In this document: one piece after another, positions 1 through 64,000 of the stretch
Position numbering within the stretch: the stretch's first letter is position 1
Layout of the letters: each line of letters begins with the position of its first letter
IMG/VR virus record: IMGVR_UViG_3300024283_000013
Location: 2,838 to 66,837 of that record
Reading direction: 5' to 3' (one strand)
Origin: a virus
Lineage: Duplodnaviria; Caudoviricetes
DNA length: 64,000 bases
Made by a program: the position numbers and the translations under genes
Notes under the pieces: model-generated
Seen by the model: the letters and a program-made list of their open reading frames with translations, nothing else
The model's database searches: none
What the model was told of the DNA's origin: nothing

Positions 1-190
1 GCTTCTCTAGGATAGCGTTGTTGGCAAACAGGGAAGCCACCCGATCGTTCGCCTCGCTGGTCAGCTTTTGATAGGCATTGATGCGCTCCTGTAACTGCTG
101 AATCTCCTGCTGGGCTTTCCCCAGGTCGGTCATCTGCGCCGAGGCCGATGCGCTCACCAGAAGCATGGCCAGTATCAAAATCCGCCTCAT
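1..190 (-). CDS. Signal-peptide coiled-coil protein (partial, runs off left edge)
   Basis: Translated by hand from ATG at 190: MRRILILAMLLVSASASA|QMTDLGKAQQEIQQLQERINAYQKLTSEANDRV; not in the supplied ORF track. Confidence 0.75.
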   Translation of the reverse strand, partial: MRRILILAMLLVSASASAQMTDLGKAQQEIQQLQERINAYQKLTSEANDRVASLFANNAILEK

Positions 191-201
191 TGCCTGAGCC
201 C

Positions 202-669
202 CTAGAACAGTGTGCACCATTGAGTCGCCGAGCCGCCGACCAACATCGTGCTTCCGTAGTTGGCGTTCATCACCAGCGTCCGCAACCCGTTGATCAGTTT
301 CCCCGACCCGGCATCCAAGGTGATGTTGTTGGTTCCCGCGTCACCCTTCATGTCATGAATGAAGATAATCCGGGACAGCGACGGCGTCGGCAATAAAACC
401 GGCGTCGGGCCCGCGATTGTCTTGTTTATCAGCAGGCCGGCATTGGTGGTGAACGTCGCCCCGGCATTATCCGTCGCTACCTTGCTGCTCAGCGCGAACG
501 ACACCAGGCCGAGGATAGTCGAAATCTCCACGACCGCCGCCAGTCCGCTCTGCGTGATCACCTCGATCAGATCGCTCTCGGAGATCGTCCCGCCATCGAG
601 TTTCTGGACCCCGAGAGCCTGCGCAACGAGAGGGACCACGTTGGTCATGAACGACGACTGCGATGGCAT
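202..669 (-). CDS. Small tail-fibre-type virion protein (no signal peptide)
   Basis: TPVLLPTPSLSRIIFIHDMKGDAGTNNITLDAGSGKLING resembles beta-rich phage fibre/baseplate domains; late-operon position. Confidence 0.6.
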   Translation of the reverse strand: MPSQSSFMTNVVPLVAQALGVQKLDGGTISESDLIEVITQSGLAAVVEISTILGLVSFALSSKVATDNAGATFTTNAGLLINKTIAGPTPVLLPTPSLSRIIFIHDMKGDAGTNNITLDAGSGKLINGLRTLVMNANYGSTMLVGGSATQWCTLF

Positions 670-682
670 TGGGGCACCCTGT

Positions 683-952
683 TCACTTGGTCCCGCAAGC
701 TGTGGCGAGTTGCTTGCGCAACTGAGCTATCTCCGCCTCCGCCGCTTCCGCTCGGGCTTTTTCATGCAGCCGCCGAGCCTCCACCGCCGCGTTCTGGGTC
801 ATGTGGTTCATCATCTTTCGATGCTGATCCGCAATCTTTTCGTTGGCCACGTCCAGTTGCTTCTGCAGTTCTGCGGCCTTGTCGACCGGCGTCTGCGCGT
901 TAGCTGCCACAGCTCCCAGAACAACCGCCAGAACAAGAGCTTTTCTCAACAT
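683..952 (-). CDS. Signal-peptide coiled-coil protein
   Basis: Real start is ATG 952, overlapping the upstream stop: MLRKALVLAVVLGAVAANA|QTPVDKAAELQKQLDVANEK; the longer track ORF is a shadow frame of the fibre gene. Confidence 0.75.
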   Translation of the reverse strand: MLRKALVLAVVLGAVAANAQTPVDKAAELQKQLDVANEKIADQHRKMMNHMTQNAAVEARRLHEKARAEAAEAEIAQLRKQLATACGTK

Positions 953-2763
953 CCAGTGACTCCCGCGCCTACGTTGTCCACGACCGTCGTCGGTGTGGCC
1001 GATGTCCCAGCATACGCCTGTATCTTTGCGGTTCCAGCACCTGTGCCGCAAACCGCTTCGAACTTTACGTTCGCGGCGCCCGGGGCGGTGCCCGAGGCCG
1101 TCACCTTGGTCATCACAACCGCCAGAGACGTCTTTATTGCACCAGTCACATCCAACGCCTGTGCTGGAGTGGAATTGCTGATGCCCACAAGGGGAGTGCC
1201 GCCGATGCCCGTGGCATAGATCGTATTGGCGACATTCAAGTAGTTCGAGGTATTGCTTGCCGGCACGTCGGTGTTCAGGCCGATCAGGATCACACTGGAA
1301 CAGGTAAGGCATGTTCCCCCGAGATTTGACCCCAGCCCGATGAGCCCCTGCGTCCCGCCGGTCTGATTGACGTAGTCGCTGTAGCCGAGAACGGAGTGGG
1401 CCCCATTGTCCGTGGAATTGAGCGACTTCAGGGACTGAGAACCCACCACCGTCGAGAACCCTCCCGTCGGATGAGATCCGGAAGCGCCCTGCAGGGTGTT
1501 CGCGCCGATCGCCGTAATGTGCACGCCTTCATGATGAGCGGCGGTATTGGTGCCGATCGCGGTGAAACCAGCCTGGTTCGTGTACCCATCCGTGGCCGCG
1601 CCTCCACCGACGATGGTGGGCGCGCTCGCCCCCGAGAGTCGAACGGCGGCAAACTCACCGATCACCACCGCGCCGAGGCCCGAGTGCAGGTTGTGGATCG
1701 CGAAGACGTTGAAGCCGGCGCCAAACGTCGTGAAGATGTTGTTGTTTAAGGTGATGGTGGTCGCCGTGTGGCTGAGAACCGTCGCCGGCACCTCCGTACA
1801 GCAAGACCAAACCGCATCCCCATCGACCACACCCGTCGTGCTCACCACGTTGATGACCGGCTGGCCTTGTGCATTGGAGCCGGTCGTCACCAGCGTGGTT
1901 GCGTCGCCATTGCCGGCCTCCGTCCCGATGATGACTCCGAGCGAGCCATTGCCAAACCGATAGGACACGTTGCCCATGGTGACATTGCTGGTGCCGGTCG
2001 ACAGGTTCGTCGATGTATTGCCTCCTACGGCCACATTCGAATTGGCCTGTCCTGTCCCGTACAAAGCATTGAAACCGATGCAGATATTCCCGGCCGACGT
2101 CCCGTTCAGAAGTAGGCAACTTGCCTCCCCCACTCCTACGTTCGTTCCGCCCGTAAGCGGTGTGCCACGCGGGCCGTCGGAGTGGCCACCACGCCCGGAA
2201 AATCCACCCAAAAATGTGTTGGCCGAATTGTTCCCTGCATACTGAGCGACATTGATGCCAACAAAGACGTTCGACTGACCACCAGGCACTTGCCCGGCAA
2301 CATTGAGACCAATTCCCACGCTGCCGGCATCGCTGGTGTTTGCGGCATATGCTCCATCCCCGATGGCAATGGTGCCATTCGTACCGCTGGACAGCGTGGG
2401 CATCGCACCCGCGCCCATGACGATCTGGCTCTGCGGGCCGCTCGCCCAGATAGCTCCCGTCAACGTAACGGTGCTGCTCGAGGCATTGGCAACGCCACTG
2501 CCGCCATGCCCCGGCGCCACGATTCCCGTCAGACCAGTTCCCGCCGGGAGGTTCGTTGCGTTGGTCAAATCGCCGGCAGATGGCGTCCCCAGATCACCGT
2601 TCTGCCGATAGTAAGATCCTGTGCCGGTTGCGTCCGGCATAATGCTGCCAAGTTCACCCGAAGTCGTTGGGCCAGCTACTCCATTGATAGGAGGCTTCTG
2701 AGCCTGCGCTGCCGCCGTCAGCAGCGCCAGGGTGACGACAACAAATGAAAGGAGCTTGCGCAT
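946..2763 (-). CDS. Trimeric beta-helix/YadA-head-like fibre protein with Sec signal peptide
   Basis: Repeats such as NVGVGEAS, NICIGFNAL, NVAVGGNT, ITAIGANTL; C-terminal VGISNSTPAQALDVTG; N-terminus MRKLLSFVVVTLALLTAAAQA|Q. Confidence 0.75.
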   Translation of the reverse strand: MRKLLSFVVVTLALLTAAAQAQKPPINGVAGPTTSGELGSIMPDATGTGSYYRQNGDLGTPSAGDLTNATNLPAGTGLTGIVAPGHGGSGVANASSSTVTLTGAIWASGPQSQIVMGAGAMPTLSSGTNGTIAIGDGAYAANTSDAGSVGIGLNVAGQVPGGQSNVFVGINVAQYAGNNSANTFLGGFSGRGGHSDGPRGTPLTGGTNVGVGEASCLLLNGTSAGNICIGFNALYGTGQANSNVAVGGNTSTNLSTGTSNVTMGNVSYRFGNGSLGVIIGTEAGNGDATTLVTTGSNAQGQPVINVVSTTGVVDGDAVWSCCTEVPATVLSHTATTITLNNNIFTTFGAGFNVFAIHNLHSGLGAVVIGEFAAVRLSGASAPTIVGGGAATDGYTNQAGFTAIGTNTAAHHEGVHITAIGANTLQGASGSHPTGGFSTVVGSQSLKSLNSTDNGAHSVLGYSDYVNQTGGTQGLIGLGSNLGGTCLTCSSVILIGLNTDVPASNTSNYLNVANTIYATGIGGTPLVGISNSTPAQALDVTGAIKTSLAVVMTKVTASGTAPGAANVKFEAVCGTGAGTAKIQAYAGTSATPTTVVDNVGAGVTGC

Positions 2764-2774
2764 CGCGTGATTTC

Positions 2775-3737
2775 TCAGTTCGCGGTGGACTCAAGGTAGA
2801 GCGAAGCGTCCAGAACCGTGCCGGTATCTGTCGCACCGTTCAAAATCCCGGTGAGGCTGAAATAAAGCGGGTTGGCGGCGGCCGAGGTGATGGTGACGGC
2901 TGCAGGCGCCAACGCCGCGTTGCTGCCGCCCGAATAGCCGAGGCTGCCGGCATTCTGACCCAGCAACTGGACGGATGTAGCGCTCTCCAGCCGCAGGGCT
3001 TGCGCGAGTGCCATCTGCCGGGACGCCGCGCTCAAGGCTACCAGGGAAAAAATCTGCGTGTCTGCACCGCCTCCAGTGACGACGCCGGTCGTGCCGATCC
3101 GCAATCCAATCGTGAAAGTATTGGTCGTGCCGGTCGTCGGCTTGAGGACATTCCACTCCCAATACAACCTGTCGTGCGTTTGCAGCAGCCCAGTCGGCAT
3201 TAGATATTGGAGGCCGACTGTCTCCGTCGTGGTGATGCCGGTAACTGGCGTATCGAGCGTCGCCAGCAGTGCCTTGCCGGAGACAGGTTTCCAGCGCGTG
3301 CCGTTGTACCTGAGTAGATTGCCGCCCGTGCCAAAATCACTGGCATAGGCCAGCGTGCCGGTCGCTGGCGCGGTCGCCTTGATATTTGCCCAGGTGTCCG
3401 CAACGATCGACGGCGTCGTGAGCGCCGCCGAACTGGACATGGCAACGCTGCCAGTCCCCGAGATGGTGTACTCGCCCAGAACACCCGCATTGTCGAATAG
3501 CACGCGCGTGGTGGTGCCGCTGGTGATCGTGGTTGTGCCGACCTTGATGTCAGCCGCCGTGCCCGTACCGCAGGCCTGCTGCCCAAGGCGACCGCTGGCG
3601 ATGTAGAGGCAATCGTTGTTGGTGCCGTTGGTGATCGGCGTGCTGCCGATGGTAAGCGTTGGCCCGGGAACCTGCCCGATCGCCACGAACGAAACCCCGA
3701 CCAACAGAAGAAGGGTAGCGAGGAGTATGCGCTTCAT
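2775..3737 (-). CDS. Fibre/spike-like protein with Sec signal peptide
   Basis: Thr/Gly-rich beta protein; GTTTITSGTTTRVLFDNAGVLGE fibre-like motif; MKRILLATLLLLVGVSFVAIG|Q. Confidence 0.65.
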   Translation of the reverse strand: MKRILLATLLLLVGVSFVAIGQVPGPTLTIGSTPITNGTNNDCLYIASGRLGQQACGTGTAADIKVGTTTITSGTTTRVLFDNAGVLGEYTISGTGSVAMSSSAALTTPSIVADTWANIKATAPATGTLAYASDFGTGGNLLRYNGTRWKPVSGKALLATLDTPVTGITTTETVGLQYLMPTGLLQTHDRLYWEWNVLKPTTGTTNTFTIGLRIGTTGVVTGGGADTQIFSLVALSAASRQMALAQALRLESATSVQLLGQNAGSLGYSGGSNAALAPAAVTITSAAANPLYFSLTGILNGATDTGTVLDASLYLESTAN

Positions 3738-3775
3738 GTTCAGGCTTCCTTGGTGGTCACTTATATCATTGACCG

Positions 3776-6700
3776 CTATGGGTTGTACTGAGAGCCGTGC
3801 TGGATGCGCTTGTCGAAGTTCTCCCGCTTCTGCAGCACCGCCCGCCCGGGGATGGTCGGATCACGGGACATGATGTATCCGGCCGCCACTTCCCGACTCT
3901 GCCGGATTTGCGCATCGACCACCGCTGACCGTGCCTCCGGCGGCATCTGCTTCCAGTCCGGAGAATTGACGATCACGTCCAGTCGGCTCTTGGCCATGCG
4001 CCCAGCCAGCTTGGCGAACTCGGCATGCTGCTCGTCCGTCAGTTCGACGCCGCGGATCTTGCGCTCGACCGGCGCCGGATACTTGCCGAGCTGCAGCATC
4101 GCCTGGTTGACCGGATCGGTGCCGACATGCTGCGCGTAGATCGCCAGCAGGCCCGACGCCCCGAGCAGCACCTCGCGGCTCGGAACTTCCTGCCCCCAGA
4201 CGTCATACTTCGGCAAAAGGTCCATCGACGCGCTCGGTATCTTCTGTCGGAGAGCGTCGATCGCAGTGCGCGCTTCCCGGCTGTACGGGTCGATCGCTCG
4301 AGCCGTTTGCGACATCAGCACGGAGTAGGGGAGGAAACTGGCACCGAGATTGCGCAGATAGACCGCACCGTAGCCGTTGTGATCCTCCACCGCCCGAACC
4401 AGCTCGGACGGTCCCCGCATGAACGACTCATCCAGCACGTTCTGCGTGATCGCATGGAACAGGTGGCCGCCGGCTTCGGTGAACTGGCCTTCGTTGGCAA
4501 GATGCGCCACGTCGTACAGGTCGGCCGCCATGCTGAAGAGCATGCCCTGGACGCCCAGCCGATGCGTGTCGTACCAGAAGTCGCCAATGCGAACGCTGTG
4601 TGCCTGGTTGCCGGCCAGCCGCCACATCGCCGCCTCGCGCGGATCGGTCGGCCCGGATCCGCTGACAAGCCCCTGCGCCGCCAGGCCGCCCACCAAGGTC
4701 ATGAAAGCGGTCCCCACCAGCATGCGAGCCAGCGCTTTGTCCTGCGCCACGTTCCCATTCAGCCCGCGCAGATCGCGGCCAAGCTCGGACTTGGGAGCGA
4801 AGTACGCCGCAGCCCCGAGCGGCGAGCGCTTGATCAGTGCCTCAGAGATGATGTTGCTCGAGATATGGACGAACGGATCGACGAGCTTCAACCATGGTGC
4901 CTGGAGAGCCGAGCCTTCAAAGAACTCGTGATTGAAGAAGGCGCTCATCTTCTGGGTGAACTTGGAGCCCGCCCCCATCAGCGTCAGGTCGTTCGCCGTG
5001 TGCCTGGCCCGCTCCATCATCTCGACGGTCGGGTTTTGCCGGAGCGCCGCAACCCGGGCGTCGAACGCCATCCCTTCCAGCCCTTCCGTCGCTGCCTTGC
5101 GATAGGCCTGCGAGGCGATGTCCATGCTGTAGTTCATCGACCGGAAGAAGGTATGAATGGCGCCGACGAACCGGCTGGGCATGCGCGCCACCTCGCCGGT
5201 CGGGATCGCCAGAGCGCCGACGCGCACGTTGGGGATGGTGCCCGTTGGCGAATACTCGGTGCCGAACAGGTTGGCGTCGCCCTTGTCGATCGCCTTCAGC
5301 ACGTCGTCGCTCACGAGGAAAGCATCACGCACCCCGCGCCCGATGCCGAACCACGAGGCCGCCACATCGCGCATGGTGGCATCCTCCTTGAGCGCGGCTG
5401 GGGTCACCAGATTGCGCCCCGTGTAGAACGGGAGAACCCCGCGCCCTTCCTCGCCGGGCAGCGCCGACGTCACGCCGGTGCGCAGCGATTCGAGAGACGA
5501 ATGAACGCTGGGAACATAGCCTCGGGCCGCCGCTGAAATCTGCGCTCCAACCTCGCCCAGGTGAACACGCTCACCTTCGCGCCCCATCGATTCCCGCACA
5601 CGCCCGATGGCCGCGGCCGCAGCCGTTTCGAAGATAGCCTTGTTCGTCGCAAAGATCGTGTTGCCGACGGTGTAGGTCGTGTGGGTCGAAACGCCGGAGA
5701 TCAGCCCGTTGATCCAGTATTCGATCACCATCCGACCAAACGACTTCTTCTGCATGTCGTTGATGAACTTGCCGATCTCCCGCGACGTTTTCATCTCGGA
5801 GCCGAGCTTCGCAAGCTCCCGCATCTGGAACAGCGTCTTGCCCATGGACGCCTGCGCAATCTCCGCAGCCGAGCCGCCTCTATTTTTCATAACCTGAAAA
5901 ATACGCAGAGTACGGCCACCTTCGGCTGCACCCCCGGACAAGGCTGCCTGCATCAACTGCGTCCTCGCAGTCGCCTCGGTAAACGCTAGAACGTCGGCCT
6001 CGGTCGCGCCCGGCAAACCGGCGATCTGCATCTTCGCTTCCTGATCCCTAGCCAGGGTCTCCCATGCCGCACCAAACGCCCACAGTTCGCCCGCGTTGTG
6101 CGCCTGCCCAATCTTGCGCGCCTCGGCCATCGACAGGGCCCCCTCGAGCCCGATTGCCTCTGCCTGACGCTGCACTTCAATGTCACTGACGATGCCCCGT
6201 CGATCACCAATGAAGCCGTCGTTGGCGTCGGCCATGTCCCGCATGGCCTGCCACAGCGTATCGTCGTTGGTGATCAGTTCTGGCCGAAGGTTTCCGGCTT
6301 TGTCGAGGTAGGGGGATTCTTTGGCTCCGTATCGCTGGGCTGGCCGGGGAGAGAGTGGAGGTTCAGAAGCCGGTCCAGCTCCTCGTTCGGATCCGCCCCC
6401 TCCTGATACGCCAGGCCCTTTTGCCGTAGCCGCGCCTCCGCCTGCGCCGCCCGCTGCATTCCCTTCAGCCACGTTACCGCCGCCGGGCTCAGTCCCGGCC
6501 GCGCCGCCGCCGCCTTCCACAGCGCCGCCCGCTTCAGCGCCATTTGCAGCTTCTCCTCCTCGCTCGGGGGCTGCTGTTGCTGCTCGGACTTCGGCGATGA
6601 TTGGTTGGATTTCACGCTGGACCTCCGGCGGCGGCTCTTGCGCCGCAATATCTTGCTCGGCAGCCATGCGGTCGGCAACGGCCGGTGCTTCGAACGGCTC

Positions 6701-9700
6701 GGTCTCAACGGCGTCCCGCTCCTGCACGTCGGCCAGGGACGGCTGCCGCTCGCGCTCCGGCGCGACCACCGTCCGCTGCGGCTCCTCTGCCAGCATGCGG
6801 TCGAACACGCCGCGGATGTCGTCGTTGATCGGCTTACCGAGGCCCTTGAGCGTCTGGTAGATGTTCAGCAGCCAGTCCTTGAAGCGGGCGAACACGTCGC
6901 CCAGCGCCCGCGACGGCGCCACGCCTTCCCGGAGGTACTGCTCGAAACCCTGCGCGAACTTCTCATGGTGGCCGCGCTTGATGTCTTCCCCGCTCTTGAC
7001 CTTCAGCCACTGGAGCACGGTGTCCCAGTCGTCCCGCACTTCACCAGGCGCCTCCGGGTGCGCCGCGTCCCGTCGCAGTTGCTCGAGGAAGTCGTGCCCA
7101 GCCTCATGGATGAAGGTGGAAGCATCGGCATCGCGGCCAAGCCGCATGATGCGCGTCACCGGATTGTAGGAGCCCAAGCGACGGCCCTGAAACAGGTCGT
7201 TTGCCGGTGCCCTGCCAGGATCATTATTCGTCGGAAACAGTTCACTCTGCTTGTACTCATCGACGTGCTGCGCCGCCCGCTCGACCAAGTCGCGGAAACT
7301 GCGCACCCGATCATGCGCCGCCCGCATCTCGTCCAATATCTGCTGCCCGACCACGCGGCTGCTGTCGCTCATGGTCACGTCAGAGATCACGCGCTCGAAA
7401 TCGGCAACGGCACCAGCGGGGTCATGCTTGCCGAGATCCACCAGTTCGGTCGGTATCGGCAGGTTGCGCAGGTTGCGGCTGAAGCGGTCGCCCTTCTTGA
7501 GCGCGTCTTCCCAGCGCTTCTCCACCTGATCGCGCAGGCTTATCACGTCGCTGTCGCGCGTCTGGAACATCGTATCTTCAATGCTGCCGATAATCTCGGA
7601 CGGAGTCTGTAGCGCTTCCCGCTCGTCCCGGATGTCGAACTTGTCGAACGCCCGATTGAACGCCTGTTCTGGTGTCTCGTCCGCGCCGCGATTGTAGTAC
7701 TTGGAGATGAAGGCGACCTGCTCCTCAGTGAGGGTATTGTCCTTCACGTAGCCGGCGATGATGTCCTTCGCCTCCTGCATCATCACGTTGAAGCGCGCGA
7801 TCTCTTGGACATTCCTCTCTTGCCTCGCCACCGCCTGACGGTTGCCCCTGCGTAGTTTCCCCGTCCTGGGGTTGATCCCCTTCATGCTCGTGCGAGACCA
7901 CTGCGGGTTCTCCGCCCAGATGCGCTCGACCTCTTCGCTCAAGGCGTCGGCGAACGGCTTGGGCCCTTCCGGCTCGGCATCCGGCAGGCGCTCCATGTAC
8001 TCGAGCATTTCCAGGCCCGTCGGGCTGGCCTTGGGCCCCTTCTCCGGCGGCGTGAACTTGTAGCGCGAGTTCCGTTGCCCCTCGAGGATGAACCCGTCAG
8101 GCAGCACCTCGCGCACCATCAGACCCTTCACCGGCCCAACCTCGACTGCGTCACCGACCTTCCATCCTTGGTACTTCTCAGGGATGGCCGGCGCCGGGGC
8201 TGCGGGGGCCGCTGGAGCCGGTTCCGCTGCGGCCGCAGGCGCGGGCGTCTCTGCCGCCGCTGGCGCTGCCGGGGCCGCCGGAGCCTCAGGAGGAGGCTGT
8301 CTCGGGCCACCCTCCGGGCCCTGGATGATGGCCCCCTCGCGCCGGTACAATTCCTCCGCCGTGCCGAGCTTGCCTTGGAAGCGCGCCGCCCGCGCCGCGT
8401 ACCGCTCCGCCATCAGTTTGCCGGCCGCCATCGCCTCTTCGTAGGGCCGCCCCGCCGTGATCAACTGCCGCGCCACGTCGTTTGCAATGAACGCCTTCTG
8501 GTCGCCCAGTGACTTTGTCCCGGTCCCGAATGTTTCTCCCGCTGCGCCACCGCCGCCTGCCGCCGGAGGCGCCACTGGCTGCACCCGCGGCTCGACTTCA
8601 TTCGGCTCGATCACCGGCCGGCGCCCAAGGTGCTCTTCCGCCCGCCGGTATGCCGCTTTCACTTCCAAGGAAAGGCGATCCATCTCCGCTTCGACAGAAC
8701 GCAAATCCTCGCCAAGCTGGCGCCCGCGGGCACTGGTCTCTCCAATCAGCGATGCCGCATGTCCCTGAAGCACCGCCTCCCGCTGCCGCTCTATATCGTC
8801 GGCCATGGCGTCAAGACGACGGCGCTCCGGCCCCCAGTTGGGCTTTTCCCTCTCGGCCTGGATGCGCGTGGCCTGTGCGTTCAAATTGTCGAGTTGAGCC
8901 CGAATAGATGGCGGGTGCGTTTCTTGCTGCCACTGCTGCAAGATCAAGCGCTGCCGCTCGAGCGCGTCGTATCGTTCGAAAAGCTCCGGCTCATCATGCC
9001 GAACGACGGAATGGATGTCCTGCTCATAGGGCCCGTATAAAACCGCCAATTCCTGCCGGTGCTGCTCGTCGGCGAGCATCTGCGCCGTCGGGTCCTGCAG
9101 GTGTGTGCCGCGGTAGACCTCCTCGGTGATCCCTGGTCCCATCACCCCGCGCGCCGCGGCCTCGGCGACGGTGATCGGCCGATCATCGGCGAAGCGCACC
9201 TCACCGTTCTCGTCGACATACGTGCGGCCGAACCGATCAGCCGCACTCTCATCGCCGTAATACCGCAGGCCCGGGCCACGCTGGTTCAGTTCCGTCTCGT
9301 AGATGCCCGTGCGGTAATCAGGATATCCAAAACTGAGAGAACGACCGTAGAGAACCTGGCCGACGGCCCGCCCCGTGTCCGCTACGCCGCGAACCGGCGC
9401 CGCGCCCAGTCCAGTCAGTCGCTCACCCAGCCGCGTCGGCTTATTGAAGACCACCCCAAAGCCAGTCGCATAGGCGACATTGGCCCAGTCGACATTCCCC
9501 TGCGCCGCCTCGGTTCCAAGCTCGAACCCTCCCATCACGGCGCCGCCGAACGCCCGCTGCGTCACCGGATTGGCCATCACCCGCTGCATCGACGTGGCGT
9601 TCTCCGGGAGCTTTGCCGCCTTGAACGACAAGCCGGGCCGCATCGTCAGGGCATATGGCGTCAAGCCACCCAGGAACGACGCCGTCGGATGCTGGCTCTC

Positions 9701-10123
9701 ATCCAGCCGCCTCTGCCGATCCGACATGCCGATCGCTTCGGTCCATGAGTCGGGAAGCTGCTTCAGCGCCCAGTCCTGCGCTTCTTCCGTCAGGTAGGCA
9801 CCGCCGAACATGCCGAGCGCACCGCCTACGAAGCCGCCGATGGCACCGCCGACAGCCGTGCCCGCAGGACCGGCGATCAGAGTGCCGACGCCAGCGCCCG
9901 CAAGACCGCCCGCCTCTACACCGGCACCAGCGCCAACCAGGCCGCCAGCCGCCGGCACCGCCCCACGCTGCGCACTGCGCCGGAACGCGCCCATCGTCGA
10001 TGCCTGAGGCGTCAGGTACTTCTCGCCCGGCTCCTCATCGAACTGGTCGAAACGGTTTGGCTTGCTGTCCGGATCGAGAGCGTCGAAACGGTTGGCCTTT
10101 GGTGCGATGTCCCCGTCAGCCAT
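3776..10123 (-). CDS. Large internal virion (ejectosome, T7 gp16-position) polyvalent protein, 2115 aa, with HExxH zincin domain
   Basis: Position after gp14/gp15-like genes; ASTFIHEAGHDF...HEKFAQGFEQYLREG zincin-like motif; helical C-terminal region typical of large polyvalent virion proteins. Confidence 0.75.
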   Translation of the reverse strand: MADGDIAPKANRFDALDPDSKPNRFDQFDEEPGEKYLTPQASTMGAFRRSAQRGAVPAAGGLVGAGAGVEAGGLAGAGVGTLIAGPAGTAVGGAIGGFVGGALGMFGGAYLTEEAQDWALKQLPDSWTEAIGMSDRQRRLDESQHPTASFLGGLTPYALTMRPGLSFKAAKLPENATSMQRVMANPVTQRAFGGAVMGGFELGTEAAQGNVDWANVAYATGFGVVFNKPTRLGERLTGLGAAPVRGVADTGRAVGQVLYGRSLSFGYPDYRTGIYETELNQRGPGLRYYGDESAADRFGRTYVDENGEVRFADDRPITVAEAAARGVMGPGITEEVYRGTHLQDPTAQMLADEQHRQELAVLYGPYEQDIHSVVRHDEPELFERYDALERQRLILQQWQQETHPPSIRAQLDNLNAQATRIQAEREKPNWGPERRRLDAMADDIERQREAVLQGHAASLIGETSARGRQLGEDLRSVEAEMDRLSLEVKAAYRRAEEHLGRRPVIEPNEVEPRVQPVAPPAAGGGGAAGETFGTGTKSLGDQKAFIANDVARQLITAGRPYEEAMAAGKLMAERYAARAARFQGKLGTAEELYRREGAIIQGPEGGPRQPPPEAPAAPAAPAAAETPAPAAAAEPAPAAPAAPAPAIPEKYQGWKVGDAVEVGPVKGLMVREVLPDGFILEGQRNSRYKFTPPEKGPKASPTGLEMLEYMERLPDAEPEGPKPFADALSEEVERIWAENPQWSRTSMKGINPRTGKLRRGNRQAVARQERNVQEIARFNVMMQEAKDIIAGYVKDNTLTEEQVAFISKYYNRGADETPEQAFNRAFDKFDIRDEREALQTPSEIIGSIEDTMFQTRDSDVISLRDQVEKRWEDALKKGDRFSRNLRNLPIPTELVDLGKHDPAGAVADFERVISDVTMSDSSRVVGQQILDEMRAAHDRVRSFRDLVERAAQHVDEYKQSELFPTNNDPGRAPANDLFQGRRLGSYNPVTRIMRLGRDADASTFIHEAGHDFLEQLRRDAAHPEAPGEVRDDWDTVLQWLKVKSGEDIKRGHHEKFAQGFEQYLREGVAPSRALGDVFARFKDWLLNIYQTLKGLGKPINDDIRGVFDRMLAEEPQRTVVAPERERQPSLADVQERDAVETEPFEAPAVADRMAAEQDIAAQEPPPEVQREIQPIIAEVRAATAAPERGGEAANGAEAGGAVEGGGGAAGTEPGGGNVAEGNAAGGAGGGAATAKGPGVSGGGGSERGAGPASEPPLSPRPAQRYGAKESPYLDKAGNLRPELITNDDTLWQAMRDMADANDGFIGDRRGIVSDIEVQRQAEAIGLEGALSMAEARKIGQAHNAGELWAFGAAWETLARDQEAKMQIAGLPGATEADVLAFTEATARTQLMQAALSGGAAEGGRTLRIFQVMKNRGGSAAEIAQASMGKTLFQMRELAKLGSEMKTSREIGKFINDMQKKSFGRMVIEYWINGLISGVSTHTTYTVGNTIFATNKAIFETAAAAAIGRVRESMGREGERVHLGEVGAQISAAARGYVPSVHSSLESLRTGVTSALPGEEGRGVLPFYTGRNLVTPAALKEDATMRDVAASWFGIGRGVRDAFLVSDDVLKAIDKGDANLFGTEYSPTGTIPNVRVGALAIPTGEVARMPSRFVGAIHTFFRSMNYSMDIASQAYRKAATEGLEGMAFDARVAALRQNPTVEMMERARHTANDLTLMGAGSKFTQKMSAFFNHEFFEGSALQAPWLKLVDPFVHISSNIISEALIKRSPLGAAAYFAPKSELGRDLRGLNGNVAQDKALARMLVGTAFMTLVGGLAAQGLVSGSGPTDPREAAMWRLAGNQAHSVRIGDFWYDTHRLGVQGMLFSMAADLYDVAHLANEGQFTEAGGHLFHAITQNVLDESFMRGPSELVRAVEDHNGYGAVYLRNLGASFLPYSVLMSQTARAIDPYSREARTAIDALRQKIPSASMDLLPKYDVWGQEVPSREVLLGASGLLAIYAQHVGTDPVNQAMLQLGKYPAPVERKIRGVELTDEQHAEFAKLAGRMAKSRLDVIVNSPDWKQMPPEARSAVVDAQIRQSREVAAGYIMSRDPTIPGRAVLQKRENFDKRIQHGSQYNP

Positions 10124-12996
10124 CAGCGCGTATCCGCTTCGGGCTGTGGTCGAGGTGCTGGGGGCGCCACTTGAATCGGCTCATCGGGCACGATGCTCGT
10201 CGGCGCGTGTCGCCGGGCCACAGCAGGCTTCGACTCAGCCGGCGGCACATAGGGCGGCGGCACCGGCTTCTTCAGGCTGTTCAATATCTCCTGCGCGCTC
10301 AAACCCTGGTTGCCGTACTTGGCATCGAAGTCCTCGATCGCCCCCTTCTGATCCGGGTCGGTGCGTAGGGCATTGATGATCTTCGCCCAGTTCTGCAAGG
10401 GCATGCGCGTGCCGTTGAGGCGAGTCGGCGCCACGTCCATCCACGTCGCCCAACTATCCGGATTGGCACCCGACGGTGCCGGGGGAAGCGCCTCTTTCTG
10501 TGGCGCAGTAGCTGCCTGCCCGCTCGCCGTCAGCTTGTCCCGCGCCATCTTCGCCCGGTCCCGCATCGGCTGGGCCATCTTGTCCACGTTCTCTTGCGTC
10601 AAAAACTCCCACGGGTTTTTCCCCGCCTTCACCCATGCGTCGTATTGGGCGAGGAACTGCGGCACGAACTGGCTATGGAAGATTTTCTCGCCTTGGGGAT
10701 CACGCAGGCCGGCGAACCCGGGAGCGGCGCTTTCACCGTCGAACGACAGCAGACCCTTGGCGTAGGTCATCATGCTCATCTGAGCCTGGTGCACCATGTT
10801 GTCGTTCACGCTGCGCTGCGACGACGACAACATCCCCTGGAGTTCTTTCACGCCTGCCAAAGTCAGGTCGCCACCGGGCCCGACATGCTTCAGCAACTCG
10901 GTAGGATCGGCGATGCGATTCGGATCGCCCGGCGGCAGGGCGATGCGTTGCATCATCCCCCAGAAGCCGGGTCCATAGGTCATGGTTGCGCCCTCGACGT
11001 CGCTGCCCGACTTCATCTTGGCTGCGTTGATCAGGTGCTCCTTCGTTTGCCAAGTCAGTCGCGGATCCTTGGCGATCCGCCCGACGATACCTGGAGGGAT
11101 CGGCTGTCCACTGGCGAACGACGTCACATACTCGCCCGCCGCCTTGTCGTTGTTGTCCTTCTTCTCCTTCTCGTCGGCCTGGTACTTCAATTGGTCCGCC
11201 GTCGCGAGTTCATTTACCACGCGAAGCGCTGACGCCTTCGTCCGCGGGCTGATGTCGGTGCGCTGCGCGATGCTGTCGATCGCCGCCGCTCGCCGCCGCA
11301 TCGACTGCGCGATCGGATTGGGCACCGCCCCGGGCGCTTCCTGCCGCGGGCCCTGCATATCCATCTCCATGAAGGAGTGCATTTTGTCGTAGCGGTCCTG
11401 CGCCTCCTTCTCGGAACCATAGGACGGGAACTGATCCCAGCCGCCAGCCTTGTCGATGCGCGCCTGGATCTTGTTCCAGTCGAGCTTGTTGTCGTCGTCC
11501 CACAGGATCTGGCCATCCCACACCGACGGGATGTTGTAGTAGCGGCCGTTGTGCTCGACAGTGCCCTGCAGCACGGTCGACGTGGAACGGTCCTCATGGA
11601 CGACGCCGCCCTTGGCCAGTTCATCCAGATGATGCTGGTAGAGGTTCTTTTCCTGCGGCGTCAGTTTCAGCGCCTCGTCAGCCGCCTCGAGGTTGGCACG
11701 CACCGGCACGCGAGCCTGGTCGCCGCGCCACTGGTTCACCCGCTGCGTCAGCCACTCTGGCCAGTTCTGCCCTACCGTGCCTGAGGTGTGGTCGGTTCCC
11801 CACGCAGTATTCGCGCCCTCACGCACGTCGACATGGATGGAGTTGCTGCCCGGGTAGTAGCCGAAGCCCTTGACCCGTGGATCCTTGAGGAACTGGTCAA
11901 CCACCTTCTGCTGCTGCTCGGGACTGAGCCCGCCGAGCGAGATGTCGATCGCATTGCCATGGAGATGCTGGCTGTCCCGCGCGCCCTTGGCTGAAGCGTT
12001 CTGCGATGGCGTGCGATGCCCGGAGGTGACGTTGACCGGAATACCCGCCGCCTTCAGCGCATTGACCGCGTCCATCTGCACCGCGGCCATGCCGGGTGAG
12101 AGCCCTTCGCCGGTGTGCGTGTCGCCCGGAGGATGCGAAGCGGCGGGCGCCCCATCGGGAGGCGTCGCTCCATACTTGCCCATCTCGGTCAGGCCGAGCG
12201 CTGCACCCGCGTCGTCTTCGGACTTGGTTTTGAAATGGTCATAGAGCGTGTGGTAGTCGGTCCCCAAGTGCTCCTTGTAGTTGTCGGTCATCCGGAGCGC
12301 CTTGTCCGGGTCCTTGGCGCCGATGGCGAGGATCTGGGCCTTCGTCGCCGCCTTCAAGCCTTCCTTCTTGGCCGCCTCCCACATCGGGCTGCCAGGCGGG
12401 GCGCCCTGGTTCTCGGCCATCTTGGTGTAGCCCTCGACGACACCCTGGAAATAGCCGCCCACCGTTGGGTTGTCCGCGTTCGCCGAAAGGCCATCGAGGT
12501 TGGTCTTGATCTGCCCTTTGGCCACCTCTCCCGCATAGGCGTTCGCCTGCGTGTCGGCGTGCACGCCCATCTGGCTAGAGAGCACGCTGCGAAGCCGACG
12601 GCTGTCACGATCGAAGTAGAGCTGCTGATCCGCCGACACCAATTTGGAACGAGACGTCTTCAGAAGCTCGTCCATCTTCTTTTCATACGCCGGACGTGCT
12701 CGCAGCGCGGCGTCGCCCTTTAGCGTCATGTACCCGGGCTCGCCCGTCGCGGTGTCGCCGTGCATCAGCTTGTTGGCGGCATCCATGAACTGGTTCGACA
12801 CGTCGTTGGCAGCGATCTCGCCCCACCGATTGCCCGCCTGCTGAAGCTCATTGCCAGCCACAACCGCGCCCGCGCCGAAGTAGTCGCGGTATTGCCGACT
12901 TGGTGCGACCGGCGTCTGCGGTCGAAAGAGCGGCGCCGGGACGTTCGTCGGCGATGGAACGTCGGGGATACCTGCCGTGTCCGGGTTTGTTGCCAT
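10123..12996 (-). CDS. Internal virion protein (gp15-position) with peptidase M15 peptidoglycan-hydrolase domain
   Basis: VTSGHRT...SQHLHGNAIDI...GYY...SIHVDVR matches M15 Zn-peptidase motifs; TGATG coupling on both sides. Confidence 0.75.
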   Translation of the reverse strand: MATNPDTAGIPDVPSPTNVPAPLFRPQTPVAPSRQYRDYFGAGAVVAGNELQQAGNRWGEIAANDVSNQFMDAANKLMHGDTATGEPGYMTLKGDAALRARPAYEKKMDELLKTSRSKLVSADQQLYFDRDSRRLRSVLSSQMGVHADTQANAYAGEVAKGQIKTNLDGLSANADNPTVGGYFQGVVEGYTKMAENQGAPPGSPMWEAAKKEGLKAATKAQILAIGAKDPDKALRMTDNYKEHLGTDYHTLYDHFKTKSEDDAGAALGLTEMGKYGATPPDGAPAASHPPGDTHTGEGLSPGMAAVQMDAVNALKAAGIPVNVTSGHRTPSQNASAKGARDSQHLHGNAIDISLGGLSPEQQQKVVDQFLKDPRVKGFGYYPGSNSIHVDVREGANTAWGTDHTSGTVGQNWPEWLTQRVNQWRGDQARVPVRANLEAADEALKLTPQEKNLYQHHLDELAKGGVVHEDRSTSTVLQGTVEHNGRYYNIPSVWDGQILWDDDNKLDWNKIQARIDKAGGWDQFPSYGSEKEAQDRYDKMHSFMEMDMQGPRQEAPGAVPNPIAQSMRRRAAAIDSIAQRTDISPRTKASALRVVNELATADQLKYQADEKEKKDNNDKAAGEYVTSFASGQPIPPGIVGRIAKDPRLTWQTKEHLINAAKMKSGSDVEGATMTYGPGFWGMMQRIALPPGDPNRIADPTELLKHVGPGGDLTLAGVKELQGMLSSSQRSVNDNMVHQAQMSMMTYAKGLLSFDGESAAPGFAGLRDPQGEKIFHSQFVPQFLAQYDAWVKAGKNPWEFLTQENVDKMAQPMRDRAKMARDKLTASGQAATAPQKEALPPAPSGANPDSWATWMDVAPTRLNGTRMPLQNWAKIINALRTDPDQKGAIEDFDAKYGNQGLSAQEILNSLKKPVPPPYVPPAESKPAVARRHAPTSIVPDEPIQVAPPAPRPQPEADTR

Positions 12997-13793
12997 CAGA
13001 GCGCCAGAAACGATAGCAACTCGCCGACATCAGCGAAGGAACTCGCGCCCGCAGCAGCACTTGCGCCAGAGGCCGCACTAGCCGCACCGCCGTAGTCTGG
13101 TATCAAACCACCGCCAGCCTGGATGGCTCCCTGCGCTCCTGTATTCCCGCCCGGGGTGGAAAGCTGTCCACCGCCGAATATGCCCCCCACCTTGTCTCCA
13201 ATCCAACTCCACGGCAGCGACGACGCCGAAGAGAGCAGCGTCCCGCCAGCCGCCAACTGGCCACCCTGCAGCGCATATGGCGCCATGCTTCGAGCGAAAG
13301 CAGCATTCGAGCGCAACAGGTTGGCCTGCGAAGTATCGAGTGCCGACTGCGTGCGGAAATTCGACGCCGAAACACGATAGCCCCAGTTGGACAGTTGCGC
13401 GTTCGCCAGCACGTTCTCCTCGTTGAACACACCCGCCGCGGCCGCATCAGCGCGCGTCTCCACCGCCGAGCCGGTATTCACGTCGACGTTGTTGGCCGCC
13501 TGGTTGGCCTTCATCTTGCCGACCGTCGCGGCCGACTTCTCGCCCTCGACCGTGGCGTTGGTCACGCCGCCTGCCACCGTGCGCGCGCCGATCTCTTCCG
13601 CCGCCTTGGCATTGTTCTCCGCCACCGCCGCCTGATAGTCCGACACCTGCGCCGCGTAATCCTGCTGGCTCGCTTGGTACTGTTCCTGCGCGTAGGCCGT
13701 CTGTCCGGCGATGTTCTGTCCACCAGCCTTGGTGGCTCCGCCGAGAAGGTTCAAACCGCCGCCGATGGCGGATGCCGCTTCACCCCATGACAT
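12996..13793 (-). CDS. Internal virion protein (T7 gp14-like)
   Basis: Ala/Gln/Gly-rich; MKANQAANNVDVNTGSAVETRADAA matches the gp14-type GxQxA..A.GV....GS pattern; synteny. Confidence 0.7.
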   Translation of the reverse strand: MSWGEAASAIGGGLNLLGGATKAGGQNIAGQTAYAQEQYQASQQDYAAQVSDYQAAVAENNAKAAEEIGARTVAGGVTNATVEGEKSAATVGKMKANQAANNVDVNTGSAVETRADAAAAGVFNEENVLANAQLSNWGYRVSASNFRTQSALDTSQANLLRSNAAFARSMAPYALQGGQLAAGGTLLSSASSLPWSWIGDKVGGIFGGGQLSTPGGNTGAQGAIQAGGGLIPDYGGAASAASGASAAAGASSFADVGELLSFLAL

Positions 13794-14337
13794 GGGCGCC
13801 CTCCGGTTCGAAAAGGAAGGACACCACCGCGCTCAAGCCCGCAGGCTTCCAAAGGTCCGGGTTGCGCTTCACATACTTGACCATCCGATGCCGCGCTGCC
13901 GCCGAGTAGGCAGGCCTCCCTTCGCCTGTTCCATCGCCCGGCGCTTCTGCCGAAAACCCAAGGAATGCCATCAGGCGCAACGCTGCCTCATCTCCGTCCA
14001 AAACCGTCGTAACCAGTATCCGCTTGGTCAATGTGATCTCGTCCAGACACTTCCGGATTTCCCGAATCAGTGTGAGGGGATAATGATGCGCTTCGCGTGA
14101 AACAGCCAGCCAAACGTACCCGCAGGGCGACATGAAGTTCCCGTCCACCCCGCCAAGCCCAACCAGTTCGCCGTCGATCATCAGTGCCTTGCGATAATAA
14201 CTGCGGTCGTAAATGCTCCGCAGCGTCCGGTGCGTCTCGAGCCCGACCTTGGCCAGCGCCACCATATGCTCGGCGCGCAGCATGCGACTCATCCGGCCGC
14301 AGTCGGGCGTGCGAGCCTCGCGAATGATGACCTTCAT
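13780..14337 (-). CDS. GNAT-fold protein, T7 gp13/internal virion protein A-like
   Basis: Start re-assigned to ATG 14337 (MKVIIREART), ATGA overlap with nozzle stop; DGELVGLGG, GYVWL, ALRLMAFLGF; canonical position. Confidence 0.7.
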   Translation of the reverse strand: MKVIIREARTPDCGRMSRMLRAEHMVALAKVGLETHRTLRSIYDRSYYRKALMIDGELVGLGGVDGNFMSPCGYVWLAVSREAHHYPLTLIREIRKCLDEITLTKRILVTTVLDGDEAALRLMAFLGFSAEAPGDGTGEGRPAYSAAARHRMVKYVKRNPDLWKPAGLSAVVSFLFEPEGAHVMG

Positions 14338-17300
14338 CCTGCGACCTCCGCCTTCTGCCCGCGCCCTTCCTTCATCTGAGGCGGATCGCCAGGCTGATCG
14401 TCCGCCGCGAAGCTCAGCACGTTGAGCGGCAATGGCTGGCGCTGCTGGAACGCCACCTGCCCAGGAATCTCGAACCCGCCCTGGATGGTGACGCGGATGT
14501 TGCCGGTGAACAGCGGCACGAGGCTCGAGCCGTAGGCCGGCACCGCGCCATCGGGCACCACGGTCATATTGTTCCAGGGCGTCGCGATCTGCATCGGGCT
14601 CAAAGTCGAACCGTCGACCTGATTGCTGCCTGCCTCGAACCCGCGCGAAGCCTCGATGCGCGCCACCACTGCAGGGACCTTCTTGCGCTGGCCTTGCTCG
14701 GTCACACCCGGCGGGTCGAGGTAGATGCTCTGCAACTGGGCCGTGAACGACAGGCCGAGCACCACGTTCGACGCCGGAGCGGAAAGGGTGATCGAGCCAT
14801 CGGCCGCCACCACCTGAGGCGGGATCACATTGCCGTCCGCCACGCCGGTCACCGTCGCGCCAATCAGGTAGTTGAGCCCCGTGATCCGCGTCACCGGCGC
14901 CGTCATGGTCCAGTTGCCGGACGCCACTGGCGGCACCACGCCACCTCCAAGACCATCTGGAACGATGCGCGTGAACGGCGAGGTGACGTTGGCGATTGCC
15001 TGCGTCGTGCCCAGCACCTGAGTGATCGTGGCGATGCCGCCGGCCGCACGCACCACATTGCCGATATTCGTGTTGTCGAACACCGCCGCAGTCGCCGTCA
15101 GCATCGCGCTGTTGTCCAGCGTGCACGCCGCCAGGAAGCCCTGCCCGCCTTCGCTGCCTGCCGGGTCATAGGCATAGAACCGCGGCCGCGAGTATCCGCT
15201 CCCGCCGCTCACCACCGTCAGGCCAGTGATGACCCCGCCGACGATGATCGGCGTCAGGACCGCGCCCGTACCGCTGCCCAGACCCTGATCGTCGACCACG
15301 CTGATTTGCGTCCCAGCCGTCCAGCCCGAACCGCCAAAGGCCACCACCGGCAACGTGATCGTCCCCGCTCCCACGGCCGAGCCGATGATGAGCGTCGCCG
15401 CCGGCTCCGGCTGCGCCAGCGCCCGCCCGCAATCGACACACCACGCATCGTCGATGTTGTTCCATATCCGGTCGTTCATGCGCTCGATGGTGTACGCCGT
15501 GTGCGCCCCGATCGTGCGCTTCACCCCCGTATAGAGCGCGTCTACCGGCAGTTCGGTGACCGCGCAGATCGTGGCGAAGAAGCCCGCCGTATCATGCCGA
15601 GCCCAAGCGGCAATCTGTTCCGCCTTCAGGTAGGTGAGGCTGAGCAGGATGCCGTCCTCGCGCGCCACCCAGAAGATTTTGTACGGCTCCTCCGTCCATG
15701 CGCCCTCCTGCATCTGCAGGCCGGTGAAGAGGTGCGAGGAATTGAGCGTCAGGTCCGCGCCCGTGTAGATGTTCTGGTAGAACTGGTAGGTCAGGTCCCG
15801 GAAGATCGAGCCCTTGCTTTGCAGGTAGATGATGTCCTCGCCGATGACCACCGGCGGGAAATGGTTGTGAGCACCGTTGAACGCCTGCGGCTGCGCCTGC
15901 TGATTGGCCGGCGTGAGGGCCTGCGGATTGAGCGATGAGCCGCCGGGCCCGGTGAGCTGCCACGCCTCTCGCCCGGTCAGCACCACGAGGCCACCAGGCC
16001 GGTCGATCATCCACTGGATGCCGTCCACCTGCACCGACCACGGCGCCCCGGTGATCGCATCGCTGTCGATCGTCGGCGTGCGTGTGTCGAAGTTACGGAA
16101 CGCGCCCGGCTGGCTCATGAAGTAGGTGTCAGGCTGATTCAGCGTATCGGCGAAGACGCGACGCTCCTGCACGTAGGAGACGGTCGACGGGAAGTCGCTC
16201 GAGGTCGGGAACGGGTTCTTGTGCGTCGGCGGGACGATGGTGAAGTTAGGCACCACGTTCGAATCGATGAAGACCACGCCATCGGTGACCGGCGCGATCA
16301 GACCTATCGGCATGCCGATGTTCTGCGCGATGTCGTAGGTCACCGCCGCCTTGTAGACGTTGTAGAGCACCGCCCCCGGGACGCTTCCCCAGGAGATGGA
16401 GACCGACCCCGGCGTGGCGGCGATGTCGATGGCACTGAAAAGCTGCCCGTAGGTGGGAACGCTCTCGGAGCCGTCGGCCGCCACTGCCGTCACCGCGTAC
16501 AAATAAAAAGCATTCCCCACCCCGCCCGTCGCCGCCACGTTCACCACGCTCGGCGAATCGATGGACTCTCCCGCCACCACCGCCGCGAAGGACCAGTTCG
16601 TATCCGAGTGTCGCGTCAGGTCGTAGGGCTGGTAGACCGCATTCGTCTCCTGATTGAGGCAGCAGAACGTCATGGTGTCGGCGCTCTGCGCCCACTTCAG
16701 CCACTGGAGATCCTGCTCGCTGTACGGCGTCCCGGTGGTATAGATGCGCGCTGCCAGGCCGCCCGAGGCGTAGGGCGTGAACGAGGTGGTGTCGACCGGA
16801 TTGCCGTAGATGTCGAAAATCTCGAACGTCGTCGCCGTCGGATTGTGGACGACGTAGGTCTCGTTGTTCACCTGCGTCATCCCGGCGACGCCGCTGAGAT
16901 TGACCCAGTCACCCGCCACGAACGGCTGCGGCGTGTTCGCCCACGTCACATTGAATGCCGCGCCCATGCCGCTCCCTGTCGTGCTCGCCTGCAGAACCGG
17001 GTTGGGAGGAAAGACGCTGTAGCCGCCAGGCGCGTGCACCGTGACAGCGTGGATGCCCATCAGCGCCCCGGTGAAGGTGGCCCCAGTGCCGCTGCCCGAG
17101 GTCGATGCCTGCGTGAACGTCCCGCCCGTCGAGTTGGCGGTGAAGACGCCTGCATTCGTGATGGCGAACGTCAATACGCCAAGCTGGACGTTCAACTGCG
17201 CACCAGCGAGACCAGCGCCGGTCACCGGCTCGGCCGCGGGCGTCGTGGGATTGACCGAATAGCTGCCCGCCAGCGCGATGTAGTTGACCGCCGTGATCGC

Positions 17301-18020
17301 GCCGCCGCTGATCGTGACGTTCGCTTGGAAACGTGTCCCTGTCCCGGTCGTCCCGGTCACCGTCGCTGTCCCGTTCGTGCCGCCTGCGCCGCCCGCGGTA
17401 ATCGTGGCCGACACCACCTTGGTCGTCGCCACGGTGAGGATCGCTGCCGTCGTCTGCGTCCCGCCCGTGAGGTGGATCGTGTCGGCTGGCGCATAGACCC
17501 CGCCGCCCGGCAGAAGGACATGCAGGCCAAGGAGATGCGTCGTGGTCACCGCGAGCGTCGCCGGCACCGCGAACGTTCCGCCCGCCAAGGAGATGAAGTC
17601 GCCCGGTGCGTAACTCGCCGTCACCCCGGCATTCAGCGGCGTCGCCGCGGTCGCCCCGTTCGTGGTGATCGACACAATGCCAGGGTTGCTGTTCGTGATG
17701 CCCGAGATCGGCAGCGGCGTCTCTGTGACGTAGGCCCCGTTCTTGATCACCCGCATGTAGAAGTCGCCGAACTCGAGCGCGAGACCCTGGTTGATCGAGA
17801 ACTGGAAGGTGATCAGCCGCGGCGGAAAATCCCGGCCGGTCTGCTTGGAGAAGCCGACGAACGCCGTCCCTGCGCGCGAGTAATAGCCACCGGAAAACTT
17901 GGGGAACCCGTTGCGCATCGTCGACGCCGCAACCTTGGTGCGCGCCAGGTCCTGCCGGCCGAACAGTCCGGGCGATACCTCGCCAAGGGTGAAGGCCGAT
18001 TGCTGGAAGGGGAAAGCCAT
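14334..18020 (-). CDS. Tail nozzle (tail tubular protein B), enlarged to 1228 aa
   Basis: FTLGEVSPGLFGRQDL N-terminus, RLITFQFSINQGLALEFGDFYMRV, QERRVFA, AWARHDT, VVLGLSFTAQLQ. Confidence 0.85.
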   Translation of the reverse strand: MAFPFQQSAFTLGEVSPGLFGRQDLARTKVAASTMRNGFPKFSGGYYSRAGTAFVGFSKQTGRDFPPRLITFQFSINQGLALEFGDFYMRVIKNGAYVTETPLPISGITNSNPGIVSITTNGATAATPLNAGVTASYAPGDFISLAGGTFAVPATLAVTTTHLLGLHVLLPGGGVYAPADTIHLTGGTQTTAAILTVATTKVVSATITAGGAGGTNGTATVTGTTGTGTRFQANVTISGGAITAVNYIALAGSYSVNPTTPAAEPVTGAGLAGAQLNVQLGVLTFAITNAGVFTANSTGGTFTQASTSGSGTGATFTGALMGIHAVTVHAPGGYSVFPPNPVLQASTTGSGMGAAFNVTWANTPQPFVAGDWVNLSGVAGMTQVNNETYVVHNPTATTFEIFDIYGNPVDTTSFTPYASGGLAARIYTTGTPYSEQDLQWLKWAQSADTMTFCCLNQETNAVYQPYDLTRHSDTNWSFAAVVAGESIDSPSVVNVAATGGVGNAFYLYAVTAVAADGSESVPTYGQLFSAIDIAATPGSVSISWGSVPGAVLYNVYKAAVTYDIAQNIGMPIGLIAPVTDGVVFIDSNVVPNFTIVPPTHKNPFPTSSDFPSTVSYVQERRVFADTLNQPDTYFMSQPGAFRNFDTRTPTIDSDAITGAPWSVQVDGIQWMIDRPGGLVVLTGREAWQLTGPGGSSLNPQALTPANQQAQPQAFNGAHNHFPPVVIGEDIIYLQSKGSIFRDLTYQFYQNIYTGADLTLNSSHLFTGLQMQEGAWTEEPYKIFWVAREDGILLSLTYLKAEQIAAWARHDTAGFFATICAVTELPVDALYTGVKRTIGAHTAYTIERMNDRIWNNIDDAWCVDCGRALAQPEPAATLIIGSAVGAGTITLPVVAFGGSGWTAGTQISVVDDQGLGSGTGAVLTPIIVGGVITGLTVVSGGSGYSRPRFYAYDPAGSEGGQGFLAACTLDNSAMLTATAAVFDNTNIGNVVRAAGGIATITQVLGTTQAIANVTSPFTRIVPDGLGGGVVPPVASGNWTMTAPVTRITGLNYLIGATVTGVADGNVIPPQVVAADGSITLSAPASNVVLGLSFTAQLQSIYLDPPGVTEQGQRKKVPAVVARIEASRGFEAGSNQVDGSTLSPMQIATPWNNMTVVPDGAVPAYGSSLVPLFTGNIRVTIQGGFEIPGQVAFQQRQPLPLNVLSFAADDQPGDPPQMKEGRGQKAEVAG

Positions 18021-18029
18021 CGCGCTTCC

Positions 18030-18938
18030 CTAGTATGCGCTTCCGTCCGAGAAGCCGACGCTCCCCGTCCAGCCTGCACCCCACGTTCCCCATGTCCCCG
18101 TGCCGCCAGCCGCGAACGGCCCCGCACCCCACGCCCAGCTCGACGTTCCCGCAAATCGCGCCTGCGTCCACGATGCCATGTGATCCGTTGATGTAGTTCC
18201 TTCATTCCCGTCCGCGATACGCGCCTCTCCAATTTTCTGTTTCGCTATAGCGATCTGCTCGTCCCGGATTTTGATGGCCTGCTGGCGGTCCTTCTCCATC
18301 CACAGCCCGACGCAAATCTCGCTCGCCATGTAGGCGATCATCGCCCCCAGGAAGAGCGGGTCCCACAGCGACGGGTAGACGGCGTCGAACGTGTAGATGC
18401 AGGAGGCGTTCTGCACATTCGACAGGATCACCGTCGATCCCACCGGGCTCTGCCCCTGCTGGTTGGTCCCGTCCGGGCCCGGCGCCGTGACGATGTTCGG
18501 ATCGTTCGTCACCAGATAGAGCGACGGCCGAATCGGCAGCCACAGTTGTGCCGGCTGCTGCCCCGACGTCAGCGGCGAACTAGCGTTCGGCGGCGTGATG
18601 TTGCCCGTCGGCGTGAACGGCGTCTGGTAAGGGTTCCAGGGGATGTAGCGGATGCGCGCGCAGTCGGCGGGATAGAAATATTCGTACTGGAACTGCCCGC
18701 TCGCCACCGACGTGCTCACGTTCGGCGTGTTGCCGCTCTGGTCGGCCAGCAGGAGCAGCGGCTTTTGCGTCCGCGCGAACTGCCATGGTGCGCCGCGCAT
18801 CAGTTCTCGCCGGCACTTGGCGTAGGCTCGCAGGCACAGGTTCGCCTCGCGGCCGCCCTCCTCGATATTGCCAAGCTCGACATCGCGTCCTACCGCATCG
18901 AGAGCCAAATTCGCGACATCGGTCGGGGTGTAGCTCAT
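18030..18938 (-). CDS. Tail adaptor (tail tubular protein A) paralog 3
   Basis: TDVANLALDAVG; WQFARTQKPL; EYFYPADCARIR; WDPLFLGAMIAYMASEIC. Confidence 0.8.
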   Translation of the reverse strand: MSYTPTDVANLALDAVGRDVELGNIEEGGREANLCLRAYAKCRRELMRGAPWQFARTQKPLLLLADQSGNTPNVSTSVASGQFQYEYFYPADCARIRYIPWNPYQTPFTPTGNITPPNASSPLTSGQQPAQLWLPIRPSLYLVTNDPNIVTAPGPDGTNQQGQSPVGSTVILSNVQNASCIYTFDAVYPSLWDPLFLGAMIAYMASEICVGLWMEKDRQQAIKIRDEQIAIAKQKIGEARIADGNEGTTSTDHMASWTQARFAGTSSWAWGAGPFAAGGTGTWGTWGAGWTGSVGFSDGSAY

Positions 18939-19558
18939 TGCCGGAACTTCTCTAGATACTCTATGGCGCGAGCTAGAATGCGATCATCCTCCCGAAGAAG
19001 CCCTATTCCCTGATTGCAGCGGGCGCACAGCAGCCCACGAACCCGGCCAGTTCTATGATCGTGGTCGATACACGCAGTACGCTTGTCCTTTCGCCCCTCC
19101 GGAACCGCATTTAGATCGTCGCAACAGATGGCACATAGGCCGTCCTGCTCATGGAAGATGGTCTGCCACTGCTCTTTCGTCAGACCGAATTTCTGCTTAA
19201 CGGCGCCCCACTTTGCCTGTGCCTTTCTCTTGTTCGAATCACGCGCGTAGCGCGCTCTGTCTCGAAGGCGAGAGCATTCCAAGCATTCCGAATTGCGCCC
19301 AGAAACCGTCGTCCAATTCTTCCCGAACGAATCTGCTGCTTTAGCAGCGCCGCACTCGCGGCAAGAAAGCGTCGCCGCCTCCGCATCTGACAGAGAGCGC
19401 AGCCTCCTGTTTTCTTCTTGCCACGCCCTAACGTACCCGCGCCGGCAATCTCTGCATTGACCGCTCAATCTTCCCCTCTCCCGACTAAATGCCGACAAAG
19501 GCTTTTCCTCTAAGCATTTGCGACAAGCGCGCAAAGATGCGGGGAGAAGGTCATTCAT
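18935..19558 (-). CDS. Endonuclease VII-family (homing) endonuclease
   Basis: CAICC...CIDHDHRTGRVRGLLCARCNQGIG; two N-terminal CxxC Zn fingers; ATGA-coupled between adaptor genes. Confidence 0.85.
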   Translation of the reverse strand: MNDLLPASLRACRKCLEEKPLSAFSRERGRLSGQCRDCRRGYVRAWQEENRRLRSLSDAEAATLSCRECGAAKAADSFGKNWTTVSGRNSECLECSRLRDRARYARDSNKRKAQAKWGAVKQKFGLTKEQWQTIFHEQDGLCAICCDDLNAVPEGRKDKRTACIDHDHRTGRVRGLLCARCNQGIGLLREDDRILARAIEYLEKFRQ

Positions 19559-20193
19559 CTGTCTTCCAGTTCAGACATCATACGGGCCGACTGTGATTCT
19601 GGCACAGTCATCTTGCTCGTATCCAGCCCTACAAGGGACGGCCCCGCCAAAGCCGCCAGTCTAGCCGCAAGTGATTCCGTGAAGGCTTGGTCCCAACTCC
19701 CCGGGTCAGTGACGCGCCGCGTGTAGACCGCAATCGCGTTCGGCACATTTGTTAAAATCACCCAGCCCGGCGCCGTTGGAATACTCGGCGGGTTGGGATA
19801 CTTGTCGTTCGCCTCAGTGAACGGGTAGAAGCGCGGGTCTGCATTAATTACAAATCCTGGCTGAGGCTTCACCATCCGGATCTTCAAAGCATCATCGGGA
19901 TAAAGGTATTCCCACATAAATCCTACGGGGGGATTGGTTGTTGGACTCCAGACATTCGGCGGGAAATAGCCGCCAACTGGTGCCGACTTGACCACCGTGA
20001 GAGAGACCGACGCTTGAGCAAAATCGTAATCAAACTCACGAAGCATTGTATCGCGAGCGTTGCCGTACAAATCCAGCATCACCGCCGCCTGGTCCGAGCC
20101 GTCAAGCAGCGTGCCGACGCGCATCTTCAGGCCCATGCGGGCGAAGGCGTTGTTGGCAATATCGGCCGGCGAGCGGAGGGAACGATCAGCCAT
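19555..20193 (-). CDS. Tail adaptor (tail tubular protein A) paralog 2
   Basis: ADIANNAFARMG; YDFAQASVSL; EYLYPDDALKIR; WDQAFTESLAARLA. Confidence 0.8.
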   Translation of the reverse strand: MADRSLRSPADIANNAFARMGLKMRVGTLLDGSDQAAVMLDLYGNARDTMLREFDYDFAQASVSLTVVKSAPVGGYFPPNVWSPTTNPPVGFMWEYLYPDDALKIRMVKPQPGFVINADPRFYPFTEANDKYPNPPSIPTAPGWVILTNVPNAIAVYTRRVTDPGSWDQAFTESLAARLAALAGPSLVGLDTSKMTVPESQSARMMSELEDR

Positions 20194-20761
20194 TGCGCGC
20201 CTCGCCTATCTTCGAGGCGGCCTGCGCGATCGACAGTTGCGACTGTTCCGTCTCCGGGCGGCCCGAAATAGCCTGTGCCAGTTCCGAAGCGAGATACCGC
20301 ACCACCGTCTCACGAAGACTTGCGTCCCATACATTCTCCGTCGGATTGTTGTTCAAGATCGCCAGCGCCCCGTCGATGTCGGTCCAGATCACCTTCGTCT
20401 GCACCCCACCCACCTGTGTGTTCCCCACGTTCCATGTCGTCGGCAGCGGATCGTTGGGGTCGGTGTTCGCCGGATCGATCATCTGCCAGATTTCCAAGGC
20501 GAACGGTGGGTAGATGTACTCCCGACTGTAGCCCAGCGTGAACGGCCCGACATTGCCGCTGGCGCTCAGCGCAATCTGCCGCCGTGTCGCGTCCCAGCCA
20601 TAGGACCGCAGGATGAACGCCACGCACGGCAGGTAGAGCTTCTGCAGCGCCTTGCCGGCCGTCGAGTCGTCAAACGTCGGCGCAAGCCCCGTCACGGCAG
20701 GCTGGTTCCCGCCGATCATCTGGAGAGCCTGGTTGGCGATGTCGGTCGAGACAACGGGCAT
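20186..20761 (-). CDS. Tail adaptor (tail tubular protein A) paralog 1
   Basis: TDIANQALQMIG; WDATRRQIAL; EYIYPPFALEI; WDASLRETVVRYLASELA. Confidence 0.8.
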   Translation of the reverse strand: MPVVSTDIANQALQMIGGNQPAVTGLAPTFDDSTAGKALQKLYLPCVAFILRSYGWDATRRQIALSASGNVGPFTLGYSREYIYPPFALEIWQMIDPANTDPNDPLPTTWNVGNTQVGGVQTKVIWTDIDGALAILNNNPTENVWDASLRETVVRYLASELAQAISGRPETEQSQLSIAQAASKIGEARNG

Positions 20762-20767
20762 CTGGGC

Positions 20768-22357
20768 TCACTGCGTGCAGAACTCGTAAATGACCACGAA
20801 GCCGTTGGCTCCCGCCCCGCCGTTGGCGCCGCCGCCGGCATTGGACGAAGCACCACCACCACCACCGCCACCACCGCCTACGCCCACGGCGCCGTCCGCC
20901 GCCGTCGTGCTGCTGGCCCCGCCACCGCCCGCGCCCAGGTGACTCGAGCCGCCCTTGCCGCCGACTGCGGTCCCGGAGGCCGCGCCGGTCGTGCTCGGAA
21001 CGGTGCCACCCGTCTCGCCAGTGATCTTGACGTCGCCCGTAGCCGGCACACCGCCGCCGCCGCCCACACCATTGCCATCCCCGCCGATTCCGCCTGCGGC
21101 AGAGCACAGCGCGCCAACCGTGGTCGTGCCGCCAGTCCCACCCGCCGTGCCGGTCGTATTGCCGCCCGAGCCGCCGGTGCCGATGGTGACCGCCTGAGAA
21201 ACGCCGATTGTCGAGGCAGAGGCAGTCACCACAGCGTATCCGCCGGAACCGCCACCTCCGCCCCCGGCAATCACCGAAGCCCCCGTGTTGGCCCGCCCGC
21301 CGCCGCCACCACCCGCTCCCACACATTCGATGACCGCGTAGTACAGGTGAGCGTTCGGCGTGTAGGTGCTGTTCGTGGTGAACTTCTGGATGCGAACCGC
21401 CTGCGACGACACCGACACCGTGGCAAAGGCCGTCGTCGCGATCTGCGTCGTGCTGGTGCCGTTCGACGCCGTCGGCGCCGCAGGCGTGCCGGTGAAGGTC
21501 GGCGAAACAGACGCAACAAGCGTGGAGCCCGTCCCAGTCAGCGCCGTGATCGACGTGCCGTTGATCTTGAAGACGTTGCCGGTGCCCGCCGTGTCATAGG
21601 TCTTGTTGGTGAACGTGTCGGTCGTCGCCTTGGCCACCAAGGTGTCGGTCGTCGCCGGCAAGGTCAGGACACCCGATGCCGTGGCCGACGCCTGCACCTG
21701 CGTCGTGCCGCTGCCAGAGCCAGCAAAGAGCACCTGCCCGGAGAAGGTGTTGTTCCCGGAGAAGGTGTTGTTCGTATTGTTCTTGGGAACCGTGTTGCCA
21801 CTGGTGCCGATCGACGTGGCGCAGTCGGACACCAGCGTGCCCGAGGTATTGTTCCAGCAGACCAGATCGTTGACGATGCTGGTGCCGGGCCCGACGATGC
21901 CGCTGATCGAGAACGGGAACTGGTAGGCTGTGCCGTTGATGTTGAAGCTCAGCGGCAGCGCCGAGGTCCCGACCGCCCCGTAGGCCAGCAGCCCGCCGCC
22001 CTGCGCGTTCGCATCCAGGCAGAGGTAGTGGTAGAGCCCGGTCGACGTCGCATTGTCGTACATGCAGTTGTGCGTCGAGAGCGGCCCGGTGCCGCCATTC
22101 GCATACGGCCCCGTGCCGGTTCCCCGGTTCGTCTGGTTCCATTCGCTGATGCCGACACCGGGCCCGCCGCCGCTCGCCGCGCCAGCGTCAACAACGATGG
22201 GTTGGGCGAACGTCGGATTGCTGTAAATCGGGAGGTGGCCCGCCGTGTAGTTGCCACCTTGCAGAACGGACGTTTGGCCCAGCGCCAGGGCGGGCCACAG
22301 CAGAAGTAGGGCGAGAAGCGCGCCTAGCCTATTCGGGCCCCGCTTTGTCATAGGCAT
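20768..22357 (-). CDS. Tail fibre with C-terminal glycine-rich domain and Sec signal peptide
   Basis: Start at ATG 22357 (GGAGG upstream) or 22351; SPTFTGTPAAPTA...TQIATTAF fibre repeat; GAGGGGGG glycine-rich tip; RLGALLALLLLWPALALG|Q. Confidence 0.8.
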   Translation of the reverse strand: MPMTKRGPNRLGALLALLLLWPALALGQTSVLQGGNYTAGHLPIYSNPTFAQPIVVDAGAASGGGPGVGISEWNQTNRGTGTGPYANGGTGPLSTHNCMYDNATSTGLYHYLCLDANAQGGGLLAYGAVGTSALPLSFNINGTAYQFPFSISGIVGPGTSIVNDLVCWNNTSGTLVSDCATSIGTSGNTVPKNNTNNTFSGNNTFSGQVLFAGSGSGTTQVQASATASGVLTLPATTDTLVAKATTDTFTNKTYDTAGTGNVFKINGTSITALTGTGSTLVASVSPTFTGTPAAPTASNGTSTTQIATTAFATVSVSSQAVRIQKFTTNSTYTPNAHLYYAVIECVGAGGGGGGRANTGASVIAGGGGGGSGGYAVVTASASTIGVSQAVTIGTGGSGGNTTGTAGGTGGTTTVGALCSAAGGIGGDGNGVGGGGGVPATGDVKITGETGGTVPSTTGAASGTAVGGKGGSSHLGAGGGGASSTTAADGAVGVGGGGGGGGGASSNAGGGANGGAGANGFVVIYEFCTQ

Positions 22358-22700
22358 TCGCGCTTTCCTCCATAGGCTGCGGCGGCGGAGGTTCGGCCGG
22401 TTGGGCATGAAGCTCCGCAACCTGCGCCGCCAAGGCGTCCACCTTAGCAGACAATTCCACCACCTGCTCCGGCGAGATGTGCGCGAACAGCGCGTCGAAG
22501 CGCTCGTTCAGCTTCTGGATACCATCCTGAAGTCCGCGAATTTCGTCCGGCGGCGGCGCCGTGGCCAACTTCTCGACCTGAGCCTTCACCTCGGCGATGT
22601 CCTGCTCGACCTTCGCCATCATCGTGCGATCCATGTGCTCTCCTTCCTCGGCTGGTGCAGAGGTCGAATAGTGCCGGCCGCTCATGTCCTGTTGCATCAT
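22329..22700 (-). CDS. Coiled-coil hypothetical protein
   Basis: Heptad pattern; ATGA-coupled to the staple gene. Confidence 0.65.
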   Translation of the reverse strand: MMQQDMSGRHYSTSAPAEEGEHMDRTMMAKVEQDIAEVKAQVEKLATAPPPDEIRGLQDGIQKLNERFDALFAHISPEQVVELSAKVDALAAQVAELHAQPAEPPPPQPMEESANAYDKAGPE

Positions 22701-23008
22701 TCGTCCTCCGTCGCTTCGTTCTCGACCGCGAGCTTTTCGATCTGAAGCTCCACGCGCGCCGTGCGGCCGCCCTCGGTCTCGTTCTGGGAAACGCTGGTGA
22801 CCGTCGCGAAGGCGCGCAGATCGATCACGTCACCGATCTCGCAGTCGCAATCCAGACCCAGCTTCGCGAGTTCCTTCTCGGTCAGGCTGATCCGCAGCCC
22901 CCAGGGATAGCGCGGCTTCATGCTGTCGCCGCCCGCCACAGGCATCGCCATGTCGAGCTGGTCTTCGTCGTCCAACTCCATATCGGTGAGTCGGGTCCAG
23001 CCGGCCAT
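22697..23008 (-). CDS. Capsid staple-like protein
   Basis: PRYPWGLRISLTEKELAKLGL...VELQIEKL motif recalled from BPP-1-like podovirus head modules. Confidence 0.6.
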   Translation of the reverse strand: MAGWTRLTDMELDDEDQLDMAMPVAGGDSMKPRYPWGLRISLTEKELAKLGLDCDCEIGDVIDLRAFATVTSVSQNETEGGRTARVELQIEKLAVENEATEDE

Positions 23009-23012
23009 GGGG

Positions 23013-23450
23013 CTATGCCTCCGCCGGTTCGGCCGCCGGTTCCGCCGCAGCCTCGCCCGCAGGAGCCTCGCCGCCCACCGCCGGCCCCGCCGTCAGTTCC
23101 GACGCATGGCGCTTGTCCATCTCGTCGATCTCCTTCATGTGCCGTTTGTGCGCGCCGTCCCGCTCGCTGCGGTGATTGCCATGCATGTCGCGCAACTCGG
23201 TGCGGTGGCGGTTGTACATCGCCTCCCGCTCCTGCATCTGCTTGGCCGACTTGTCGTCGCCCTCGGCCGCCATCTTGGGCTCAGCCGCGCTCTCGCCGGT
23301 GACCTTCTCGACCGGATCCGCCGCCTTCTCAGGCTCCTTCGCGGGTTCCTTGGCGGCCTCCTTGGCAGGCTCCTTCTTCTCCGGCGCCTTCTTTACGGCC
23401 TCGGCAGAAGCCGCCTTCTTGTGGTCATAGAGCTTCTTGCGATCGGCCAT
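23013..23450 (-). CDS. Lys/Glu/Ala-rich protein with His-rich helix; N-terminal RKKLYDH motif
   Basis: Start re-assigned to ATG 23450 (MADRKKLYDH). Confidence 0.7.
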   Translation of the reverse strand: MADRKKLYDHKKAASAEAVKKAPEKKEPAKEAAKEPAKEPEKAADPVEKVTGESAAEPKMAAEGDDKSAKQMQEREAMYNRHRTELRDMHGNHRSERDGAHKRHMKEIDEMDKRHASELTAGPAVGGEAPAGEAAAEPAAEPAEA

Positions 23451-23454
23451 TGGC

Positions 23455-23667
23455 CTAACTCCCGGAACGAGGGTGGTCATACATCTTCTTGCGACGATGA
23501 CCCATCTTCTCAAACGTCAGCGCCAGCCGAGCGCGCTTGCCGGTCGTGCCGGGAGCATCCTTCTTCTCCTCGGCCATCTCGTGCACGGACTTGCCAGCGG
23601 CTTCCGCCTGCTTGGTAAAGGCCCCCTTCTTCAGATGCGCCTTCTGGATCCACTTCTTCTTCGCCAT
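23455..23667 (-). CDS. Small basic protein, C-terminal RRKKMYDHP
   Basis: Start re-assigned to ATG 23667; KKWIQKA...GKRARLALTFEKM family common in phage head modules. Confidence 0.7.
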   Translation of the reverse strand: MAKKKWIQKAHLKKGAFTKQAEAAGKSVHEMAEEKKDAPGTTGKRARLALTFEKMGHRRKKMYDHPRSGS

Positions 23668-23695
23668 CGTGCGGCTCGCTACATCGGTGATCGTG

Positions 23696-23917
23696 CTACT
23701 GGTCATGAAGCGTGTGCTTGTACTGCCCTCGAACCTTCGCTCGAAAGACACTGCCAGGCGACTCCGCGGCCGCAAGCTCGTGGTACACCTCGGGGGGCAC
23801 CCCGGCATAGGAATAGATGCCGCCTCCCTTGAAACGCACGAAGAGCCGTGTCCCCTGATGGCCCACCGCCTCGAGGTTGGACGACTTCACTTCCTTCATC
23901 GGAGGCAGGCCGTTCAC
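23696..23917 (-). CDS. KTSC domain protein
   Basis: VKSSNLEAVGH...LFVRFKGGGIYSYAGVPPEVYHELAAAESPGSVFRAKVRGQY. Confidence 0.9.
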   Translation of the reverse strand: MNGLPPMKEVKSSNLEAVGHQGTRLFVRFKGGGIYSYAGVPPEVYHELAAAESPGSVFRAKVRGQYKHTLHDQ

Positions 23918-24096
23918 TTCTTGCTCCCGTGGTCGTAGACCTTCTTCCGCTTCGCCGCCCAGTTCGCGATCCGGATGGCCTTACCCTCGTCCCCCGTCTC
24001 CTTGAGGATCGCATTGGCCGTCTCCGCCGCCTTGGCAGCAGCCTTGCCGTGGAGCGCCTTGTTGTGCTTGCCGAAGCTCTTGGCGTTCCACGGCAT
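23914..24096 (-). CDS. Small basic ChaB-like protein, C-terminal RKKVYDH
   Basis: MPW...KAAETANAILKETGDEGKAIRIAN pattern. Confidence 0.6.
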   Translation of the reverse strand: MPWNAKSFGKHNKALHGKAAAKAAETANAILKETGDEGKAIRIANWAAKRKKVYDHGSKK

Positions 24097-24110
24097 CGCC
24101 GGTCTCTCGT

Positions 24111-25427
24111 TTACAGCTCAGCGTTCGCCGTGATCTTGCCGGAACCGTTGTTGTCCGCGATCGTCATGGACAGCCCAACCGCAATGGTCGAACTGGTCAG
24201 GCTGCAAAGTGCCATAGCCTGCTGGGTCGACACGACATAGGTGATACTTGTCGCCGCAGCGAGCGCCGAGCAAGCGGTCGCGGTGGTCTCCGCCGTGGTG
24301 GTGAACCCAGCAAAGCCGGCGGTGTAGGCCATAGTCGGCGCGACGCGCATCGGCACTGGGAACACGACCGGGAACACAAGCCTGCCCGCTCCGTCGCCGG
24401 CGCCGGCCGTGGTGATGTGACCGACGAAACGCGGGATAAGCGTCGCACCCTCCGCGACCTGGTAGTAGTAGCGATACTGCGCCAGAGACTCGGTTTCTTG
24501 AGTGCGGCGGGCGAAAGACTTGGCCCGCGTATCGTTCGGCGAAAGAGCCACACCTGCCGTTCCAGCCGCGGCAGTCAATGCGCTGTTGCGCGTCAACTGG
24601 ATACCGGAGAAGGCGATGTAGTCGTTGGTGCTCGCCGTGCCCACCGGGGTGAAGCACAGAGCCACCGCCACCTGCGTCGTTGCCGCCGGAACCGGGATCG
24701 CCACGGTGTAGCGGTTGTTCGTCGAGGAGATCGTGACGTTCACGCCAATGGCAACGCCGCCCGTGAAGCCGGGAGTGCCGCCGCCACCCGCGTTGACGGT
24801 GAAGGCCGCCAGTGCTGCGCTTTCATCCGTGCCCGTGCCAGACACGAGGTAGGCCGTCATCACCGAGTTGGCCGCGGAGAAGTTGGCACCCGCCGTCGCA
24901 TGGAAGTCGATCTCGGCGGTCTGCCCGGAGAACTGGTAGCTGTTCGCCGACTCCAGCGCCTGAATCATGCACACCGGAAGGACGCCGGTCTGACCGGACG
25001 TGCGCGCCATCTTGAAGCCCGACTTGAAGGTGCCCGCCGCCGGCAGATCGGCCGCCGTGGTCGTGCGGCTAACCGTCATCGCCGTGGCAGTGCCCGACCA
25101 GTAGGCCCACCGATCCGGGCCGCCGTAGGTCGTGGTCGTGGTGACGCTCGAGCCGGTCGTCGCGCGCTGCCACAGGTTGGTCGTGGAGTCGCCGCCAATC
25201 AGCGCGTTCTCCGGATTGTTGCCCGAGAGCGTTTCGCTGTAGTTGCCCAGCAACGCCGCCGATGCGTACTGGCTCTGCGCGCTCGGCTGACCGCGCGGGA
25301 TGATCTGGATCAGGTCGGTGGAGCCGATCGACTGCACCTGCGGCACGCTGATCGTCTGAGCCAGCGCGATGCCGCCGATGAGAGCGGTGGCGGCCAGAAC
25401 GCCCGCGAGTAGCTTCTTGAAGTTCAT
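24111..25427 (-). CDS. Fibre/head-spike-like carbohydrate-binding protein with Sec signal peptide
   Basis: NALIGGDSTTNLWQR...GPDRW motif of fibre CBM-like domains; MNFKKLLAGVLAATALIGGIALA|Q. Confidence 0.7.
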   Translation of the reverse strand: MNFKKLLAGVLAATALIGGIALAQTISVPQVQSIGSTDLIQIIPRGQPSAQSQYASAALLGNYSETLSGNNPENALIGGDSTTNLWQRATTGSSVTTTTTYGGPDRWAYWSGTATAMTVSRTTTAADLPAAGTFKSGFKMARTSGQTGVLPVCMIQALESANSYQFSGQTAEIDFHATAGANFSAANSVMTAYLVSGTGTDESAALAAFTVNAGGGGTPGFTGGVAIGVNVTISSTNNRYTVAIPVPAATTQVAVALCFTPVGTASTNDYIAFSGIQLTRNSALTAAAGTAGVALSPNDTRAKSFARRTQETESLAQYRYYYQVAEGATLIPRFVGHITTAGAGDGAGRLVFPVVFPVPMRVAPTMAYTAGFAGFTTTAETTATACSALAAATSITYVVSTQQAMALCSLTSSTIAVGLSMTIADNNGSGKITANAEL

Positions 25428-25437
25428 GGTCGCTCCT

Positions 25438-25812
25438 TCAGTTCACGATGACGTAGTTGTAGATGCTGGTATCGAGAGCGGTGCCGCCCACGGTGAAGCC
25501 AGTACCCGGAGTTGTGGTCAGCACGTTTGGCGAGTTCGGGCTCACCGTTCCGCCGACCGTCTTCAGGGTGAAGATCACCACCGAGTTGGCGGTCATCCGC
25601 GCGTTGGTCACCGTTACCGGCGTGGCGCCATTCAGCGTCACCGTCCCGCTCGACAGAGTGAAGTAGCAGGAGGTCGTGCACGGCGAGCCGATGCCGGTGA
25701 CGTTCGTCTGCGTGCCGAAGGTGGAAAGCCGCTGCATACCTCCCTGCGCAAAGGCGATCGACGCGATGGCGGCGAACAGCGCGGCAGCAATGAACATTCT
25801 GAGCTTGGTCAT
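25438..25812 (-). CDS. Small beta-rich virion-type protein with Sec signal peptide
   Basis: GTVTLNGATPVTVTNARMTANSVVIFT...GTGFTV head-fibre-like motif; MTKLRMFIAAALFAAIASIAFA|Q; CTTSC. Confidence 0.65.
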   Translation of the reverse strand: MTKLRMFIAAALFAAIASIAFAQGGMQRLSTFGTQTNVTGIGSPCTTSCYFTLSSGTVTLNGATPVTVTNARMTANSVVIFTLKTVGGTVSPNSPNVLTTTPGTGFTVGGTALDTSIYNYVIVN

Positions 25813-25819
25813 GATGCCC

Positions 25820-26707
25820 TCACATGATTGCCGGCACGGACAGCGATACCGATGCCTGGCCGGTCGTCGAGACGCGATAGTTGACGGTCACACCCGACGT
25901 CGCCGTGTAGGTCGCCGTGTTGACGCGATAGAGAACGGATGCCTCCGGATCACCGAAGGCGATCGAATAGGGCATGTTGGCCGCCAGCAGCGACGCAAGC
26001 GCACCGAAGCCGACGCCGACGCCGACCCAGGTCGACCCACCGTCGAAACTGCGCTCGAGTTGCCCAGTCAGGACGCTCGGCTGGTAGCCGCTGCCGACGC
26101 CGGTGAAAACCGCCGCAGTGTCGGTCCCGGCCACGTCGATCACGTTGCCCGTCGGGGCGAACCAAATCAGCGGCGGATCCTTGTTGGCGGCCGGCGCCGA
26201 AGTCGCCGCAGCCGACATGACCAGCGACGTCCCGTCAGCGCCAACCATCACCACCGTGACGCCGGAGGCAAAGTACGGGCTGTCCACCGTCGCGCCGACC
26301 AAGGTCGAAAGCGCCTTGCCATTGGGAAGCTTGTTGGCGGCGTCCACCGTCATCTGCACGGTCAGGCTGTTGACCGCCGGCAGGCCCGCCCACGCCTGCG
26401 GCGCGAACTTCATGGTGAACGTGCCGCCGCTCGGATCCGAGCCGACCGTAGTCCCCGGCGGCACCAGCGTCGACTTGACGGCATCGCCGACCGCCTTGCC
26501 CGTGCCGCTGGCGGTGCCAGTGGTAGAGCCGGCCGTCACCGCGAGCGAAGTGACCCGCGATCCGTACAGGACGAAGTTGAGCGGCCCCCAGGCGGAGAAC
26601 GCCTTCCCGGGACCAACCCCGGAAATGGTGCCGCTGACGACCCCATTGGCCCGGTCGGCGCTGACCTTGTCAGAGCCGCTGACCCCAGGAAGGGAGGGGA
26701 TGCCCAC
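25820..26707 (-). CDS. Putative virion (decoration) protein
   Basis: Beta-rich Gly/Thr/Ala composition, head-module position; no signal peptide. Confidence 0.55.
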   Translation of the reverse strand: MGIPSLPGVSGSDKVSADRANGVVSGTISGVGPGKAFSAWGPLNFVLYGSRVTSLAVTAGSTTGTASGTGKAVGDAVKSTLVPPGTTVGSDPSGGTFTMKFAPQAWAGLPAVNSLTVQMTVDAANKLPNGKALSTLVGATVDSPYFASGVTVVMVGADGTSLVMSAAATSAPAANKDPPLIWFAPTGNVIDVAGTDTAAVFTGVGSGYQPSVLTGQLERSFDGGSTWVGVGVGFGALASLLAANMPYSIAFGDPEASVLYRVNTATYTATSGVTVNYRVSTTGQASVSLSVPAIM

Positions 26708-27457
26708 TTATCCGGTCACTCCCGCAAGGTTCTGCCTGGCGCGCTTCGCCACGGTGCCGAGCACCGCAACGTCCGGCGCTTCCGGATGGCTGTTGTCGAG
26801 GGTCAGGTCGTCGGCGAACTCCGCCTCACCGGCCGCGAACTGTCTCTTGGGCGGATCACCCTTCACGGTGAGGCCCGCGGAGGTCATGTAGTAGGGGCGC
26901 TGGTCGGCGGTCGGAATCGCCTCCGGGCGTCCGCCGGTGCTGATGTCCCAGGCGTCGTAAATCTGCCGCGCCATGTCGTTGACCGGCACCATCGAACGGT
27001 TGGGCACGCCAGTCCAGCGCACCTCGTTGTTCACCTGCCGCTTGTCCGGGAGCATCCGGTACGGCTGGATGCGACGCTCGTTGAGGTACACCGGGGTGAC
27101 GATCCGATACTCGGGCCGCTCCAGCACTGGTAATGTGCGCGAGTGCATGATCAGGTCGACCATGCGGTTGTGCGCGTCCTCGCGGCGCTGCGACTCCTCG
27201 ATCGAGATGGGCTTGTTGTACTGCCCCTGCTTGCTCGAGTTGTTGATGTTGATGCCCAGCTTCTCGATCGCCACGGCCAGCATCGCCATGACCTGATTCT
27301 CGGGAGACGCCGGCACCGACACCTTGGCGAGGATGTCCCTCTTGAAGGCTTCCATCTGCTCGGCGACGACCGCCGCCGCGCGAGCATCGACCGCCTTCTC
27401 GAACTCCTCCGTCTCGACGACGCGCTGCCGGCCGCGCCGACCTTCTGTCTCTTCCAT
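26708..27457 (-). CDS. Hypothetical head-module protein
   Basis: Start re-assigned to ATG 27457 (MEETEG); follows the cement gene. Confidence 0.65.
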   Translation of the reverse strand: MEETEGRRGRQRVVETEEFEKAVDARAAAVVAEQMEAFKRDILAKVSVPASPENQVMAMLAVAIEKLGININNSSKQGQYNKPISIEESQRREDAHNRMVDLIMHSRTLPVLERPEYRIVTPVYLNERRIQPYRMLPDKRQVNNEVRWTGVPNRSMVPVNDMARQIYDAWDISTGGRPEAIPTADQRPYYMTSAGLTVKGDPPKRQFAAGEAEFADDLTLDNSHPEAPDVAVLGTVAKRARQNLAGVTG

Positions 27458-27468
27458 CAGAGGCTCCC

Positions 27469-28035
27469 TTAGCCGGCGACCTTGTAGTTGGCCGGCATGT
27501 AGCGATTGGCGTTGTCCGGGCGGCCCATGGTCACCACCGCGTTCGCCACCGTGCCCGCGGTCATGGTCGCCGACGGCGAGAACAGCAGGCGCAGGAATCG
27601 CGGCTGGAAGTTGACCGGGAAGGCCGGCGGGAAATCGAAGCGGCCGAACACGGCATTGGCGCCGAGATCGGCGACAGCCATGGCGCCCGTTTCGATCAGC
27701 GTGCGCCAGGTGCCGGGGTTGCCGGTGCCATCGTCGATGGCGCCCTGGAACTTGCAATTGAGCGTGGCGCCGGCACTGGTGGTGAAGGCGGTTCCCACCG
27801 CGCACTCCACCAGCGGCTTCACCCCACCAATGCCCATGTCGGCGCCGAACACCGTCCGGTTGCCGATGATGGCGTTGCCGCCAGTGAGACCGGCCGTCGC
27901 GGCGCTGGCCGCAGCCGGTGCCACGACGCCGACGCCGAGCCCCAGGAGGTCGATGACGTTCGACGGCACATCGACGGTCGTGATGGCCACGTTGCTGCCC
28001 GGCGGCAGAAAATTGACTAGCGCGTCTGTGATCAA
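27469..28035 (-). CDS. Capsid cement protein (BPP-1 Bbp16-like)
   Basis: TTG start with AGGAGG; MITDAL...SNVIDL...DMGIG...RFLRL...TAGTV jelly-roll pattern. Confidence 0.8.
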   Translation of the reverse strand: MITDALVNFLPPGSNVAITTVDVPSNVIDLLGLGVGVVAPAAASAATAGLTGGNAIIGNRTVFGADMGIGGVKPLVECAVGTAFTTSAGATLNCKFQGAIDDGTGNPGTWRTLIETGAMAVADLGANAVFGRFDFPPAFPVNFQPRFLRLLFSPSATMTAGTVANAVVTMGRPDNANRYMPANYKVAG

Positions 28036-28076
28036 GATAGACCTCCTACAACGAGGCTGTTAAAAGTAGTCGGCAC

Positions 28077-28823
28077 ATGCGACCACTTCCTGAGAGACTG
28101 GCTGCGATAGCGGCCGGCCAGAGCTTTTACTTCACCGGCAAGCCGTGCAGTAAAGGACACCTTTCCAAGCGATACGTTCGAGACAATCGATGCGCTCAAT
28201 GCGCCAGCGAAGCGAGCCTCCGCTGGATGAAGAAGGCTCCGCCGCATCCTCTCCGCCAAGCCGCGAAGGATGCAGGACAGCCGCGCTACAACACCGGCGA
28301 ACCGTGCCCTCATGGACATTGGGTCGACAGGTACACATCGAATGGCTTCTGCGTCGTGTGCGCTGCCGCCAAGGTTAAACGCTACCACGCGCGCAACCCG
28401 GGACTTGAAGCCAAGTGGGCGCGCGATCGGCGAGCGAAAGACCCGACCCGCCACCGCGCAGAAGTGAAGCGCTGGCGTGAGAACAATCGCGAAAAGGCCA
28501 CTGCGGCGCTTAAGCGATGGATGGCTGCCAACCCCGAGCGGGTCAAAGCGCTCAGGATTGCCGGGGTCAATAATCGCCGCGCCCGCGTGGCAGCCAACGG
28601 CGGCAGTTTCACCGCAGACGACATCGAGCAACTGTACGTCCGACAGGACGGCAGATGTGCCGTGTGCCCTTGCACAGATGGTCTCGAAATCGATCATATA
28701 CTTCCTATCATCCTCGGCGGGTCAAGCGATCCTTCAAACCTTCAACTTCTGTGTCTTCCTTGTAATCGCTCCAAGGGACGGAAGCATCCGGATCAATGGA
28801 AGGCCGAACTTAAGCCACGGTAG
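28077..28823 (+). CDS. HNH endonuclease, antisense to the late operon
   Basis: Two TG(K/E)PC..GH...RY....C..C repeats; CAVC...IDHILPIILGGSSDPSNLQLLCLPCNRSKG. Confidence 0.85.
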   Translation: MRPLPERLAAIAAGQSFYFTGKPCSKGHLSKRYVRDNRCAQCASEASLRWMKKAPPHPLRQAAKDAGQPRYNTGEPCPHGHWVDRYTSNGFCVVCAAAKVKRYHARNPGLEAKWARDRRAKDPTRHRAEVKRWRENNREKATAALKRWMAANPERVKALRIAGVNNRRARVAANGGSFTADDIEQLYVRQDGRCAVCPCTDGLEIDHILPIILGGSSDPSNLQLLCLPCNRSKGRKHPDQWKAELKPR

Positions 28824-29859
28824 ACTCTGTATTTAAGAGTTGGTCTATCACCTTCACGGGAATATCGCGGAACCCGGTGATCGGCATGCCGGCGTAGTCC
28901 TTGATGGACAGCAGCACGTTGCGATCGCGGAGCGCCTGGATGTCCATGGCGTGGCGGACGGTGCGGTTGCAGTAGTAGACCGGGTGGACGCCGTAGTCGT
29001 CGAGCGGCGCGTCGGTCTTGGTGATGCCGGACGTGGTGCGCGTGAGCTTCGGGAACAGCAGTTCCATCTGGCCCATGGCAACGAACAGGTCCGGCGGCGT
29101 CGGGCCGAACAAGCCGACCGAGCCGTTGGTGGTGTCGAGGTTGGCGTAGCGCACGCAGTAGCGCCAGTCCTTCGGGCACAGGCCGGACTGCTGGCGGAAC
29201 CATGAGGTATAGGCTTCGAAGCGATTGCCCAGCGAATCGAAGCCCGGGGTCACATCGCCCTTGTCCTCCATGTCCAGGCCGGCGCGGCTGCCCTCCGGGA
29301 AGACGCCGAAGATCGCCTCCGGGCCCCAGCCGATCAGCCACATCGAGGCGTTCGAGGAGCCCGACCCGCCGCCGCTGAGCACGTTCGCCGCGTTCTGCGC
29401 CGTCGTCGTGGTCAGGGTGTTGTAGAACGGCGAGAAGCCCATGAACTCGAGCGGCTGCTGGACCGAGTTGCCGTACAGGAAGGTGGCGACGATGGTCTGC
29501 GCCATGCCCTCGAGGAAGGCTGCGTCCTCGCTCTCGCGGAAGCGCTCCTTGTCGCCCGAATGCTCGGCGAGCGCCCGGTCGACCTGCGAGTAGTCCTCGA
29601 GCATGCCCATGTCGACCGTCGCCTTGGCCGTGGTGCTCTTGGAGTAGGGCACGCCCATGTTGTAGCCGCGCCACGAACCGGCGGGGATGGACGTGCGGAA
29701 GACGAACTCGTGCTTGGTGCGGCCGTTGGCCTTCACCCACGGGACGTCATCGTAGAAATCGTTGCACTGGGACAACATCTCCGCGATGACCGGGATCTTC
29801 CCTTCCGGATCCAGCCGGGAAGACACGTCGATCAGGGTAGGCCACGAGCCTGTCTCCAT
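28810..29859 (-). CDS. Major capsid protein (BPP-1 Bbp17-like, HK97 fold)
   Basis: PTLIDVSSRLDPEGK...IAEMLSQCN...RTSIP...WRGYN.GV..SKSTT...EDAAFLEGMAQ...DWRYCVRYAN. Confidence 0.9.
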   Translation of the reverse strand: METGSWPTLIDVSSRLDPEGKIPVIAEMLSQCNDFYDDVPWVKANGRTKHEFVFRTSIPAGSWRGYNMGVPYSKSTTAKATVDMGMLEDYSQVDRALAEHSGDKERFRESEDAAFLEGMAQTIVATFLYGNSVQQPLEFMGFSPFYNTLTTTTAQNAANVLSGGGSGSSNASMWLIGWGPEAIFGVFPEGSRAGLDMEDKGDVTPGFDSLGNRFEAYTSWFRQQSGLCPKDWRYCVRYANLDTTNGSVGLFGPTPPDLFVAMGQMELLFPKLTRTTSGITKTDAPLDDYGVHPVYYCNRTVRHAMDIQALRDRNVLLSIKDYAGMPITGFRDIPVKVIDQLLNTESTVA

Positions 29860-29884
29860 TTCAGATTCTCCTCTTGATCATGGC

Positions 29885-30838
29885 TCAACCGTTCCGGTTG
29901 TTGGGGGAGGTCGGGTGATCGTAAACGATCTGCCGCCGCGTTCGCTGGCCGCGCCCGGCATCAGGCGGCGCCTTGATTTGGTCGTGCGGGACGTCGCTGG
30001 CCTGGCGCTCGTCGAGGTAGCGCGCCGCATTGTGCAGCATCTTCCAGAAGACAGGGTGATCGCCCGAGCCGGTGAGCCGGAAGAACTTGTCGGCCTCGAC
30101 CGCGTCACGGCGGTACTGCTCGCTGCCCGGGGGCGCCGAACTGATCAGCTTGTCGCGCATGCGGGCGACCGTCTTGACGGTGGTCTGGAAGCCACTGCCG
30201 CCAAGCTCCTCGTCGCTCATGATCTGCTTCTGCCAGTCCATGCGGGTCTGGTTAAAGACCTTGTGCTGGCGCTCGGTAGTCGCCTGCGCGAAGTCGGCCA
30301 TCGCCTTCTTATGGAAGTCGACCAGCGGCTGGGCATTGCTGGGATCGACCCGCAAGCCATCGAGTATGCCGTGGAACTCGGTACGGCGCGTGTCGTCGAG
30401 CGCCAATTCCTCGCCCAGGTCGTACTTGTACTCGACCGGCGCCGGCTTCTCCGGTTCGACCGGCGTCTCGACCTTCGGCGCTTCTGCAGGCTTCTCGGCT
30501 TCGACCTTCGCTGGCTCGGCAGGCTTGGTCTCTGCCGGCTTCTCCGGCTCGGCTTTCGGCGGCTCTTCGACCTTCGCGGGCTCTTCGACCTTCGGCGGCT
30601 CCTCGACCGAACCCGGCGCCTTCGCCTGCTCGAGCAGCGACGGCATCTCGGAGACGGTGGCCGGAACCTCCGGCTCTGCCTTGGTCTCGGCCGGCGGCGC
30701 CGACACGGTTTCAGGCGAAACAGGAGTCGATTGCGGCGGCGTAGCCTCGGCGACGACCGGCGCGGGATCGGCGCGCGGCGGCGGGTCGGGGATGCCCGGC
30801 GTGGCCAGTTCGGCGCCAGTGACGACTGGATCGGCCAT
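29885..30838 (-). CDS. Capsid scaffolding protein
   Basis: Pro/Glu/Lys-rich repeats (EEPPKVEEPAKVEEPPK), helical core, GSGDHPVFWKMLHN motif, immediately upstream of the capsid gene. Confidence 0.8.
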   Translation of the reverse strand: MADPVVTGAELATPGIPDPPPRADPAPVVAEATPPQSTPVSPETVSAPPAETKAEPEVPATVSEMPSLLEQAKAPGSVEEPPKVEEPAKVEEPPKAEPEKPAETKPAEPAKVEAEKPAEAPKVETPVEPEKPAPVEYKYDLGEELALDDTRRTEFHGILDGLRVDPSNAQPLVDFHKKAMADFAQATTERQHKVFNQTRMDWQKQIMSDEELGGSGFQTTVKTVARMRDKLISSAPPGSEQYRRDAVEADKFFRLTGSGDHPVFWKMLHNAARYLDERQASDVPHDQIKAPPDAGRGQRTRRQIVYDHPTSPNNRNG

Positions 30839-31218
30839 CAGACCGCTACCTGCTGAAAGCGGGCATCATTCTCGCTGAGCATCAGCATGACGTTCGCCGG
30901 CTCCTTGATGTGCCAGGACTGGTAGAGACGCTGACCCAGCATCTTCTCGCCCAGCTTGAAGAAGGTCTCGTGCGGGTCGGGGAAACCGACGGGCCCGAAG
31001 GAAAACCGCTCGTCGAAGGTGTGCGCTTCCTGGAGGATGCCCCACAGAAGGCGGCGTCCGGCCGCGCTATCCATGACCATCCGAAAGAACTCGCGGTCCT
31101 CGCGCGACTGACGCTGCTTGCGCGTCTCGCGACGCTTGCGCTGCTCCTCGTCGACCGCCGACGGCGCACCGGGATCGATGCCGTCCTTATCCTGTTCGCC
31201 TTCGGCTTGGTCGCTCAT
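30838..31218 (-). CDS. Conserved head-module protein (Bbp19-like)
   Basis: Start re-assigned to ATG 31218; FRMVMDSAAGRRLLWGIL...DPHETFFKLGEKMLG. Confidence 0.7.
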   Translation of the reverse strand: MSDQAEGEQDKDGIDPGAPSAVDEEQRKRRETRKQRQSREDREFFRMVMDSAAGRRLLWGILQEAHTFDERFSFGPVGFPDPHETFFKLGEKMLGQRLYQSWHIKEPANVMLMLSENDARFQQVAV

Positions 31219-31664
31219 TGCAGCAGCACCGACTTCGGGACGATCAGGCCGCTCGGCACCTGCACCATGCGATTTTCGGGCTCGTACTTCGGCTGCGCCG
31301 GCAGGATGGTCCCGCGCACGCCGGTCGACCGATCCTTCATGAGCTGCGTGGCCGCCAGCATCATCGTCATGTTCTCGGCCAAAAGCTCGAACATGCGGCC
31401 CTTGGTCTTGAAGCGGAGCCAGTCCCCGCACTTTTTGTGGCAGTCGGCGGCATAGCGGCCGATCGGCAGCCAACGCGCATCGTCGCGCCACATGGACGCC
31501 TGGCGGCAGGCGCCTTCGATCAGCATCAGGTGCTCGCGCAGGCGCACGTAGCGCTGGCCCTTGATACGGTTCGGCTGGATGGCCAATGCCCTGCAATGCT
31601 CGGCAGCCTCGCGGAACGAGGCGATCAGCCGGTCGAAGATTTCGACTTCGGTCAGGGCGCTCAC
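31215..31664 (-). CDS. Hypothetical protein, first gene of the scaffold/capsid unit
   Basis: Well-formed ORF coupled to the next gene. Confidence 0.65.
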   Translation of the reverse strand: MSALTEVEIFDRLIASFREAAEHCRALAIQPNRIKGQRYVRLREHLMLIEGACRQASMWRDDARWLPIGRYAADCHKKCGDWLRFKTKGRMFELLAENMTMMLAATQLMKDRSTGVRGTILPAQPKYEPENRMVQVPSGLIVPKSVLLQ

Positions 31665-31763
31665 CCGCGCACTATGGGTGCAGCGCCGCGCGTTCTCTCA
31701 TAACGGGATGCAATCCACGCAGAGCAACTGTATGCTTCTGCACTCCCGCTAAATGAGGATAAA

Positions 31764-31973
31764 ATGCCCGAGATCGAATATATCTCCAGAAAGGCGGCCT
31801 CGCGCTACCTGCGGGAGCAGGGGTTTCCGGTCAGCCCGACGACGCTGGCGATCTGGGCGTGCACAGGTGAAGGGCCGCCCTACTACCGCTATCGCAACCG
31901 CTTGATCCTCTACCGCAAGAGCGAACTGGACCAATGGCGCGACAGTCAACTGCGCCGCGTCGACGTCGAATGA
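31764..31973 (+). CDS. AlpA/excisionase-like winged-HTH DNA-binding protein
   Basis: SRKAASRYL...SPTTLAIW...GEGPPYYR...ILYRKSELDQW. Confidence 0.8.
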   Translation: MPEIEYISRKAASRYLREQGFPVSPTTLAIWACTGEGPPYYRYRNRLILYRKSELDQWRDSQLRRVDVE

Positions 31974-32063
31974 ATATCAAATCAGTCCTTTTGATATTCA
32001 TTTTCGCAGATGGTGCCGCCGACTTCCTGCGGTCATAGTGAGTAAACCTCACTAGGCACCAAG

Positions 32064-32531
32064 ATGACCGACGACGACGAACGCCCTCTCCGCTGGCTCA
32101 TCCAGATCATCTTCTATTACTTCGTCGTCTCCCTCATCAGTTTCGCCTTCATGATCGTCGCCGCGACGTGGTGGCTCGCCCACGCCGAAGACTGCCAGGA
32201 GGGCGCCTACGGCTGCGGCCACCAAGAGAACCACGAGAAGTACAAGAACTGGAATGCTCGCCCGATGAGCCGAGACGGCAAGCCGACCAAGGACGGCAAC
32301 TGCTGCAACGGCGAGGATTGCCGCCCGGTGCGCGCCCGCCAAGGTCTCGACGGCGGGTGGGAATTCTGGCTACCAGAGTGGGGGAAGTGGGTCGCGGTCC
32401 CCCAGGATGCCGTCGACCAGCCAGACCGCTTCCACGACGGCCGCAGCCACGCCTGCACCTCGACGCTGAGCCCGCTTCTCCCCGGCAATATTCGCGTCTA
32501 CTGCTTCAGCCCCGCCCAGCAGAAAAGCTGA
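32064..32531 (+). CDS. Membrane-anchored Cys-rich periplasmic protein (moron)
   Basis: N-terminal TM helix; CCNGEDCRPV...DGRSHAC...VYCF. Confidence 0.7.
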   Translation: MTDDDERPLRWLIQIIFYYFVVSLISFAFMIVAATWWLAHAEDCQEGAYGCGHQENHEKYKNWNARPMSRDGKPTKDGNCCNGEDCRPVRARQGLDGGWEFWLPEWGKWVAVPQDAVDQPDRFHDGRSHACTSTLSPLLPGNIRVYCFSPAQQKS

Positions 32532-32569
32532 AAAGAAAAGCCGCCCGACGAGGGAAATGCCGAGCGGCT
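32531..32569 (-). terminator. Rho-independent terminator ending the terL-portal transcript
   Basis: Minus strand AGCCGCTCGGC-9nt-GTCGGGCGGCT followed by TTTCTTTT. Confidence 0.7.
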
Positions 32570-32630
32570 GAAGGCAGGGGAAGACACCCTTTTGGGCCCG
32601 CTCACCATACACGCATCGGCGGGGGATAAC

Positions 32631-32774
32631 TCAGCGCCCGAGCGGCAGCGAATTCAGAAGCGCGATCAGGCACAGCAGCAGCACCGGGATCCATAGCGGG
32701 CATTTCCCCAGCGCGTTGGCGATCGTGAGGATGAACGCCGTGATCGCCAGCAGCAGGTAAATCGTGAGCAGCAT
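32631..32774 (-). CDS. 47-aa two-TM membrane protein
   Basis: Hand-translated MLLTIYLLLAITAFILTIANALGKCPLWIPVLLLCLIALLNSLPLGR; TGATG coupling. Confidence 0.6.
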   Translation of the reverse strand: MLLTIYLLLAITAFILTIANALGKCPLWIPVLLLCLIALLNSLPLGR

Positions 32775-32932
32775 CACCGACCTCCCTCGAACGCGGCATT
32801 GAGCGCAGCAGCGGCCGCACGCTCCTCCAACTCTCGATCTTCTAACAACGCCCGCTCACAGGTGAGGCGGCGCGCGTGAAGCCGGCCGCAGCGTAGGCAC
32901 TTGACGACGAGATCATCCTCAGTGATCGGCAT
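32774..32932 (-). CDS. Small CxxC hypothetical protein
   Basis: MPITEDDLVVKCLRCGRLH; TGATG coupling to the portal stop. Confidence 0.55.
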   Translation of the reverse strand: MPITEDDLVVKCLRCGRLHARRLTCERALLEDRELEERAAAAALNAAFEGGR

Positions 32933-34782
32933 CACCGACCTCCAGGCGCTCCGGTCAACTGATCGAGCACCGTTCCGTTGCCAAGCGGCGTCTTCCCAAG
33001 GATCCCCGCCGCCTGCACACCCGCCATCGCGTCCTGCCGACCTTCCACGCCTTGATGCGCCTTGGCGATCTCCGCCGCCCGCGCCGCGTCGTGTTCCTTC
33101 ACCTCGTCCGGGGTGTAGAGCAGGTGCACCTTCTGGTGCGTCGCCTTGGCGAAGTCGCGAGCCCACTGCTCGAGGTTCACGATGCGCAACGGGTCGGGCA
33201 GAGTGGCCGCCTTCGCCGCCGCCGATGCCGCGCCCATGCCGGTGATGAAGTCCTTCAGGCCGACCGCCTCGCTGGCCTGAAGCGCCAGGCGGATGATCGA
33301 AGTGTAGTTGATCTTGAGCGGCACGCCCTGCAGGGACGGCGGCACCGGCGGGAACATCCCGCGCCGCATCATGATGGCGAAGATGCGCTGGAGCGCCGGA
33401 GACGCCCCCTCGCGCTCGAACAGTTCGATCACCGGCCCGAGTCGCATCAACCGCTCGAGATCGCGCTTGGTCAGTTCAAGCTCGTTGCGCGGCTGGACGC
33501 CTGCCATCTGGCTGATCGCCAGGAACACGTCGACGAACAGGCACGACTTGATGCGCGCCACCACAGCGGTGATGTCCTGCACCAGCCACTGTAGCCACGC
33601 CGGGTTGACCTCGAACAGCGGCCAGAAGCCTTTCTTGCCGCCCGCGGTATTCATGTAGGTGATGCGCGCCGGGATGATCGACGCCGGCTCGTTCTTTAGC
33701 TCGGGGTCGGCGCCCATCGGCGGCCGGACGCCCTTCTCGATGAACTCCGCCTTGCGAAGCTCCTCCATCTGCACTTGCTTGTTGTCGCCGAGGGCGTTCA
33801 TGCAGGGCGAGCGGCCATAGGGCTCGTTGCTCGCCACCGCCCACCGCGGCGCCACGAACGGCTTCTCATGGAAGCCCCGGATCGACAACGGCTTCTCGCC
33901 CTTGTTGCCGCGCAGCCAGTAGGTCTCCCGCCACGCGAAGCTACTTGGGATCGGCCGCACCTTATCGCGCTGCCCGGGAGAGCCGACCGCAAAGTTGGGC
34001 TCGACCGAATGGCAGATCACCACCTCGGTGTCGATCGACCCACCCTTGGTCTTCCACATCTGCTGGATTTCCGCCGGCACGTTCTCCAGGCCGAAGAACT
34101 CGATCACCTGCAGGATGGTCTGCACGTACTCGCGATTGAGCGTGTCGATGGTGAGCCGCGCGCCGGCCCCCAGGTAGTATTCGCCCGGGCACGGCTGGTA
34201 GAGGCGGATCACCTCCTCCATGTCCTCGTAGATCAGGAACGGCGCGGTGCCGAAGACCACCAGATCTTCGCACACCTGCGGCATGACGATGTTCCAGTTC
34301 GACTGGTCGATCACCGTCCGCACCCGTGTGCCCGCATCCTCGAGCCACGTCTTGCCCGCCTGGTCCAGCCTCTCCTGCATGCCGGGCGGCGCCGCCTCGA
34401 ACACGTACCAGGGCCGCGCCGGGTCCATCAGACCCATGAACATGCCGCTGCCGCAGATGCCTACCGCCTGCAAGCCCTCGGAGTTGATGATCTGGTCATT
34501 GATCGGCGCGCCCTTCCACATCCTGTTGGCCACAACTGCCAGGAATTGCCACCTTCTTGGCATGAAGAAAGCAGCCAGCAACTGCCAATGAAGCAGCCAT
34601 GCCCAGCGCCACGACCGGAGCGCATTGCGGCGAGCCTCAAGGTGATTGTAGAGCGCGCCCCACCATGGAGCCTCGGGCCGCGGCTTGGCGTAGTCCGTCT
34701 CCGGCTCGTCCGCCAGGAGAGAGGGGCCCATGATCTCGTAATGAGCGAACCCCGGATTGCGAACGGGAGAGCCGTCGGGCAT
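32932..34782 (-). CDS. Portal (head-to-tail connector, T7 gp8/Bbp21 family)
   Basis: LMDPARPW, DLVVFGTA, YGRSPCMNALGD.KQ, RLMRLGPVIE, IVNLEQWARDFA; 616 aa. Confidence 0.9.
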   Translation of the reverse strand: MPDGSPVRNPGFAHYEIMGPSLLADEPETDYAKPRPEAPWWGALYNHLEARRNALRSWRWAWLLHWQLLAAFFMPRRWQFLAVVANRMWKGAPINDQIINSEGLQAVGICGSGMFMGLMDPARPWYVFEAAPPGMQERLDQAGKTWLEDAGTRVRTVIDQSNWNIVMPQVCEDLVVFGTAPFLIYEDMEEVIRLYQPCPGEYYLGAGARLTIDTLNREYVQTILQVIEFFGLENVPAEIQQMWKTKGGSIDTEVVICHSVEPNFAVGSPGQRDKVRPIPSSFAWRETYWLRGNKGEKPLSIRGFHEKPFVAPRWAVASNEPYGRSPCMNALGDNKQVQMEELRKAEFIEKGVRPPMGADPELKNEPASIIPARITYMNTAGGKKGFWPLFEVNPAWLQWLVQDITAVVARIKSCLFVDVFLAISQMAGVQPRNELELTKRDLERLMRLGPVIELFEREGASPALQRIFAIMMRRGMFPPVPPSLQGVPLKINYTSIIRLALQASEAVGLKDFITGMGAASAAAKAATLPDPLRIVNLEQWARDFAKATHQKVHLLYTPDEVKEHDAARAAEIAKAHQGVEGRQDAMAGVQAAGILGKTPLGNGTVLDQLTGAPGGR

Positions 34783-35094
34783 TTACGCCTGGCCCGAGAG
34801 CGTCTTCGCCCCACCTGTCGTTGCCGGGTTGGGAGCACCCTGCGGCGACGTCGCGACCGTCCCGCCGAACCCTGCCACTGCGCCCGCGGCGCCCGCAGCC
34901 GCCGCCCTGATGGCCGCCGCTGCCGCCTGTGAGCTTGCCCCCTGGATCGCCGGTGGCGACGGAGGCGCGACAGCCGGAGGTGGCGGAGGCGGAGGCGGCG
35001 TGATGCCTTGCGACGACTGGTTGATGATCGTCTGTCCCGGGCCGCCGCCCAAGAGGCTGCCGATCGCGCCGGTCAACGAGCTTACGAAGGACAC
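34783..35094 (-). CDS. Small Pro/Ala/Gly-rich protein preceding the portal
   Basis: Poly-Pro; C-terminal KTLSG resembling the KTLLG tail of pre-portal proteins of BPP-1-like phages. Confidence 0.65.
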   Translation of the reverse strand: MSFVSSLTGAIGSLLGGGPGQTIINQSSQGITPPPPPPPPAVAPPSPPAIQGASSQAAAAAIRAAAAGAAGAVAGFGGTVATSPQGAPNPATTGGAKTLSGQA

Positions 35095-35303
35095 TTTCCC
35101 CGCCCTCCATGAAGGAACTCGCCTTCCTGCTGCGTCACCCGGAAGGCCTGCAGGGCACAGCCCTTGAAGCGCTCCCGCGTCACCGTGCAGGACGCCTTGG
35201 CCTTGGTGCGCAAGTCACCGAAGTTGGTGGCCTTCAGCACGATGTAGAAGCCGGTGCGCGGTTCGAACCTGGGTTGTTCGGGGTAAAACCCGTCGTCGGT
35301 CAT
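35082..35303 (-). CDS. Hypothetical protein
   Basis: ORF between terL and the pre-portal gene. Confidence 0.5.
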   Translation of the reverse strand: MTDDGFYPEQPRFEPRTGFYIVLKATNFGDLRTKAKASCTVTRERFKGCALQAFRVTQQEGEFLHGGRGKCPS

Positions 35304-35366
35304 GGAGCCTACCGGGAATTGCAGTCGATGCCCGCACGATACCGACGGCTTGGCAGATTGTCCATT

Positions 35367-36848
35367 TTACCGATAGGGATTGTATTCCGTCTCCGCCATG
35401 TAGCGCGAGACATCCTGCGTCGCGAAGGGGTTCCAGTTCCCCGCCGCCGCATCCCGCATCGGAGTCCGCTGCCGATCCTTCGGTTGCACCGGCTCGGCGA
35501 ACGTCAAGGCCGCCGCATCCGCCTCGTCCGGAGAGAAGCCCAGCCGGTCCTTTATCTGCTCCTTCTCCTCGAGTTGCAGACGATCATGCTTATGGAAGTA
35601 GGTGGTCTTGACCAAGGCTTCTCGCAGGTTGGCGTCATCAGGAATGGCGCCGCCCATGCGTATCCACTCGACGAGCTTGAAGTACATCTCTGCTCGCTTG
35701 TTCTGGTAGCGCTCCTCGTTGGCTGCCTTGGCCGAGAACTTCACCGGGATGGCCTGGCGGCCGAGCACTGTGAGCTGATCGATCCATGTGAAGCCGAATC
35801 CGCCAGTCGCATCGACGAACACCGCATCGGCGTCGAACTCCGCCCAGATCCGGTTGGTGACCGCTGCGCCTTCGATGCCGGTGATGTTGCGATAGCGATC
35901 CAAGGGGAACATCTGGATGCCCTGCCGACGACAGATGACCGAGGCGTCCAAACCTTCGCGGGCGACGTCGATGCCAAGGATGCGAGCGACGTTGGCGATT
36001 TCGTGCGCTCGATAGTACCGCTTCTGGGCAGAAACCACCTCCTCCTCAGAGATCAGCGTGTTGATGGTTCCGCCGGGGAACTTGCCCAGCACGTTCACCA
36101 TCACAAACGGGTTCTCGCGTCCGTAGGCTCTTATCTGCGAGCGGGCCCACTCGATATCGACACGAGAGCAACGGCCGGGGTCATCGGGATCACCGGAGAT
36201 TTCGATCACCTCCCAGCGGCCACCGTCTTGCTTCCGATCTTTGTGCGCGCCGTAGAGCATCCCGTTGATGTCGGTCGGATTGCCAGCCTGGATGATCTTG
36301 CACTCCAAGCCGGTCGAAAGAGCCGCTTCCGCCGACACACCAACCGCTGGCGGGATGCTTCCGGATTCATCGATCACGAAAAGCGTGTAGTCGGCATGAA
36401 GGCCGGCGAGCGTATCGGCCTGCTCCTTCGAATTTCCAGTCTTCGGCCATGTGCGAGCACTAATAAACCAATTTTGCGGCTCACTGCGCATCACGACGCG
36501 CTTGCTGTTCCACTCCAAAAGGCTGTCGATCAAGGGGCTTGCCTTGATCCATTTCGCCAGTTCTGCCCATAGATTGTCGCGAAGATTGTTCCCGTCGACC
36601 GAGGTGCAGGCGATCTTGGCGTAGGGGCGCGTCACCATGAAGTTCAAGCACAGCAACGCAAGCAGCGCCGTCTTTCCCACCCCCTTCGAAGCAAGGAGCG
36701 CGAGCATCGACGTCGACGGGAAAGATTCCAGCGCCTTCGCCTGCCACGGCTCGGGAGTAAAATCGAACAGTTCTTTGACAAAAGCGATCGGACTGAGGCG
36801 CCACCGAACGAAGGCGTCCGTCATAACGGCACGATCAGATGCCTTCAT
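35367..36848 (-). CDS. terL: Terminase large subunit
   Basis: True start ATG 36848 (ATGA with HNH stop); Walker A ASKGVGKT, Walker B FVIDESG, GNPT motif III, nuclease ILGIDVAREGLD and SPDEADA. Confidence 0.95.
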   Translation of the reverse strand: MKASDRAVMTDAFVRWRLSPIAFVKELFDFTPEPWQAKALESFPSTSMLALLASKGVGKTALLALLCLNFMVTRPYAKIACTSVDGNNLRDNLWAELAKWIKASPLIDSLLEWNSKRVVMRSEPQNWFISARTWPKTGNSKEQADTLAGLHADYTLFVIDESGSIPPAVGVSAEAALSTGLECKIIQAGNPTDINGMLYGAHKDRKQDGGRWEVIEISGDPDDPGRCSRVDIEWARSQIRAYGRENPFVMVNVLGKFPGGTINTLISEEEVVSAQKRYYRAHEIANVARILGIDVAREGLDASVICRRQGIQMFPLDRYRNITGIEGAAVTNRIWAEFDADAVFVDATGGFGFTWIDQLTVLGRQAIPVKFSAKAANEERYQNKRAEMYFKLVEWIRMGGAIPDDANLREALVKTTYFHKHDRLQLEEKEQIKDRLGFSPDEADAAALTFAEPVQPKDRQRTPMRDAAAGNWNPFATQDVSRYMAETEYNPYR

Positions 36849-37354
36849 GCCATCCTCGCGAAATCGCCGAAATATCTCACCGCTGCAGCGGCGTATGCCG
36901 CATGAGCCTCTTCCGGTGTGTCGTAAAGACCCAGCTTCATCTTTTCCCCTCGCACACAGATGAGGGCGGTCCATCTCTTGTAGCCATGCCCTTTATGAAC
37001 GCCCTTGAAGCCAGTGCTGTTGTTCTTGTTGGGGCCGCGGTTGGCGTGGTTCTGGCTGCTCGTAGCAAGCCGCAGGTTGGCCCAACGGTTATTCGACTTG
37101 ACCGTATCCCGATGGTCTACCTGCTTGGGCCACTCTCCAGTCACATAAAACCATGCAAGCCGGTGAGCCAAGTAAAACGTGCCGTCAACCTTTATCGTGC
37201 GATAGCCTTTGATGTGATCTGTGCCCGCTATCGTCCCGGCCCGAAGCCCGGGACGGGCCACCCGCCAGACGAACTCCCCCGTGTTGGGATCATAGGATAG
37301 CGCTTCGCGAAGTCGTTCGAGAGAAATCGCCTCGCGCTTGTCGCTGATCTTCAT
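36845..37354 (-). CDS. HNH-AP2 endonuclease
   Basis: AHRLAWFYVTGEWP..VDHRD.VKSNNRWANLR plus AP2 domain GFKGV...W.A.I...KLGLYDTPEEAHAAY. Confidence 0.9.
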   Translation of the reverse strand: MKISDKREAISLERLREALSYDPNTGEFVWRVARPGLRAGTIAGTDHIKGYRTIKVDGTFYLAHRLAWFYVTGEWPKQVDHRDTVKSNNRWANLRLATSSQNHANRGPNKNNSTGFKGVHKGHGYKRWTALICVRGEKMKLGLYDTPEEAHAAYAAAAVRYFGDFARMA

Positions 37355-37378
37355 GCAGGAGAGTCTACCAGACTTTGG

Positions 37379-38014
37379 TCAGGAAGCCGCGGCCGTCACG
37401 TCGAACTTGCCGACCTCGTTGCCCCAGCTATCCCAGCCGGGGCGCGTCTGGCGGGCGAACAGCTCAAGGTATGGTCCGGCGGCGTACTGCATCGCGCGGC
37501 GATAGAACTCGTCAGGCTTTCGGCTGTGCTCGCGCACTGGCGACAGGATGATTTCGCGCACGCTTTTGCTGAGACGCTTGGCGTTGCCGCGGCGACCGAG
37601 CACAACGAACTCGGCATTCTTCCGTGTCGTGAGCCCAAGGCCGACATGCAGATCCGACTCCATGGTGGCCGTGAGCCGCAGTTGCCGCGTGTCGATCGAC
37701 CGTTTCAGCTTGACCCAAGTGAAGGCCACCGACGAAGGTTTGAATCCCCACGCCTTCATGATCGGGAGGTGTTTACCCTCGACGAACAGCGGCCCGGTAA
37801 TCCACAGCAGAAGATGCGCATCGGGCGCAGCAATATCCTTCACCGGCAATGCCGCGATGTCGTCGACGCCCAGCACGGCGTAGTGCTTCACGACATCGCG
37901 TCGGCTGGTCCAGTTCGACATCTGGAGCGCAGTTCGCGCCCGGAAATGCCAAGGCGGATCCGCGGCGATCATCGCATACTCCCCAGCGCGCGGCAGGCTC
38001 AGCAGGTCGCTCAT
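37379..38014 (-). CDS. MT-A70 family N6-adenine methyltransferase
   Basis: ADPPW catalytic motif; LLLW; REHSRKPDEF; LELFARQTRPGWDSWGNE. Confidence 0.9.
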   Translation of the reverse strand: MSDLLSLPRAGEYAMIAADPPWHFRARTALQMSNWTSRRDVVKHYAVLGVDDIAALPVKDIAAPDAHLLLWITGPLFVEGKHLPIMKAWGFKPSSVAFTWVKLKRSIDTRQLRLTATMESDLHVGLGLTTRKNAEFVVLGRRGNAKRLSKSVREIILSPVREHSRKPDEFYRRAMQYAAGPYLELFARQTRPGWDSWGNEVGKFDVTAAAS

Positions 38015-38017
38015 CGC

Positions 38018-38227
38018 CTAGTAGTGCTTCACGATGGCGAGTTGCTGGAGGGTGGCGCGCTTGGTCGCCCAGTCGACATTGAGGTTGAACTGAATGGTGA
38101 AGCCGTCCTGCGCCGCCTCCTCCATCAGGGCGAGGATCGGCTGGAGCGCCGCCGAGACGCGGGTGCGCAGGTCGGTCGCTATCTCGCGGTCAGGGCGGCC
38201 GGGGATGATAGTCAATGGATCGTTCAT
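38018..38227 (-). CDS. Hypothetical protein
   Basis: Start re-assigned to MNDPL; AGGAAAG SD. Confidence 0.55.
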   Translation of the reverse strand: MNDPLTIIPGRPDREIATDLRTRVSAALQPILALMEEAAQDGFTIQFNLNVDWATKRATLQQLAIVKHY

Positions 38228-38244
38228 AGGTCGTCCTCTTTCCT

Positions 38245-38451
38245 TTACCACGTCGCAATCTCCGGGAATCTATCCGGCGGAGCGGAGGAGCAGGCAGACG
38301 CCGGCTTACCCGTCTGGAACTGCTCGATCACGCACGCGATCTTCCCCCACTTCTCCGGGTCGATCACCGCCAGGCGATTGAGCGCGACTCCGTGCTCCGC
38401 CCACCAAAGCTCCCACTTGGCCCGGGAGCGCCAACCGACGGGGATGTCCAT
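38245..38451 (-). CDS. Hypothetical protein
   Basis: TGATG coupling; MDIPVGW. Confidence 0.5.
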   Translation of the reverse strand: MDIPVGWRSRAKWELWWAEHGVALNRLAVIDPEKWGKIACVIEQFQTGKPASACSSAPPDRFPEIATW

Positions 38452-38660
38452 CAACCGTCTTTCCACAATTGGGCGCGCACGGCGCAGTCCTTGGCCTCAA
38501 GGAGCTTGCGAAGCGCCACCGTCCGTTCTGGATTGCGAGGCAAGGTCTCGACGACCATGTGGGCCAGTTCCCCGAATGGACGGGAGATAACCTGCAGCGC
38601 CAACGGCAGATGTGCAAATTCGAAGAATTGAAGCAGGGGCTCGTTCAATGTCGCCTCCAT
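38451..38660 (-). CDS. Conserved small phage protein
   Basis: LLQFFEFAHLP...LPRNPERTVALRKLLEAKDCAVRA family, widespread in phages. Confidence 0.75.
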   Translation of the reverse strand: MEATLNEPLLQFFEFAHLPLALQVISRPFGELAHMVVETLPRNPERTVALRKLLEAKDCAVRAQLWKDG

Positions 38661-38839
38661 GGTGGGAACAGTTCGTCTCTCGCTTCGCGCGCCGCCTGCC
38701 AGTCACGGTACAGCCCACGCGATGCCTCGTCGCCCAGGAAGACGTAGGTGCTCTGCTGCCCGGCGAGAACGGATGTGATGTAGCTGGTGTAGCGCTGCCA
38801 CGCGAACACCTCAGCCGCGACGATGTCGGCCTCGGTCAC
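38645..38839 (-). CDS. Hypothetical protein
   Basis: GTGA coupling. Confidence 0.5.
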   Translation of the reverse strand: MTEADIVAAEVFAWQRYTSYITSVLAGQQSTYVFLGDEASRGLYRDWQAAREARDELFPPWRRH

Positions 38840-39081
38840 GCTGCGGCTCTCTGCATCGCGACGTAAATCTTCGTGACCAGAATCTCCACCGCCTCCCACG
38901 ACTGCGGAAGGCCGTCGGCGCTGATGGCGCTCACCCCCGCCGCCACCATTGCGGGCGACACCGAATGCACCTGCTTGCTGGCAAAGAAGCCCGCCTTCTC
39001 CATGATCTCATGGACCTCTTCCGACGGCGCCGGATACGCCAGAACGCCCGTCACGACATCGTCTCGACATTGCCTAGACAT
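38836..39081 (-). CDS. Hypothetical protein
   Basis: ORF in a coupled series. Confidence 0.5.
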
Positions 39082-39352
39082 TGCCCGTCTCCTTCTGTTG
39101 AAGCACGTCGATCAGTTCCAAGACCAGCGTGCGGTTCCGCGGCGACATGCACTCGAGAACATGGTGCATATTGAGAAGCCACTTCATGTTCTCGTCGTCG
39201 CCCTTCACCACCTCGTAGGTCGTGAACCGCCCGAAGCACTTCATGCACAGGCGGCGGCGCCGGATATACGCATCCGCCGGCCGCGAGTCCTTGACCTCGG
39301 TGTCGGGGCACTGGCAGTGCGGGCAGACGATGCCTGTGCCGTAGGCTTTCAT
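39074..39352 (-). CDS. NrdR-type N-terminal Zn-ribbon protein (no ATP-cone)
   Basis: CPHC...TEVKDSR...[18 protein letters not shown]. Confidence 0.8.
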
Positions 39353-39534
39353 CTCATTCTCCAGTTCGCCAGGAAGACCAAAAGACCGACGAGTCCGGCC
39401 GACGCTAGAAAACAGAGGATCAGGAAGACAAATCCCTTCGCCACTTCCTTCCAAGTTAAATCGATGCCACTTCCTGAAGAGCACCTACGACGCGGCCCTC
39501 GCTTCACGAAGTCGGAGACAGGATCGTTCGTCAT
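39349..39534 (-). CDS. Small membrane protein
   Basis: Hydrophobic C-terminal helix; ATGA coupling. Confidence 0.5.
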
Positions 39535-39558
39535 TTTGGTGACTTGAAAGTTCAGTGC

Positions 39559-39987
39559 TCACGCGGACACCTTCTTTGGCTCAATCTTTGTGACGGTGCG
39601 TCGACTGTCGGACAGCACTGCCCGGCAGGCATCGGCGAGAGAGTCGTATTGATGCGTACCGCCGAGCGTGTCGTGAGAAGGCGACCACGTCACTTCCCAG
39701 ACTTCCCGCGTCGCAGGCTTCGTCAGTTCGGCGCGAAGGCCGCGGTAGGCTTCTGCTGCTGCGTTTAACCCTGAGCGGGCTGCTGCACTCCAGCAATTCC
39801 GCATCCTGCAAAGTATCTCCGGCGTCGGCTCCTCTGGCAGCACTGGCCGCGCCAGCAGTCGGCGGAGGGTGGTCTTGTGCGGCCCGCTGATGGGGAAATC
39901 TTTTTCGTTTCTCTCGGCCCACAAGAAGGCCTGATCCAGCCACGCCATCGCGTCGCGCTCTTCCTCCGGGGAGACGGGGGCGGTCAT
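39559..39987 (-). CDS. Hypothetical protein
   Basis: Start MTAPVS at 39987, ATGA coupling. Confidence 0.55.
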   Translation of the reverse strand: MTAPVSPEEERDAMAWLDQAFLWAERNEKDFPISGPHKTTLRRLLARPVLPEEPTPEILCRMRNCWSAAARSGLNAAAEAYRGLRAELTKPATREVWEVTWSPSHDTLGGTHQYDSLADACRAVLSDSRRTVTKIEPKKVSA

Positions 39988-40370
39988 GCTTCCTCCTTCT
40001 CTGCAATAGCGGCCCGCGCCCGGAGAGCGGCGGCGCACAGGGCGAGAGCAAGCGTCTTGGCTGTTGCTGCCCATTCATTATCTGGATCAAGCGCGAGAGC
40101 GGAACGTCTCCAATCCCAAAGGCGAGCGCGCCTAAGTGCTTTATCTCCAGCCGCTGAATAAGCCAATTCGTAACTCCGATGCTCCGGCACCAGCGTCACG
40201 GCGGCGTCGAGGCTGGTGGTAAACTTCGGCGTGTCGCCCTTTGGTCGACGCCAATCACGATGCGGCGTGTACCAGCCGATCGCCTCCGCTATCGCGCAGT
40301 CCAGATCCCAACTCGGCTCCTCCCGCTCGCACCGCTCGGCCAGAGCCAGTAATTGCTTCGTGTTCGTCAT
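39984..40370 (-). CDS. Phage ABA-sandwich-like protein
   Basis: DLDCAIAEAIGW...PKFTTSLDAAVTLVP...TLALALCAAALRA. Confidence 0.6.
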   Translation of the reverse strand: MTNTKQLLALAERCEREEPSWDLDCAIAEAIGWYTPHRDWRRPKGDTPKFTTSLDAAVTLVPEHRSYELAYSAAGDKALRRARLWDWRRSALALDPDNEWAATAKTLALALCAAALRARAAIAEKEEA

Positions 40371-42596
40371 GCCGCCCTCTGTTCCGGGATCGGTTGATGG
40401 GCGACGGTGAGATCGGCGACGGTTGCATCGCGCCAACGCACCACGTGATCGCTCGTGACCGTGCCGCAGAACCAAGTGATGATGCCGGCTTCCTCGATCT
40501 GCAGGATGAGACAGTCGCCCGGACCAATGCGGTGGCGCCAGCGACCTGTGGGTTTCGGGCGGGTCATGCCGCGACCCATGCGATCATCAGCATGATGCTG
40601 GGCAACAGGGTGGTGGAGAGCAACCGCGCGACAGGGCCGCTGTACAGGCCGCGCCAGGGATCGACCGGAAGGCCCGCGCCCATGATGATAGGACCGCATG
40701 TCATGCCGACACCTTTGGATAATGCGGGCCCGTGATCTCGATGTGCTTGTAGAGAAGACAGCGAGCCTCCTCCGCCAGTTTTTCCGCTATTTCATAGGAA
40801 GAGGCGCGCGGCTCACCCGCCCATGAATTGTCATGCGCCTCGAACCACACCAGCCACACCGGAACGCGCTTGGTCTTCATATCTTTTCCCTCCCGAATCC
40901 CGCACCAGCCGCCTTCATCGCTTCAAGGAACCGCGCATCCTCGGCATCCCGCCGACGGCGCCGCTCCTCCTGAATAACGTCGTCGATCGTCGGCGCCAGC
41001 CCGAGCTGCTTCTGGACAGCCGCGACCGCCGCCACCAGCAGCCCGAAGTCCCGCTCGAGATCGCTCATCGCCCTTCCTCCGCCCGCTTGATCAGCCGCGC
41101 AACCTGCTGCCCGATCACCATCGCCTCCTCGCGCCTGGCCCGCAGGATCGACTTCGCCGGCTCGTCCGCCTTCTCGACCTGATAGGTCCACGAGATCGCC
41201 CGCTGGCCGAGCCAGGCCTGAAGCTCGGCAAGAAGGTCGCTCACGGCTTCCCCGCCAGGCCGCAGTAGCCGCCATCGGGCTCGTCAGGCTCCGGGACATC
41301 GGGGTACTGCCGGACGGCGATCATGTCGGGATCGGTGCCCTTCGGATGCCATCTCCACGCCATGCAGGCAGAGCCGATGCAGCGCACTTCTTGTTCGTCT
41401 TCGGAGCGCTGGGGACGGATGAAACGATTCATGCCTCCCAGACCACTTGTCGATGATCCCAGTCGCGCGAACGGGCACCACTTGGTCTTGGCTTCTTCCT
41501 CGATCACAGGTCGCCCTCCACCATCTGCCGCTCCCCCTCACGGTAGGTCCGCCACGCCGCGCACAGCCCCAGCCACACCGCCCGCACCCGGAACGGATCT
41601 TCCAGCAGATTGCGAACCCGCTGCCGCTTGAACCCGACCTTGTTATCCAGCGCGTCGAGGAACGCCTCCTGATACGCCCGAACCGCCGCCTCGATCTCCG
41701 CCTCGCTCATCGCGGCACCTCCGGAAACTTCGGCCAGAACTTCGTCCCCGGCTTCGCGTACCGGATGATCCCGTAAACCGTCGTCCGGCGAAGCACATGA
41801 ACCCGAACCCAGTTCACCACCCGCAGCGCCAGCGGAACCTGCATCCACAAAGGTACGCTCACGTCTTCGCCCTCCGCTCGAGCATCACCGCCAGCCGAAA
41901 CCCCAGGAAGAACGCCCCGACCGCCGCCTGCACCGGCGCCTGCCACCCAGGAAGCCGAACCCCGCCCAGAACATCCTCGATTGCATGCTCTTGCAGAACC
42001 AGCCCCGGAGGCTGAGACCAGTCATTCGCATGCAACAGCGCCACGAACCGCTCCGCCAACTCCCGCGACGTCATTTCAACTCCTGCAGTAGATCCCATAA
42101 AACAGTTCCAGGGCGCTCCTTCGTCCGAGCCGCCTCAAATGACACCGCTTTCTTCAATGCCAGCAGGAAATTGCTCGCAACCTCCTCCGACAACGCCTCA
42201 GGCGTCGGCCGTGTATGGAAGTCGATGTTGATCGCCTGAAACAACAGGTGCCGCCTCATTTCAGCCCCCGCTCCAGCAACTCCCGAATCGCCGCCGTCCG
42301 CGTTTCCAGCCCCGCCACCCGCCACCATTCGTCCAGCCGCTCGAGCAGCCCCGGCGGCAGCGCCACCGAGATCAGCACCCGCTCCGGCCCAGGCGGACGG
42401 CCGCGGCCTCTTTTTTCTCCTCCATCTCCAGAACCCGCAGCCAGCACCCCGCCGCTTCCGCCAGCACCCGAGCCTCCGCCACGTCCAGCGTCACCACCTC
42501 GATCTCTTCGCGCTGCAGCCTTGGCCCTCGGTACAGCCGCACCTTCTGCCTTACCTCCAACTGCGCGATCGCTAGACGCAATGCCTCGTTTGCCAT
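40367..42596 (-). other. Run of about 11 short translationally coupled ORFs (40367-40567, 40564-40704, 40701-40880, 40877-41068, 41065-41244, 41241-41507, 41504-41710, 41707-41862, 41859-42074, 42071-42259, 42372-42596)
   Basis: Nearly all joined by ATGA/GTGA overlaps; 41241-41507 has the WCPF...CIGSACMAWRW...GYCGLAG family motif. Confidence 0.6.
42256..42378 (-). CDS. Ribbon-helix-helix DNA-binding protein
   Basis: VLISVALPPGLLERLDEWW...TRTAAIRELLERGL; start uncertain (GTG 42378, or frameshifted from ATG 42425). Confidence 0.65.
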   Translation of the reverse strand: MLISVALPPGLLERLDEWWRVAGLETRTAAIRELLERGLK

Positions 42597-42623
42597 TCCG
42601 CTTCCCCTCAGGCTTCGCCCTGA

Positions 42624-43190
42624 TCACGACAACCACCCCCAATTCGCCCCCCGCCCAATCCCCCGGATCAGGCTGTCCGAAACCCCGTACTCCAACGCCA
42701 GCTCCGCAGGATGACACCGACGGTCAATCCCCCACCACTTCAGCCGCTTCCGAATCTCTCGCACCTGATCCTCCGTCAGCTTCGCCCGCGCATGCCGGGA
42801 CCCACGCGCCCACGGCGCCGGCTGCCCCCGCCGCTTCTCCGCCGCAACAATCCGTCCCGCCAAATGTCGACCCTTCGCATACTGGTCCGCCATGTTCTCC
42901 GCATGCGTCCCGCACCACAGATGACCAGGCTCGAAACACAGCCCGTTGTCACACCGATGCAGAACATCCAACCCCCCCGGAATCGCACCCACAAAAACCT
43001 CCCACGCCAGCCGGTGCACGTACTGAACCCGCTCCCCATCCCACAGCCGACCGTACTCCAGCCTCAACCCACCCCGCGCCCGACCCGTAAACTCCAAGCA
43101 CCCAACCCCGCCCCACCCCCGCTCCAAGCTCCTCCGCCCACGCGACATCAACCGCCGCCTCACCAACTCATCAGGATGCCGCATGCCCAT
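42624..43190 (-). CDS. HNH endonuclease with C-terminal HTH
   Basis: YVHRLAWEVFVGAIPGGLDVLHRCDNGLCFEPGHLWCGTHAENMAD; KLTEDQVREIR. Confidence 0.85.
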   Translation of the reverse strand: MGMRHPDELVRRRLMSRGRRSLERGWGGVGCLEFTGRARGGLRLEYGRLWDGERVQYVHRLAWEVFVGAIPGGLDVLHRCDNGLCFEPGHLWCGTHAENMADQYAKGRHLAGRIVAAEKRRGQPAPWARGSRHARAKLTEDQVREIRKRLKWWGIDRRCHPAELALEYGVSDSLIRGIGRGANWGWLS

Positions 43191-43196
43191 GAATTC

Positions 43197-43244
43197 AATA
43201 TACGTATATTTCCTCCATCCTCGTCAATTAAATATACGCATATT
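43197..43244. promoter_or_regulatory. Two copies of a palindromic operator-like site overlapping a leftward promoter
   Basis: AATATACGTATATT (43197-43210, perfect palindrome) and AATATACGCATATT (43231-43244); TTGACG at 43227-43222, TATATT at 43202-43197. Confidence 0.6.
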
Positions 43245-43549
43245 TTCCACAGATTTCGAAATATATCTATTTTTTACAGGAAACCCACATTTTTACGGGA
43301 TTTTGGGCGGAAGACGCGGCAGGACCGTAACGTCCCGACCCAGGCGAGGGTGGGGCGGGTCAGCGAAGTCGATCTGGAGCCCAGCCTAGGGCGCGGCTCG
43401 ACCTGCCTCATGGCTGGCAGGGCACACAACACGCCTATGGCAACGATGCTCGCATAATGGCCATTGTGGAGTGCTGACTATCGTTGAATATCAACGACTT
43501 AGGCCAACGATGGCGCAAGGGCCTCCGTGAGCGCTGCTCGAACCACAAG

Positions 43550-44110
43550 CTATGGTGTGTCGTCCGCACCGTCATCTTTGACCGGCCGCGCCTCAACCAG
43601 CTTGGCATCGTCCCCGGGCTGCCTGGCTTCCAGCTTCATCGCCTCCTTGATGATGGCCACGAGGTCGACATGGCTGCCCTCCTCAACGACCTTCCGATCG
43701 CGCCAGCGCTTGCCCTGGCGGTTCGTCAGCCACAGCGTGATCATCGCATCAGAAGGCGGGATATAGCGTTCCTTTTCAATGACTTGGACGCCGTTTGGCC
43801 CAGTCACCTTGGCACGCTCTTTGACCTTGTATCCCTGCGTCCGGCGGAAGGCAGATCGCACGACCCGGACATCGGCGCCCTCACGACTTGCATTGATGGC
43901 CTTATCAAAAGGCGGGTAATCCACTCGCCACCGCGCGATTTGGGCCTGATCGACGTTGAAGGCCTCGGCGAGATCTGCGTCGGAAGCGCCGAGGAGGCAC
44001 ATATCCTTGGCTCTAGTGACGAAGCCCCAGTGCCATTGGCTTTGTAGGCCAACGCCTAGATCAACATCCGCTTGCCTGCGCTCCTGATACGCTCGTGTTT
44101 GACCGCCCAT
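43550..44110 (-). CDS. terS: Terminase small subunit
   Basis: LLGASDADLAEAFNV...IARW...PPF; KERYIPPSDAMITLWLTNRQGKRWRDR. Confidence 0.8.
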   Translation of the reverse strand: MGGQTRAYQERRQADVDLGVGLQSQWHWGFVTRAKDMCLLGASDADLAEAFNVDQAQIARWRVDYPPFDKAINASREGADVRVVRSAFRRTQGYKVKERAKVTGPNGVQVIEKERYIPPSDAMITLWLTNRQGKRWRDRKVVEEGSHVDLVAIIKEAMKLEARQPGDDAKLVEARPVKDDGADDTP

Positions 44111-44167
44111 GGTGGCGGGAAGTGTACGCTGGGGCGGGTTTGTTGCGCTAGTGGGAGAATTGCTAGG

Positions 44168-44389
44168 CTAGCGTGCGGCTGGGCGCATGACGCGAAGAGC
44201 CGCTTGGGCGTGGCTGGGCGAGGGAAACTCCATAGCACCGTCGCTGGCCGTCTGGTAGCCCCAGCCGCCGAAGGGGTCGAACCTCGACACCCGGCCCCAT
44301 GTGATGCGGTCTAGGATGGCACAGCGATAGAGATTGCCCAGTTCGGCACTGTTGGCGAGCGCTTGCCAGACGCGGCTATCGGGCATCAT
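44168..44389 (-). CDS. Hypothetical protein
   Basis: TGATG-coupled ORF. Confidence 0.4.
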   Translation of the reverse strand: MMPDSRVWQALANSAELGNLYRCAILDRITWGRVSRFDPFGGWGYQTASDGAMEFPSPSHAQAALRVMRPAAR

Positions 44390-44808
44390 CAGCCGACCGT
44401 GGGTTCAGGCCAGCGCTGGCGGGGAGCTGGCACCCGGACGCGGATCTTGCCGTGCTGGCGGATGAAGGCCGCAAGGCCATCGGGATCGAACCGGGACCAG
44501 ACCATGTAGCAGTGTTGGGAGATCGACTGCATGGGCCAGATCATAGCACAGGCGAGGATAGGGCGCATTTGGCCACCTGCTCGAGAAAGCGCGCCAGGTT
44601 GTCGGGCCGCCGGGCATCCCTGGATAGCCGGCGCCATACTCGGGCATCGGGCATCATGGCCAACCCACCGCATATCTGATAGCTCCCATGGCGACGCTGG
44701 CCATGGAGCTTGAACCCACCGCGATCGACCGCGGCCGCCAAGGTGCGCTCGCGCAGATCGCAGGCCAGGACACGCTGCAGAACAGCACCCATCGCAATTG
44801 CCGGCGCG

Positions 44809-45159
44809 TCATGGCTTGCGCCTCAGGAAGCCGGGCATATCAGGCCATTCCGTAGTGGTCACCAGCGGCGCCCCAGATTGCTTGGGCAGGCTCGCCGAGA
44901 TCGCGCGCAATTGAGCCATTAGGCCATCAGGCGGCCATGGCGAAGTTGCCTCTGTGTCTGCGATGGTGTCGACATAGACCAGCCGCACGGTGCGATAGCT
45001 ACGAGCCTTGACGCGGATGCGCGGGCGATAGCCCGCAGGAGGCATCGCCAGCCTGTCCCGCAATGTCGTGCGCGCCTTGGCCATCCAGCTTTCGCCTTCC
45101 CGGCCATATAGCCACGCGCCATCGATTCGTGTCCATTCGTCCGGCCCGGGATCGATCAT
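44809..45159 (-). CDS. Hypothetical protein
   Basis: ATGA-coupled to the Cro-like gene; ends PDMPGFLRRK. Confidence 0.55.
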   Translation of the reverse strand: MIDPGPDEWTRIDGAWLYGREGESWMAKARTTLRDRLAMPPAGYRPRIRVKARSYRTVRLVYVDTIADTEATSPWPPDGLMAQLRAISASLPKQSGAPLVTTTEWPDMPGFLRRKP

Positions 45160-45374
45160 GCTGCAGCCTTGCGAGCTGGAGCTTTGAGCCAAGAGGCAGG
45201 CAGCTTGGCCCCGTGCCTATTGGCCAGAAGCCACAAATAGGCGCGGCCTTCGGCGCTTACGCCTATCTTTTGCCAGTTGAAAAGCCGCTGGCGCGTAATG
45301 CCCATGGCCTTTGCAGCCTTGTTGGCGTTGCCTTCCGCTTCGATGACGAAGGCGAGAGCCTGTTCAGGTGTCAT
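45156..45374 (-). CDS. Cro-like HTH regulator (probably leaderless mRNA)
   Basis: GNANKAAKAMGITRQRLFNW..GV; start ATG 45374 is 7 nt after a TAGTAT -10. Confidence 0.75.
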   Translation of the reverse strand: MTPEQALAFVIEAEGNANKAAKAMGITRQRLFNWQKIGVSAEGRAYLWLLANRHGAKLPASWLKAPARKAAA

Positions 45375-45381
45375 GCTGCCA

Positions 45382-45446
45382 ATACTAACCACGCGAAAAT
45401 AAATTGTCAAAGGGTGTTGACCCGAGTGTCAAAGGTCGTTTACAAG
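45382..45446. promoter_or_regulatory. Back-to-back sigma70 promoters with two 18-bp operator repeats
   Basis: Leftward TTGACA-17-TAGTAT (45410-45382); rightward TTGACC-18-TACAAG (45417-45446); repeats TGTCAAAGGGTGTTGACC and TGTCAAAGGTCGTTTACA, 22 bp apart. Confidence 0.75.
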
Positions 45447-45468
45447 TCTCCCTAGCACAGGAGATCAC

Positions 45469-45627
45469 ATGGCCACCCTCGCAATCGCAGCTGCTACCAG
45501 CGTCATCCTCGCAGCCTCATTCGACCGTCCCCGCGTCAGCCGAGTCGTGAGCGTGCGCAAGGTTGGCGGGATCTGGTTCGCCCGCGCAGGCTTCCTCCGC
45601 TTTTCGTTTTGTGTCGCTCGCCGCTAA
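45469..45627 (+). CDS. 52-aa hypothetical protein
   Basis: Hand-translated MATLAIAAA...RKVGGIWFARAGFLRFSFCVARR; RBS GCACAGGAGA. Confidence 0.65.
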   Translation: MATLAIAAATSVILAASFDRPRVSRVVSVRKVGGIWFARAGFLRFSFCVARR

Positions 45628-45641
45628 CAGGAGACAGGACA

Positions 45642-45827
45642 ATGGCAACCGTGACCTTGAACGAGTGTAAGGCATATGCCGCGCGGATGCTTAATTCCAT
45701 TCGCGCAAGCGAAGGCAACGCGCCCTACAGCGACGCCGAGATAAGCGCATGGTGGGACGAATTGCTCCCGACCGAGCGAGTCGAATGGGAAGACGACGCT
45801 TTGGCCGACAGGATGGACCGCACATAG
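45642..45827 (+). CDS. Acidic 61-aa hypothetical protein
   Basis: RBS ACAGGAGA; start MATVTL. Confidence 0.65.
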   Translation: MATVTLNECKAYAARMLNSIRASEGNAPYSDAEISAWWDELLPTERVEWEDDALADRMDRT

Positions 45828-45830
45828 CCA

Positions 45831-45877
45831 CTGCCCTTCATCCATGCCCTGCCTCGCAGGGCATCAGTGAACAGCAG
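45831..45877 (+). repeat. Intergenic hairpin, type I, copy A
   Basis: CTGC-CC-TTCA-TCC-ATGCCCTGC-CTC-GCAGGGCAT-CAG-TGAA-CA-GCAG. Confidence 0.7.
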
Positions 45878-45900
45878 GAACGACAACACAGGAGACCGAC

Positions 45901-46215
45901 ATGCGTTTTTACGTTGCTCAGCTTCACGCCGGCCACTGGTACGTATGCGAGACCACTCGCGAGACACAGGCCGGATACAGCGTCCCATGGCACCTACAGC
46001 ATGCTTACGATACCAAGGCGGAGGCAGAAGCCGCTCGCGTTGCCGCTAACGAAGCACTCGGCAGCCCCACGCGCGAATTGTGCAAGGCGATCTTGCTGGA
46101 AGCAGGTTGGCACATCAGCCGCCACGACATGGCTGATTACTACCACCACAACCGCCTAGGCCGCGCCCCGCTCTATAGCCGGGAGAAATACGCCAAGCTC
46201 GCCGTCATCCGTTGA
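45901..46215 (+). CDS. Hypothetical protein
   Basis: RBS CACAGGAGA. Confidence 0.7.
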   Translation: MRFYVAQLHAGHWYVCETTRETQAGYSVPWHLQHAYDTKAEAEAARVAANEALGSPTRELCKAILLEAGWHISRHDMADYYHHNRLGRAPLYSREKYAKLAVIR

Positions 46216-46260
46216 CCTTTCCCCCATGCCTCGCCATGGCGGGGCATCATGGAACGATCA
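46213..46260 (+). repeat. Intergenic hairpin, type I, copy B
   Basis: CC-TTTCC-CCC-ATGCCTCGC-CATG-GCGGGGCAT-CAT-GGAA; compensatory change versus copy A. Confidence 0.7.
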
Positions 46261-46272
46261 GAGGAGAGGACA

Positions 46273-46473
46273 ATGGCAAAAGACTACGTTGCAAAAGCCT
46301 ACGAAGCCGACCTCAGGCGCGGCGATGCCAAGCGCGCCGCCGCCCGCGCCATGCTCGCGGCGCTGAAGGGAGTTGTGCGGGTAGCCGATCGCGCTACCGT
46401 CGAATTCGACGCCGCACGCGCCGCTATTGCCGCAGCCGAGGCGGCCGGCATCAAGGAGGAGGCATGCAAGTGA
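46273..46473 (+). CDS. Hypothetical protein
   Basis: GAGGAGAGG RBS; MLAALK...AARAAIAAAE motif common in phage early genes. Confidence 0.65.
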   Translation: MAKDYVAKAYEADLRRGDAKRAAARAMLAALKGVVRVADRATVEFDAARAAIAAAEAAGIKEEACK

Positions 46474-46658
46474 ACGCCTACGAATACGACGACTCCGACC
46501 GCCTGGTCTGCATGGCCCGCCATATCGACCCTCGCAGCATGTTCGACCCGTCCGACCGAGAAGAGATCGCCCGCGTCCTGCGAGACCTCCGCCGCACCGG
46601 GAGCGCCAGCATTGGCGGAGGAGCGGCGCCCTATTTTGTGGTCCTGCGAGTCATCTAG
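46464..46658 (+). CDS. Hypothetical protein
   Basis: AGGAGG RBS; MQVNAYEY...SIGGGAAPYF. Confidence 0.6.
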   Translation: MQVNAYEYDDSDRLVCMARHIDPRSMFDPSDREEIARVLRDLRRTGSASIGGGAAPYFVVLRVI

Positions 46659-46710
46659 CGCCATTGCCCTTAGGAGTCGGGGCTCGCCTCGACTCACTAG
46701 GCCAGCGGCG
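46659..46710 (+). repeat. Intergenic hairpin, type II, copy C
   Basis: CCCTTAG-GAGTCGGGGC-TC-GCCTCGACTC-A-CTAGGCCAGCG. Confidence 0.7.
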
Positions 46711-46737
46711 TAACCGACTGGAGCACAGGAGATCAGC

Positions 46738-47166
46738 ATGGAACTCTACAGCAGCAAATCGAGCAATCCCAAGTGGAACGCCCAGCGCAACCTGCAGGGA
46801 CGGACCCACTACGTTGACGACGACACCCTACGTTACCACAAGTCCCGCGTGCTCTCAGCTCGCCACACCGACAATGGCTTGCTGTTCGCCATCGTTTGCA
46901 GCGATGCCCTCGACTACCAGAACACAAAGCGCGGCTTCCGCTACAGCATCTTCGACCTATTCGGGCATGTCCTCGACCGGCCCGACTTGGAGCACGCCTT
47001 CCGCACAAGCGAACAGGCGACGAAGGCCATGTGGGAAGCGCTCAACAAGATCGACGCCAAGCAGGTGACATTCAACGCCATCACACGCGAGCGCAAGCAG
47101 CAGAACGAGGAACTGGACCGGCTCGCTTGCACTGTCCACGGCATGGTCGACAAGGTCGCCGCCTAG
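46738..47166 (+). CDS. Hypothetical phage early protein (142 aa)
   Basis: RBS GCACAGGAGA; HYVDDDTLRYHKSRV pattern. Confidence 0.75.
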   Translation: MELYSSKSSNPKWNAQRNLQGRTHYVDDDTLRYHKSRVLSARHTDNGLLFAIVCSDALDYQNTKRGFRYSIFDLFGHVLDRPDLEHAFRTSEQATKAMWEALNKIDAKQVTFNAITRERKQQNEELDRLACTVHGMVDKVAA

Positions 47167-47168
47167 CC

Positions 47169-47216
47169 CGCCGCTCCCCTTAGCCCATGGTCAGAGCATG
47201 GGCCTAGGGCAGCGAC
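47169..47216 (+). repeat. Intergenic hairpin, type II, copy D
   Basis: CCCTTAG-CCCATG-GTCAGAG-CATGGG-C-CTAGGGCAGCG. Confidence 0.7.
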
Positions 47217-47240
47217 GACGCTGCAGCACAGGAGACACCA

Positions 47241-47345
47241 ATGGCCGAAGAAATCACCAATAGCGACGACATCATCGACTTTTCCGAAGCCCCCGTTTGG
47301 TCGCGCGCTCGCGCGGTCTACCGCAAGACGGGGAGAAAGGCGTGA
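47241..47345 (+). CDS. 34-aa ORF, possibly a truncated gene remnant
   Basis: Strong RBS GCACAGGAGA; MAEEITNSDDIIDFSEAPVWSRARAVYRKTGRKA. Confidence 0.45.
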   Translation: MAEEITNSDDIIDFSEAPVWSRARAVYRKTGRKA

Positions 47346-47575
47346 GCCGCGCCTACGACCAGCGCCGCGCCATGCGCGAACGCGAGCGCCAGCGGAATCT
47401 CTGCGGGGAAACGCTGGACGCTTTCCATGCGCGAGAAACGCCCGTCCGCACCCCGCCAGGCGCCGGCATCGCCGTCACCAGATGCCGGAAGACGCACGAC
47501 CTGTTCGACGACATGACCGACCGCGAGCGCAAGGGCGGCCCGTCGTTTTTCCACCTACTCATGCGGAGAGGATAG
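47342..47575 (+). CDS. Hypothetical protein
   Basis: GTGA coupling. Confidence 0.5.
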   Translation: MSRAYDQRRAMRERERQRNLCGETLDAFHARETPVRTPPGAGIAVTRCRKTHDLFDDMTDRERKGGPSFFHLLMRRG

Positions 47576-47577
47576 CC

Positions 47578-47817
47578 ATGGCAAAGGAACTGGAAATCAC
47601 CGTTGAACCGCGAGTCGTCGCCGAGCTTACAGGCCGCATCGCCACTATCCGCGGAGAGGGTAAAGGCAAGCAATACGTAGCCACCCTATACCGCGCCGGC
47701 TGGGCACTGCAGCAACGCCCCATTGGCGCCGAAGAGTGGACCAAGATGCGGGCTTTTGAAGACCTCCCCAAGCGGTTCCAGAAGACCGCCCTTTCAGTCA
47801 AGCAATTCGCGATCTAA
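47578..47817 (+). CDS. Hypothetical protein
   Basis: GGAGAGG RBS; start MAKELEI. Confidence 0.65.
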   Translation: MAKELEITVEPRVVAELTGRIATIRGEGKGKQYVATLYRAGWALQQRPIGAEEWTKMRAFEDLPKRFQKTALSVKQFAI

Positions 47818-47836
47818 GCAACTGCGACCAGCGGCC

Positions 47837-47868
47837 GGGCGGAGGCTCACCCCTCCGCCCTTTTCTTT
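47837..47868 (+). terminator. Rho-independent terminator of the plus-strand island
   Basis: GGGCGGAGG-CTCACC-CCTCCGCCC-TTTTCTTT. Confidence 0.85.
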
Positions 47869-47872
47869 GCCC

Positions 47873-47910
47873 AAATAGAACGGGGCGGAAGGCTCGCGAC
47901 CTCCCGCCCC
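47873..47910 (-). terminator. Probable terminator of the convergent replication operon
   Basis: Minus strand GGGGCGGGAGG-7nt-CCTTCCGCCCC-GTTCTATTT. Confidence 0.6.
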
Positions 47911-47979
47911 AACGTCCCCAATTCGGGCTTAGCATCCTTTCAGGCAGGTTGAGCCGGCAGCCGGCCGGCGCGGTCCCGG

Positions 47980-48789
47980 CTATTCGTCGCCGAAATCAGA
48001 TCCTTCGGGAATCTCCGCATACTCGGGCTCGACGTCGACCGCCGCCGAGGTGTCCCGTTTTGCCGCGCCATTTGATGGCAAGGTGCCTGCAGGCTCCGGC
48101 CGCGGTGGCAAGGTGACCAACGACTCCCCGCGCAACTGGCTCAGCTCGACCAGAAGGGCGTCCGCCTTGGCGTGGTTGCCGATCTTGCGATAGCTCCGCT
48201 CCATCCCCGCCAGGCGCTCCTCGAGCGTTTCCCGGACGGGTGCCACCACCTTGACCCGGTTGACCTCCCGCCACTCGGTCAGGACGGGTGCCGCCAGCCT
48301 GCAATCAGCATCTTCGGGCCGTGGACCGTAGTGCGCCGGCCAGTGCCCGCCAGGGCGATATAGACGGAGCTTGCGCCGATCAGCCTCGTGCGGGTCTACG
48401 GGTGCCGGCAAGGGTGCCTGCGCCCCGCGCACATCATGGCTGAAGTAATTCCCCTCCCGCACCTTGAGCATGTTGGCCGGCTTCAATAGCCAGTCCAGCG
48501 TGAATGTGAACGGCTTGCGGCCGACGCTCTGCGCTCGACCACACAGGAAGTCGCTGGTCCCGCACTTGTCGAGCAGGGCGGACCATTGATGAACGCCACC
48601 CAGTTCCTTCACCTGCTCCCGCAGCTTGGCCGGTCTGCCGTTCCCCAGCACCGTCGCCATGGGCCATCCGAACTTCTTGGCCCGCTCGTTCCACGCATCA
48701 AAGGCCGCTTGCGCAATTGGGCCAGGAGGAACCGCCTTCTCGGCACCAGACAACAGATCGAGTTGCGCAATCTCAGCGTCCTTCGGCAT
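47980..48789 (-). CDS. Replication-initiator C-terminal-domain protein (helicase-loader-interacting type)
   Basis: AFDAWNE...DFLCGR...FTLDWLLKPANMLKVREGNY; start re-assigned to MPKDA. Confidence 0.65.
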   Translation of the reverse strand: MPKDAEIAQLDLLSGAEKAVPPGPIAQAAFDAWNERAKKFGWPMATVLGNGRPAKLREQVKELGGVHQWSALLDKCGTSDFLCGRAQSVGRKPFTFTLDWLLKPANMLKVREGNYFSHDVRGAQAPLPAPVDPHEADRRKLRLYRPGGHWPAHYGPRPEDADCRLAAPVLTEWREVNRVKVVAPVRETLEERLAGMERSYRKIGNHAKADALLVELSQLRGESLVTLPPRPEPAGTLPSNGAAKRDTSAAVDVEPEYAEIPEGSDFGDE

Positions 48790-48964
48790 GCGCCTTCTCC
48801 GCTTGCGCCATGAATTCCGGATCCTTCGCACACGGGCACGGCCACTCCGGGCACGTCTCGTCGATCGGCAGGTCGTCCCAGTCAGGGCACCAATGGCCGT
48901 AGATACCCGTCAGCACCCGACCCCGCCAACGAAGGCTCTCCGCCTTCCATTGGTCGCTGCTCAT
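48773..48964 (-). CDS. Small Cys/His protein
   Basis: HWCPDWDDLPIDETCPEWPCPC; ATGA coupling. Confidence 0.6.
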   Translation of the reverse strand: MSSDQWKAESLRWRGRVLTGIYGHWCPDWDDLPIDETCPEWPCPCAKDPEFMAQAEKAHAEGR

Positions 48965-49848
48965 GCACCATCTCCACAGAAGCAGTCGACGATCTCATCC
49001 CGGTCGCCAAAATCGAAATTGGCTTGCCGCTGGACCGCATCCAGCATGGCGGCATAGCTCGGGCGATCCTTGCGGAAACGAGCTATGTCGACGTTCTGCC
49101 CATAATGGGCGCGCCGGATTTCCGCTTGGCGCTCTTGCTCAATCCACCACCCGGCAATCGCCGGTTCATCCCGCATCATACCCTGCACTGTGGCGGCAGA
49201 CTTCAGGAAACATAGATCGCAATTGCCGTGCGGCGTGGTGCCCCCGATGTTTTTGAGCGCAAGGTCGAAATTCTGCCTCTGCCAGAATGCCTGCACATCG
49301 CGCTTGGCTACACCGGCATGTGCCAATGGCATTATGATTTCTAGTTCGCCAGTTTCCCGGCTGTTCTCAGAGCGCAACCGCATTTTGGCAACTCGGCGCC
49401 CCTCATCAGCCCTCAAGCCCACGACCTTGTCGAACGCGCTCCATCCCAATCCAAACCGGGCAAAGCGGTTCATAGTACGGATTTTCAGTTCAACCGTGCA
49501 GAATCTAACGGTGGGGTTGGGGAGCATATGCCGCTCTTCGATCAGCGCATCGAATGGTTCGCCGTGTCGGCTCGCGGTGTCGTATGTCACGCGCCGCCAA
49601 CGGCGCGACCCGCCGTCGCCTTTGCAGTACTCCAGCCAGACCACATCTACGCCCCACCGCTCGCTGCAGTCGCGCACGAAATCCAGCGTCTGCGGCATCT
49701 CCTTGCCAGTGTTCGCGAATGTCACCTTCACGTCGCTCGGCATCGTCCCGCCATGGGCCTGCAGGATGCGCCACAGCATGTATCCCGATGTGCGCCCGCC
49801 GCTGAAACTGATGAGCGCCGGCCCCTGGATCTTGAATGGATCGCTCAT
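48961..49848 (-). CDS. PAPS-reductase-like (PP-loop adenine nucleotide alpha hydrolase) protein
   Basis: ISFSGGRTSGYM; FANTGKE; RFCTVELK; GLRADE; GNCDLCFLK; start re-assigned to MSDPF. Confidence 0.85.
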   Translation of the reverse strand: MSDPFKIQGPALISFSGGRTSGYMLWRILQAHGGTMPSDVKVTFANTGKEMPQTLDFVRDCSERWGVDVVWLEYCKGDGGSRRWRRVTYDTASRHGEPFDALIEERHMLPNPTVRFCTVELKIRTMNRFARFGLGWSAFDKVVGLRADEGRRVAKMRLRSENSRETGELEIIMPLAHAGVAKRDVQAFWQRQNFDLALKNIGGTTPHGNCDLCFLKSAATVQGMMRDEPAIAGWWIEQERQAEIRRAHYGQNVDIARFRKDRPSYAAMLDAVQRQANFDFGDRDEIVDCFCGDGA

Positions 49849-49987
49849 GCTCGTTGCTCCGCCTTGGCTCGGCCCCATGCAGGAAGTCGGGTGCCGGCGT
49901 AACACCCGTCGGCGTCGCGCTCAGGCTCGCGGTCGGATGTCGTGTGGTAGCCCCAGGAGGACCATCGACGCTTGCGACCGGGCCTCA

Positions 49988-50176
49988 TCAGATCAGCCCC
50001 TTCTCTTGGGCCAGCCACTCGGGACAGGTGAGGATGCCGTCCTCGATTTCGCACTGGCTCTTGGGCAGCCAGATCAGATTCTTCGGATCGTCGGCATCCT
50101 CGATCCCCCACGCGGCCGCAGTCTCCCGCCGCACCACGACCTCAAGGTCGACCAGATCGGACTTGTAGCCGCTCAT
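49988..50176 (-). CDS. Conserved small phage protein
   Basis: SDLVDL...ET..A...WLPKSQCE...PEWLAQEKGLI family. Confidence 0.75.
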   Translation of the reverse strand: MSGYKSDLVDLEVVVRRETAAAWGIEDADDPKNLIWLPKSQCEIEDGILTCPEWLAQEKGLI

Positions 50177-50613
50177 TGCCGACCCCTCGGAGGCATCGTG
50201 TAACTCGCCGTTGGCAAGAACCGCTCATGCATCGCTGGCTCCAACGGCGCCCGCAGTTCCAACCCATCCACCGACACACGAGGTTCGCAGAAGTGATTCC
50301 CCGCAGGGAGACCGATGAACCGAAAGGCCAGCCCGCAGTCTGCGCACTTCACTTGAATGTTAGCCGTGTAGCCCGTAATCGGACCGCCATCTTCATCCGA
50401 CAAGCGGCCTATGTCTGCACGGCACTCAAAACGCAGGTGCGCGCAATCACCTCCGCCGCCGACTTTCCCGCGGAATGCCTCAGCAGCACGTTGCCGGTCT
50501 TTACTGTCGCGTAAATCAGCTCGTTCCTGCTGACAGACAGAACATATCCCTGGACCGCCGCAGCGAGCCTTCACCCCATTGGCATTGGGAATTATCCAAC
50601 CATGCCCGCTCAT
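50173..50613 (-). CDS. Cys-rich hypothetical protein
   Basis: TAATG coupling; RCGGPGICSVC and CADCG motifs. Confidence 0.65.
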   Translation of the reverse strand: MSGHGWIIPNANGVKARCGGPGICSVCQQERADLRDSKDRQRAAEAFRGKVGGGGDCAHLRFECRADIGRLSDEDGGPITGYTANIQVKCADCGLAFRFIGLPAGNHFCEPRVSVDGLELRAPLEPAMHERFLPTASYTMPPRGRQ

Positions 50614-51053
50614 TACGGCCTCCCTTCTCGACGACGCACTTCCGGCGTCGGTGCCATCCGGTTGACCTCCACTAGCGATAGCGGCTTGCGCCAGTGCATC
50701 GCCTTCATGGGGTGACCAATCTCCATTTCCGCCTTCTGCCAGTCCTCGGCTATCCAAGGCTCGCTGCTCCCGTGACCGAACAAAATGCGGTCGCGCAGCG
50801 CTTCCATCCGTCGCCATGTCGTGCGGCTCCAATCCCCCAGCAGCATAGTTTGCCGCGCAGGAATGTCCTCCTTCGACAGGCTCAGGTGCCATAGCGGCCG
50901 ACCGACCGCATAGACCGTTCATTCCATGCCAATGTTCACCGTCAGGCAGGCCGACACATCTCGCTCGGCAAGCCACCAGTGGCCTCGAACTATATGCTTG
51001 GTTGGATCAAATACTGGATATGCCAGCGCGAACTCGACTTGAACCTTCGACAT
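50613..51053 (-). pseudogene. 147-codon gene interrupted by one in-frame TGA (50919-50921)
   Basis: Track ORFs 50919-51143 and 50613-50846 share a frame; the bridging 24 codons read TVYAVGRPLWHLSLSKEDIPARQT; GGAGG RBS before ATG 51053. Confidence 0.6.
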
Positions 51054-51067
51054 TTCCCAGCCTCCTA

Positions 51068-51424
51068 TTACCGGCGTGTCCGTCCATTCGGCAGCACGGC
51101 AATCGCTCGAGCGGCAATGCGCTTTTCCGCTTCGTCCGCGCACTCATTGCGCAAGATACGAAGCGCCCTCTTCCGATTCTCTATCTCCGTTTCAAGCTTG
51201 AATTCACGAGTTTTGATCGGTGCATCCCAGTTGCGTATCGACTGCCGAAGCCACTGGTAGGGATCAACAATTGCGCCGCAGTCCCTACACTCAATGATGG
51301 GCTCGCTTCCGTCCACAGCAATGCGCCAATGCTGACAGAAAGCCCGTTTCGCGTTCGTGGCAGTTTCCCGAAATGCCATGGACGGAACCCCAGGAACAAA
51401 CGGCACTACCTTGTCATCGCTCAC
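51068..51424 (-). CDS. Zn-finger plus coiled-coil hypothetical protein
   Basis: CQH...IECRDCGAIVDPYQWL. Confidence 0.65.
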   Translation of the reverse strand: MSDDKVVPFVPGVPSMAFRETATNAKRAFCQHWRIAVDGSEPIIECRDCGAIVDPYQWLRQSIRNWDAPIKTREFKLETEIENRKRALRILRNECADEAEKRIAARAIAVLPNGRTRR

Positions 51425-51433
51425 CGTCGCCTC

Positions 51434-51967
51434 CTATGAAATCTCGCCCGTCAGATCGTACTTCACCCACTTCAACGCGCGCTCGACCATCGCCCGATCT
51501 TCCGCCGTCCAGCGCTCCTTGAACATCAGATCGCGAAATAACTTCAGGACTTTGTTCGACATCGTCGCGTCGCCCCGCGCGCAAGCCTCGCAGGCAGCCG
51601 CGATCTTGCGGCGCAGCGCCTTGTCCGCCGTCGCCTGCATCCCATCATCCTCGCGTGCAGGCTCGCCCTTCGACCACATGCCCTTGAGGCGGTCGACCTC
51701 GCGCTGCAGCCGAGCGTTTTCTTCGCGCAAATGCTTTGCCACATCGGCTGATTGACGCGCCGCCTGCCCCCAACTCCGCATCTGCTCCATTTGCTCGAAG
51801 CTCAGGTCCGTCGAGCCGCTTCCGTTCACCCCGACGCTCTGCCAGGTCAGCCCCTCGCGCTTCAGAAACTCCGTCGCCTTCGCAGCCGCCGCCGCCCGCT
51901 CGCCGTCGTGGTTCGATCCCAGCAGGCCGCACAGCTTGCGGAAGCGTGCCAACGACGCGCCGTCCAT
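51434..51967 (-). CDS. DUF2786-like protein
   Basis: RFRKLCGLLGSNHDGERAAAAAKATEFLKREGLTW. Confidence 0.65.
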   Translation of the reverse strand: MDGASLARFRKLCGLLGSNHDGERAAAAAKATEFLKREGLTWQSVGVNGSGSTDLSFEQMEQMRSWGQAARQSADVAKHLREENARLQREVDRLKGMWSKGEPAREDDGMQATADKALRRKIAAACEACARGDATMSNKVLKLFRDLMFKERWTAEDRAMVERALKWVKYDLTGEIS

Positions 51968-52167
51968 CAGCGCAACTCCTCGGCTTCAATCTCTGCCGAC
52001 AGCATCTCAAGGAAGCGCTTGTTAAAGTCGATCAGCTTCCCCTGCGATCGCAAAACCGGGCTATGCGTTCCTTCCAAGCGAGCGTAGCGCGCCATCAACA
52101 TCCGGTGTTCTTTTTGGCGCTCGGATTTCCACGCCCGCAGGGAATTGAGATAGTACCCGTCAGCCAT
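51967..52167 (-). CDS. Hypothetical protein
   Basis: Start MADGYY; TGATG coupling downstream. Confidence 0.5.
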   Translation of the reverse strand: MADGYYLNSLRAWKSERQKEHRMLMARYARLEGTHSPVLRSQGKLIDFNKRFLEMLSAEIEAEELR

Positions 52168-52169
52168 GG

Positions 52170-52397
52170 CTACCGTCCCACGTTCACAGTGACGTGCCGC
52201 AGCCCAGCGAAGATGCTCGCCATCAGCCGGTTCTCCGACCCCGAGCGCACCACGAACTGGTCGCCCTCCGTCATCCACACATCCAAGGCAACCTCGTCCC
52301 CGCCCCGGATCGCCTTCAGGTGCCGCGCGATGCGCCGGCCCGACAGCCGCTCAATCTGCCGGTCGGTCATCACGATCTTGCCGATAGGTGCGCGCAT
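52170..52397 (-). CDS. Hypothetical protein
   Basis: GGGAG RBS; start MRAPIG. Confidence 0.5.
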   Translation of the reverse strand: MRAPIGKIVMTDRQIERLSGRRIARHLKAIRGGDEVALDVWMTEGDQFVVRSGSENRLMASIFAGLRHVTVNVGR

Positions 52398-52944
52398 CGA
52401 ATTGCTCCCGCCCGCTTCCTCTCTATTCAGGAGAGGATGCTCATGATCTTGAAACCGTTTCACGGTGGATTTTCTCGGACGGTGGGGGAACTGGCGGGTG
52501 CCAATTGTCCACAGCCCGTGGATAGCATCGGATCACCGTAGGACTCCGAGCCAGGCCCGACCATTGAGAAGCAAGTTTAGGCGAGAACGCTCCCCAAAGG
52601 AGGGGCTACAGCCAAACCGTCCCGGACCTAAGTCCGCTCGCCTGTCATTCCGCCGATCCCGAACCAGAACCAAACGGACCCCAGAGAAAATCCTTCAAAA
52701 GCCGGGGACTCGCTAACAACGATGGCGTTGGTTTTCGTGGACGGATGAAACAGAGTGAGGCATACCTAGTTGCCTTCTGGCTGTTTCAGCAGCCATCCGG
52801 TCCTCGCAGCGCCACACTGCTTTGGACCTGTCCAGCGCCCCCTTTGCCGGGGGCGTTGGCGTGTTCGGAGGATGCGCGCGAGATTTTGGGTTGGCAACAG
52901 AATTTGCTGATTGCCCTGAATAAATTTCAAGCGCACCATAAAAC

Positions 52945-53610
52945 ATGCCAAGGCCAACAGGGCACATCGATCTGGTGTGGAGCGAGACGCAACTCAACCA
53001 AATGCGCTCGCTTGTGGAAGAAGGCACGCTTTCTATTGAGGAAATCGGCCGACGCTTCGGCTGCTGCGGTCACACCATCCGCGCTCGCGCCAAGCGCTTC
53101 GGCTGGAACTTACCCACATCCTGGCTCCGCACGCCAATTGAGAAGCGCCTCGCGGCCAAGAGCCATCGCGATCCGGGTGGCTGCCTGCTGTGGGATGGAC
53201 CGACTACGGTCTACGGCTATGGCGTCATCAGCTACGAGAAGCGTTTGCAACCCGTCCACCGAGTTGCATGGCAAATCACTAACGGACCAATCCCAAATGG
53301 CCTCCATGTCTGCCACACTTGCGACGTCCGCAATTGCATTGAGCCAAGTCACCTTTGGCTCGGCACACATCAGGACAACGTTGATGACCGAGTAGCCAAA
53401 GGCCGATCAAAGGGCAATCGTGATTCTGGATATATGAAACTCACTGACGAGCAGGTTGCTGCCATTCGCGCTGATCCGCGTAGCCCTTGGTATCTCTCGC
53501 CGATCTACGGAATCTCTTACGAACATCTCCGCCGAATCAAAAAGGGTGAGGTTCGCAAGCGGTCGCTGGCCACGTCCGGCTCATCTCCCCAACCTGATGG
53601 AGACCTCTGA
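52945..53610 (+). CDS. HNH endonuclease with N- and C-terminal HTH
   Basis: CLLWDG...GYG...VHRVAW...VCHTCDVRNCIEPSHLWLGTHQDNVDD. Confidence 0.85.
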   Translation: MPRPTGHIDLVWSETQLNQMRSLVEEGTLSIEEIGRRFGCCGHTIRARAKRFGWNLPTSWLRTPIEKRLAAKSHRDPGGCLLWDGPTTVYGYGVISYEKRLQPVHRVAWQITNGPIPNGLHVCHTCDVRNCIEPSHLWLGTHQDNVDDRVAKGRSKGNRDSGYMKLTDEQVAAIRADPRSPWYLSPIYGISYEHLRRIKKGEVRKRSLATSGSSPQPDGDL

Positions 53611-54086
53611 TGCCATGCGAGTTTTCACTCGAACTCTATGCGACCACCGACGCCAAGCAGGGCGCGACCTACGAGATCACCCGCTTCCCCAGCGGCACCA
53701 AGGGCCTCAAGGCCCGTGAAGGCGACAAGACCAAGGCTGGACTCGTCGTCGCCGGGGACGGCACGATCAATGGCTCCCTCTGCGCCGCCTGCCTCCCGGC
53801 CGGCTCCCTCTGCCACCTCGAGCGGCCGAACAGCAGCATCGAAGTCGCCGTGTTCGTCAAGCTCGACATCGGCGGCCCCGGGACCCATGTGCACCGCGAC
53901 GGCTTCGTCTTCAGCGGTGGCCGCGACGTGACCATGCAGTCCGATGCCGACCTCCCGATCGGCACCAAACTCACCGTGCTGGTGCTCGGCATGGCCAACG
54001 CCAAGGAAGACGCCGACCTCGCCTCCCCCGCACTGCCTCCCGAGATCCCCGGCGCCATCGAGAGCATTGCCGAGCTGATCGGCTGA
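53610..54086 (+). CDS. Hypothetical protein resembling the MCDYSL family of Rhizobiales
   Basis: MPCEFSL...ITRF...ACLPAG.L...HRDGFVF...LTVLVL (family recalled, not searched). Confidence 0.55.
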   Translation: MPCEFSLELYATTDAKQGATYEITRFPSGTKGLKAREGDKTKAGLVVAGDGTINGSLCAACLPAGSLCHLERPNSSIEVAVFVKLDIGGPGTHVHRDGFVFSGGRDVTMQSDADLPIGTKLTVLVLGMANAKEDADLASPALPPEIPGAIESIAELIG

Positions 54087-54140
54087 GCCCAAAGGTTTGG
54101 CGGCCTGTCTTCCGCCGATGGAGACCCGGGTCACCCGGTC

Positions 54141-54177
54141 GGGACGCCCTCGGTGTTAATCGGGGGCGTTTCCCTTT
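54141..54177 (+). terminator. Hairpin between convergent genes, probable terminator
   Basis: GGGA-CGCCCTCGG...TCGGGGGCG-TT-TCCC-TTT. Confidence 0.45.
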
Positions 54178-54192
54178 GCCGCAAGATCGACG

Positions 54193-55068
54193 CTAGGGCC
54201 GGAAATTGCCTCGCTGGAGCGGTTCTGGCGTCGACTGGCACCCAAGGCCAGCCCCGACGGATCTCGGCACCTTCCGTGGATAGTACGCCTTCGCAATCCA
54301 CCGGGAGAGCGGGAGCGGGATCTTCGCGATCATGGCGCTGGCGAACTTACGGGCGGGGGATTTGGAGCCCGAGCTTGCCAGGCTGTCCTTGGTGCGGGGT
54401 CCGTCGTTGAACCATTGCGTGCCGCCGGGGGCCTTCCGCCCGTCCGGGGTTTGCCCCTTCCCGCTGGTCGTGTTGTGCGCGACGTTGAACCACGAGCCGC
54501 CGGTGTTTTTGGTGTGGCGGTCGGCATGGGTATTGAACGCGAGGCCGGGGACATGCTTCGGATGGTCGGGCGGATACCAGCCGGCGCCCATGGTTGGCAC
54601 CTTGATGGCCTTCGCGTTCGGCATCAACGCCGGCACATCGCCCCACAAATAAAAGCTGCCGTAGTTCCAGCGAGCTCGCCCGACCCATGGCTGAGCCCCG
54701 CGCACGTTCTCGACTATCATCGGGATGTGCCTACCGGCCGCCGCGCACGCCTCGCGCTGGATGCGGAAGCAGGCGTCGAACAGCGTATTGTCAGGCGGCG
54801 GCAATGCCTTGGCCCGCTTCCACGGCATCGCGCGGTAGCTGTAAGCCTGGCACGGCGGCGAGGCCACGATCAGGTCGGCGGTACGGAACTGCGAGCCATG
54901 GAGCGTCAGCACGTCCTGAATGACGAGCCGAAATTCTGGTGGCCGCGGCATGCCGAAATTGGCGTGCATGTCTTCCAGATCGAACCCAATGACCTGATAC
55001 CCTTCCGCCACCAGCCCCGCCGACCAACCAAAAAGGCCGCAGAACAAATCGATCGCCAACGGCTTCAT
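54193..55068 (-). CDS. C5-cytosine DNA methyltransferase (compact phage type)
   Basis: Motif I IDLFCGLFGWSAG, motif IV ASPPCQAYS, motif VI IVENVRGA; start re-assigned to ATG 55068. Confidence 0.85.
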   Translation of the reverse strand: MKPLAIDLFCGLFGWSAGLVAEGYQVIGFDLEDMHANFGMPRPPEFRLVIQDVLTLHGSQFRTADLIVASPPCQAYSYRAMPWKRAKALPPPDNTLFDACFRIQREACAAAGRHIPMIVENVRGAQPWVGRARWNYGSFYLWGDVPALMPNAKAIKVPTMGAGWYPPDHPKHVPGLAFNTHADRHTKNTGGSWFNVAHNTTSGKGQTPDGRKAPGGTQWFNDGPRTKDSLASSGSKSPARKFASAMIAKIPLPLSRWIAKAYYPRKVPRSVGAGLGCQSTPEPLQRGNFRP

Positions 55069-55595
55069 CCGGCCAGCATCCCGTACACCACAAGCCCCAC
55101 AGCGGCAGCATCCGCCTGGTGGTCGTCGGCCACCGCCCACCCGCGCTTCGTCGTCGCCGCCGCCACCATCCGCCGCTTCCATTCCTTCGACCGGTCGGCA
55201 GCCGGTTGCCCTTTCCATTCCGGCCCCAGTGTGCCCGCGCCGGTGAGCGCCACCTTCGCCGAAATCGTCGCCACCTCGAATATCTTCGGAACGCCCCACT
55301 CCAACGCTGTGGTCTCAATTTCGCTCGCAAGGGCGATCTGCAGTCGGATGGTGCTCGCCTGCGTCAGCCCCGCCCCCATGCTCGGCGCCATCACCAAGGG
55401 GCTCTCGAACCCGACGATGCCCGGCTTATGCTCCACCAGCATGTCCCGTAGCCACCGCCGCAGTGCTACCGTCCGCGGACCAATCTCGCCGCCCTGCTTC
55501 AGTCGAAATGTCCCGAAACGCGGCGACGGGTCGGCCGGTCCCCGCCAAAGAGACCAACCGACCCGCGTGGATAGATCCAGAAAAAGCCCGATCAG
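55065..55595 (-). CDS. RuvC-like Holliday junction resolvase
   Basis: Upstream extension reads LIGLFLDLSTRVGWSLW; GFESP; DHQADAAAV; start appears to be CTG 55595. Confidence 0.7.
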   Translation of the reverse strand: MIGLFLDLSTRVGWSLWRGPADPSPRFGTFRLKQGGEIGPRTVALRRWLRDMLVEHKPGIVGFESPLVMAPSMGAGLTQASTIRLQIALASEIETTALEWGVPKIFEVATISAKVALTGAGTLGPEWKGQPAADRSKEWKRRMVAAATTKRGWAVADDHQADAAAVGLVVYGMLAG

Positions 55596-56167
55596 GACCG
55601 CAAGCCTTCGCGAACCTGCTCCTGACCCTTCTCCCAGTTATCCCGCCACATGACGTAGTTGTCGCTGCCAGGCGGGTAGGGGCAGTTGTCGACCGGCTCC
55701 GCGTTCTTGCCGGCATTGAGCCCCTGGAGGGCCACGTCGACGACTTCGCCGGGTTCCTCCATGCCGCTGAAGAGATCGAGCTGATCCGGGCCGTAGGGCG
55801 AGCCCACGATCCGCGCCACCCGGGCGATGTTGGAGTAGAGCATCGTCACGACGCCTTGGTCCTGCTTGTGGAGCTTGCGCAGGGCTCGGATGGCATCCGT
55901 GTCGCAGCCGTCGCTCTTGGCCGTCTTGTAGGCCGACTGGTGCACGCCCTTGGCCTGGTCGTAGGCTTCTTTCGCCTTCTCCACCGCCTTGGCCGTGGTT
56001 TCGATCTTGGCCCAGTGGCGCTGGTACAGTTCATCCGAGGGTCCGCCGCTGTTGTGGCCCTTCCCCGGCGATGCCGTCTTCGCCACGCGGCCCCGGCTTC
56101 CCACCGCGCCGCCGCTCGCACTCCGTCCCTTCGTCGACTTCTTCTTCGCCTTCGCTCGAGCTGCCAC
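55592..56167 (-). CDS. GapR/DUF2312-like DNA-binding domain fused to an Rmf/CrpP-like C-terminus
   Basis: GTG 56167 with GGAG; AYKTAKSDGCDTDAIRALRKLHKQD; G.NAG...CPYPPGS...W...W..G. Confidence 0.6.
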   Translation of the reverse strand: MAARAKAKKKSTKGRSASGGAVGSRGRVAKTASPGKGHNSGGPSDELYQRHWAKIETTAKAVEKAKEAYDQAKGVHQSAYKTAKSDGCDTDAIRALRKLHKQDQGVVTMLYSNIARVARIVGSPYGPDQLDLFSGMEEPGEVVDVALQGLNAGKNAEPVDNCPYPPGSDNYVMWRDNWEKGQEQVREGLRS

Positions 56168-56423
56168 TTTCGTCTCCGTTGTTAGAGGGGTGTTGATTAC
56201 TCGACGCTTTCCGCCGGCCGGTGAAGATGGCAAAAGCCCAACTCGCCGAACAGGATGGAACTCTCCTCCGGGCATGACGCACCATTCATCAGGCGCACAC
56301 AGCACAGAGGCCGCAAGGGACGACGCTCGTGATCAGGGAGACCAAGATTTTGCCAGGACAGCAAGTCCTCCCGCTTTTGGAGGGCCGACTGCGGCCGCGC
56401 CACTGCAAAGATGTGCGCCCCCA

Positions 56424-56885
56424 TCACTGGGCACCATGCCGAGAAGGTGCGCGGGCAGCCTCATGGGAAAAGGCCGCCCGCGCTGCGACGCCGCTTTGGG
56501 GTGTCGGGACAGCGACGTCGCCGGCCGAACCGCGGCGGGGGCTGCGGCCGGCCATCTGAAGCTCTTGCTTGATCTGGTGCCGTCCCGGCCAACCTTCCCG
56601 CTTGGCCACGATCCGCACCGCCCGGTCATTGGTCCTGAGATCCATCGCGTGCGCCCAGACTGGCTCGCTCAGATCCCACCATGCAGCCTTAAGCCGTTCC
56701 AACTCGGCGCCCTTCCAGCGCCAACGCCAGTCCTTCGCGCGGCCGACGCGGTGATAGTCGCGCGGAATGTACTTCTTGGCCTTGATGTCGCAGCAGGCGA
56801 CAATATCGCATGCCTTGCAGAATGATACCCCCGCCAGCACTAGCCCGCAGATCGCGGCTTTCTGGCCGACCGTGAACCTCGCCAT
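56424..56885 (-). CDS. Hypothetical protein
   Basis: Directly follows the Cro-like gene. Confidence 0.6.
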   Translation of the reverse strand: MARFTVGQKAAICGLVLAGVSFCKACDIVACCDIKAKKYIPRDYHRVGRAKDWRWRWKGAELERLKAAWWDLSEPVWAHAMDLRTNDRAVRIVAKREGWPGRHQIKQELQMAGRSPRRGSAGDVAVPTPQSGVAARAAFSHEAARAPSRHGAQ

Positions 56886-57077
56886 TTAGCCCCCGCGCTG
56901 TTCCAGATACTCCAACACCCGATTGACCATAGCTATCGACCCCTTCCCAGCCTGGAGGCGCGATAGCAGGATAGAGTGCTTCCCGGCTTCCTTGCCGAAT
57001 TGCGTTCGCGACATGCCTGACTTCTTGAGGAAACGCTCGGCGCGGCGCAGCAACTCTTTCTGGATCGGTGCTTTCAT
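56886..57077 (-). CDS. Cro-like XRE regulator (probably leaderless)
   Basis: AERFLKKSGMSRTQFGKEAG...LLSRLQAG...VNRVLEYL; start ATG 57077. Confidence 0.75.
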   Translation of the reverse strand: MKAPIQKELLRRAERFLKKSGMSRTQFGKEAGKHSILLSRLQAGKGSIAMVNRVLEYLEQRGG

Positions 57078-57083
57078 GGTCCA

Positions 57084-57150
57084 ACTATTGATTGGAGAGA
57101 GTACAAATGTCAACTTTGTGCTTGCTCCATTTTTAGACCGGGAGTACCGT
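57084..57150. promoter_or_regulatory. Second pair of back-to-back promoters
   Basis: Leftward TTGACA (57113-57108), rightward TTGCTC-17-TACCGT (57122-57150); inverted repeats TCCAA-7-TTGGA and GTACAAA-7-TTTGTGC. Confidence 0.65.
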
Positions 57151-57170
57151 GGCTTCGCACAGGAGGCCAC

Positions 57171-57434
57171 ATGATCTACATCCACGAGAACGACCGCGCG
57201 ATCGAGGCGTTCACCCCGTCCGATCCGCAGCCCTATGCCGGCATCAAGCGCTGGTGGCGCGAGTTCTGGCTGCCACCCTTGAGCCTCACCTCGTCCGAGC
57301 GGGCGGAGGAGTTCGAGCGGCTGGCAGAGATCGGCAGGCGCAACTTCCCGGACGGCTTCGACCCGCGACGCCGCATGTCGCCGCTGGCGCTCAGGCTGAT
57401 GGCGATCAGCAACGCTTTCAGGAGGATGAGGTAG
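57171..57434 (+). CDS. Hypothetical protein
   Basis: RBS GCACAGGAGG. Confidence 0.6.
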   Translation: MIYIHENDRAIEAFTPSDPQPYAGIKRWWREFWLPPLSLTSSERAEEFERLAEIGRRNFPDGFDPRRRMSPLALRLMAISNAFRRMR

Positions 57435-57827
57435 ATGCCGGATCGCAGCACAACCTCTCTCCGGGAAGCCGTCGTTGGTTCACACGTCTTAGTGCGTCGT
57501 AGACGGGGGCGCGTTCCAACTATCACTACGGTTACAGTGGCAGGCGCCGCCAAAGTGCAACTCGCAGATGGTTCCCATTGGACGCGAAGCGGCGCCGAAT
57601 GGGGCCATGGCCGTGACGGAGGTTGGGCATATGACCGGCCTTCCGCCTACTTGATCGTGGACCTCGCCGCAGTCGAGCAGGAGGTTGCTAAAGAGCAGGC
57701 AGCATTCACCCTTGAAGAAGCACGCCACGACTTGGCTGAAACAGTAAAGAGGCGCTCCGGGACGTTCTCTTTGGAAGACTGCGCCGCCATCATGCGGATC
57801 ATTTCTGGCGAGAAGGAAGTGCGGTGA
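57435..57827 (+). CDS. Hypothetical protein
   Basis: GGAG/GAGG RBS, coupled. Confidence 0.55.
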   Translation: MPDRSTTSLREAVVGSHVLVRRRRGRVPTITTVTVAGAAKVQLADGSHWTRSGAEWGHGRDGGWAYDRPSAYLIVDLAAVEQEVAKEQAAFTLEEARHDLAETVKRRSGTFSLEDCAAIMRIISGEKEVR

Positions 57828-58174
57828 TGGTGGACAAGCGCTACTACTGGCGGGCGAAGCTCGGCAAGGACCGGCCGTTCATCCCGGTGATGACGTTCTT
57901 TGCCGGCCCGTGGGTCGACGGCGAGGAGCAGGACCGCTCCCCCAGGTGGCAGGCGCTGGTCCGGCTCGAGACTTCCGGCCGCGCGATCCTGATGGGAGAC
58001 GAGGTGCCGATCGAAGTCGACGGCGTGAGCCTGCGAAACATCGAGAAGATCAGCGAAGCGGACTACCGATACATGGTCGCCCACGCCGACTACGCCACCA
58101 AGCACGCGCCGCACCTGCCCGACGCTTCACCAAAGCAGGCCATCAGTTGGAACCGCACAAAGCCAGTCTTTTAA
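57824..58174 (+). CDS. Conserved phage hypothetical protein
   Basis: DRSPRWQALV...ISEADYRYMV...PDASPKQAISW. Confidence 0.65.
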   Translation: MMVDKRYYWRAKLGKDRPFIPVMTFFAGPWVDGEEQDRSPRWQALVRLETSGRAILMGDEVPIEVDGVSLRNIEKISEADYRYMVAHADYATKHAPHLPDASPKQAISWNRTKPVF

Positions 58175-58189
58175 GCACAGGAGAGAACA

Positions 58190-58951
58190 GTGAGCGACAT
58201 CGCGAACCTCGGACACAACGTCGGCGACATCGATCTTGCCACGCAGATCGGCGACAACCTCCGGGAGAAGCATCCCGACCTCGTGAAGCGCGCCGGGGAA
58301 CTGGACGGCATGGAGGCGCGGGCGCCGTTGCCCCTGACCAATGCCGATGACGCCGACAAGGTGTCCACCGCGATCCGGCAGTGCACCGAGTTCCTGAAGG
58401 CGGCCGAGAGCACCCGCGTCGAGGACAAGGAGCCGTACCTCGCAGGCGGCCGGGCGGTCGACGGCTTCTTCCAGAAGCTCATCAAGGGTGTGCAGGACAC
58501 CAAGGCCAAGCTCCTGCGCGGCCGCACCGTCTGGGATGAGCAGATCGAAGCCGAGGCGCGGCGCCGGGCAGCCGAAGAAGCCAAGAAGGCGCGCGAGGAA
58601 GCCGAAGCGCTGGCGGCCAAGGCCCGCACCGACGCACAGAAGGATCGCGCTGTTCAGGCGGAGACGCGCGCCGAAGAAGCCTACCAGGCGACCAAGGTGT
58701 CGGCGGCGGAGTTGACCCGCACTCGGACGGACACCGGCATCGTGACCAGCCTGCGCAAGGAGTGGCGGCACGAAGTCGTGGACCCCAAGAAGGTGCCGAA
58801 GAAATTCATGGTGCCGAGCGATCCACTGATCCGCGCCGCGGTGAAGGCGGCGACGCTTCCCGATGGCGGCAACAGCCTCGTGGACGCCGACGGCAACAGC
58901 CTCGTCCCGGGCGTCCGCATCTACCAGCACTCCATGTCGCAGGTGCGCTGA
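58190..58951 (+). CDS. Coiled-coil recombination-module protein
   Basis: IGHN-like start, R..DKEPYLAGGRAVDGFF, WRHEVVDPKKVP, VPGVRIY; upstream of recT. Confidence 0.7.
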   Translation: MSDIANLGHNVGDIDLATQIGDNLREKHPDLVKRAGELDGMEARAPLPLTNADDADKVSTAIRQCTEFLKAAESTRVEDKEPYLAGGRAVDGFFQKLIKGVQDTKAKLLRGRTVWDEQIEAEARRRAAEEAKKAREEAEALAAKARTDAQKDRAVQAETRAEEAYQATKVSAAELTRTRTDTGIVTSLRKEWRHEVVDPKKVPKKFMVPSDPLIRAAVKAATLPDGGNSLVDADGNSLVPGVRIYQHSMSQVR

Positions 58952-59172
58952 TGGACAGTTATGTCCTGTTCCATCGTCCGACTTACCTGCTCGACGAAGA
59001 CCATCCATTTGAATTGGCCGTGAAGCACGGCTCCGCCTATTTCAGCATTGGGATTACCGAGCAGCAGGCGAAGCGCTTGCGTTGCGACATGCTGGAAGCG
59101 CAGGGCCTTGTTGACATGGTCGCTGGAGACCTTGGGCTCATGCCCGAGATCGACCCCGACATTCCCTTCTAG
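58951..59172 (+). CDS. Hypothetical protein ending in DIPF
   Basis: TGATG coupling; acidic DPDIPF tail like SSB C-termini. Confidence 0.55.
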   Translation: MDSYVLFHRPTYLLDEDHPFELAVKHGSAYFSIGITEQQAKRLRCDMLEAQGLVDMVAGDLGLMPEIDPDIPF

Positions 59173-59180
59173 GAGACATC

Positions 59181-60326
59181 ATGGCCACGACGCAGACCAA
59201 ACCCGCAGCCACGCGCGGCGTCCAGCAGACCCCGGAGCCGACGCTCGTCGACAACCTCCCGGCGCCGCGGCCGCGGCAGGGAGCGGTAAACGCCATCGTG
59301 CCGCAAAGCTGGCAGGAGGTAGCGTCGATCGCTTCCGCCATCTGCCGCGCGAACATGGCGCCCAAGTCCTACCTCGACAAAGAAGGCAACCCGGTGGTCG
59401 ACAAGGTCGCCGTCGCCATCATGCACGGCATGGAAGTCGGCATGACCCCGATGGCATCGCTGCAGAGCCTTGCCGTCATCAACGGTATGCCCAGCCTGTA
59501 CGGCGATGGCCTTCTCGCGGTGGTACGCGCCAGTGGCTTGCTCGAGGACATCCAAGAGACCGACGAGTGGGATGCGAAGGGACCGGTGAAGGCCGTTTGC
59601 CGTGTAAAGAGACGCGGTGAACCGACATGGGGCGAGCAGACCTGCGCCCGCGACGACGCGATGAAGGCCGGCTGGTGGGGCAAGTCCGGGCCTTGGACCC
59701 TCACCCCGCACCGCATGATGCAGATGCGCGCCAGGGGCTGGGCGCTTCGCGACAAGTTCGCCGACGTGCTGCGCGGCCTGCGCAGTGCCGAGGAAATGGA
59801 AGACTTGGTCGACGTGACGCCGCAAGGCTCCGCGACCACCGCCGCGCCGCCGGAGCCGCGCCGCGACGACCCGCAATTTACGAAATCGGCCGAAGTTGAT
59901 GCCAAGGCGTCTCCTGTGCAAACGGCCGATGCAGGGCAATCCGACACGATCTCCCCGTCGGATGGCGGCGGCAATAGCCGACCTGAAGCCGCCGCCACGC
60001 CCGCGCACGATCCCGAGACCGGCGAGATCAAGCAGACCGTCACCGACGCCGTCGACTTGAACCAAGAGCCGAGCGACGAGATCCCCACCGATCCAGAACC
60101 GCTGACGTTCGAAACCTACAAGACCTTCGGAGACCTGATCGAGTTCAGCGAGCACTTCCTGTCCCAGACCGGCCGCACCCCCAAGGAAGCCGAGCAATGG
60201 CACGAGCACTACAAGAAGCAGCTCGAGTACGGCGTCAGCAAGAAGTACGGCAACGCGAAGGTCGCTGCGGCGATCAACGACCTTCTCGCGCTTTATGGCA
60301 AGGTGCTCGTCACTCAGGATCGATAG
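59181..60326 (+). CDS. recT: RecT-family single-strand annealing protein
   Basis: AIMHGMEVGMTPMASLQSLAVINGMPSLYGD...AGWWGKSGPW...RMMQMRARGWALRDKFADVLRGL. Confidence 0.85.
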   Translation: MATTQTKPAATRGVQQTPEPTLVDNLPAPRPRQGAVNAIVPQSWQEVASIASAICRANMAPKSYLDKEGNPVVDKVAVAIMHGMEVGMTPMASLQSLAVINGMPSLYGDGLLAVVRASGLLEDIQETDEWDAKGPVKAVCRVKRRGEPTWGEQTCARDDAMKAGWWGKSGPWTLTPHRMMQMRARGWALRDKFADVLRGLRSAEEMEDLVDVTPQGSATTAAPPEPRRDDPQFTKSAEVDAKASPVQTADAGQSDTISPSDGGGNSRPEAAATPAHDPETGEIKQTVTDAVDLNQEPSDEIPTDPEPLTFETYKTFGDLIEFSEHFLSQTGRTPKEAEQWHEHYKKQLEYGVSKKYGNAKVAAAINDLLALYGKVLVTQDR

Positions 60327-60328
60327 CC

Positions 60329-60787
60329 ATGGTTGCCACGTTCGTCCTGCACTCCGAGCGCGACCGCCGTTTCGCCATTGCGGCGGTCGTGAAGGCGCGC
60401 GTGGGGAAGAACTGCGATCAGGTGCGGATCTCCAAGCCGACGCGCACGCTGGAGCAGAATGGCCGGCTTCACGCGATCCTGACCGACATCGCCAAGCAAC
60501 TGCACTGGCCACCGCCGCCAGCCAACGACGGAGAGCTTCACGACGTCGAATGGTGGAAGCGGCGCTGCACCCTCGGCTGGCTGATCGAGACGAAGCAGCC
60601 GCGCGAAGTCATCACGCCCTTGGATGACAGCGACGAATTCGCCTTGCTGTTGCCGCACACGAGCGACTTGAACGTCGAGCAACTGGCCGCGCTATGCGAG
60701 TGGTCCTACGCGCTCGGAGCGACCAATGGCGTGCTCTTCAAGGAGCCGCGCCAGCCGGAACCTCCGCCGATGGAGGAGCCGCGGTGA
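60329..60787 (+). CDS. ninB: NinB/Orf-family recombination mediator
   Basis: PTRTLEQNGRLHAILTDIAKQ...TSDLNVEQLAALCEW..A.GA..GV.F. Confidence 0.8.
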   Translation: MVATFVLHSERDRRFAIAAVVKARVGKNCDQVRISKPTRTLEQNGRLHAILTDIAKQLHWPPPPANDGELHDVEWWKRRCTLGWLIETKQPREVITPLDDSDEFALLLPHTSDLNVEQLAALCEWSYALGATNGVLFKEPRQPEPPPMEEPR

Positions 60788-60936
60788 GCGATAAGGTTGG
60801 TGTTTGGATAGGCTTCTGGGCTGTTGTTTTCGGTGCAGGCCCCGCTCCGGATGGATTTCACTTTGCCGTTCAAACCGCCGGCTTCCTGCTCTTTGGTTGG
60901 TCTATCTCCAATTTCACCTTTGGCAAACTACGATGA
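60784..60936 (+). CDS. Small membrane protein
   Basis: Two hydrophobic segments; GTGA/ATGA coupled. Confidence 0.45.
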   Translation: MSDKVGVWIGFWAVVFGAGPAPDGFHFAVQTAGFLLFGWSISNFTFGKLR

Positions 60937-61292
60937 AGCCGCTGGTCCCCAAGGCTCTCGGCAAGCGACTGGTCCCCAAAGACGAGGCGCCGTGGCGCAA
61001 CGCAGAGCACAAGCGCCGCGTCGTCGCCTGCGGTTGCCTCGTCCCCCGATATAGCAATGCCCCCACCGACTGTTGGGGGCCGGTCGATCCGCACCACGTC
61101 ACCAAATGGCGCAAGGGATGGGGCCAGCCGTCAGACGCACTGACGGTGCCTCTCTGCCGTAAACACCATGATGAATGCCAGTCTCGAGACACCGCATTCG
61201 AGGCTCAGCACGGTATCGACTTCGCACGCTGGATCGAACGGCACTCGGCGCCGGGAGCGGCGGAGGTCGCACGGATCAGGAGTGCAACGTGA
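60933..61292 (+). CDS. DUF968/NinG-like HNH-fold protein
   Basis: H.RRV...GC...DPHH...G.G...D..TVPLCRKHHDECQ. Confidence 0.7.
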   Translation: MKPLVPKALGKRLVPKDEAPWRNAEHKRRVVACGCLVPRYSNAPTDCWGPVDPHHVTKWRKGWGQPSDALTVPLCRKHHDECQSRDTAFEAQHGIDFARWIERHSAPGAAEVARIRSAT

Positions 61293-61786
61293 GCAGTCCA
61301 TATCACATTCCGAATCACTGGACGGTCAAAGATGTTTTAGCCGACAGAGTTGATAGAAGCGGCGGCGATGACGCCTGTTGGCCATGGAAGAGATCAGCGA
61401 ATCGTCGCTTCAATGGATATGGGCGGTTCAAGATGAACGGCATCCAATTTTTGGCCCACCGTGTTGCGTGGGAAATCAGCAATGACGCCGTTCTTCCCGC
61501 ATCAGATCGTGTGCTCCATACCTGCGACAACCCAATGTGCTGCAACCCCAAACATCTATTCCGCGGCACTCAAGCCGACAATGTCGCCGACATGTTCCAA
61601 AAGGGCCGCGCTAGAAGAACGCCGTCTCCGGGTGAGGCCAACGGTGCGGCTCGTCTAACGAAAGAGCAGGTTCTAAAAATTCGGAGTGACACTCGACACA
61701 GAAAAATCATCGCTGCCGAATACGAAATTTCATTCATTCACATTCGCCAGATCCAGCGACGTCTTCGATGGAGACACTTGCCATGA
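61289..61786 (+). CDS. HNH endonuclease with C-terminal HTH
   Basis: GTG start; CWPW...GYGRF...AHRVAWE...VLHTCDNPMCCNPKHLFRGTQADNVAD. Confidence 0.85.
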   Translation: MSSPYHIPNHWTVKDVLADRVDRSGGDDACWPWKRSANRRFNGYGRFKMNGIQFLAHRVAWEISNDAVLPASDRVLHTCDNPMCCNPKHLFRGTQADNVADMFQKGRARRTPSPGEANGAARLTKEQVLKIRSDTRHRKIIAAEYEISFIHIRQIQRRLRWRHLP

Positions 61787-61980
61787 CCGACGCCAGCACA
61801 AAGACATGCGCAACGTGCTCCCTGTCGGTGCTCGAGCCCGTCAATAGAAACCTGTTCTGCCGGCGATTTCCGCCCGTGTTCATCAAGACTCAGCGCGACG
61901 GGAGAGACACGGTCTGGTCCTTCCCCGTGGTGTCACCACAGGCGTGGTGCGGAGAACACAGGCCGAAGGATCAGCCGTGA
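61783..61980 (+). CDS. Small Cys-rich protein
   Basis: CATC...CRRFPP...FPVV...WCGEH family. Confidence 0.65.
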   Translation: MTDASTKTCATCSLSVLEPVNRNLFCRRFPPVFIKTQRDGRDTVWSFPVVSPQAWCGEHRPKDQP

Positions 61981-62297
61981 CCCTCGCCCGCCAGAACTAC
62001 GCAGCCATGCGCCGGGGGCTCGGCGTATCCGTGCCAGTGACAGGAGGAACAGACGTGAACATGAAGCAAGCGTCCCGGGACGCCGCAGGCCAATCAATGT
62101 CGACGGCTCTCTCGGCCCTGCAAGAGATTGCAGACATGGGGCCGGAAGAAGATCCCGGGAAGACTTCCCAAGCCCCGACAGAATTTGATGAGGGCGCCAC
62201 GGCTGCGCTTTACACGACAGCGATGATTGCGCGGAAGGCTCTGACGAAGATTTTCGCGATCGTGTCTGCCCTCGACGCACAGGAGGAACAGACGTGA
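61977..62297 (+). CDS. Hypothetical protein
   Basis: GTGA coupling. Confidence 0.5.
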   Translation: MTLARQNYAAMRRGLGVSVPVTGGTDVNMKQASRDAAGQSMSTALSALQEIADMGPEEDPGKTSQAPTEFDEGATAALYTTAMIARKALTKIFAIVSALDAQEEQT

Positions 62298-62782
62298 CTG
62301 AGGAAGAACTCGCTCGAATGATTGTTAAACGCCAAAACATGTCGCTTTCCAGTATCGAAAGTCGCCAGATTTGCTGCGCGTATCTCGCCTCCCTCGATCG
62401 GGAACGGAGGATGAGAAAGGCGCTGAACACACCCGAGATACACGACTTTGCGCGCGGCGTCGTGTTGGAAGCCCAGCATCAGCGCCAACGCTGGGGCACT
62501 ACACATGACGCAGGCAAAACCAACGCGGACTGGTTTTGGCTCGTGGGCTACCTTGCAAGCAAGGCACTGACAGCAGCCGGCTCTGGCAATGTAGACAAGG
62601 CGCTGCATCATACTATCTCGACGGCAGCAGCACTCGCGAACTGGCATGCGGCATTGAACGGCGACAATCATGAAATGCGTCCGGGGATCGATCCGGCCGC
62701 CCTCTCCGGGCAGCCTGTACAAGGAGATGGTTCACTTCGTATCGCACCCCAACCTCACGTTCCAACTGGAGACGACAAGTGA
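62294..62782 (+). CDS. All-alpha (MazG-like) hypothetical protein
   Basis: EAQHQRQRWG..HDAGK...DWFWLVGYLASKA...HH.ISTAAALANW; MazG resemblance is inference. Confidence 0.55.
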   Translation: MTEEELARMIVKRQNMSLSSIESRQICCAYLASLDRERRMRKALNTPEIHDFARGVVLEAQHQRQRWGTTHDAGKTNADWFWLVGYLASKALTAAGSGNVDKALHHTISTAAALANWHAALNGDNHEMRPGIDPAALSGQPVQGDGSLRIAPQPHVPTGDDK

Positions 62783-63156
62783 ACACGAAGCACACACTTG
62801 GACCATGGCGATGGTATTGGCGTATCGAAAATGACGAGCCGAATTGTGGGGTTTTTGCGGAGCCTCGCGAAGGCCACGCATATTCTGTTGCGCGTTGTCC
62901 GCGTTACCAAACGCCCGAGCAATGGAAAGCTGATGCCCAACTGATCGCCGCCGCTCCCGAAATGCTGGAAGCCCTGCGAAAGGCCGACGCATTGTTGGCG
63001 ACGGTACTGCCTACCATCGACGGATACGTTCCCCATCAAGGGCTCGCCACCATCCACGACAAAGTCCGGGCTGCCATCGCCAAGGCGGAAGGTCTCGTTG
63101 CAGGAGGGGGACAGGGGCTCGGCAACCAGCCGAGCGAACCCATCCCGAGCAAATAG
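62779..63156 (+). CDS. Conserved phage protein
   Basis: HT.GPW...DAQLIAAAPEMLEAL family. Confidence 0.7.
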   Translation: MNTKHTLGPWRWYWRIENDEPNCGVFAEPREGHAYSVARCPRYQTPEQWKADAQLIAAAPEMLEALRKADALLATVLPTIDGYVPHQGLATIHDKVRAAIAKAEGLVAGGGQGLGNQPSEPIPSK

Positions 63157-63165
63157 GAGCCATCC

Positions 63166-63738
63166 ATGACCGCCGCCGTATGCCCTTTCTGTGGCTCGTT
63201 TGACATTACCTTTGCTGTTATAAAACCGAGCCACGGCACTTGCGAAGGATGCGGAGCGCAGGGACCTATCGCGCCGATGCCAACCGAAGCCATTATGTCG
63301 TGGAACCGCCGCGCCGCCCTTCCCCCGCCGGAGCGCGCCGATGCCCTGTTCGCCGCTTTGGCGCATGGTGACGACGAGCACCGGCGCTGGCTGCGCGAAG
63401 CGCTAGAAGCGTACTTCGCGGGAGAGCCGATGCCTCCCGTCCGCTCCAAGTCGAAAGACGATCTGGAGTCCCGCATTGCCGATCTGGAGGCCCAAAAGAA
63501 GGGCTTGGAGTCCATGCTCTGCGACGCACAGGCAGAGGTGGCGAGGATGCGGGATGCGCTGACTGCCGTGGTCAAGATCGTGCGCGATTTCTACGACTTC
63601 CACGATAGCAAGACAAAGCCTTGTGGCGAGTATGGCGTTGAATGCCCCATCGGCATGGGCGAATGGATAGAACGTAGTGATCGTGCGGCTTTGGCATCGG
63701 CCGAAGCCGCTCTTCGCTCTCTGCCGCCGAAGGAGTGA
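63166..63738 (+). CDS. Lar-like Zn-ribbon plus coiled-coil protein
   Basis: CPFCGS...CEGCGAQGP...AIMSWNRR (Lar restriction-alleviation-like N-terminus). Confidence 0.55.
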   Translation: MTAAVCPFCGSFDITFAVIKPSHGTCEGCGAQGPIAPMPTEAIMSWNRRAALPPPERADALFAALAHGDDEHRRWLREALEAYFAGEPMPPVRSKSKDDLESRIADLEAQKKGLESMLCDAQAEVARMRDALTAVVKIVRDFYDFHDSKTKPCGEYGVECPIGMGEWIERSDRAALASAEAALRSLPPKE

Positions 63739-63933
63739 GTGACGATGTGGTGGCACGGCTTCTTTGTCGGGATCGCCGTATCGTCGATCGTCTCCATGCT
63801 CTTCACGACGCCGCCCGAACAGGCCGCGAAGAACTGGCGAGGATGGTGGCGAGCGATTACTTCGTCGCCAGCACCGCGCGAGCCTGTCCCGCCGTCATCG
63901 GCATCGTCGTCCGCACCGCCTGCGGAGCGGTGA
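63739..63933 (+). CDS. Small membrane protein
   Basis: Hydrophobic N-terminus; overlaps a convergent gene. Confidence 0.4.
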   Translation: MTMWWHGFFVGIAVSSIVSMLFTTPPEQAAKNWRGWWRAITSSPAPREPVPPSSASSSAPPAER

Positions 63934-64000
63934 GCAGCCCGATCTCCTGCGCCAGCGCCGGCAGCAGCGTCAGCACTGCATTGACAACGATCCCCAACGG
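63857..64000 (-). CDS. C-terminal end of a minus-strand gene entering from the right edge
   Basis: Hand-translated PLGIVVNAVLTLLPALAQEIGLLTAPQAVRTTMPMTAGQARAVLATK*, with GC3-rich codons. Confidence 0.55.
   Translation of the reverse strand, partial: PLGIVVNAVLTLLPALAQEIGLLTAPQAVRTTMPMTAGQARAVLATK

Follow-up and report, generated by a model that had tools for sequence, protein, structure and literature searches.

An uncultured short-tailed phage (podovirus) of 67 kb encodes five large proteins that are candidate receptor-binding fibres or spikes, apparently made as Sec preproteins and docked onto the particle only after membrane permeabilisation, a reading that we consider about evenly balanced between right and wrong. 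The predicted export and disulfide bonding of the five proteins are well supported, and it is plausible that these putative fibres attach to the particle once the membrane has failed. More broadly, the phage may represent a large group of uncultured short-tailed phages with two-compartment assembly, in which Sec-exported, disulfide-bonded fibres would join cytoplasm-built particles after holin action; we put the chances of this wider proposal a little short of even. The window analysed is the 64,000-nt stretch at positions 2,838 to 66,837 of IMG/VR record IMGVR_UViG_3300024283_000013, and the host is probably a Bradyrhizobium-type soil bacterium. To our knowledge, every tailed phage studied is taken to assemble entirely in the cytoplasm. 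We found in the literature no published description of tail fibres that follow a secretion route in tailed phages, and this clade has no cultured relatives among GenBank phages.

Table 1. Features of the window, all on the minus strand. A slash marks the predicted cleavage site; cysteines are those of the mature protein.
Feature	Position	Leader codons	Cleavage site	Remarks
g86	1..190 (first 63 of 86 codons)	137-190	...VSASASA/Q	86 aa; extends past left window edge; ends in PPPPE
g89	683..952	896-952	...AVAANA/Q	leader plus ~70-aa coiled coil
g605	946..2763	2701-2763	...TAAAQA/Q	8 Cys; fibre-like
g320	2775..3737	3675-3737	...SFVAIG/Q	2 Cys; fibre-like
Internal virion (ejection) proteins, 265, 957 and 2115 aa	3776..13793			phrog_418, Peptidase_M15_3, phrog_6651; leaderless
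Tail nozzle (tubular protein B)	14334..18020			phrog_376, E 8e-137; leaderless
Tail adaptor 3 (tubular protein A paralogue)	18030-18938			phrog_394 (tail protein); leaderless
Endonuclease VII/HNH gene, between adaptors 2 and 3	18935-19558			Endonuclease_7 match
Tail adaptor 2 (tubular protein A paralogue)	19555-20193			phrog_394 (tail protein); leaderless
Tail adaptor 1 (tubular protein A paralogue)	20186-20761			phrog_394 (tail protein); leaderless
g529	20768..22357	22277-22357	...PALALG/Q	7 Cys; fibre
g438	24111..25427	25359-25427	...GIALA/Q	4 Cys; fibre-tip-like
g124	25438..25812	25747-25812	...SIAFA/Q	2 Cys; tailspike-type C-terminal domain
Major capsid protein	28810..29859			phrog_212, E 9e-63; leaderless

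Seven ORFs, all found on the minus strand at the coordinates that the initial annotation gives (Table 1), have N-termini that read as a basic and hydrophobic leader with a small-x-small end, followed in seven of seven by Gln. Leaders were sought in all ORFs of the 66.8-kb genome with a hand-written heuristic (n-, h- and c-regions plus the -3/-1 positions) rather than with SignalP. The heuristic flags these seven ORFs, two lipobox proteins to the left of the window and a 47-aa hydrophobic ORF, together with several antisense ORFs of this GC-rich genome that are spurious, and across the whole genome it detects no leader on the portal, capsid, adaptor, nozzle or internal virion proteins. As expected of Sec-type signals, which span about 18-30 residues and have an h-region of about 7-15, all seven leaders are 18-27 residues long, with Lys or Arg within the first 2-10 residues, a hydrophobic h-region, residues at -3 and -1 that are small and without charge, and no Pro at +1 (ASA/Q, ANA/Q, AQA/Q, AIG/Q, ALG/Q, ALA/Q and AFA/Q). 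Neither a lipobox, which the initial annotation had likewise failed to see, nor a twin-arginine (RR) motif occurs in any of the seven; in contrast, one relative carries a twin-arginine leader (RRQFLKG) on a protein of the same module. The seven look like genuine, cleavable Sec-type signals.

Homologues, to which the initial annotation had pointed as a check, conserve the leaders of g438 (18-19 of 21 IMG/VR relatives), g529 and g320, and in four of seven cases that of g605, the other three g605 homologues being classical leaderless fibres. The N-terminal domain of g529 is preceded by a leader in six of six close relatives, and a profile of this domain matches 989 protein cluster representatives, where it starts at about residue 20-26, directly behind the leader; among the best 150 of the 989, the heuristic flags 127, and most of the others are leader-bearing by eye. 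Every close homologue of g320 has a leader, Gln at +1 and a conserved start (Q.P..G..IG.TP..G), and its distant homologues are leaderless and share only an internal fibre module. No homologue of g89 is present in five related genomes. Over approximately 1000 clusters the small residues at -3 and -1, the basic n-region and the total length of 18-27 are kept while the leader sequence drifts, which argues for selection for Sec and signal peptidase I rather than for a structural helix.

The Gln at +1, to which particular weight had been attached, turns out to be largely host-typical rather than peculiar to the phage. In a Bradyrhizobium-type MAG carrying a related contig, no other residue is as common at +1 (15 of 30 heuristic leaders), so that the phage leaders mirror the cleavage sites of the likely host; the g529 N-domain family, too, conserves Gln as its first residue. 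Its conservation holds for the close homologues of g320 and for the g529 N-domain, but not across five related phage genomes, where only 17 of 45 leader-bearing proteins have it.

The cysteine counts given initially for the five large proteins (8, 2, 7, 4 and 2, in the order of Table 1) were recovered in the mature sequences, and the suggestion that these residues could pair is strengthened by an excess of even counts in leader-bearing proteins and families. In six phage genomes, mature leader-bearing proteins have an even number of cysteines in 29 cases, an odd number in two and none in four, whereas the leaderless proteins divide into 74 even, 116 odd and 77 without cysteine (Fisher p = 4e-9). 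The same pattern is seen within the g320 homologues – 31 even, one odd and one with none if leader-bearing, compared with 17, 29 and 18 if leaderless – and in the g529 N-domain family (111 even, 16 odd, none lacking cysteine), even though g529 itself has an odd count despite the trend. Grouped into 25 families, 21 are all-even, one has odd members and three have no cysteines, and the numbers among homologues change in twos (4, 4, 6, 6, 8, 8). Dutton et al. (2008) reportedly described an even-cysteine rule for disulfide-bonded exported proteins, whose mature parts have even counts more often than cytoplasmic proteins do. Secreted proteins of the MAG, a small sample dominated by solute-binding proteins, comprise 12 with even and 13 with odd counts, so the bias is not general for the exported proteins of that host; nor is it seen in the leaderless structural proteins of the same phages, which also become extracellular eventually. 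These comparisons support the view that the cysteines of the five large proteins behave as disulfide pairs. The phage encodes neither a signal peptidase nor a DsbA, so host enzymes would have to process and oxidise the proteins, and the candidate host MAG has eight DSBA-family matches.

Profile, fold or language-model neighbours agree with the earlier description of five of the seven as fibre- or spike-like, and support their assignment to fibre or receptor-binding types. g529 matches PHROG tail-fibre families (best phrog_863, E 2e-32) and Pfam Gly_rich_2; its N-domain (about residues 28-200, ~170 aa) is 45-58% identical among relatives whose C-termini are unalignable, and one family member carries Peptidase_S74, although structure prediction of the N-domain gave no usable fold (pLDDT 38). 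An AF2 model of g438 (pLDDT 70) has a tandem jelly-roll, carbohydrate-binding, lectin-like fold, with annotated tail fibre proteins as its best viral matches (E 7e-24 to 1e-10). g124 matches Pfam K1-lyase_C, a depolymerase-associated domain, above cut-off (E 9e-10), and its mature N-terminal module (QG.MQ...PCT.SCY) is also the N-terminus of the g438 homologues at L003, L008 and L009. For g605 and g320 the fibre assignment is based only on shared fibre repeats and ESM Atlas neighbours. Those of g605 are viral structural-protein and Peptidase_S74 or phage-tail-like trimer clusters, which serve as a lead only; its homologues have a repeat in common (GTP.SG.LTNATGLP), and a phage tail Collar domain occurs in one of the leader-bearing homologues. 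g320 has a 34-aa match (71%) in a leaderless 551-aa fibre-slot protein of Bradyrhizobium phage ppBjS10J-1 (OP596615), and modules of the leader-bearing proteins thus also occur in leaderless classical fibres. The fibre module of g320 begins about eight residues past the predicted cleavage site, so that a separate anchor domain would hardly fit in between. Profile searches of the genome recognised no leaderless fibre candidate; three leaderless proteins of 188, 249 and 295 aa encoded behind the capsid gene could be fibres or decorations past recognition.

The five large proteins occupy the two fibre slots of a T7-like tail module. As the initial annotation had noted, g529 lies directly before the adaptor genes; it ends 6 nt from the first of them. 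g320 and g605 come after the 2115-aa internal virion protein. The nozzle has tblastn matches to tubular B or nozzle genes in podophages of Vibrio, Pelagibacter and Pseudomonas, and the 957-aa internal virion protein is an M15 peptidase. A g529-type gene is directly upstream of the tail-adaptor genes at every locus examined, and G001, G005, L120 and L121 all have the genes in the sequence fibre, adaptors 1 to 3, nozzle. G000, G001, G004, G005, L001 and L005 have both the g529-type N-domain and adaptor 1, in G004 in diverged form (hhalign E 4e-5), and G002 and G003 have neither. Gaps between genes are 6-38 nt, or the genes overlap, and promoter- or terminator-like sites do not exceed chance.

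The description of all seven as virion-operon proteins does not extend to g89 and g86, small coiled-coil proteins beside the lysis genes; g86 is just upstream of these genes, which lie to the left of the window. Pfam matches are below cut-off for both (DUF2514, ZapG-like, DUF3450) and are of coiled-coil type, generic ones in the case of g86. An i-spanin has an uncleaved N-terminal membrane anchor and a periplasmic coiled coil, and its gene adjoins or embeds that of an o-spanin lipoprotein. A coiled coil is present in g89 and g86; their N-termini, however, have good cleavage sites, and the nearest lipobox genes are 2-3 kb downstream, with the endolysin gene, a holin-like gene and a gene for a peptidase in between. 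We infer that the two are candidate periplasmic accessories, related either to lysis or to the fibres.

The leaders and paired cysteines of all five large proteins make folding in the periplasm, rather than in the cytoplasm, probable. In the mechanism that we propose, host Sec would export the fibres late in infection and signal peptidase I would cut off the leader; host DsbA-type enzymes would make the disulfides in the periplasm, where the exposed Gln may cyclise to pyroglutamate. The DNA-filled particles would stay fibreless until the holin breaches the inner membrane, or until lysis; only then would the fibres reach them and bind to the adaptor and nozzle by the conserved modules at their mature N-termini. 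The initial annotation had proposed such late attachment, and that export might hide the proteins from cytoplasmic sensors. Podovirus assembly ends with addition of the fibre or tailspike, which in T7 and P22 is energy-free and works in vitro; docking after permeabilisation is hence physically plausible.

The same leaders and cysteines would also fit if the proteins were exported and disulfide-bonded yet never joined the particle, acting instead at the envelope of the infected host, on its surface or within it, or being released free; decoration of the infected cell was the alternative given in the initial annotation. They might mask or destroy receptors and so spare progeny from debris, block superinfection or loosen surface polysaccharide, with the nozzle, or a leaderless protein that went unrecognised, then binding the receptor for the virion; the three proteins behind the capsid gene are available for the latter part. 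The lectin-like tandem carbohydrate-binding fold of g438, the depolymerase-associated domain of g124 and the near absence of sequence between the leader and the common fibre module in g320 are in keeping with such roles, and the MAT fibres of Bdellovibrio offer an example of leader-bearing, phage-like fibres on a bacterial surface (PMC10769870). We nonetheless consider this rather unlikely, because the fibre genes keep a strict, tightly packed order with the adaptor genes across divergent genomes, gain and loss of the N-domain go along with those of adaptor 1, and a conserved N-terminus with a variable C-terminus is typical of docking fibres. Moreover, the genes are without the separate promoters and terminators usual for morons, leader-bearing proteins of Cellulophaga phage phi18:3 have been detected in virions, and a podovirus with five fibre-like genes and none of the products on its particle would be odd.

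It is more improbable still that the N-termini do not serve export, with the fibres assembling in the cytoplasm, the peptide acting as an assembly or anchoring helix or as a protease-removed propeptide, and the cysteines oxidising after release. Cytoplasmic assembly is the textbook route of all studied tailed phages, and the phage does encode a scaffold/protease-like protein and a papain-family peptidase; signal-peptide predictions on the capsid of Porphyromonas phages have been read as prohead-protease cleavage sites (Matrishin et al. 2023, PMC10367356). Against this stand the retention of a signal-peptidase layout while the leader sequence drifts, the agreement of the +1 preference with the leaders of the likely host, the lack of an even-cysteine bias in leaderless structural proteins, and the twin-arginine leader on a same-module protein of one relative, which is sensible only as export. 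The spurious antisense ORFs flagged by the heuristic raise the further thought that wrong starts or frames yield leader-like N-termini by chance or through annotation, an extremely improbable origin for the seven, which are long, high-GC3 frames with ribosome-binding sites; conservation of the leader position in hundreds of independent homologues from other pipelines refutes it.

If the five proteins do mature in the periplasm as fibres, the timing of lysis would be mechanically coupled to fibre attachment, and host Sec, signal peptidase and Dsb would be phage dependency factors and possible routes to resistance. Disulfide-stabilised fibres could account for the robustness of soil phages, and pipelines for fibre prediction and phage engineering that drop proteins with leaders as 'non-structural' would overlook the proteins with which a large uncultured group binds its receptors.

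Parts of this arrangement have counterparts elsewhere. Fibres of the T7 gp17 type, including that of ppBjS10J-1, occupy the same slot, behind the internal virion proteins and before lysis, and have internal fibre modules in common with the g320 and g605 families, but they begin with a cytoplasmic anchor, are leaderless and show no even-cysteine bias. The Ff proteins pIII and pVIII have cleavable leaders and assemble outside the cytoplasm, with the disulfides of pIII made by DsbA in the periplasm; Ff, however, are non-lytic, membrane-extruded ssDNA phages whose particles do not start from a ready-made capsid or tail. Exported morons (lambda Lom and Bor, T5 Llp, and Cor) are leader-bearing and lie amid tail genes with expression signals of their own. 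These are small outer-membrane proteins or lipoproteins that are not fibre-like and lack the design of conserved N-terminus and variable C-terminus; a moron identity was rejected for the five large proteins, which are of 124-605 aa, fibre-like, closely spaced or overlapping, and without signals of their own.

The mosaic adhesive trimer (MAT) fibres of Bdellovibrio bacteriovorus have a signal peptide, a conserved beta-rich N-domain of ~130 aa and a variable body resembling phage tail fibres (Caulton et al. 2024, PMC10769870), and often terminate in a Peptidase_S74 chaperone (PMC10769870). The g529 family has the same architecture, with its leader, conserved N-domain of ~170 aa, variable body and, in one member, S74, although MAT fibres are cellular proteins that a predatory bacterium displays and do not come from a phage tail operon (PMC10769870). 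Predicted signal-peptidase cleavage exposes Gln in phages of Porphyromonas gingivalis too, and has been read as adaptation to the host secretion system (Matrishin et al. 2023, PMC10367356); that study differs in concerning capsid, spanin and unknown genes and in proposing modification of the host outer membrane, and it has nothing on tail fibres or virion assembly (PMC10367356).

A precedent is provided by phi18:3 (NC_021794), a 71-kb phage in which three consecutive large proteins encoded just upstream of the lysis genes, gp085, gp086 and gp087, each begin with a Sec-type leader and have Gln behind it. Their annotations, based on virion MS/MS, are 'virion structural protein', 'structural protein' and 'tail protein'. 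No sequence similarity was detected between gp085-087 and the proteins described here, and the phi18:3 proteins differ in having 0, 1 and 3 cysteines and a host of another phylum, Bacteroidota; the record is silent on leaders and cleavage. Gln at +1 is the rule in Bacteroidota. Because phi18:3 is cultured and its virion proteome is on record, the question of whether such leader-bearing proteins reach the particle is directly testable there.

Seven genes of the window encode proteins with predicted Sec-type signal peptides (leaders). In each, one to three basic residues lead into a hydrophobic stretch and a small-x-small site, and the first mature residue (+1) is Gln, as the initial annotation had described. 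Leaders were called with our own heuristic, which combines the n/h/c layout with the -3/-1 rule, is untrained, and limits every cleavage claim made here. Its only hits among real genes are these seven, the two lipoproteins and a hydrophobic ORF of 47 aa; the head, adaptor, nozzle and ejection proteins are all negative. Five of the seven are fibre-like (g438, g124, g529, g320 and g605, named by their length in aa), but the two small ones, g86 and g89 (683-952), consist of a leader and a coiled coil and are not beta-rich fibres. Spanin function is one possible role for these two. The ORF at 1-190 is likewise real, but is only the start of the 86-aa g86.

The genome (G000) is a single 66,837-bp contig with 63% GC, complete by CheckV, of which the window is bases 2838-66837. 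All late genes of the window are on the minus strand, and to its left (locus L123, G000 bases 1-3100) the operon carries on to a lysis-like end block. The tail module is T7-like and distant kin of modules of Pelagibacter, Vibrio and Pseudomonas podophages; the number of adaptor paralogues in related phage genomes is one (G002), three (G001 and G005) or four (G004). Because the leader genes are 6-38 nt apart or overlapping, and promoter- or terminator-like sites are not above chance, they are late-operon genes and not morons.

Late genes in transcription order, with neighbouring and related features (window coordinates unless stated)
Feature	Position	Strand	Remarks
Portal	32932-34782	minus	first in transcription order
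47-aa, very hydrophobic ORF	32631-32774	minus	between portal and scaffold regions; good ribosome-binding site; possibly a small membrane protein
Scaffold/protease-like	29885-30838	minus	after portal
Major capsid	28810-29859	minus	after scaffold/protease-like gene
Three leaderless proteins (188, 249, 295 aa)		minus	after capsid gene; no assigned function
g124 and g438		minus	after 188/249/295-aa proteins
Several small, very basic proteins	23013-24096	minus	between g438 and g529
g529		minus	after small basic proteins, before tail adaptors
Three tail adaptor (tubular protein A) paralogues	18030-20761	minus	all match phrog_394
Endonuclease VII/HNH gene	18935-19558	minus	inserted between adaptor paralogues 2 and 3
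Nozzle (tubular B), 1228 aa		minus	after adaptors
Internal virion proteins (185, 265, 957, 2115 aa)		minus	after nozzle; 957-aa protein has M15 peptidase
g320, g605, g89, 155-aa protein, g86		minus	in that order, after internal virion proteins
62-aa tail-anchored protein	L123, left of window		lysis-like block
173-aa transglycosylase-like protein	L123, left of window		lysis-like block; endolysin candidate
139-aa holin-like protein	L123, left of window		lysis-like block
245-aa papain-family peptidase	L123, left of window		Peptidase_C1, E 7e-7; an uncommon position, within a lysis-like block
Two lipobox proteins (73 and 153 aa)	L123, left of window		end of operon
272-aa fibre-module protein	G005 9243-10061 (in L031)	minus	twin-arginine (Tat) leader, RRQFLKG

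Several of the large leader-bearing proteins resemble tail fibres or spikes. The hits for g529 are to tail-fibre families of PHROG (best E 2e-32) and to Gly_rich_2 of Pfam, and the C-terminal end of g124 is a K1-lyase_C domain, as in a capsule-specific tailspike. The g438 model (pLDDT 70, from a 19-sequence alignment) is a tandem jelly-roll of the carbohydrate-binding-module type, and the predicted viral structures that match it best are annotated tail fibres (E 7e-24 to 1e-10) of Burkholderia, Xanthomonas, Ralstonia, Agrobacterium and cyanobacterial phages. Family searches with g605 and g320 gave no match; both contain repeat modules that also occur in many classical fibres without leaders. 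Their neighbours in the ESM Atlas, which are leads only, are viral structural and phage-tail-like trimer clusters. Searching the PDB by sequence with g529, g605, g320, g124 and two neighbours that lack leaders yielded nothing above noise, and the g529 N-domain, modelled by AF2 from an alignment of seven rows, reached a pLDDT of 38, too low for use. Profile searches found no recognisable leaderless fibre in the genome.

The g438 body occurs behind three different N-terminal modules, and in the relative L021 it sits behind a classical leaderless fibre N-terminus. One module, the mature N-terminus of g124 (QG.MQ..., PCT.SCY; window 25438-25812), heads the g438 homologues of L003, L008 and L009, and N-terminal modules of the g438/g124 type are putative docking modules that appear exchangeable. 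At its other end, the g438 family has a near-invariant C-terminus, ...SAEL (16 of 19 aligned members; window 24111-24125; alignment A1).

Homologues mostly without leaders, which the initial annotation named as a finding that would refute its reading, are not what we see for g438, g529, g320 or g605. The g438 leader is present in 18-19 of 21 relatives taken from an IMG/VR scan with g438; an IMG/VR scan with g529 gave zero loci, and among GenBank phages tblastn gave no match to g438, g529 or g605 and only a 34-aa match to g320. A profile of the g529 N-domain with the leader removed recovers 989 cluster representatives at E <=0.001 (487 at 1e-30), in a family with total lengths of 267 to 1560 aa. 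Among the 150 representatives listed, profile position 1 falls at residue ~19-26 in most, later starts being gene calls that begin farther upstream; the heuristic detects a leader in 127, and most of the others show one on inspection or are truncated at the start. Every close homologue of g320 carries both a leader and the start Q.P..G..IG.TP..G. The homologues number 96 in all, 32 leader-bearing and 64 leaderless, the latter having only an internal module in common. Leaders are present in four of seven g605 homologues, and homologues of g124 were found in only two relatives. Large uncharacterised proteins of the late/structural block carry leaders in each of the five related phage genomes (G001-G005). 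Where the tail module is T7-like (G001, G002, G004 and G005), leader proteins fill the same two slots as in the window, one from the capsid-proximal genes to the adaptors and the other after the big internal virion protein; G003 is a different kind of phage with only the g438 homologue in common.

A 5.4-kb contig whose g438 homologue is 64% identical was binned with a Bradyrhizobium MAG, and the 34-aa module of g320 is also found in a fibre-slot gene of Bradyrhizobium phage ppBjS10J-1. A Bacteroidota host, suggested by the Q-rule, was rejected on the 63% GC, the Shine-Dalgarno sites and the only named links, which are to Bradyrhizobium. Gln is at +1 in 15 of 30 heuristic secreted-protein leaders from 323 kb of the Bradyrhizobium MAG, a small sample rich in paralogous solute-binding proteins, and in 17 of 45 leader-bearing proteins of the five related phage genomes. 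It is also the conserved first mature residue of the g529 family (at least 85 of 127 by heuristic, more by eye) and is at +1 in 26 of 33 leader-bearing g320 homologues. Since MAG leaders and conserved N-domains are often Gln-first, the seven of seven to which special weight had been given needs no special explanation; it lies at the high end, and reflects mostly host-type cleavage sites and conserved N-termini. The mature proteins possibly carry N-terminal pyroglutamate; glutaminyl cyclase (Glu_cyclase_2) had no match in the candidate host MAG, but that genome is incomplete and the negative carries little weight.

The cysteine counts of the initial annotation were correct on recount, and g529 itself has an odd number, seven. 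Across six genomes, the mature parts of leader-bearing proteins of at least 100 aa have even counts in 29, odd in two and zero in four, compared with 74 even, 116 odd and 77 zero for leaderless proteins (Fisher p = 4e-9). The g320 homologues behave similarly (31 even, one odd and one zero with leaders; 17, 29 and 18 without), as does the g529 N-domain family (111 even, 16 odd, none zero). When the proteins are grouped into 25 families, every count is even in 21, odd members occur in one and three lack cysteine; counts step by twos between homologues (4, 4, 6, 6, 8, 8). An even-cysteine excess is reportedly a signature by which disulfide-bonded exported proteins can be recognised, and its presence in the mature parts argues that the leaders really bring these proteins to an oxidising compartment. 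A search of five genomes found no phage-encoded DsbA or signal peptidase, and this phage has neither of its own; the candidate host MAG has eight DSBA-family matches. In G005, the protein with the Tat leader is flanked by two Sec-leader proteins, and thus the clade is predicted to use both routes for fibre-module proteins.

The best-supported reading, whose whole chain we consider about an even bet, is that the proteins serve as receptor-binding fibres of the phage. They would be synthesised as preproteins for Sec, have their leaders removed and their cysteines oxidised by host enzymes, and join particles still lacking fibres after the holin has breached the inner membrane. Export of the leader-bearing proteins is predicted with good support. 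A reading in which the N-terminal peptide does not in fact direct export is improbable; against it stand the conservation of the -3/-1 pattern, a +1 residue like that of the host, the cysteine parity and the twin-arginine leader on a same-module protein in G005.

Virion membership and the time of docking have moderate support. In the genomes examined, a g529-type gene is always directly upstream of adaptor 1, adaptor 2, adaptor 3 and nozzle, an order repeated in two distant contigs from the profile search, in one of which the fibre ends in Peptidase_S74. The g529-type N-domain and adaptor 1 are found together in G000, G001, G005, L001 and L005 and, diverged, in G004 (hhalign E 4e-5), whereas G002 and G003 have neither. 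This co-occurrence could reflect shared ancestry alone. The main competing explanation, a tentative one that we rank clearly below docking on the particle, is that the proteins are exported and never join it, with a role instead at the envelope or as lectins or depolymerases in free form.

Full-text literature searches turned up no account of tailed phages whose tail fibres bear leaders, and promising-looking papers concerned endolysins, spanins or host receptors. Two reports come closest: one on Porphyromonas phages, in which capsid, spanin and unknown genes have signal peptides that follow the Q-rule (Matrishin et al. 2023, PMC10367356), and one on the Bdellovibrio MAT fibres, which have a signal peptide, a conserved N-domain and a variable fibre (Caulton et al. 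2024, PMC10769870). The MAT fibres have the layout of the g529 family, but are cellular proteins. In the cultured Cellulophaga phage phi18:3, the three proteins gp085-087, encoded one after another, each have a leader and Gln at +1, like those of the window, and their annotation as virion proteins comes from MS/MS.

Follow-up and report, generated by a model that had tools for sequence, protein, structure and literature searches.

A terminal peptide shared by the scaffolding protein and three small proteins of a BPP-1-like podophage, a candidate capsid-docking tag

The locus described here, from an uncultured BPP-1/epsilon15-like phage, raises the question of why a phage scaffolding protein and three small proteins should carry the same short peptide at one end. 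An initial annotation of the window (the stretch of 64,000 nucleotides of viral DNA analysed here) had proposed that this peptide is a portable capsid-targeting signal by which the small proteins are brought into the head.

Tag sites and their carrier proteins

Four terminal sites were claimed in the initial annotation and all four were recovered at the positions given, at the C-termini of the scaffold (29885-30838; ending RRQIVYDHPTSPNNRNG), of the 60-residue protein p60 (23914-24096; KRKKVYDHGSKK) and of the 70-residue protein p70 (23455-23667; RRKKMYDHPRSGS), and at the N-terminus of the 145-residue protein p145 (23013-23450; MADRKKLYDHKK); these genes and the others described below lie on the minus strand. 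Over all six frames, the genome of 66,837 bases encodes five YDH tripeptides against about 1.9 expected from base composition, four of them terminal and of the form basic-x-hydrophobic-YDH in these proteins, while the fifth (12235-12243) is internal, has non-basic surroundings and scores below 9 bits. A 12-residue tag profile, built from relatives alone with the window excluded, was scanned against the six-frame translation, and the four highest scores genome-wide were those of p70 (HRRKKMYDHPRS, 23464..23499; 35.2 bits, the top-scoring site of the genome), p60 (AKRKKVYDHGSK, 23920..23955; 20.5 bits, stop 6 residues past the Tyr), the scaffold (TRRQIVYDHPTS, 29906..29941; 20.0 bits, stop 11 residues past the Tyr) and p145 (ADRKKLYDHKKA, residues 2-13, 23412..23447; 17.3 bits), the next score being 14.7. 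The tag is C-terminal in three of the four carriers, with the Tyr 6-11 residues from the stop, and N-terminal only in p145. As had been claimed, the remainder of these proteins is unrelated, with the p60 and p70 families giving an hhalign probability of 0.5% once the tails were removed and BLASTP among the carriers returning only the tag and low-complexity Pro/Glu/Ala/Lys similarity.

The scaffold (317 aa; PHROG 458, E 2.6e-13) is encoded directly upstream of the capsid gene and is a homolog of BPP-1 Bbp18 and epsilon15 gp6. In its AlphaFold2 model residues 1-140 are disordered, residues 149-276 are all-helical with a pLDDT above 90 and the tail is of low confidence, with neither a protease match nor any other fold match in the PDB. 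The database label 'protease' for this protein is not borne out by the all-helical model, which lacks a protease fold. The major capsid protein (28810..29859; Pfam PF20911, GP7, E 8e-96), the putative docking partner of the tag, matches the PDB sequences 3J4U (BPP-1) and 3J40 (epsilon15) and is 38-40% identical to its counterparts in BPP-1, phiV10 and Jess A. The PF20911 capsid protein and the gene order of portal (32932..34782; Pfam PF12236, E 4e-98), scaffold and capsid are those of a BPP-1/epsilon15-like podophage head module, with portal, scaffold, tail and terminase-side genes all in the genome. The product of 27469..28035 (PHROG 427) is a probable cement (decoration) protein, the likely counterpart of BPP-1 Bbp16 and epsilon15 gp8; it gave no Pfam match, while its position after the capsid gene and its MITD N-terminal start are as in Bbp16 and Jess A gp46. 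No procapsid structure was found for this capsid family, nor a solved structure for the scaffold family. No protease domain was detected in the ORFs from portal to capsid or in the head module, in a search not exhaustive over the genome, and the capsid proteins of BPP-1 are uncleaved (PMC3863775). As no prohead protease gene was found in these regions, the tag probably remains on its carrier proteins.

Of the small carriers, p60 (14 K+R against 5 D+E) gave only a weak lead in the protein atlas, to ChaB-like proteins (score 0.86). The p70 protein (PHROG 20603; 19 K+R against 7 D+E) is predicted to be a basic four-helix protein (AlphaFold2, pLDDT 79), its model having no match in the PDB. In p145 a linker rich in Lys, Glu and Pro follows the N-terminal tag and leads into a conserved helical core rich in His and Arg, the end of the protein being rich in Ala and Pro. 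Between p60 and p70 lies a KTSC-domain protein (23696..23917; Pfam PF13619, E 4.7e-15) without a tag, no profile match of 9 bits or more being found in it. Beside p145 is encoded a protein of the epsilon15 gp10/BPP-1 Bbp20 family, here called Gp10-like (22697..23008; Pfam PF21628, E 3e-14; PDB 3J40_N, E 3e-10), which lacks the tag and ends in an acidic tail, as do most Gp10-like homologs of the window's clade.

Conservation of the tag and its likeness within genomes

Comparison with about 170 related phages showed that the motif is kept among homologs. A scaffold tail of the tag type was found in 75 of 75 scaffold homologs of the window's clade, and in the wider group nearly all of about 85 scaffold homologs end in basic...[LIMVF]-[YF] no more than about 14 residues from the stop, with a Pro-rich stretch preceding the tag. 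The small proteins behave likewise, with p60 homologs at 13 loci all bearing the terminal tag, tagged p70 homologs at 33 loci and p145 homologs at 41 loci in which the tag is always close to the N-terminus. Profile matches are 25 times denser per position in the last 14 residues than in other parts of the proteins, a figure obtained with a profile made from these same tags. A shared terminal peptide was thereby borne out; YDH as its conserved unit was not, since the constant core across relatives is basic-x-x-[LIMVF]-Y, with the DHP(R/S)S that follows the Tyr a clade-specific variant, confined to a part of the clade.

The tag was also held to be portable, in keeping with which it occurs in at least five recurrent families, the fifth at 15 loci, and in nine singleton ORFs, the set of tagged families differing between related genomes. 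About 40 of the 105 p70 homologs lack it and end directly after the core, one of these tail-less homologs being in a phage with another capsid family (PF19821). With so many unrelated carrier families and so many tag-less homologs, the tag behaves as a portable add-on.

In cultured relatives it is the Gp10-like protein that likewise shares its tail with the scaffold. In epsilon15, gp6 ends in ..SAFYPKK and gp10 in ..DAFYPDGEDD, and in BPP-1, Bbp18 ends in ..RRLYAASNMNP and Bbp20 in ..QRLYGASSMSA, while the corresponding tails are ..AEVLYGK and ..AETLYGNGGE in phiV10 and ..AKSLYPN.. and ..AAKLYKDTD in Caulobacter phage Jess A. In this comparison all 17 Gp10-like homologs found have a scaffold-like tail. 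Scaffold and Gp10-like tails gave a similarity of 12.6 against 2.9 +/- 2.5 after permutation, reached by 3 of 10,000 permutations. Proteomics of infectious epsilon15 particles reports gp10 (111 aa), in a record termed putative (PMC9207676). In the same study the outer 'staple' density of epsilon15 was fitted by the 130-aa gp8 and not by a model of gp10, and the assignment of the 3J40 'staple' to gp10 was argued to be wrong (PMC9207676); the family name of PF21628, 'Gp10-like, major coat protein-like', rests on that assignment. Tagged and reported in virions, gp10 is thereby left without an assigned place.

Co-variation of the motif with the scaffold tail had been proposed beforehand as a check, and tags of the same genome proved far more alike than tags of different genomes, none of 10,000 permutations reaching the likeness observed. 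Thus one locus carries AEKRYGK, EEKRYGK and AEKRYPK (L075), others SPLYTHPTS twice (L024), SRMYDH four times (L003), LRDxY three times (L060) or FYTK, YYTK and FYSK (L080). When each capsid cluster at 85% identity was represented by a single locus, tag similarity was 20.0 against a permuted 8.6 +/- 2.1 for scaffold and p70 and 13.5 against 4.7 +/- 1.9 for scaffold and p145 (0 of 10,000 permutations in each case), although label permutations, like Mantel tests, inflate significance where sequences are related. A phylogeny-aware test on a coarse two-state trait with few independent changes gave two concordant pairs and no opposite pair (p 0.5). Identical tag residues use the same codon in 42.6% of cases within genomes and in 41.0% between genomes, so that the likeness is at the protein level and codon use gives no sign of gene conversion or a DNA motif.

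The match between scaffold and small proteins is not complete. The scaffold reads IYSQTR or IYDQTR at six loci (L052, L058, L061, L063, L067 and L069) whose capsid proteins are nearly identical to that of L065, and at the four of these where small proteins were recovered all retain LYDHP(R/K)S. At another locus (L087) His replaces the otherwise constant Tyr in the small proteins while the scaffold retains it. The tails are not strictly interchangeable between scaffold and small proteins, and these mismatches suggest that the DHPxS part may serve something besides the capsid site.

The scaffold tail follows the capsid gene

At three or more mosaic junctions the scaffold tail goes with the capsid gene and not with the scaffold core. 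Epsilon15 and phiV10 have portals that are 80% identical, gp11 and gp12 proteins at 85-88% identity and scaffold cores at about 86-90%, whereas their capsid proteins are 43% and their gp10 proteins 41% identical; identity of the scaffolds breaks off about 12 residues before the C-terminus, and the diverging block also includes gp8 and gp9. The same junction was found between Ab31 and Shamal, with scaffold cores 95% and capsid proteins 51% identical, and between L154/L174 and L107-L109. The reverse case is given by L109/L111 and L112, in which the cores are only 33-38% identical while the capsid proteins are 83-86% identical and the tails alike. In a set of 74 non-redundant loci, tail and capsid gave a partial correlation of 0.56 after control for the core (0 of 2000 permutations), and tail and core one of -0.15 after control for the capsid; within the window's own clade the correlations of the tail with capsid (0.23) and with scaffold core (0.27) are about equal. 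With about 25 bases between the scaffold tail and the capsid gene, linkage by itself favours joint transfer. Tracking of the capsid gene by the tail across mosaics fits a role for the tail in binding the coat.

A candidate docking peptide and its alternatives

The explanation that we favour, and hold to be somewhat better than an even bet, is that the tag is an uncleaved capsid-docking peptide which loads p60, p70 and p145 into the head during assembly. The basic-x-x-[LIMVF]-Tyr element, here (K/R)(K/R)x-hydrophobic-YDH followed by P-x-S, would be the contact of the scaffold with the major capsid protein, held at the tip of a flexible Pro-rich linker inside the assembling procapsid. Bearing the same peptide, p60, p70 and p145 would bind the inner capsid wall at the sites used by the scaffold and be trapped as the shell closes. 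Being small and strongly basic, p60 and p70 are most likely internal head proteins lying against the DNA and may exit the head together with it, while p145 may serve as adaptor to the product of the neighbouring gene, the acidic Gp10-like protein. The roles suggested in the initial annotation, in condensing DNA or as injected effectors, are conjectural. From these sequence patterns we infer physical binding to the capsid, entry into the procapsid, retention in the virion and the part played by the cargo. That the whole BPP-1/epsilon15 group shares an uncleaved docking peptide, usable at either end and loading variable, phage-specific small proteins by way of the inner face of the capsid, is a broader proposal to which we give slightly less than an even chance. 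If true, epsilon15 gp10, an orphan among virion proteins, and BPP-1 Bbp20 would be located within the capsid, and the capsids of two well-studied model phages would have a genetically encoded cargo tag ready for use.

The nearest likeness is to 80alpha, in which the last 16-21 residues of the scaffold bind the N-arm of the capsid protein and are copied by SaPI1 CpmB (PMC5644958). Common to both systems are a C-terminal peptide of the scaffold, the 'helix-and-hook' RIIK tail in 80alpha (Dearborn et al., 2017), with a known or predicted role in binding the coat, and a copy of that peptide on another small protein which is unrelated to the scaffold elsewhere; here too a conserved end peptide sits on a linker of the scaffold and recurs on unrelated proteins. 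CpmB, however, is a mimic encoded by a satellite that exploits the phage, and as a competing scaffold it makes the capsid smaller, whereas here the phage encodes three to six mimics of its own in its late operon. The tag also differs from RIIK in its basic-x-x-hydrophobic-Tyr sequence, in its use at the N-terminus as well and in belonging with another capsid family, and its binding is predicted. For P22 a basic C-terminal helix-turn-helix of the scaffold binds the coat, as cited in the discussion of the 80alpha work (PMC5644958). The P22 element, at about 30 residues, folds as a domain, whereas the tag is a linear peptide some 10 residues long; the two scaffolds showed no similarity in sequence or fold. 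To our knowledge no P22 protein copies the coat-binding element of its scaffold. The premise that podovirus scaffolds bind coat through their C-terminus thus holds for P22 (and for the siphophage 80alpha) but is not established for the present scaffold family.

In T4 a short portable peptide, the capsid targeting sequence, brings unrelated proteins, small and often basic, into the prohead, namely the internal proteins IPI-III and Alt; it is N-terminal and is removed by the prohead protease. The tag here does not follow the pattern of an N-terminal leader ahead of a cleavage site, being mostly C-terminal, and no prohead protease gene was found between the portal and capsid genes. The cargo-loading peptide of encapsulins is likewise short and terminal; it docks cargo inside an HK97-fold shell, on the inner face, and can be transferred to foreign proteins. 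Encapsulins have no scaffold, portal or DNA and their consensus peptides differ; the present genome, with its portal and scaffold genes, is not of the encapsulin type, in which a shell without portal or scaffold has cargo enzymes encoded alongside, and homology is not claimed.

The strongest alternative, though an unlikely one, is that the small proteins, although bound to the capsid protein by the tag, are assembly factors and not cargo, competing with or assisting the scaffold, for example in setting scaffold occupancy, shell curvature or scaffold release, and leaving with it at DNA entry. This would rest on the same co-variation and capsid coupling, and its closest precedent, CpmB, is a competing scaffold; the scaffold-like build of p145, a disordered Pro/Glu/Lys-rich linker with helices, would suit it, and a phage with a genome of 66.8 kb, where epsilon15 and BPP-1 have about 40 kb, might conceivably control its head size. 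The putative record of tagged gp10 in mature epsilon15 virions argues against it, as do the very small size, strong basicity and predicted compactness of p60 and p70, in which nothing points to a domain that oligomerises in the manner of a scaffold, and the variation of the tagged set among related genomes, which suits accessory cargo better than core machinery.

A partner other than the capsid protein, such as the portal, the cement protein, a gp9-like protein or a host chaperone or protease recognising a degron or short linear motif, is improbable. It would accommodate the presence of gp8 and gp9 in the divergent block of epsilon15 and phiV10, and the change of the scaffold DHPxS part while the capsid protein stays the same. 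Yet the portals of those two phages are 80% identical while the tails are unrelated, and their hosts, Salmonella and E. coli, are closely related and should have similar chaperones and proteases; Ab31 and Shamal both grow on P. aeruginosa and have different tails. Use of the tag at either terminus is unlike a terminal degron, and divergence of the tail tracks that of the capsid protein.

That the likeness reflects chance, composition, a DNA-level signal or recent recombinational copying of a gene end is very improbable, for although the p70 and p145 tags lie 52 bases apart across a gene junction, both with the rare TAT codon, and a local duplication could have made one of them, the four sites head the ranking of an independent profile, codon identity within genomes is not above that between genomes, the tags are kept in dozens of diverged genomes and the same pattern recurs with different sequences in distant cultured phages.

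Tag sites in the head module

The short peptide shared by the scaffold tail and three small proteins of 60, 70 and 145 residues (p60, p70 and p145) is, with somewhat better than even confidence, an uncleaved docking tag, which on sequence comparison would copy the capsid-binding tail of the scaffold and so bring the small proteins into the procapsid. The window covers bases 2838-66837 of one contig, 66,837 bases in length. The head module lies on the minus strand, running from the portal (32932-34782) through the scaffold (29885-30838; PHROG 458) and the capsid protein (28810-29859) to a candidate Bbp16-like cement protein (27469-28035). On the opposite (plus) strand, an HNH endonuclease gene (28077-28823; PF01844 and PF14279) interrupts the head operon between the capsid and cement-like genes, probably as an inserted homing endonuclease. 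Several minus-strand proteins of unknown function, two with signal-peptide-like starts, separate the cement candidate from p60 (23914-24096), which is followed on the same strand by a KTSC-domain protein (PF13619; 23696-23917) lying amid the tagged genes but itself without a tag, then p70 (23455-23667), p145 (23013-23450) and a protein of the Gp10-like family (22697-23008). Four bases are shared by the start of the KTSC-domain gene and the end of p60.

All four peptides quoted in the initial annotation, at the C-termini of the scaffold, p60 and p70 and at the N-terminus of p145, were found in the window. The six frames of the genome contain YDH five times, against about 1.9 expected, and four of the five copies are both terminal and of the form basic-x-hydrophobic-YDH. 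When a 12-residue scoring profile with relatives as its sole source was applied, the four tag sites were the top matches genome-wide at 35.2, 20.5, 20.0 and 17.3 bits (next 14.7), and a chance origin of the tag is ruled out by this ranking together with the YDH excess. The fifth copy (12235-12243), inside a 957-residue Peptidase_M15 protein (10123-12996, minus strand) that is probably a virion-borne cell-wall hydrolase, appears to be due to chance. Apart from the tag the proteins are unrelated, as the initial annotation had it, and hhalign comparison of the tail-trimmed p60 and p70 cores rules out that these two are paralogs. A gap of 52 bases, spanning the gene junction, separates the p70 tag from the p145 tag (23421-23481); the two are in different frames, both use the rare TAT codon, and local duplication may be the source of one or the other.

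Form and co-variation of the tag in related phages

Relatives comprised 80 IMG/VR loci retrieved with the capsid protein (56-87% identity), with additional loci (L087-L096) from a scan of viral contigs. All scaffold homologs have a basic-x(1-3)-[LIMVF]-Y ending about 14 residues or fewer from the stop, preceded by a Pro-rich stretch, with DHP(R/S/T)S, DNPRS, THPTS, PSM, SQTR, KS, GK or TK following the Tyr. The p60 homologs of 13 loci and the p70 homologs of 33 likewise have the tag at the C-terminus, and in the p145 homologs of 41 loci it lies 5-25 residues from the N-terminus. YDH, initially put forward as the shared motif, is therefore seen as such in the window but is only the local form of a wider motif, since the residues after the Tyr vary among relatives while the basic and hydrophobic positions and the Tyr itself are constant. 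In a lower-GC clade (L089-L096) the forms are QRFYGKKS, KSMYGKVKK and N-terminal AERMYGKS.

The suggested co-variation of the motif with the scaffold tail in related phages was found, with lineage-specific variants recurring across the protein families of one genome. Examples are AEKRYGK, EEKRYGK and AEKRYPK in L075, SPLYTHPTS twice in L024, SRMYDH four times in L003, LRDxY three times in L060, FYTK, YYTK, LYSRK and FYSK in L080, and YAQ/YKQ/YKS and YKS/YKS/YKG in L013 and L023. Similarity was scored over ten flanking positions, keeping a single locus from each capsid cluster at 85% identity, and compared with permuted locus labels. Within genomes it was 20.0 for scaffold and p70 (8.6 ± 2.1 permuted), 13.5 for scaffold and p145 (4.7 ± 1.9) and 17.4 for p70 and p145 (8.5), each 0/10,000, counts that are not true probabilities because label permutations disregard relatedness. 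The convergence of different families of one genome on the same variant is not a product of shared ancestry alone; a phylogeny-aware sign test on a coarse trait, [HN]P after the Tyr, was underpowered (3-5 changes, p 0.5). Codon identity at identical residues was 42.6% within genomes and 41.0% between, ruling out a DNA-level motif or gene conversion, and with codons no more alike within genomes the similarity of the tags is maintained on the protein rather than the DNA.

There are exceptions to the matching of tails. Six loci (L052, L058, L061, L063, L067 and L069) have scaffolds with IYSQTR or IYDQTR. Their capsid protein hardly differs from the L065 one, and the L065 scaffold has IYDHPRS. The small proteins recovered in four loci with IYSQTR or IYDQTR scaffolds kept LYDHP(R/K)S. 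The small proteins of L087 have SPLH(D/S)HPRSP, and the scaffold there retains the Tyr. The residues that follow the Tyr may serve a separate function; alternatively, the scaffold, being multivalent, may tolerate a looser fit than cargo can.

The partner of the scaffold tail

Mosaic genomes bear on what the tail binds. Between epsilon15 and phiV10, identity is 80% for the portal, 85-88% for gp3, gp11 and gp12 and 70% overall for the scaffold, with the capsid protein at 43%, gp8 at 32%, gp9 at 38% and gp10 at 41%. The two scaffolds are near-identical until about 12 residues from the C-terminus and switch completely thereafter. Sharp mosaic junctions of this kind, some 12 codons short of the scaffold gene's end, mark the locus pairs L083/L086 (L086 being epsilon15) and L084/L085, in which divergence is concentrated in a block of capsid, cement, gp9 and gp10 genes and the phages are otherwise 80-95% identical. 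Ab31 and Shamal, both Pseudomonas phages, show the same junction (scaffold core at 95%, capsid at 51%, tails differing), and so do L154/L174 when set against L107-L109 (core near 80%, capsid near 51%). The reverse case is provided by L109/L111 against L112, with cores at 33-38%, capsid proteins at 83-86% and tails alike. Across 74 non-redundant loci, tail divergence followed capsid divergence when the core was controlled for (partial r 0.56, 0/2000), the corresponding value for tail and core with the capsid controlled being -0.15; in the window's own clade a partial Mantel test gave 0.23 for tail and capsid and 0.27 for tail and core, such that capsid and core are separated in the wider group only.

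Taken together, the mosaics and partial correlations point to the capsid protein, or a neighbor encoded in the same block, as the probable partner of the tail. They speak against host factors and the portal. The hosts of epsilon15 and phiV10 are closely related and Ab31 and Shamal infect a single species, yet the tails differ within both pairs; the portal is 80% identical between epsilon15 and phiV10. Linkage has also to be considered, as the tail lies about 25 bases from the capsid gene, which favors joint transfer. The tail of BPP-1 Bbp20 matches the scaffold tail and the Bbp20 gene lies upstream of the scaffold rather than beside the capsid gene, so linkage does not explain the cargo tags. 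The docking reading predicts that specificity for the capsid protein resides in the last dozen residues of the scaffold.

Tagged proteins, epsilon15 gp10 and portability of the tag

How small proteins are placed in the heads of tailed phages without a prohead protease is poorly understood, and for a large group of podophages, the structural models epsilon15 and BPP-1 among them, the tag supplies a concrete rule at the sequence level. No cultured close relative with virion proteomics was found in the phage collection, in which the best capsid identity was about 40% and p145 had no match. Despite that identity, the nearest cultured phages also share tails between the scaffold and the Gp10-like protein. 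The respective endings are ..DLISAFYPKK (gp6) and ..LKDAFYPDGEDD (gp10) in epsilon15, ..SAAEVLYGK (p09) and ..SAAETLYGNGGE (p13) in PhiV10, ..ARRLYAASNMNP (Bbp18) and ..AQRLYGASSMSA (Bbp20) in BPP-1, and ..AKSLYPNSNHN (gp48) and ..AAKLYKDTD (gp52) in Caulobacter phage Jess A. In the wider group (80 further IMG/VR loci) a hydrophobic-Tyr tail resembling that of the phage's own scaffold was present in 17 of the 17 Gp10-like homologs recovered (similarity 12.6 against 2.9 ± 2.5 permuted, reached by 3/10,000).

The 111-residue gp10 was reported by proteomics of infectious epsilon15 particles and was once modeled as an outer "staple", but on re-analysis its predicted fold misfits the staple density, which is fitted by the 130-residue gp8 (PMC9207676), a homolog of the BPP-1 cement protein Bbp16 (PMC3863775). 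As such gp10 is a tagged, virion-reported protein whose place is no longer assigned, a puzzle for which a docking tag offers an explanation, as an internal protein loaded via the scaffold site would look like this. The main rival, that tagged proteins modulate assembly and exit with the scaffold, is less probable, at about one chance in five. In most of the window's clade a strongly acidic tail replaces the scaffold-like tag of the Gp10-like protein, and the p145 gene always directly precedes the Gp10-like gene (22697-23450 for both in the window); p145 could be an adaptor carrying the tag on behalf of the Gp10-like protein.

A prohead protease domain was not found in the head module and the BPP-1 capsid proteins are uncleaved (PMC3863775), so the tag is probably not removed. 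In the scaffold model the first 140 residues are disordered, residues 149-276 form an all-helical domain predicted with confidence, and the tail is of low confidence; the model matched no solved fold in the PDB, and a viral library yielded only same-family "putative protease" entries. This label, carried by Bbp18, gp6 and PHROG 458, goes back to an old similarity note and, given the model, looks like legacy annotation, with the PHROG 458 gene looking like the scaffold. A prohead-protease cleavage site was therefore rejected as a reading of the tag, on the grounds that no protease gene was found in the head module, that the label is a legacy one and that the model is all-helical.

Among known systems, the 80alpha scaffold with SaPI1 CpmB (PMC5644958) comes closest. 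There is also a functional likeness to the targeting sequence of T4 and to the loading peptides of encapsulins, but the tag does not have the defining features of either; the T4 signal is removed, and this one probably is not. No description of a tail shared by scaffold and small proteins was found in the literature on epsilon15 or BPP-1 phages. The analysis adds three things: it extends such tags to the BPP-1/epsilon15 group, it connects them with the unplaced gp10 of epsilon15, and it gives evidence from mosaics that the tail goes with the capsid gene.

The small proteins p60 and p70 are strongly basic (net charge about +9 and +12) and gave no Pfam match at E up to 10, while p145 had a sub-threshold PKK match under the family cut-off. 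The p70 model, small and four-helical, matched no structure in the PDB, and the scaffold, p70 and p145 profiles also found no matches when searched against the sequences of PDB chains. In p145 a disordered, charged linker joins the tag to a conserved helical core rich in His and Arg, and the protein ends in a stretch rich in Ala and Pro. The core (23100-23250), with the alignment pattern H-RH--ER--MH--HE-ERRD-HGNHR-EH--M--RH, matched nothing in Pfam, PHROG or the PDB and, judged by that pattern, could be a metal- or nucleic-acid-binding helical hairpin. If the docking reading is true, the tag would mark likely internal or ejected phage proteins, basic and of 60-70 residues, now annotated as hypothetical, and the peptide would be a simple means of loading chosen proteins into BPP-1/epsilon15-type capsids.

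A fifth tagged family of about 60 residues is present in 15 loci, alongside nine tagged singleton ORFs. Among 105 database homologs of p70, about 54 have the Tyr tail, about 11 a His-for-Tyr variant and about 40 end directly after the core. Judged by the fifth family, the singletons and the tail-less p70 homologs, the tag behaves as an add-on to otherwise independent domains. In L087 (6207-7999) six tagged ORFs stand in a row, three with His replacing the otherwise constant Tyr. One tail-less p70 copy occurs in L095, a phage with a capsid protein of another family (PF19821). The gene preceding the L095 capsid gene (4695-5618) also ends in such a tail, ..KLFNLMYPDG, and hydrophobic-Tyr-Pro scaffold tails may extend beyond the GP7 capsid family.
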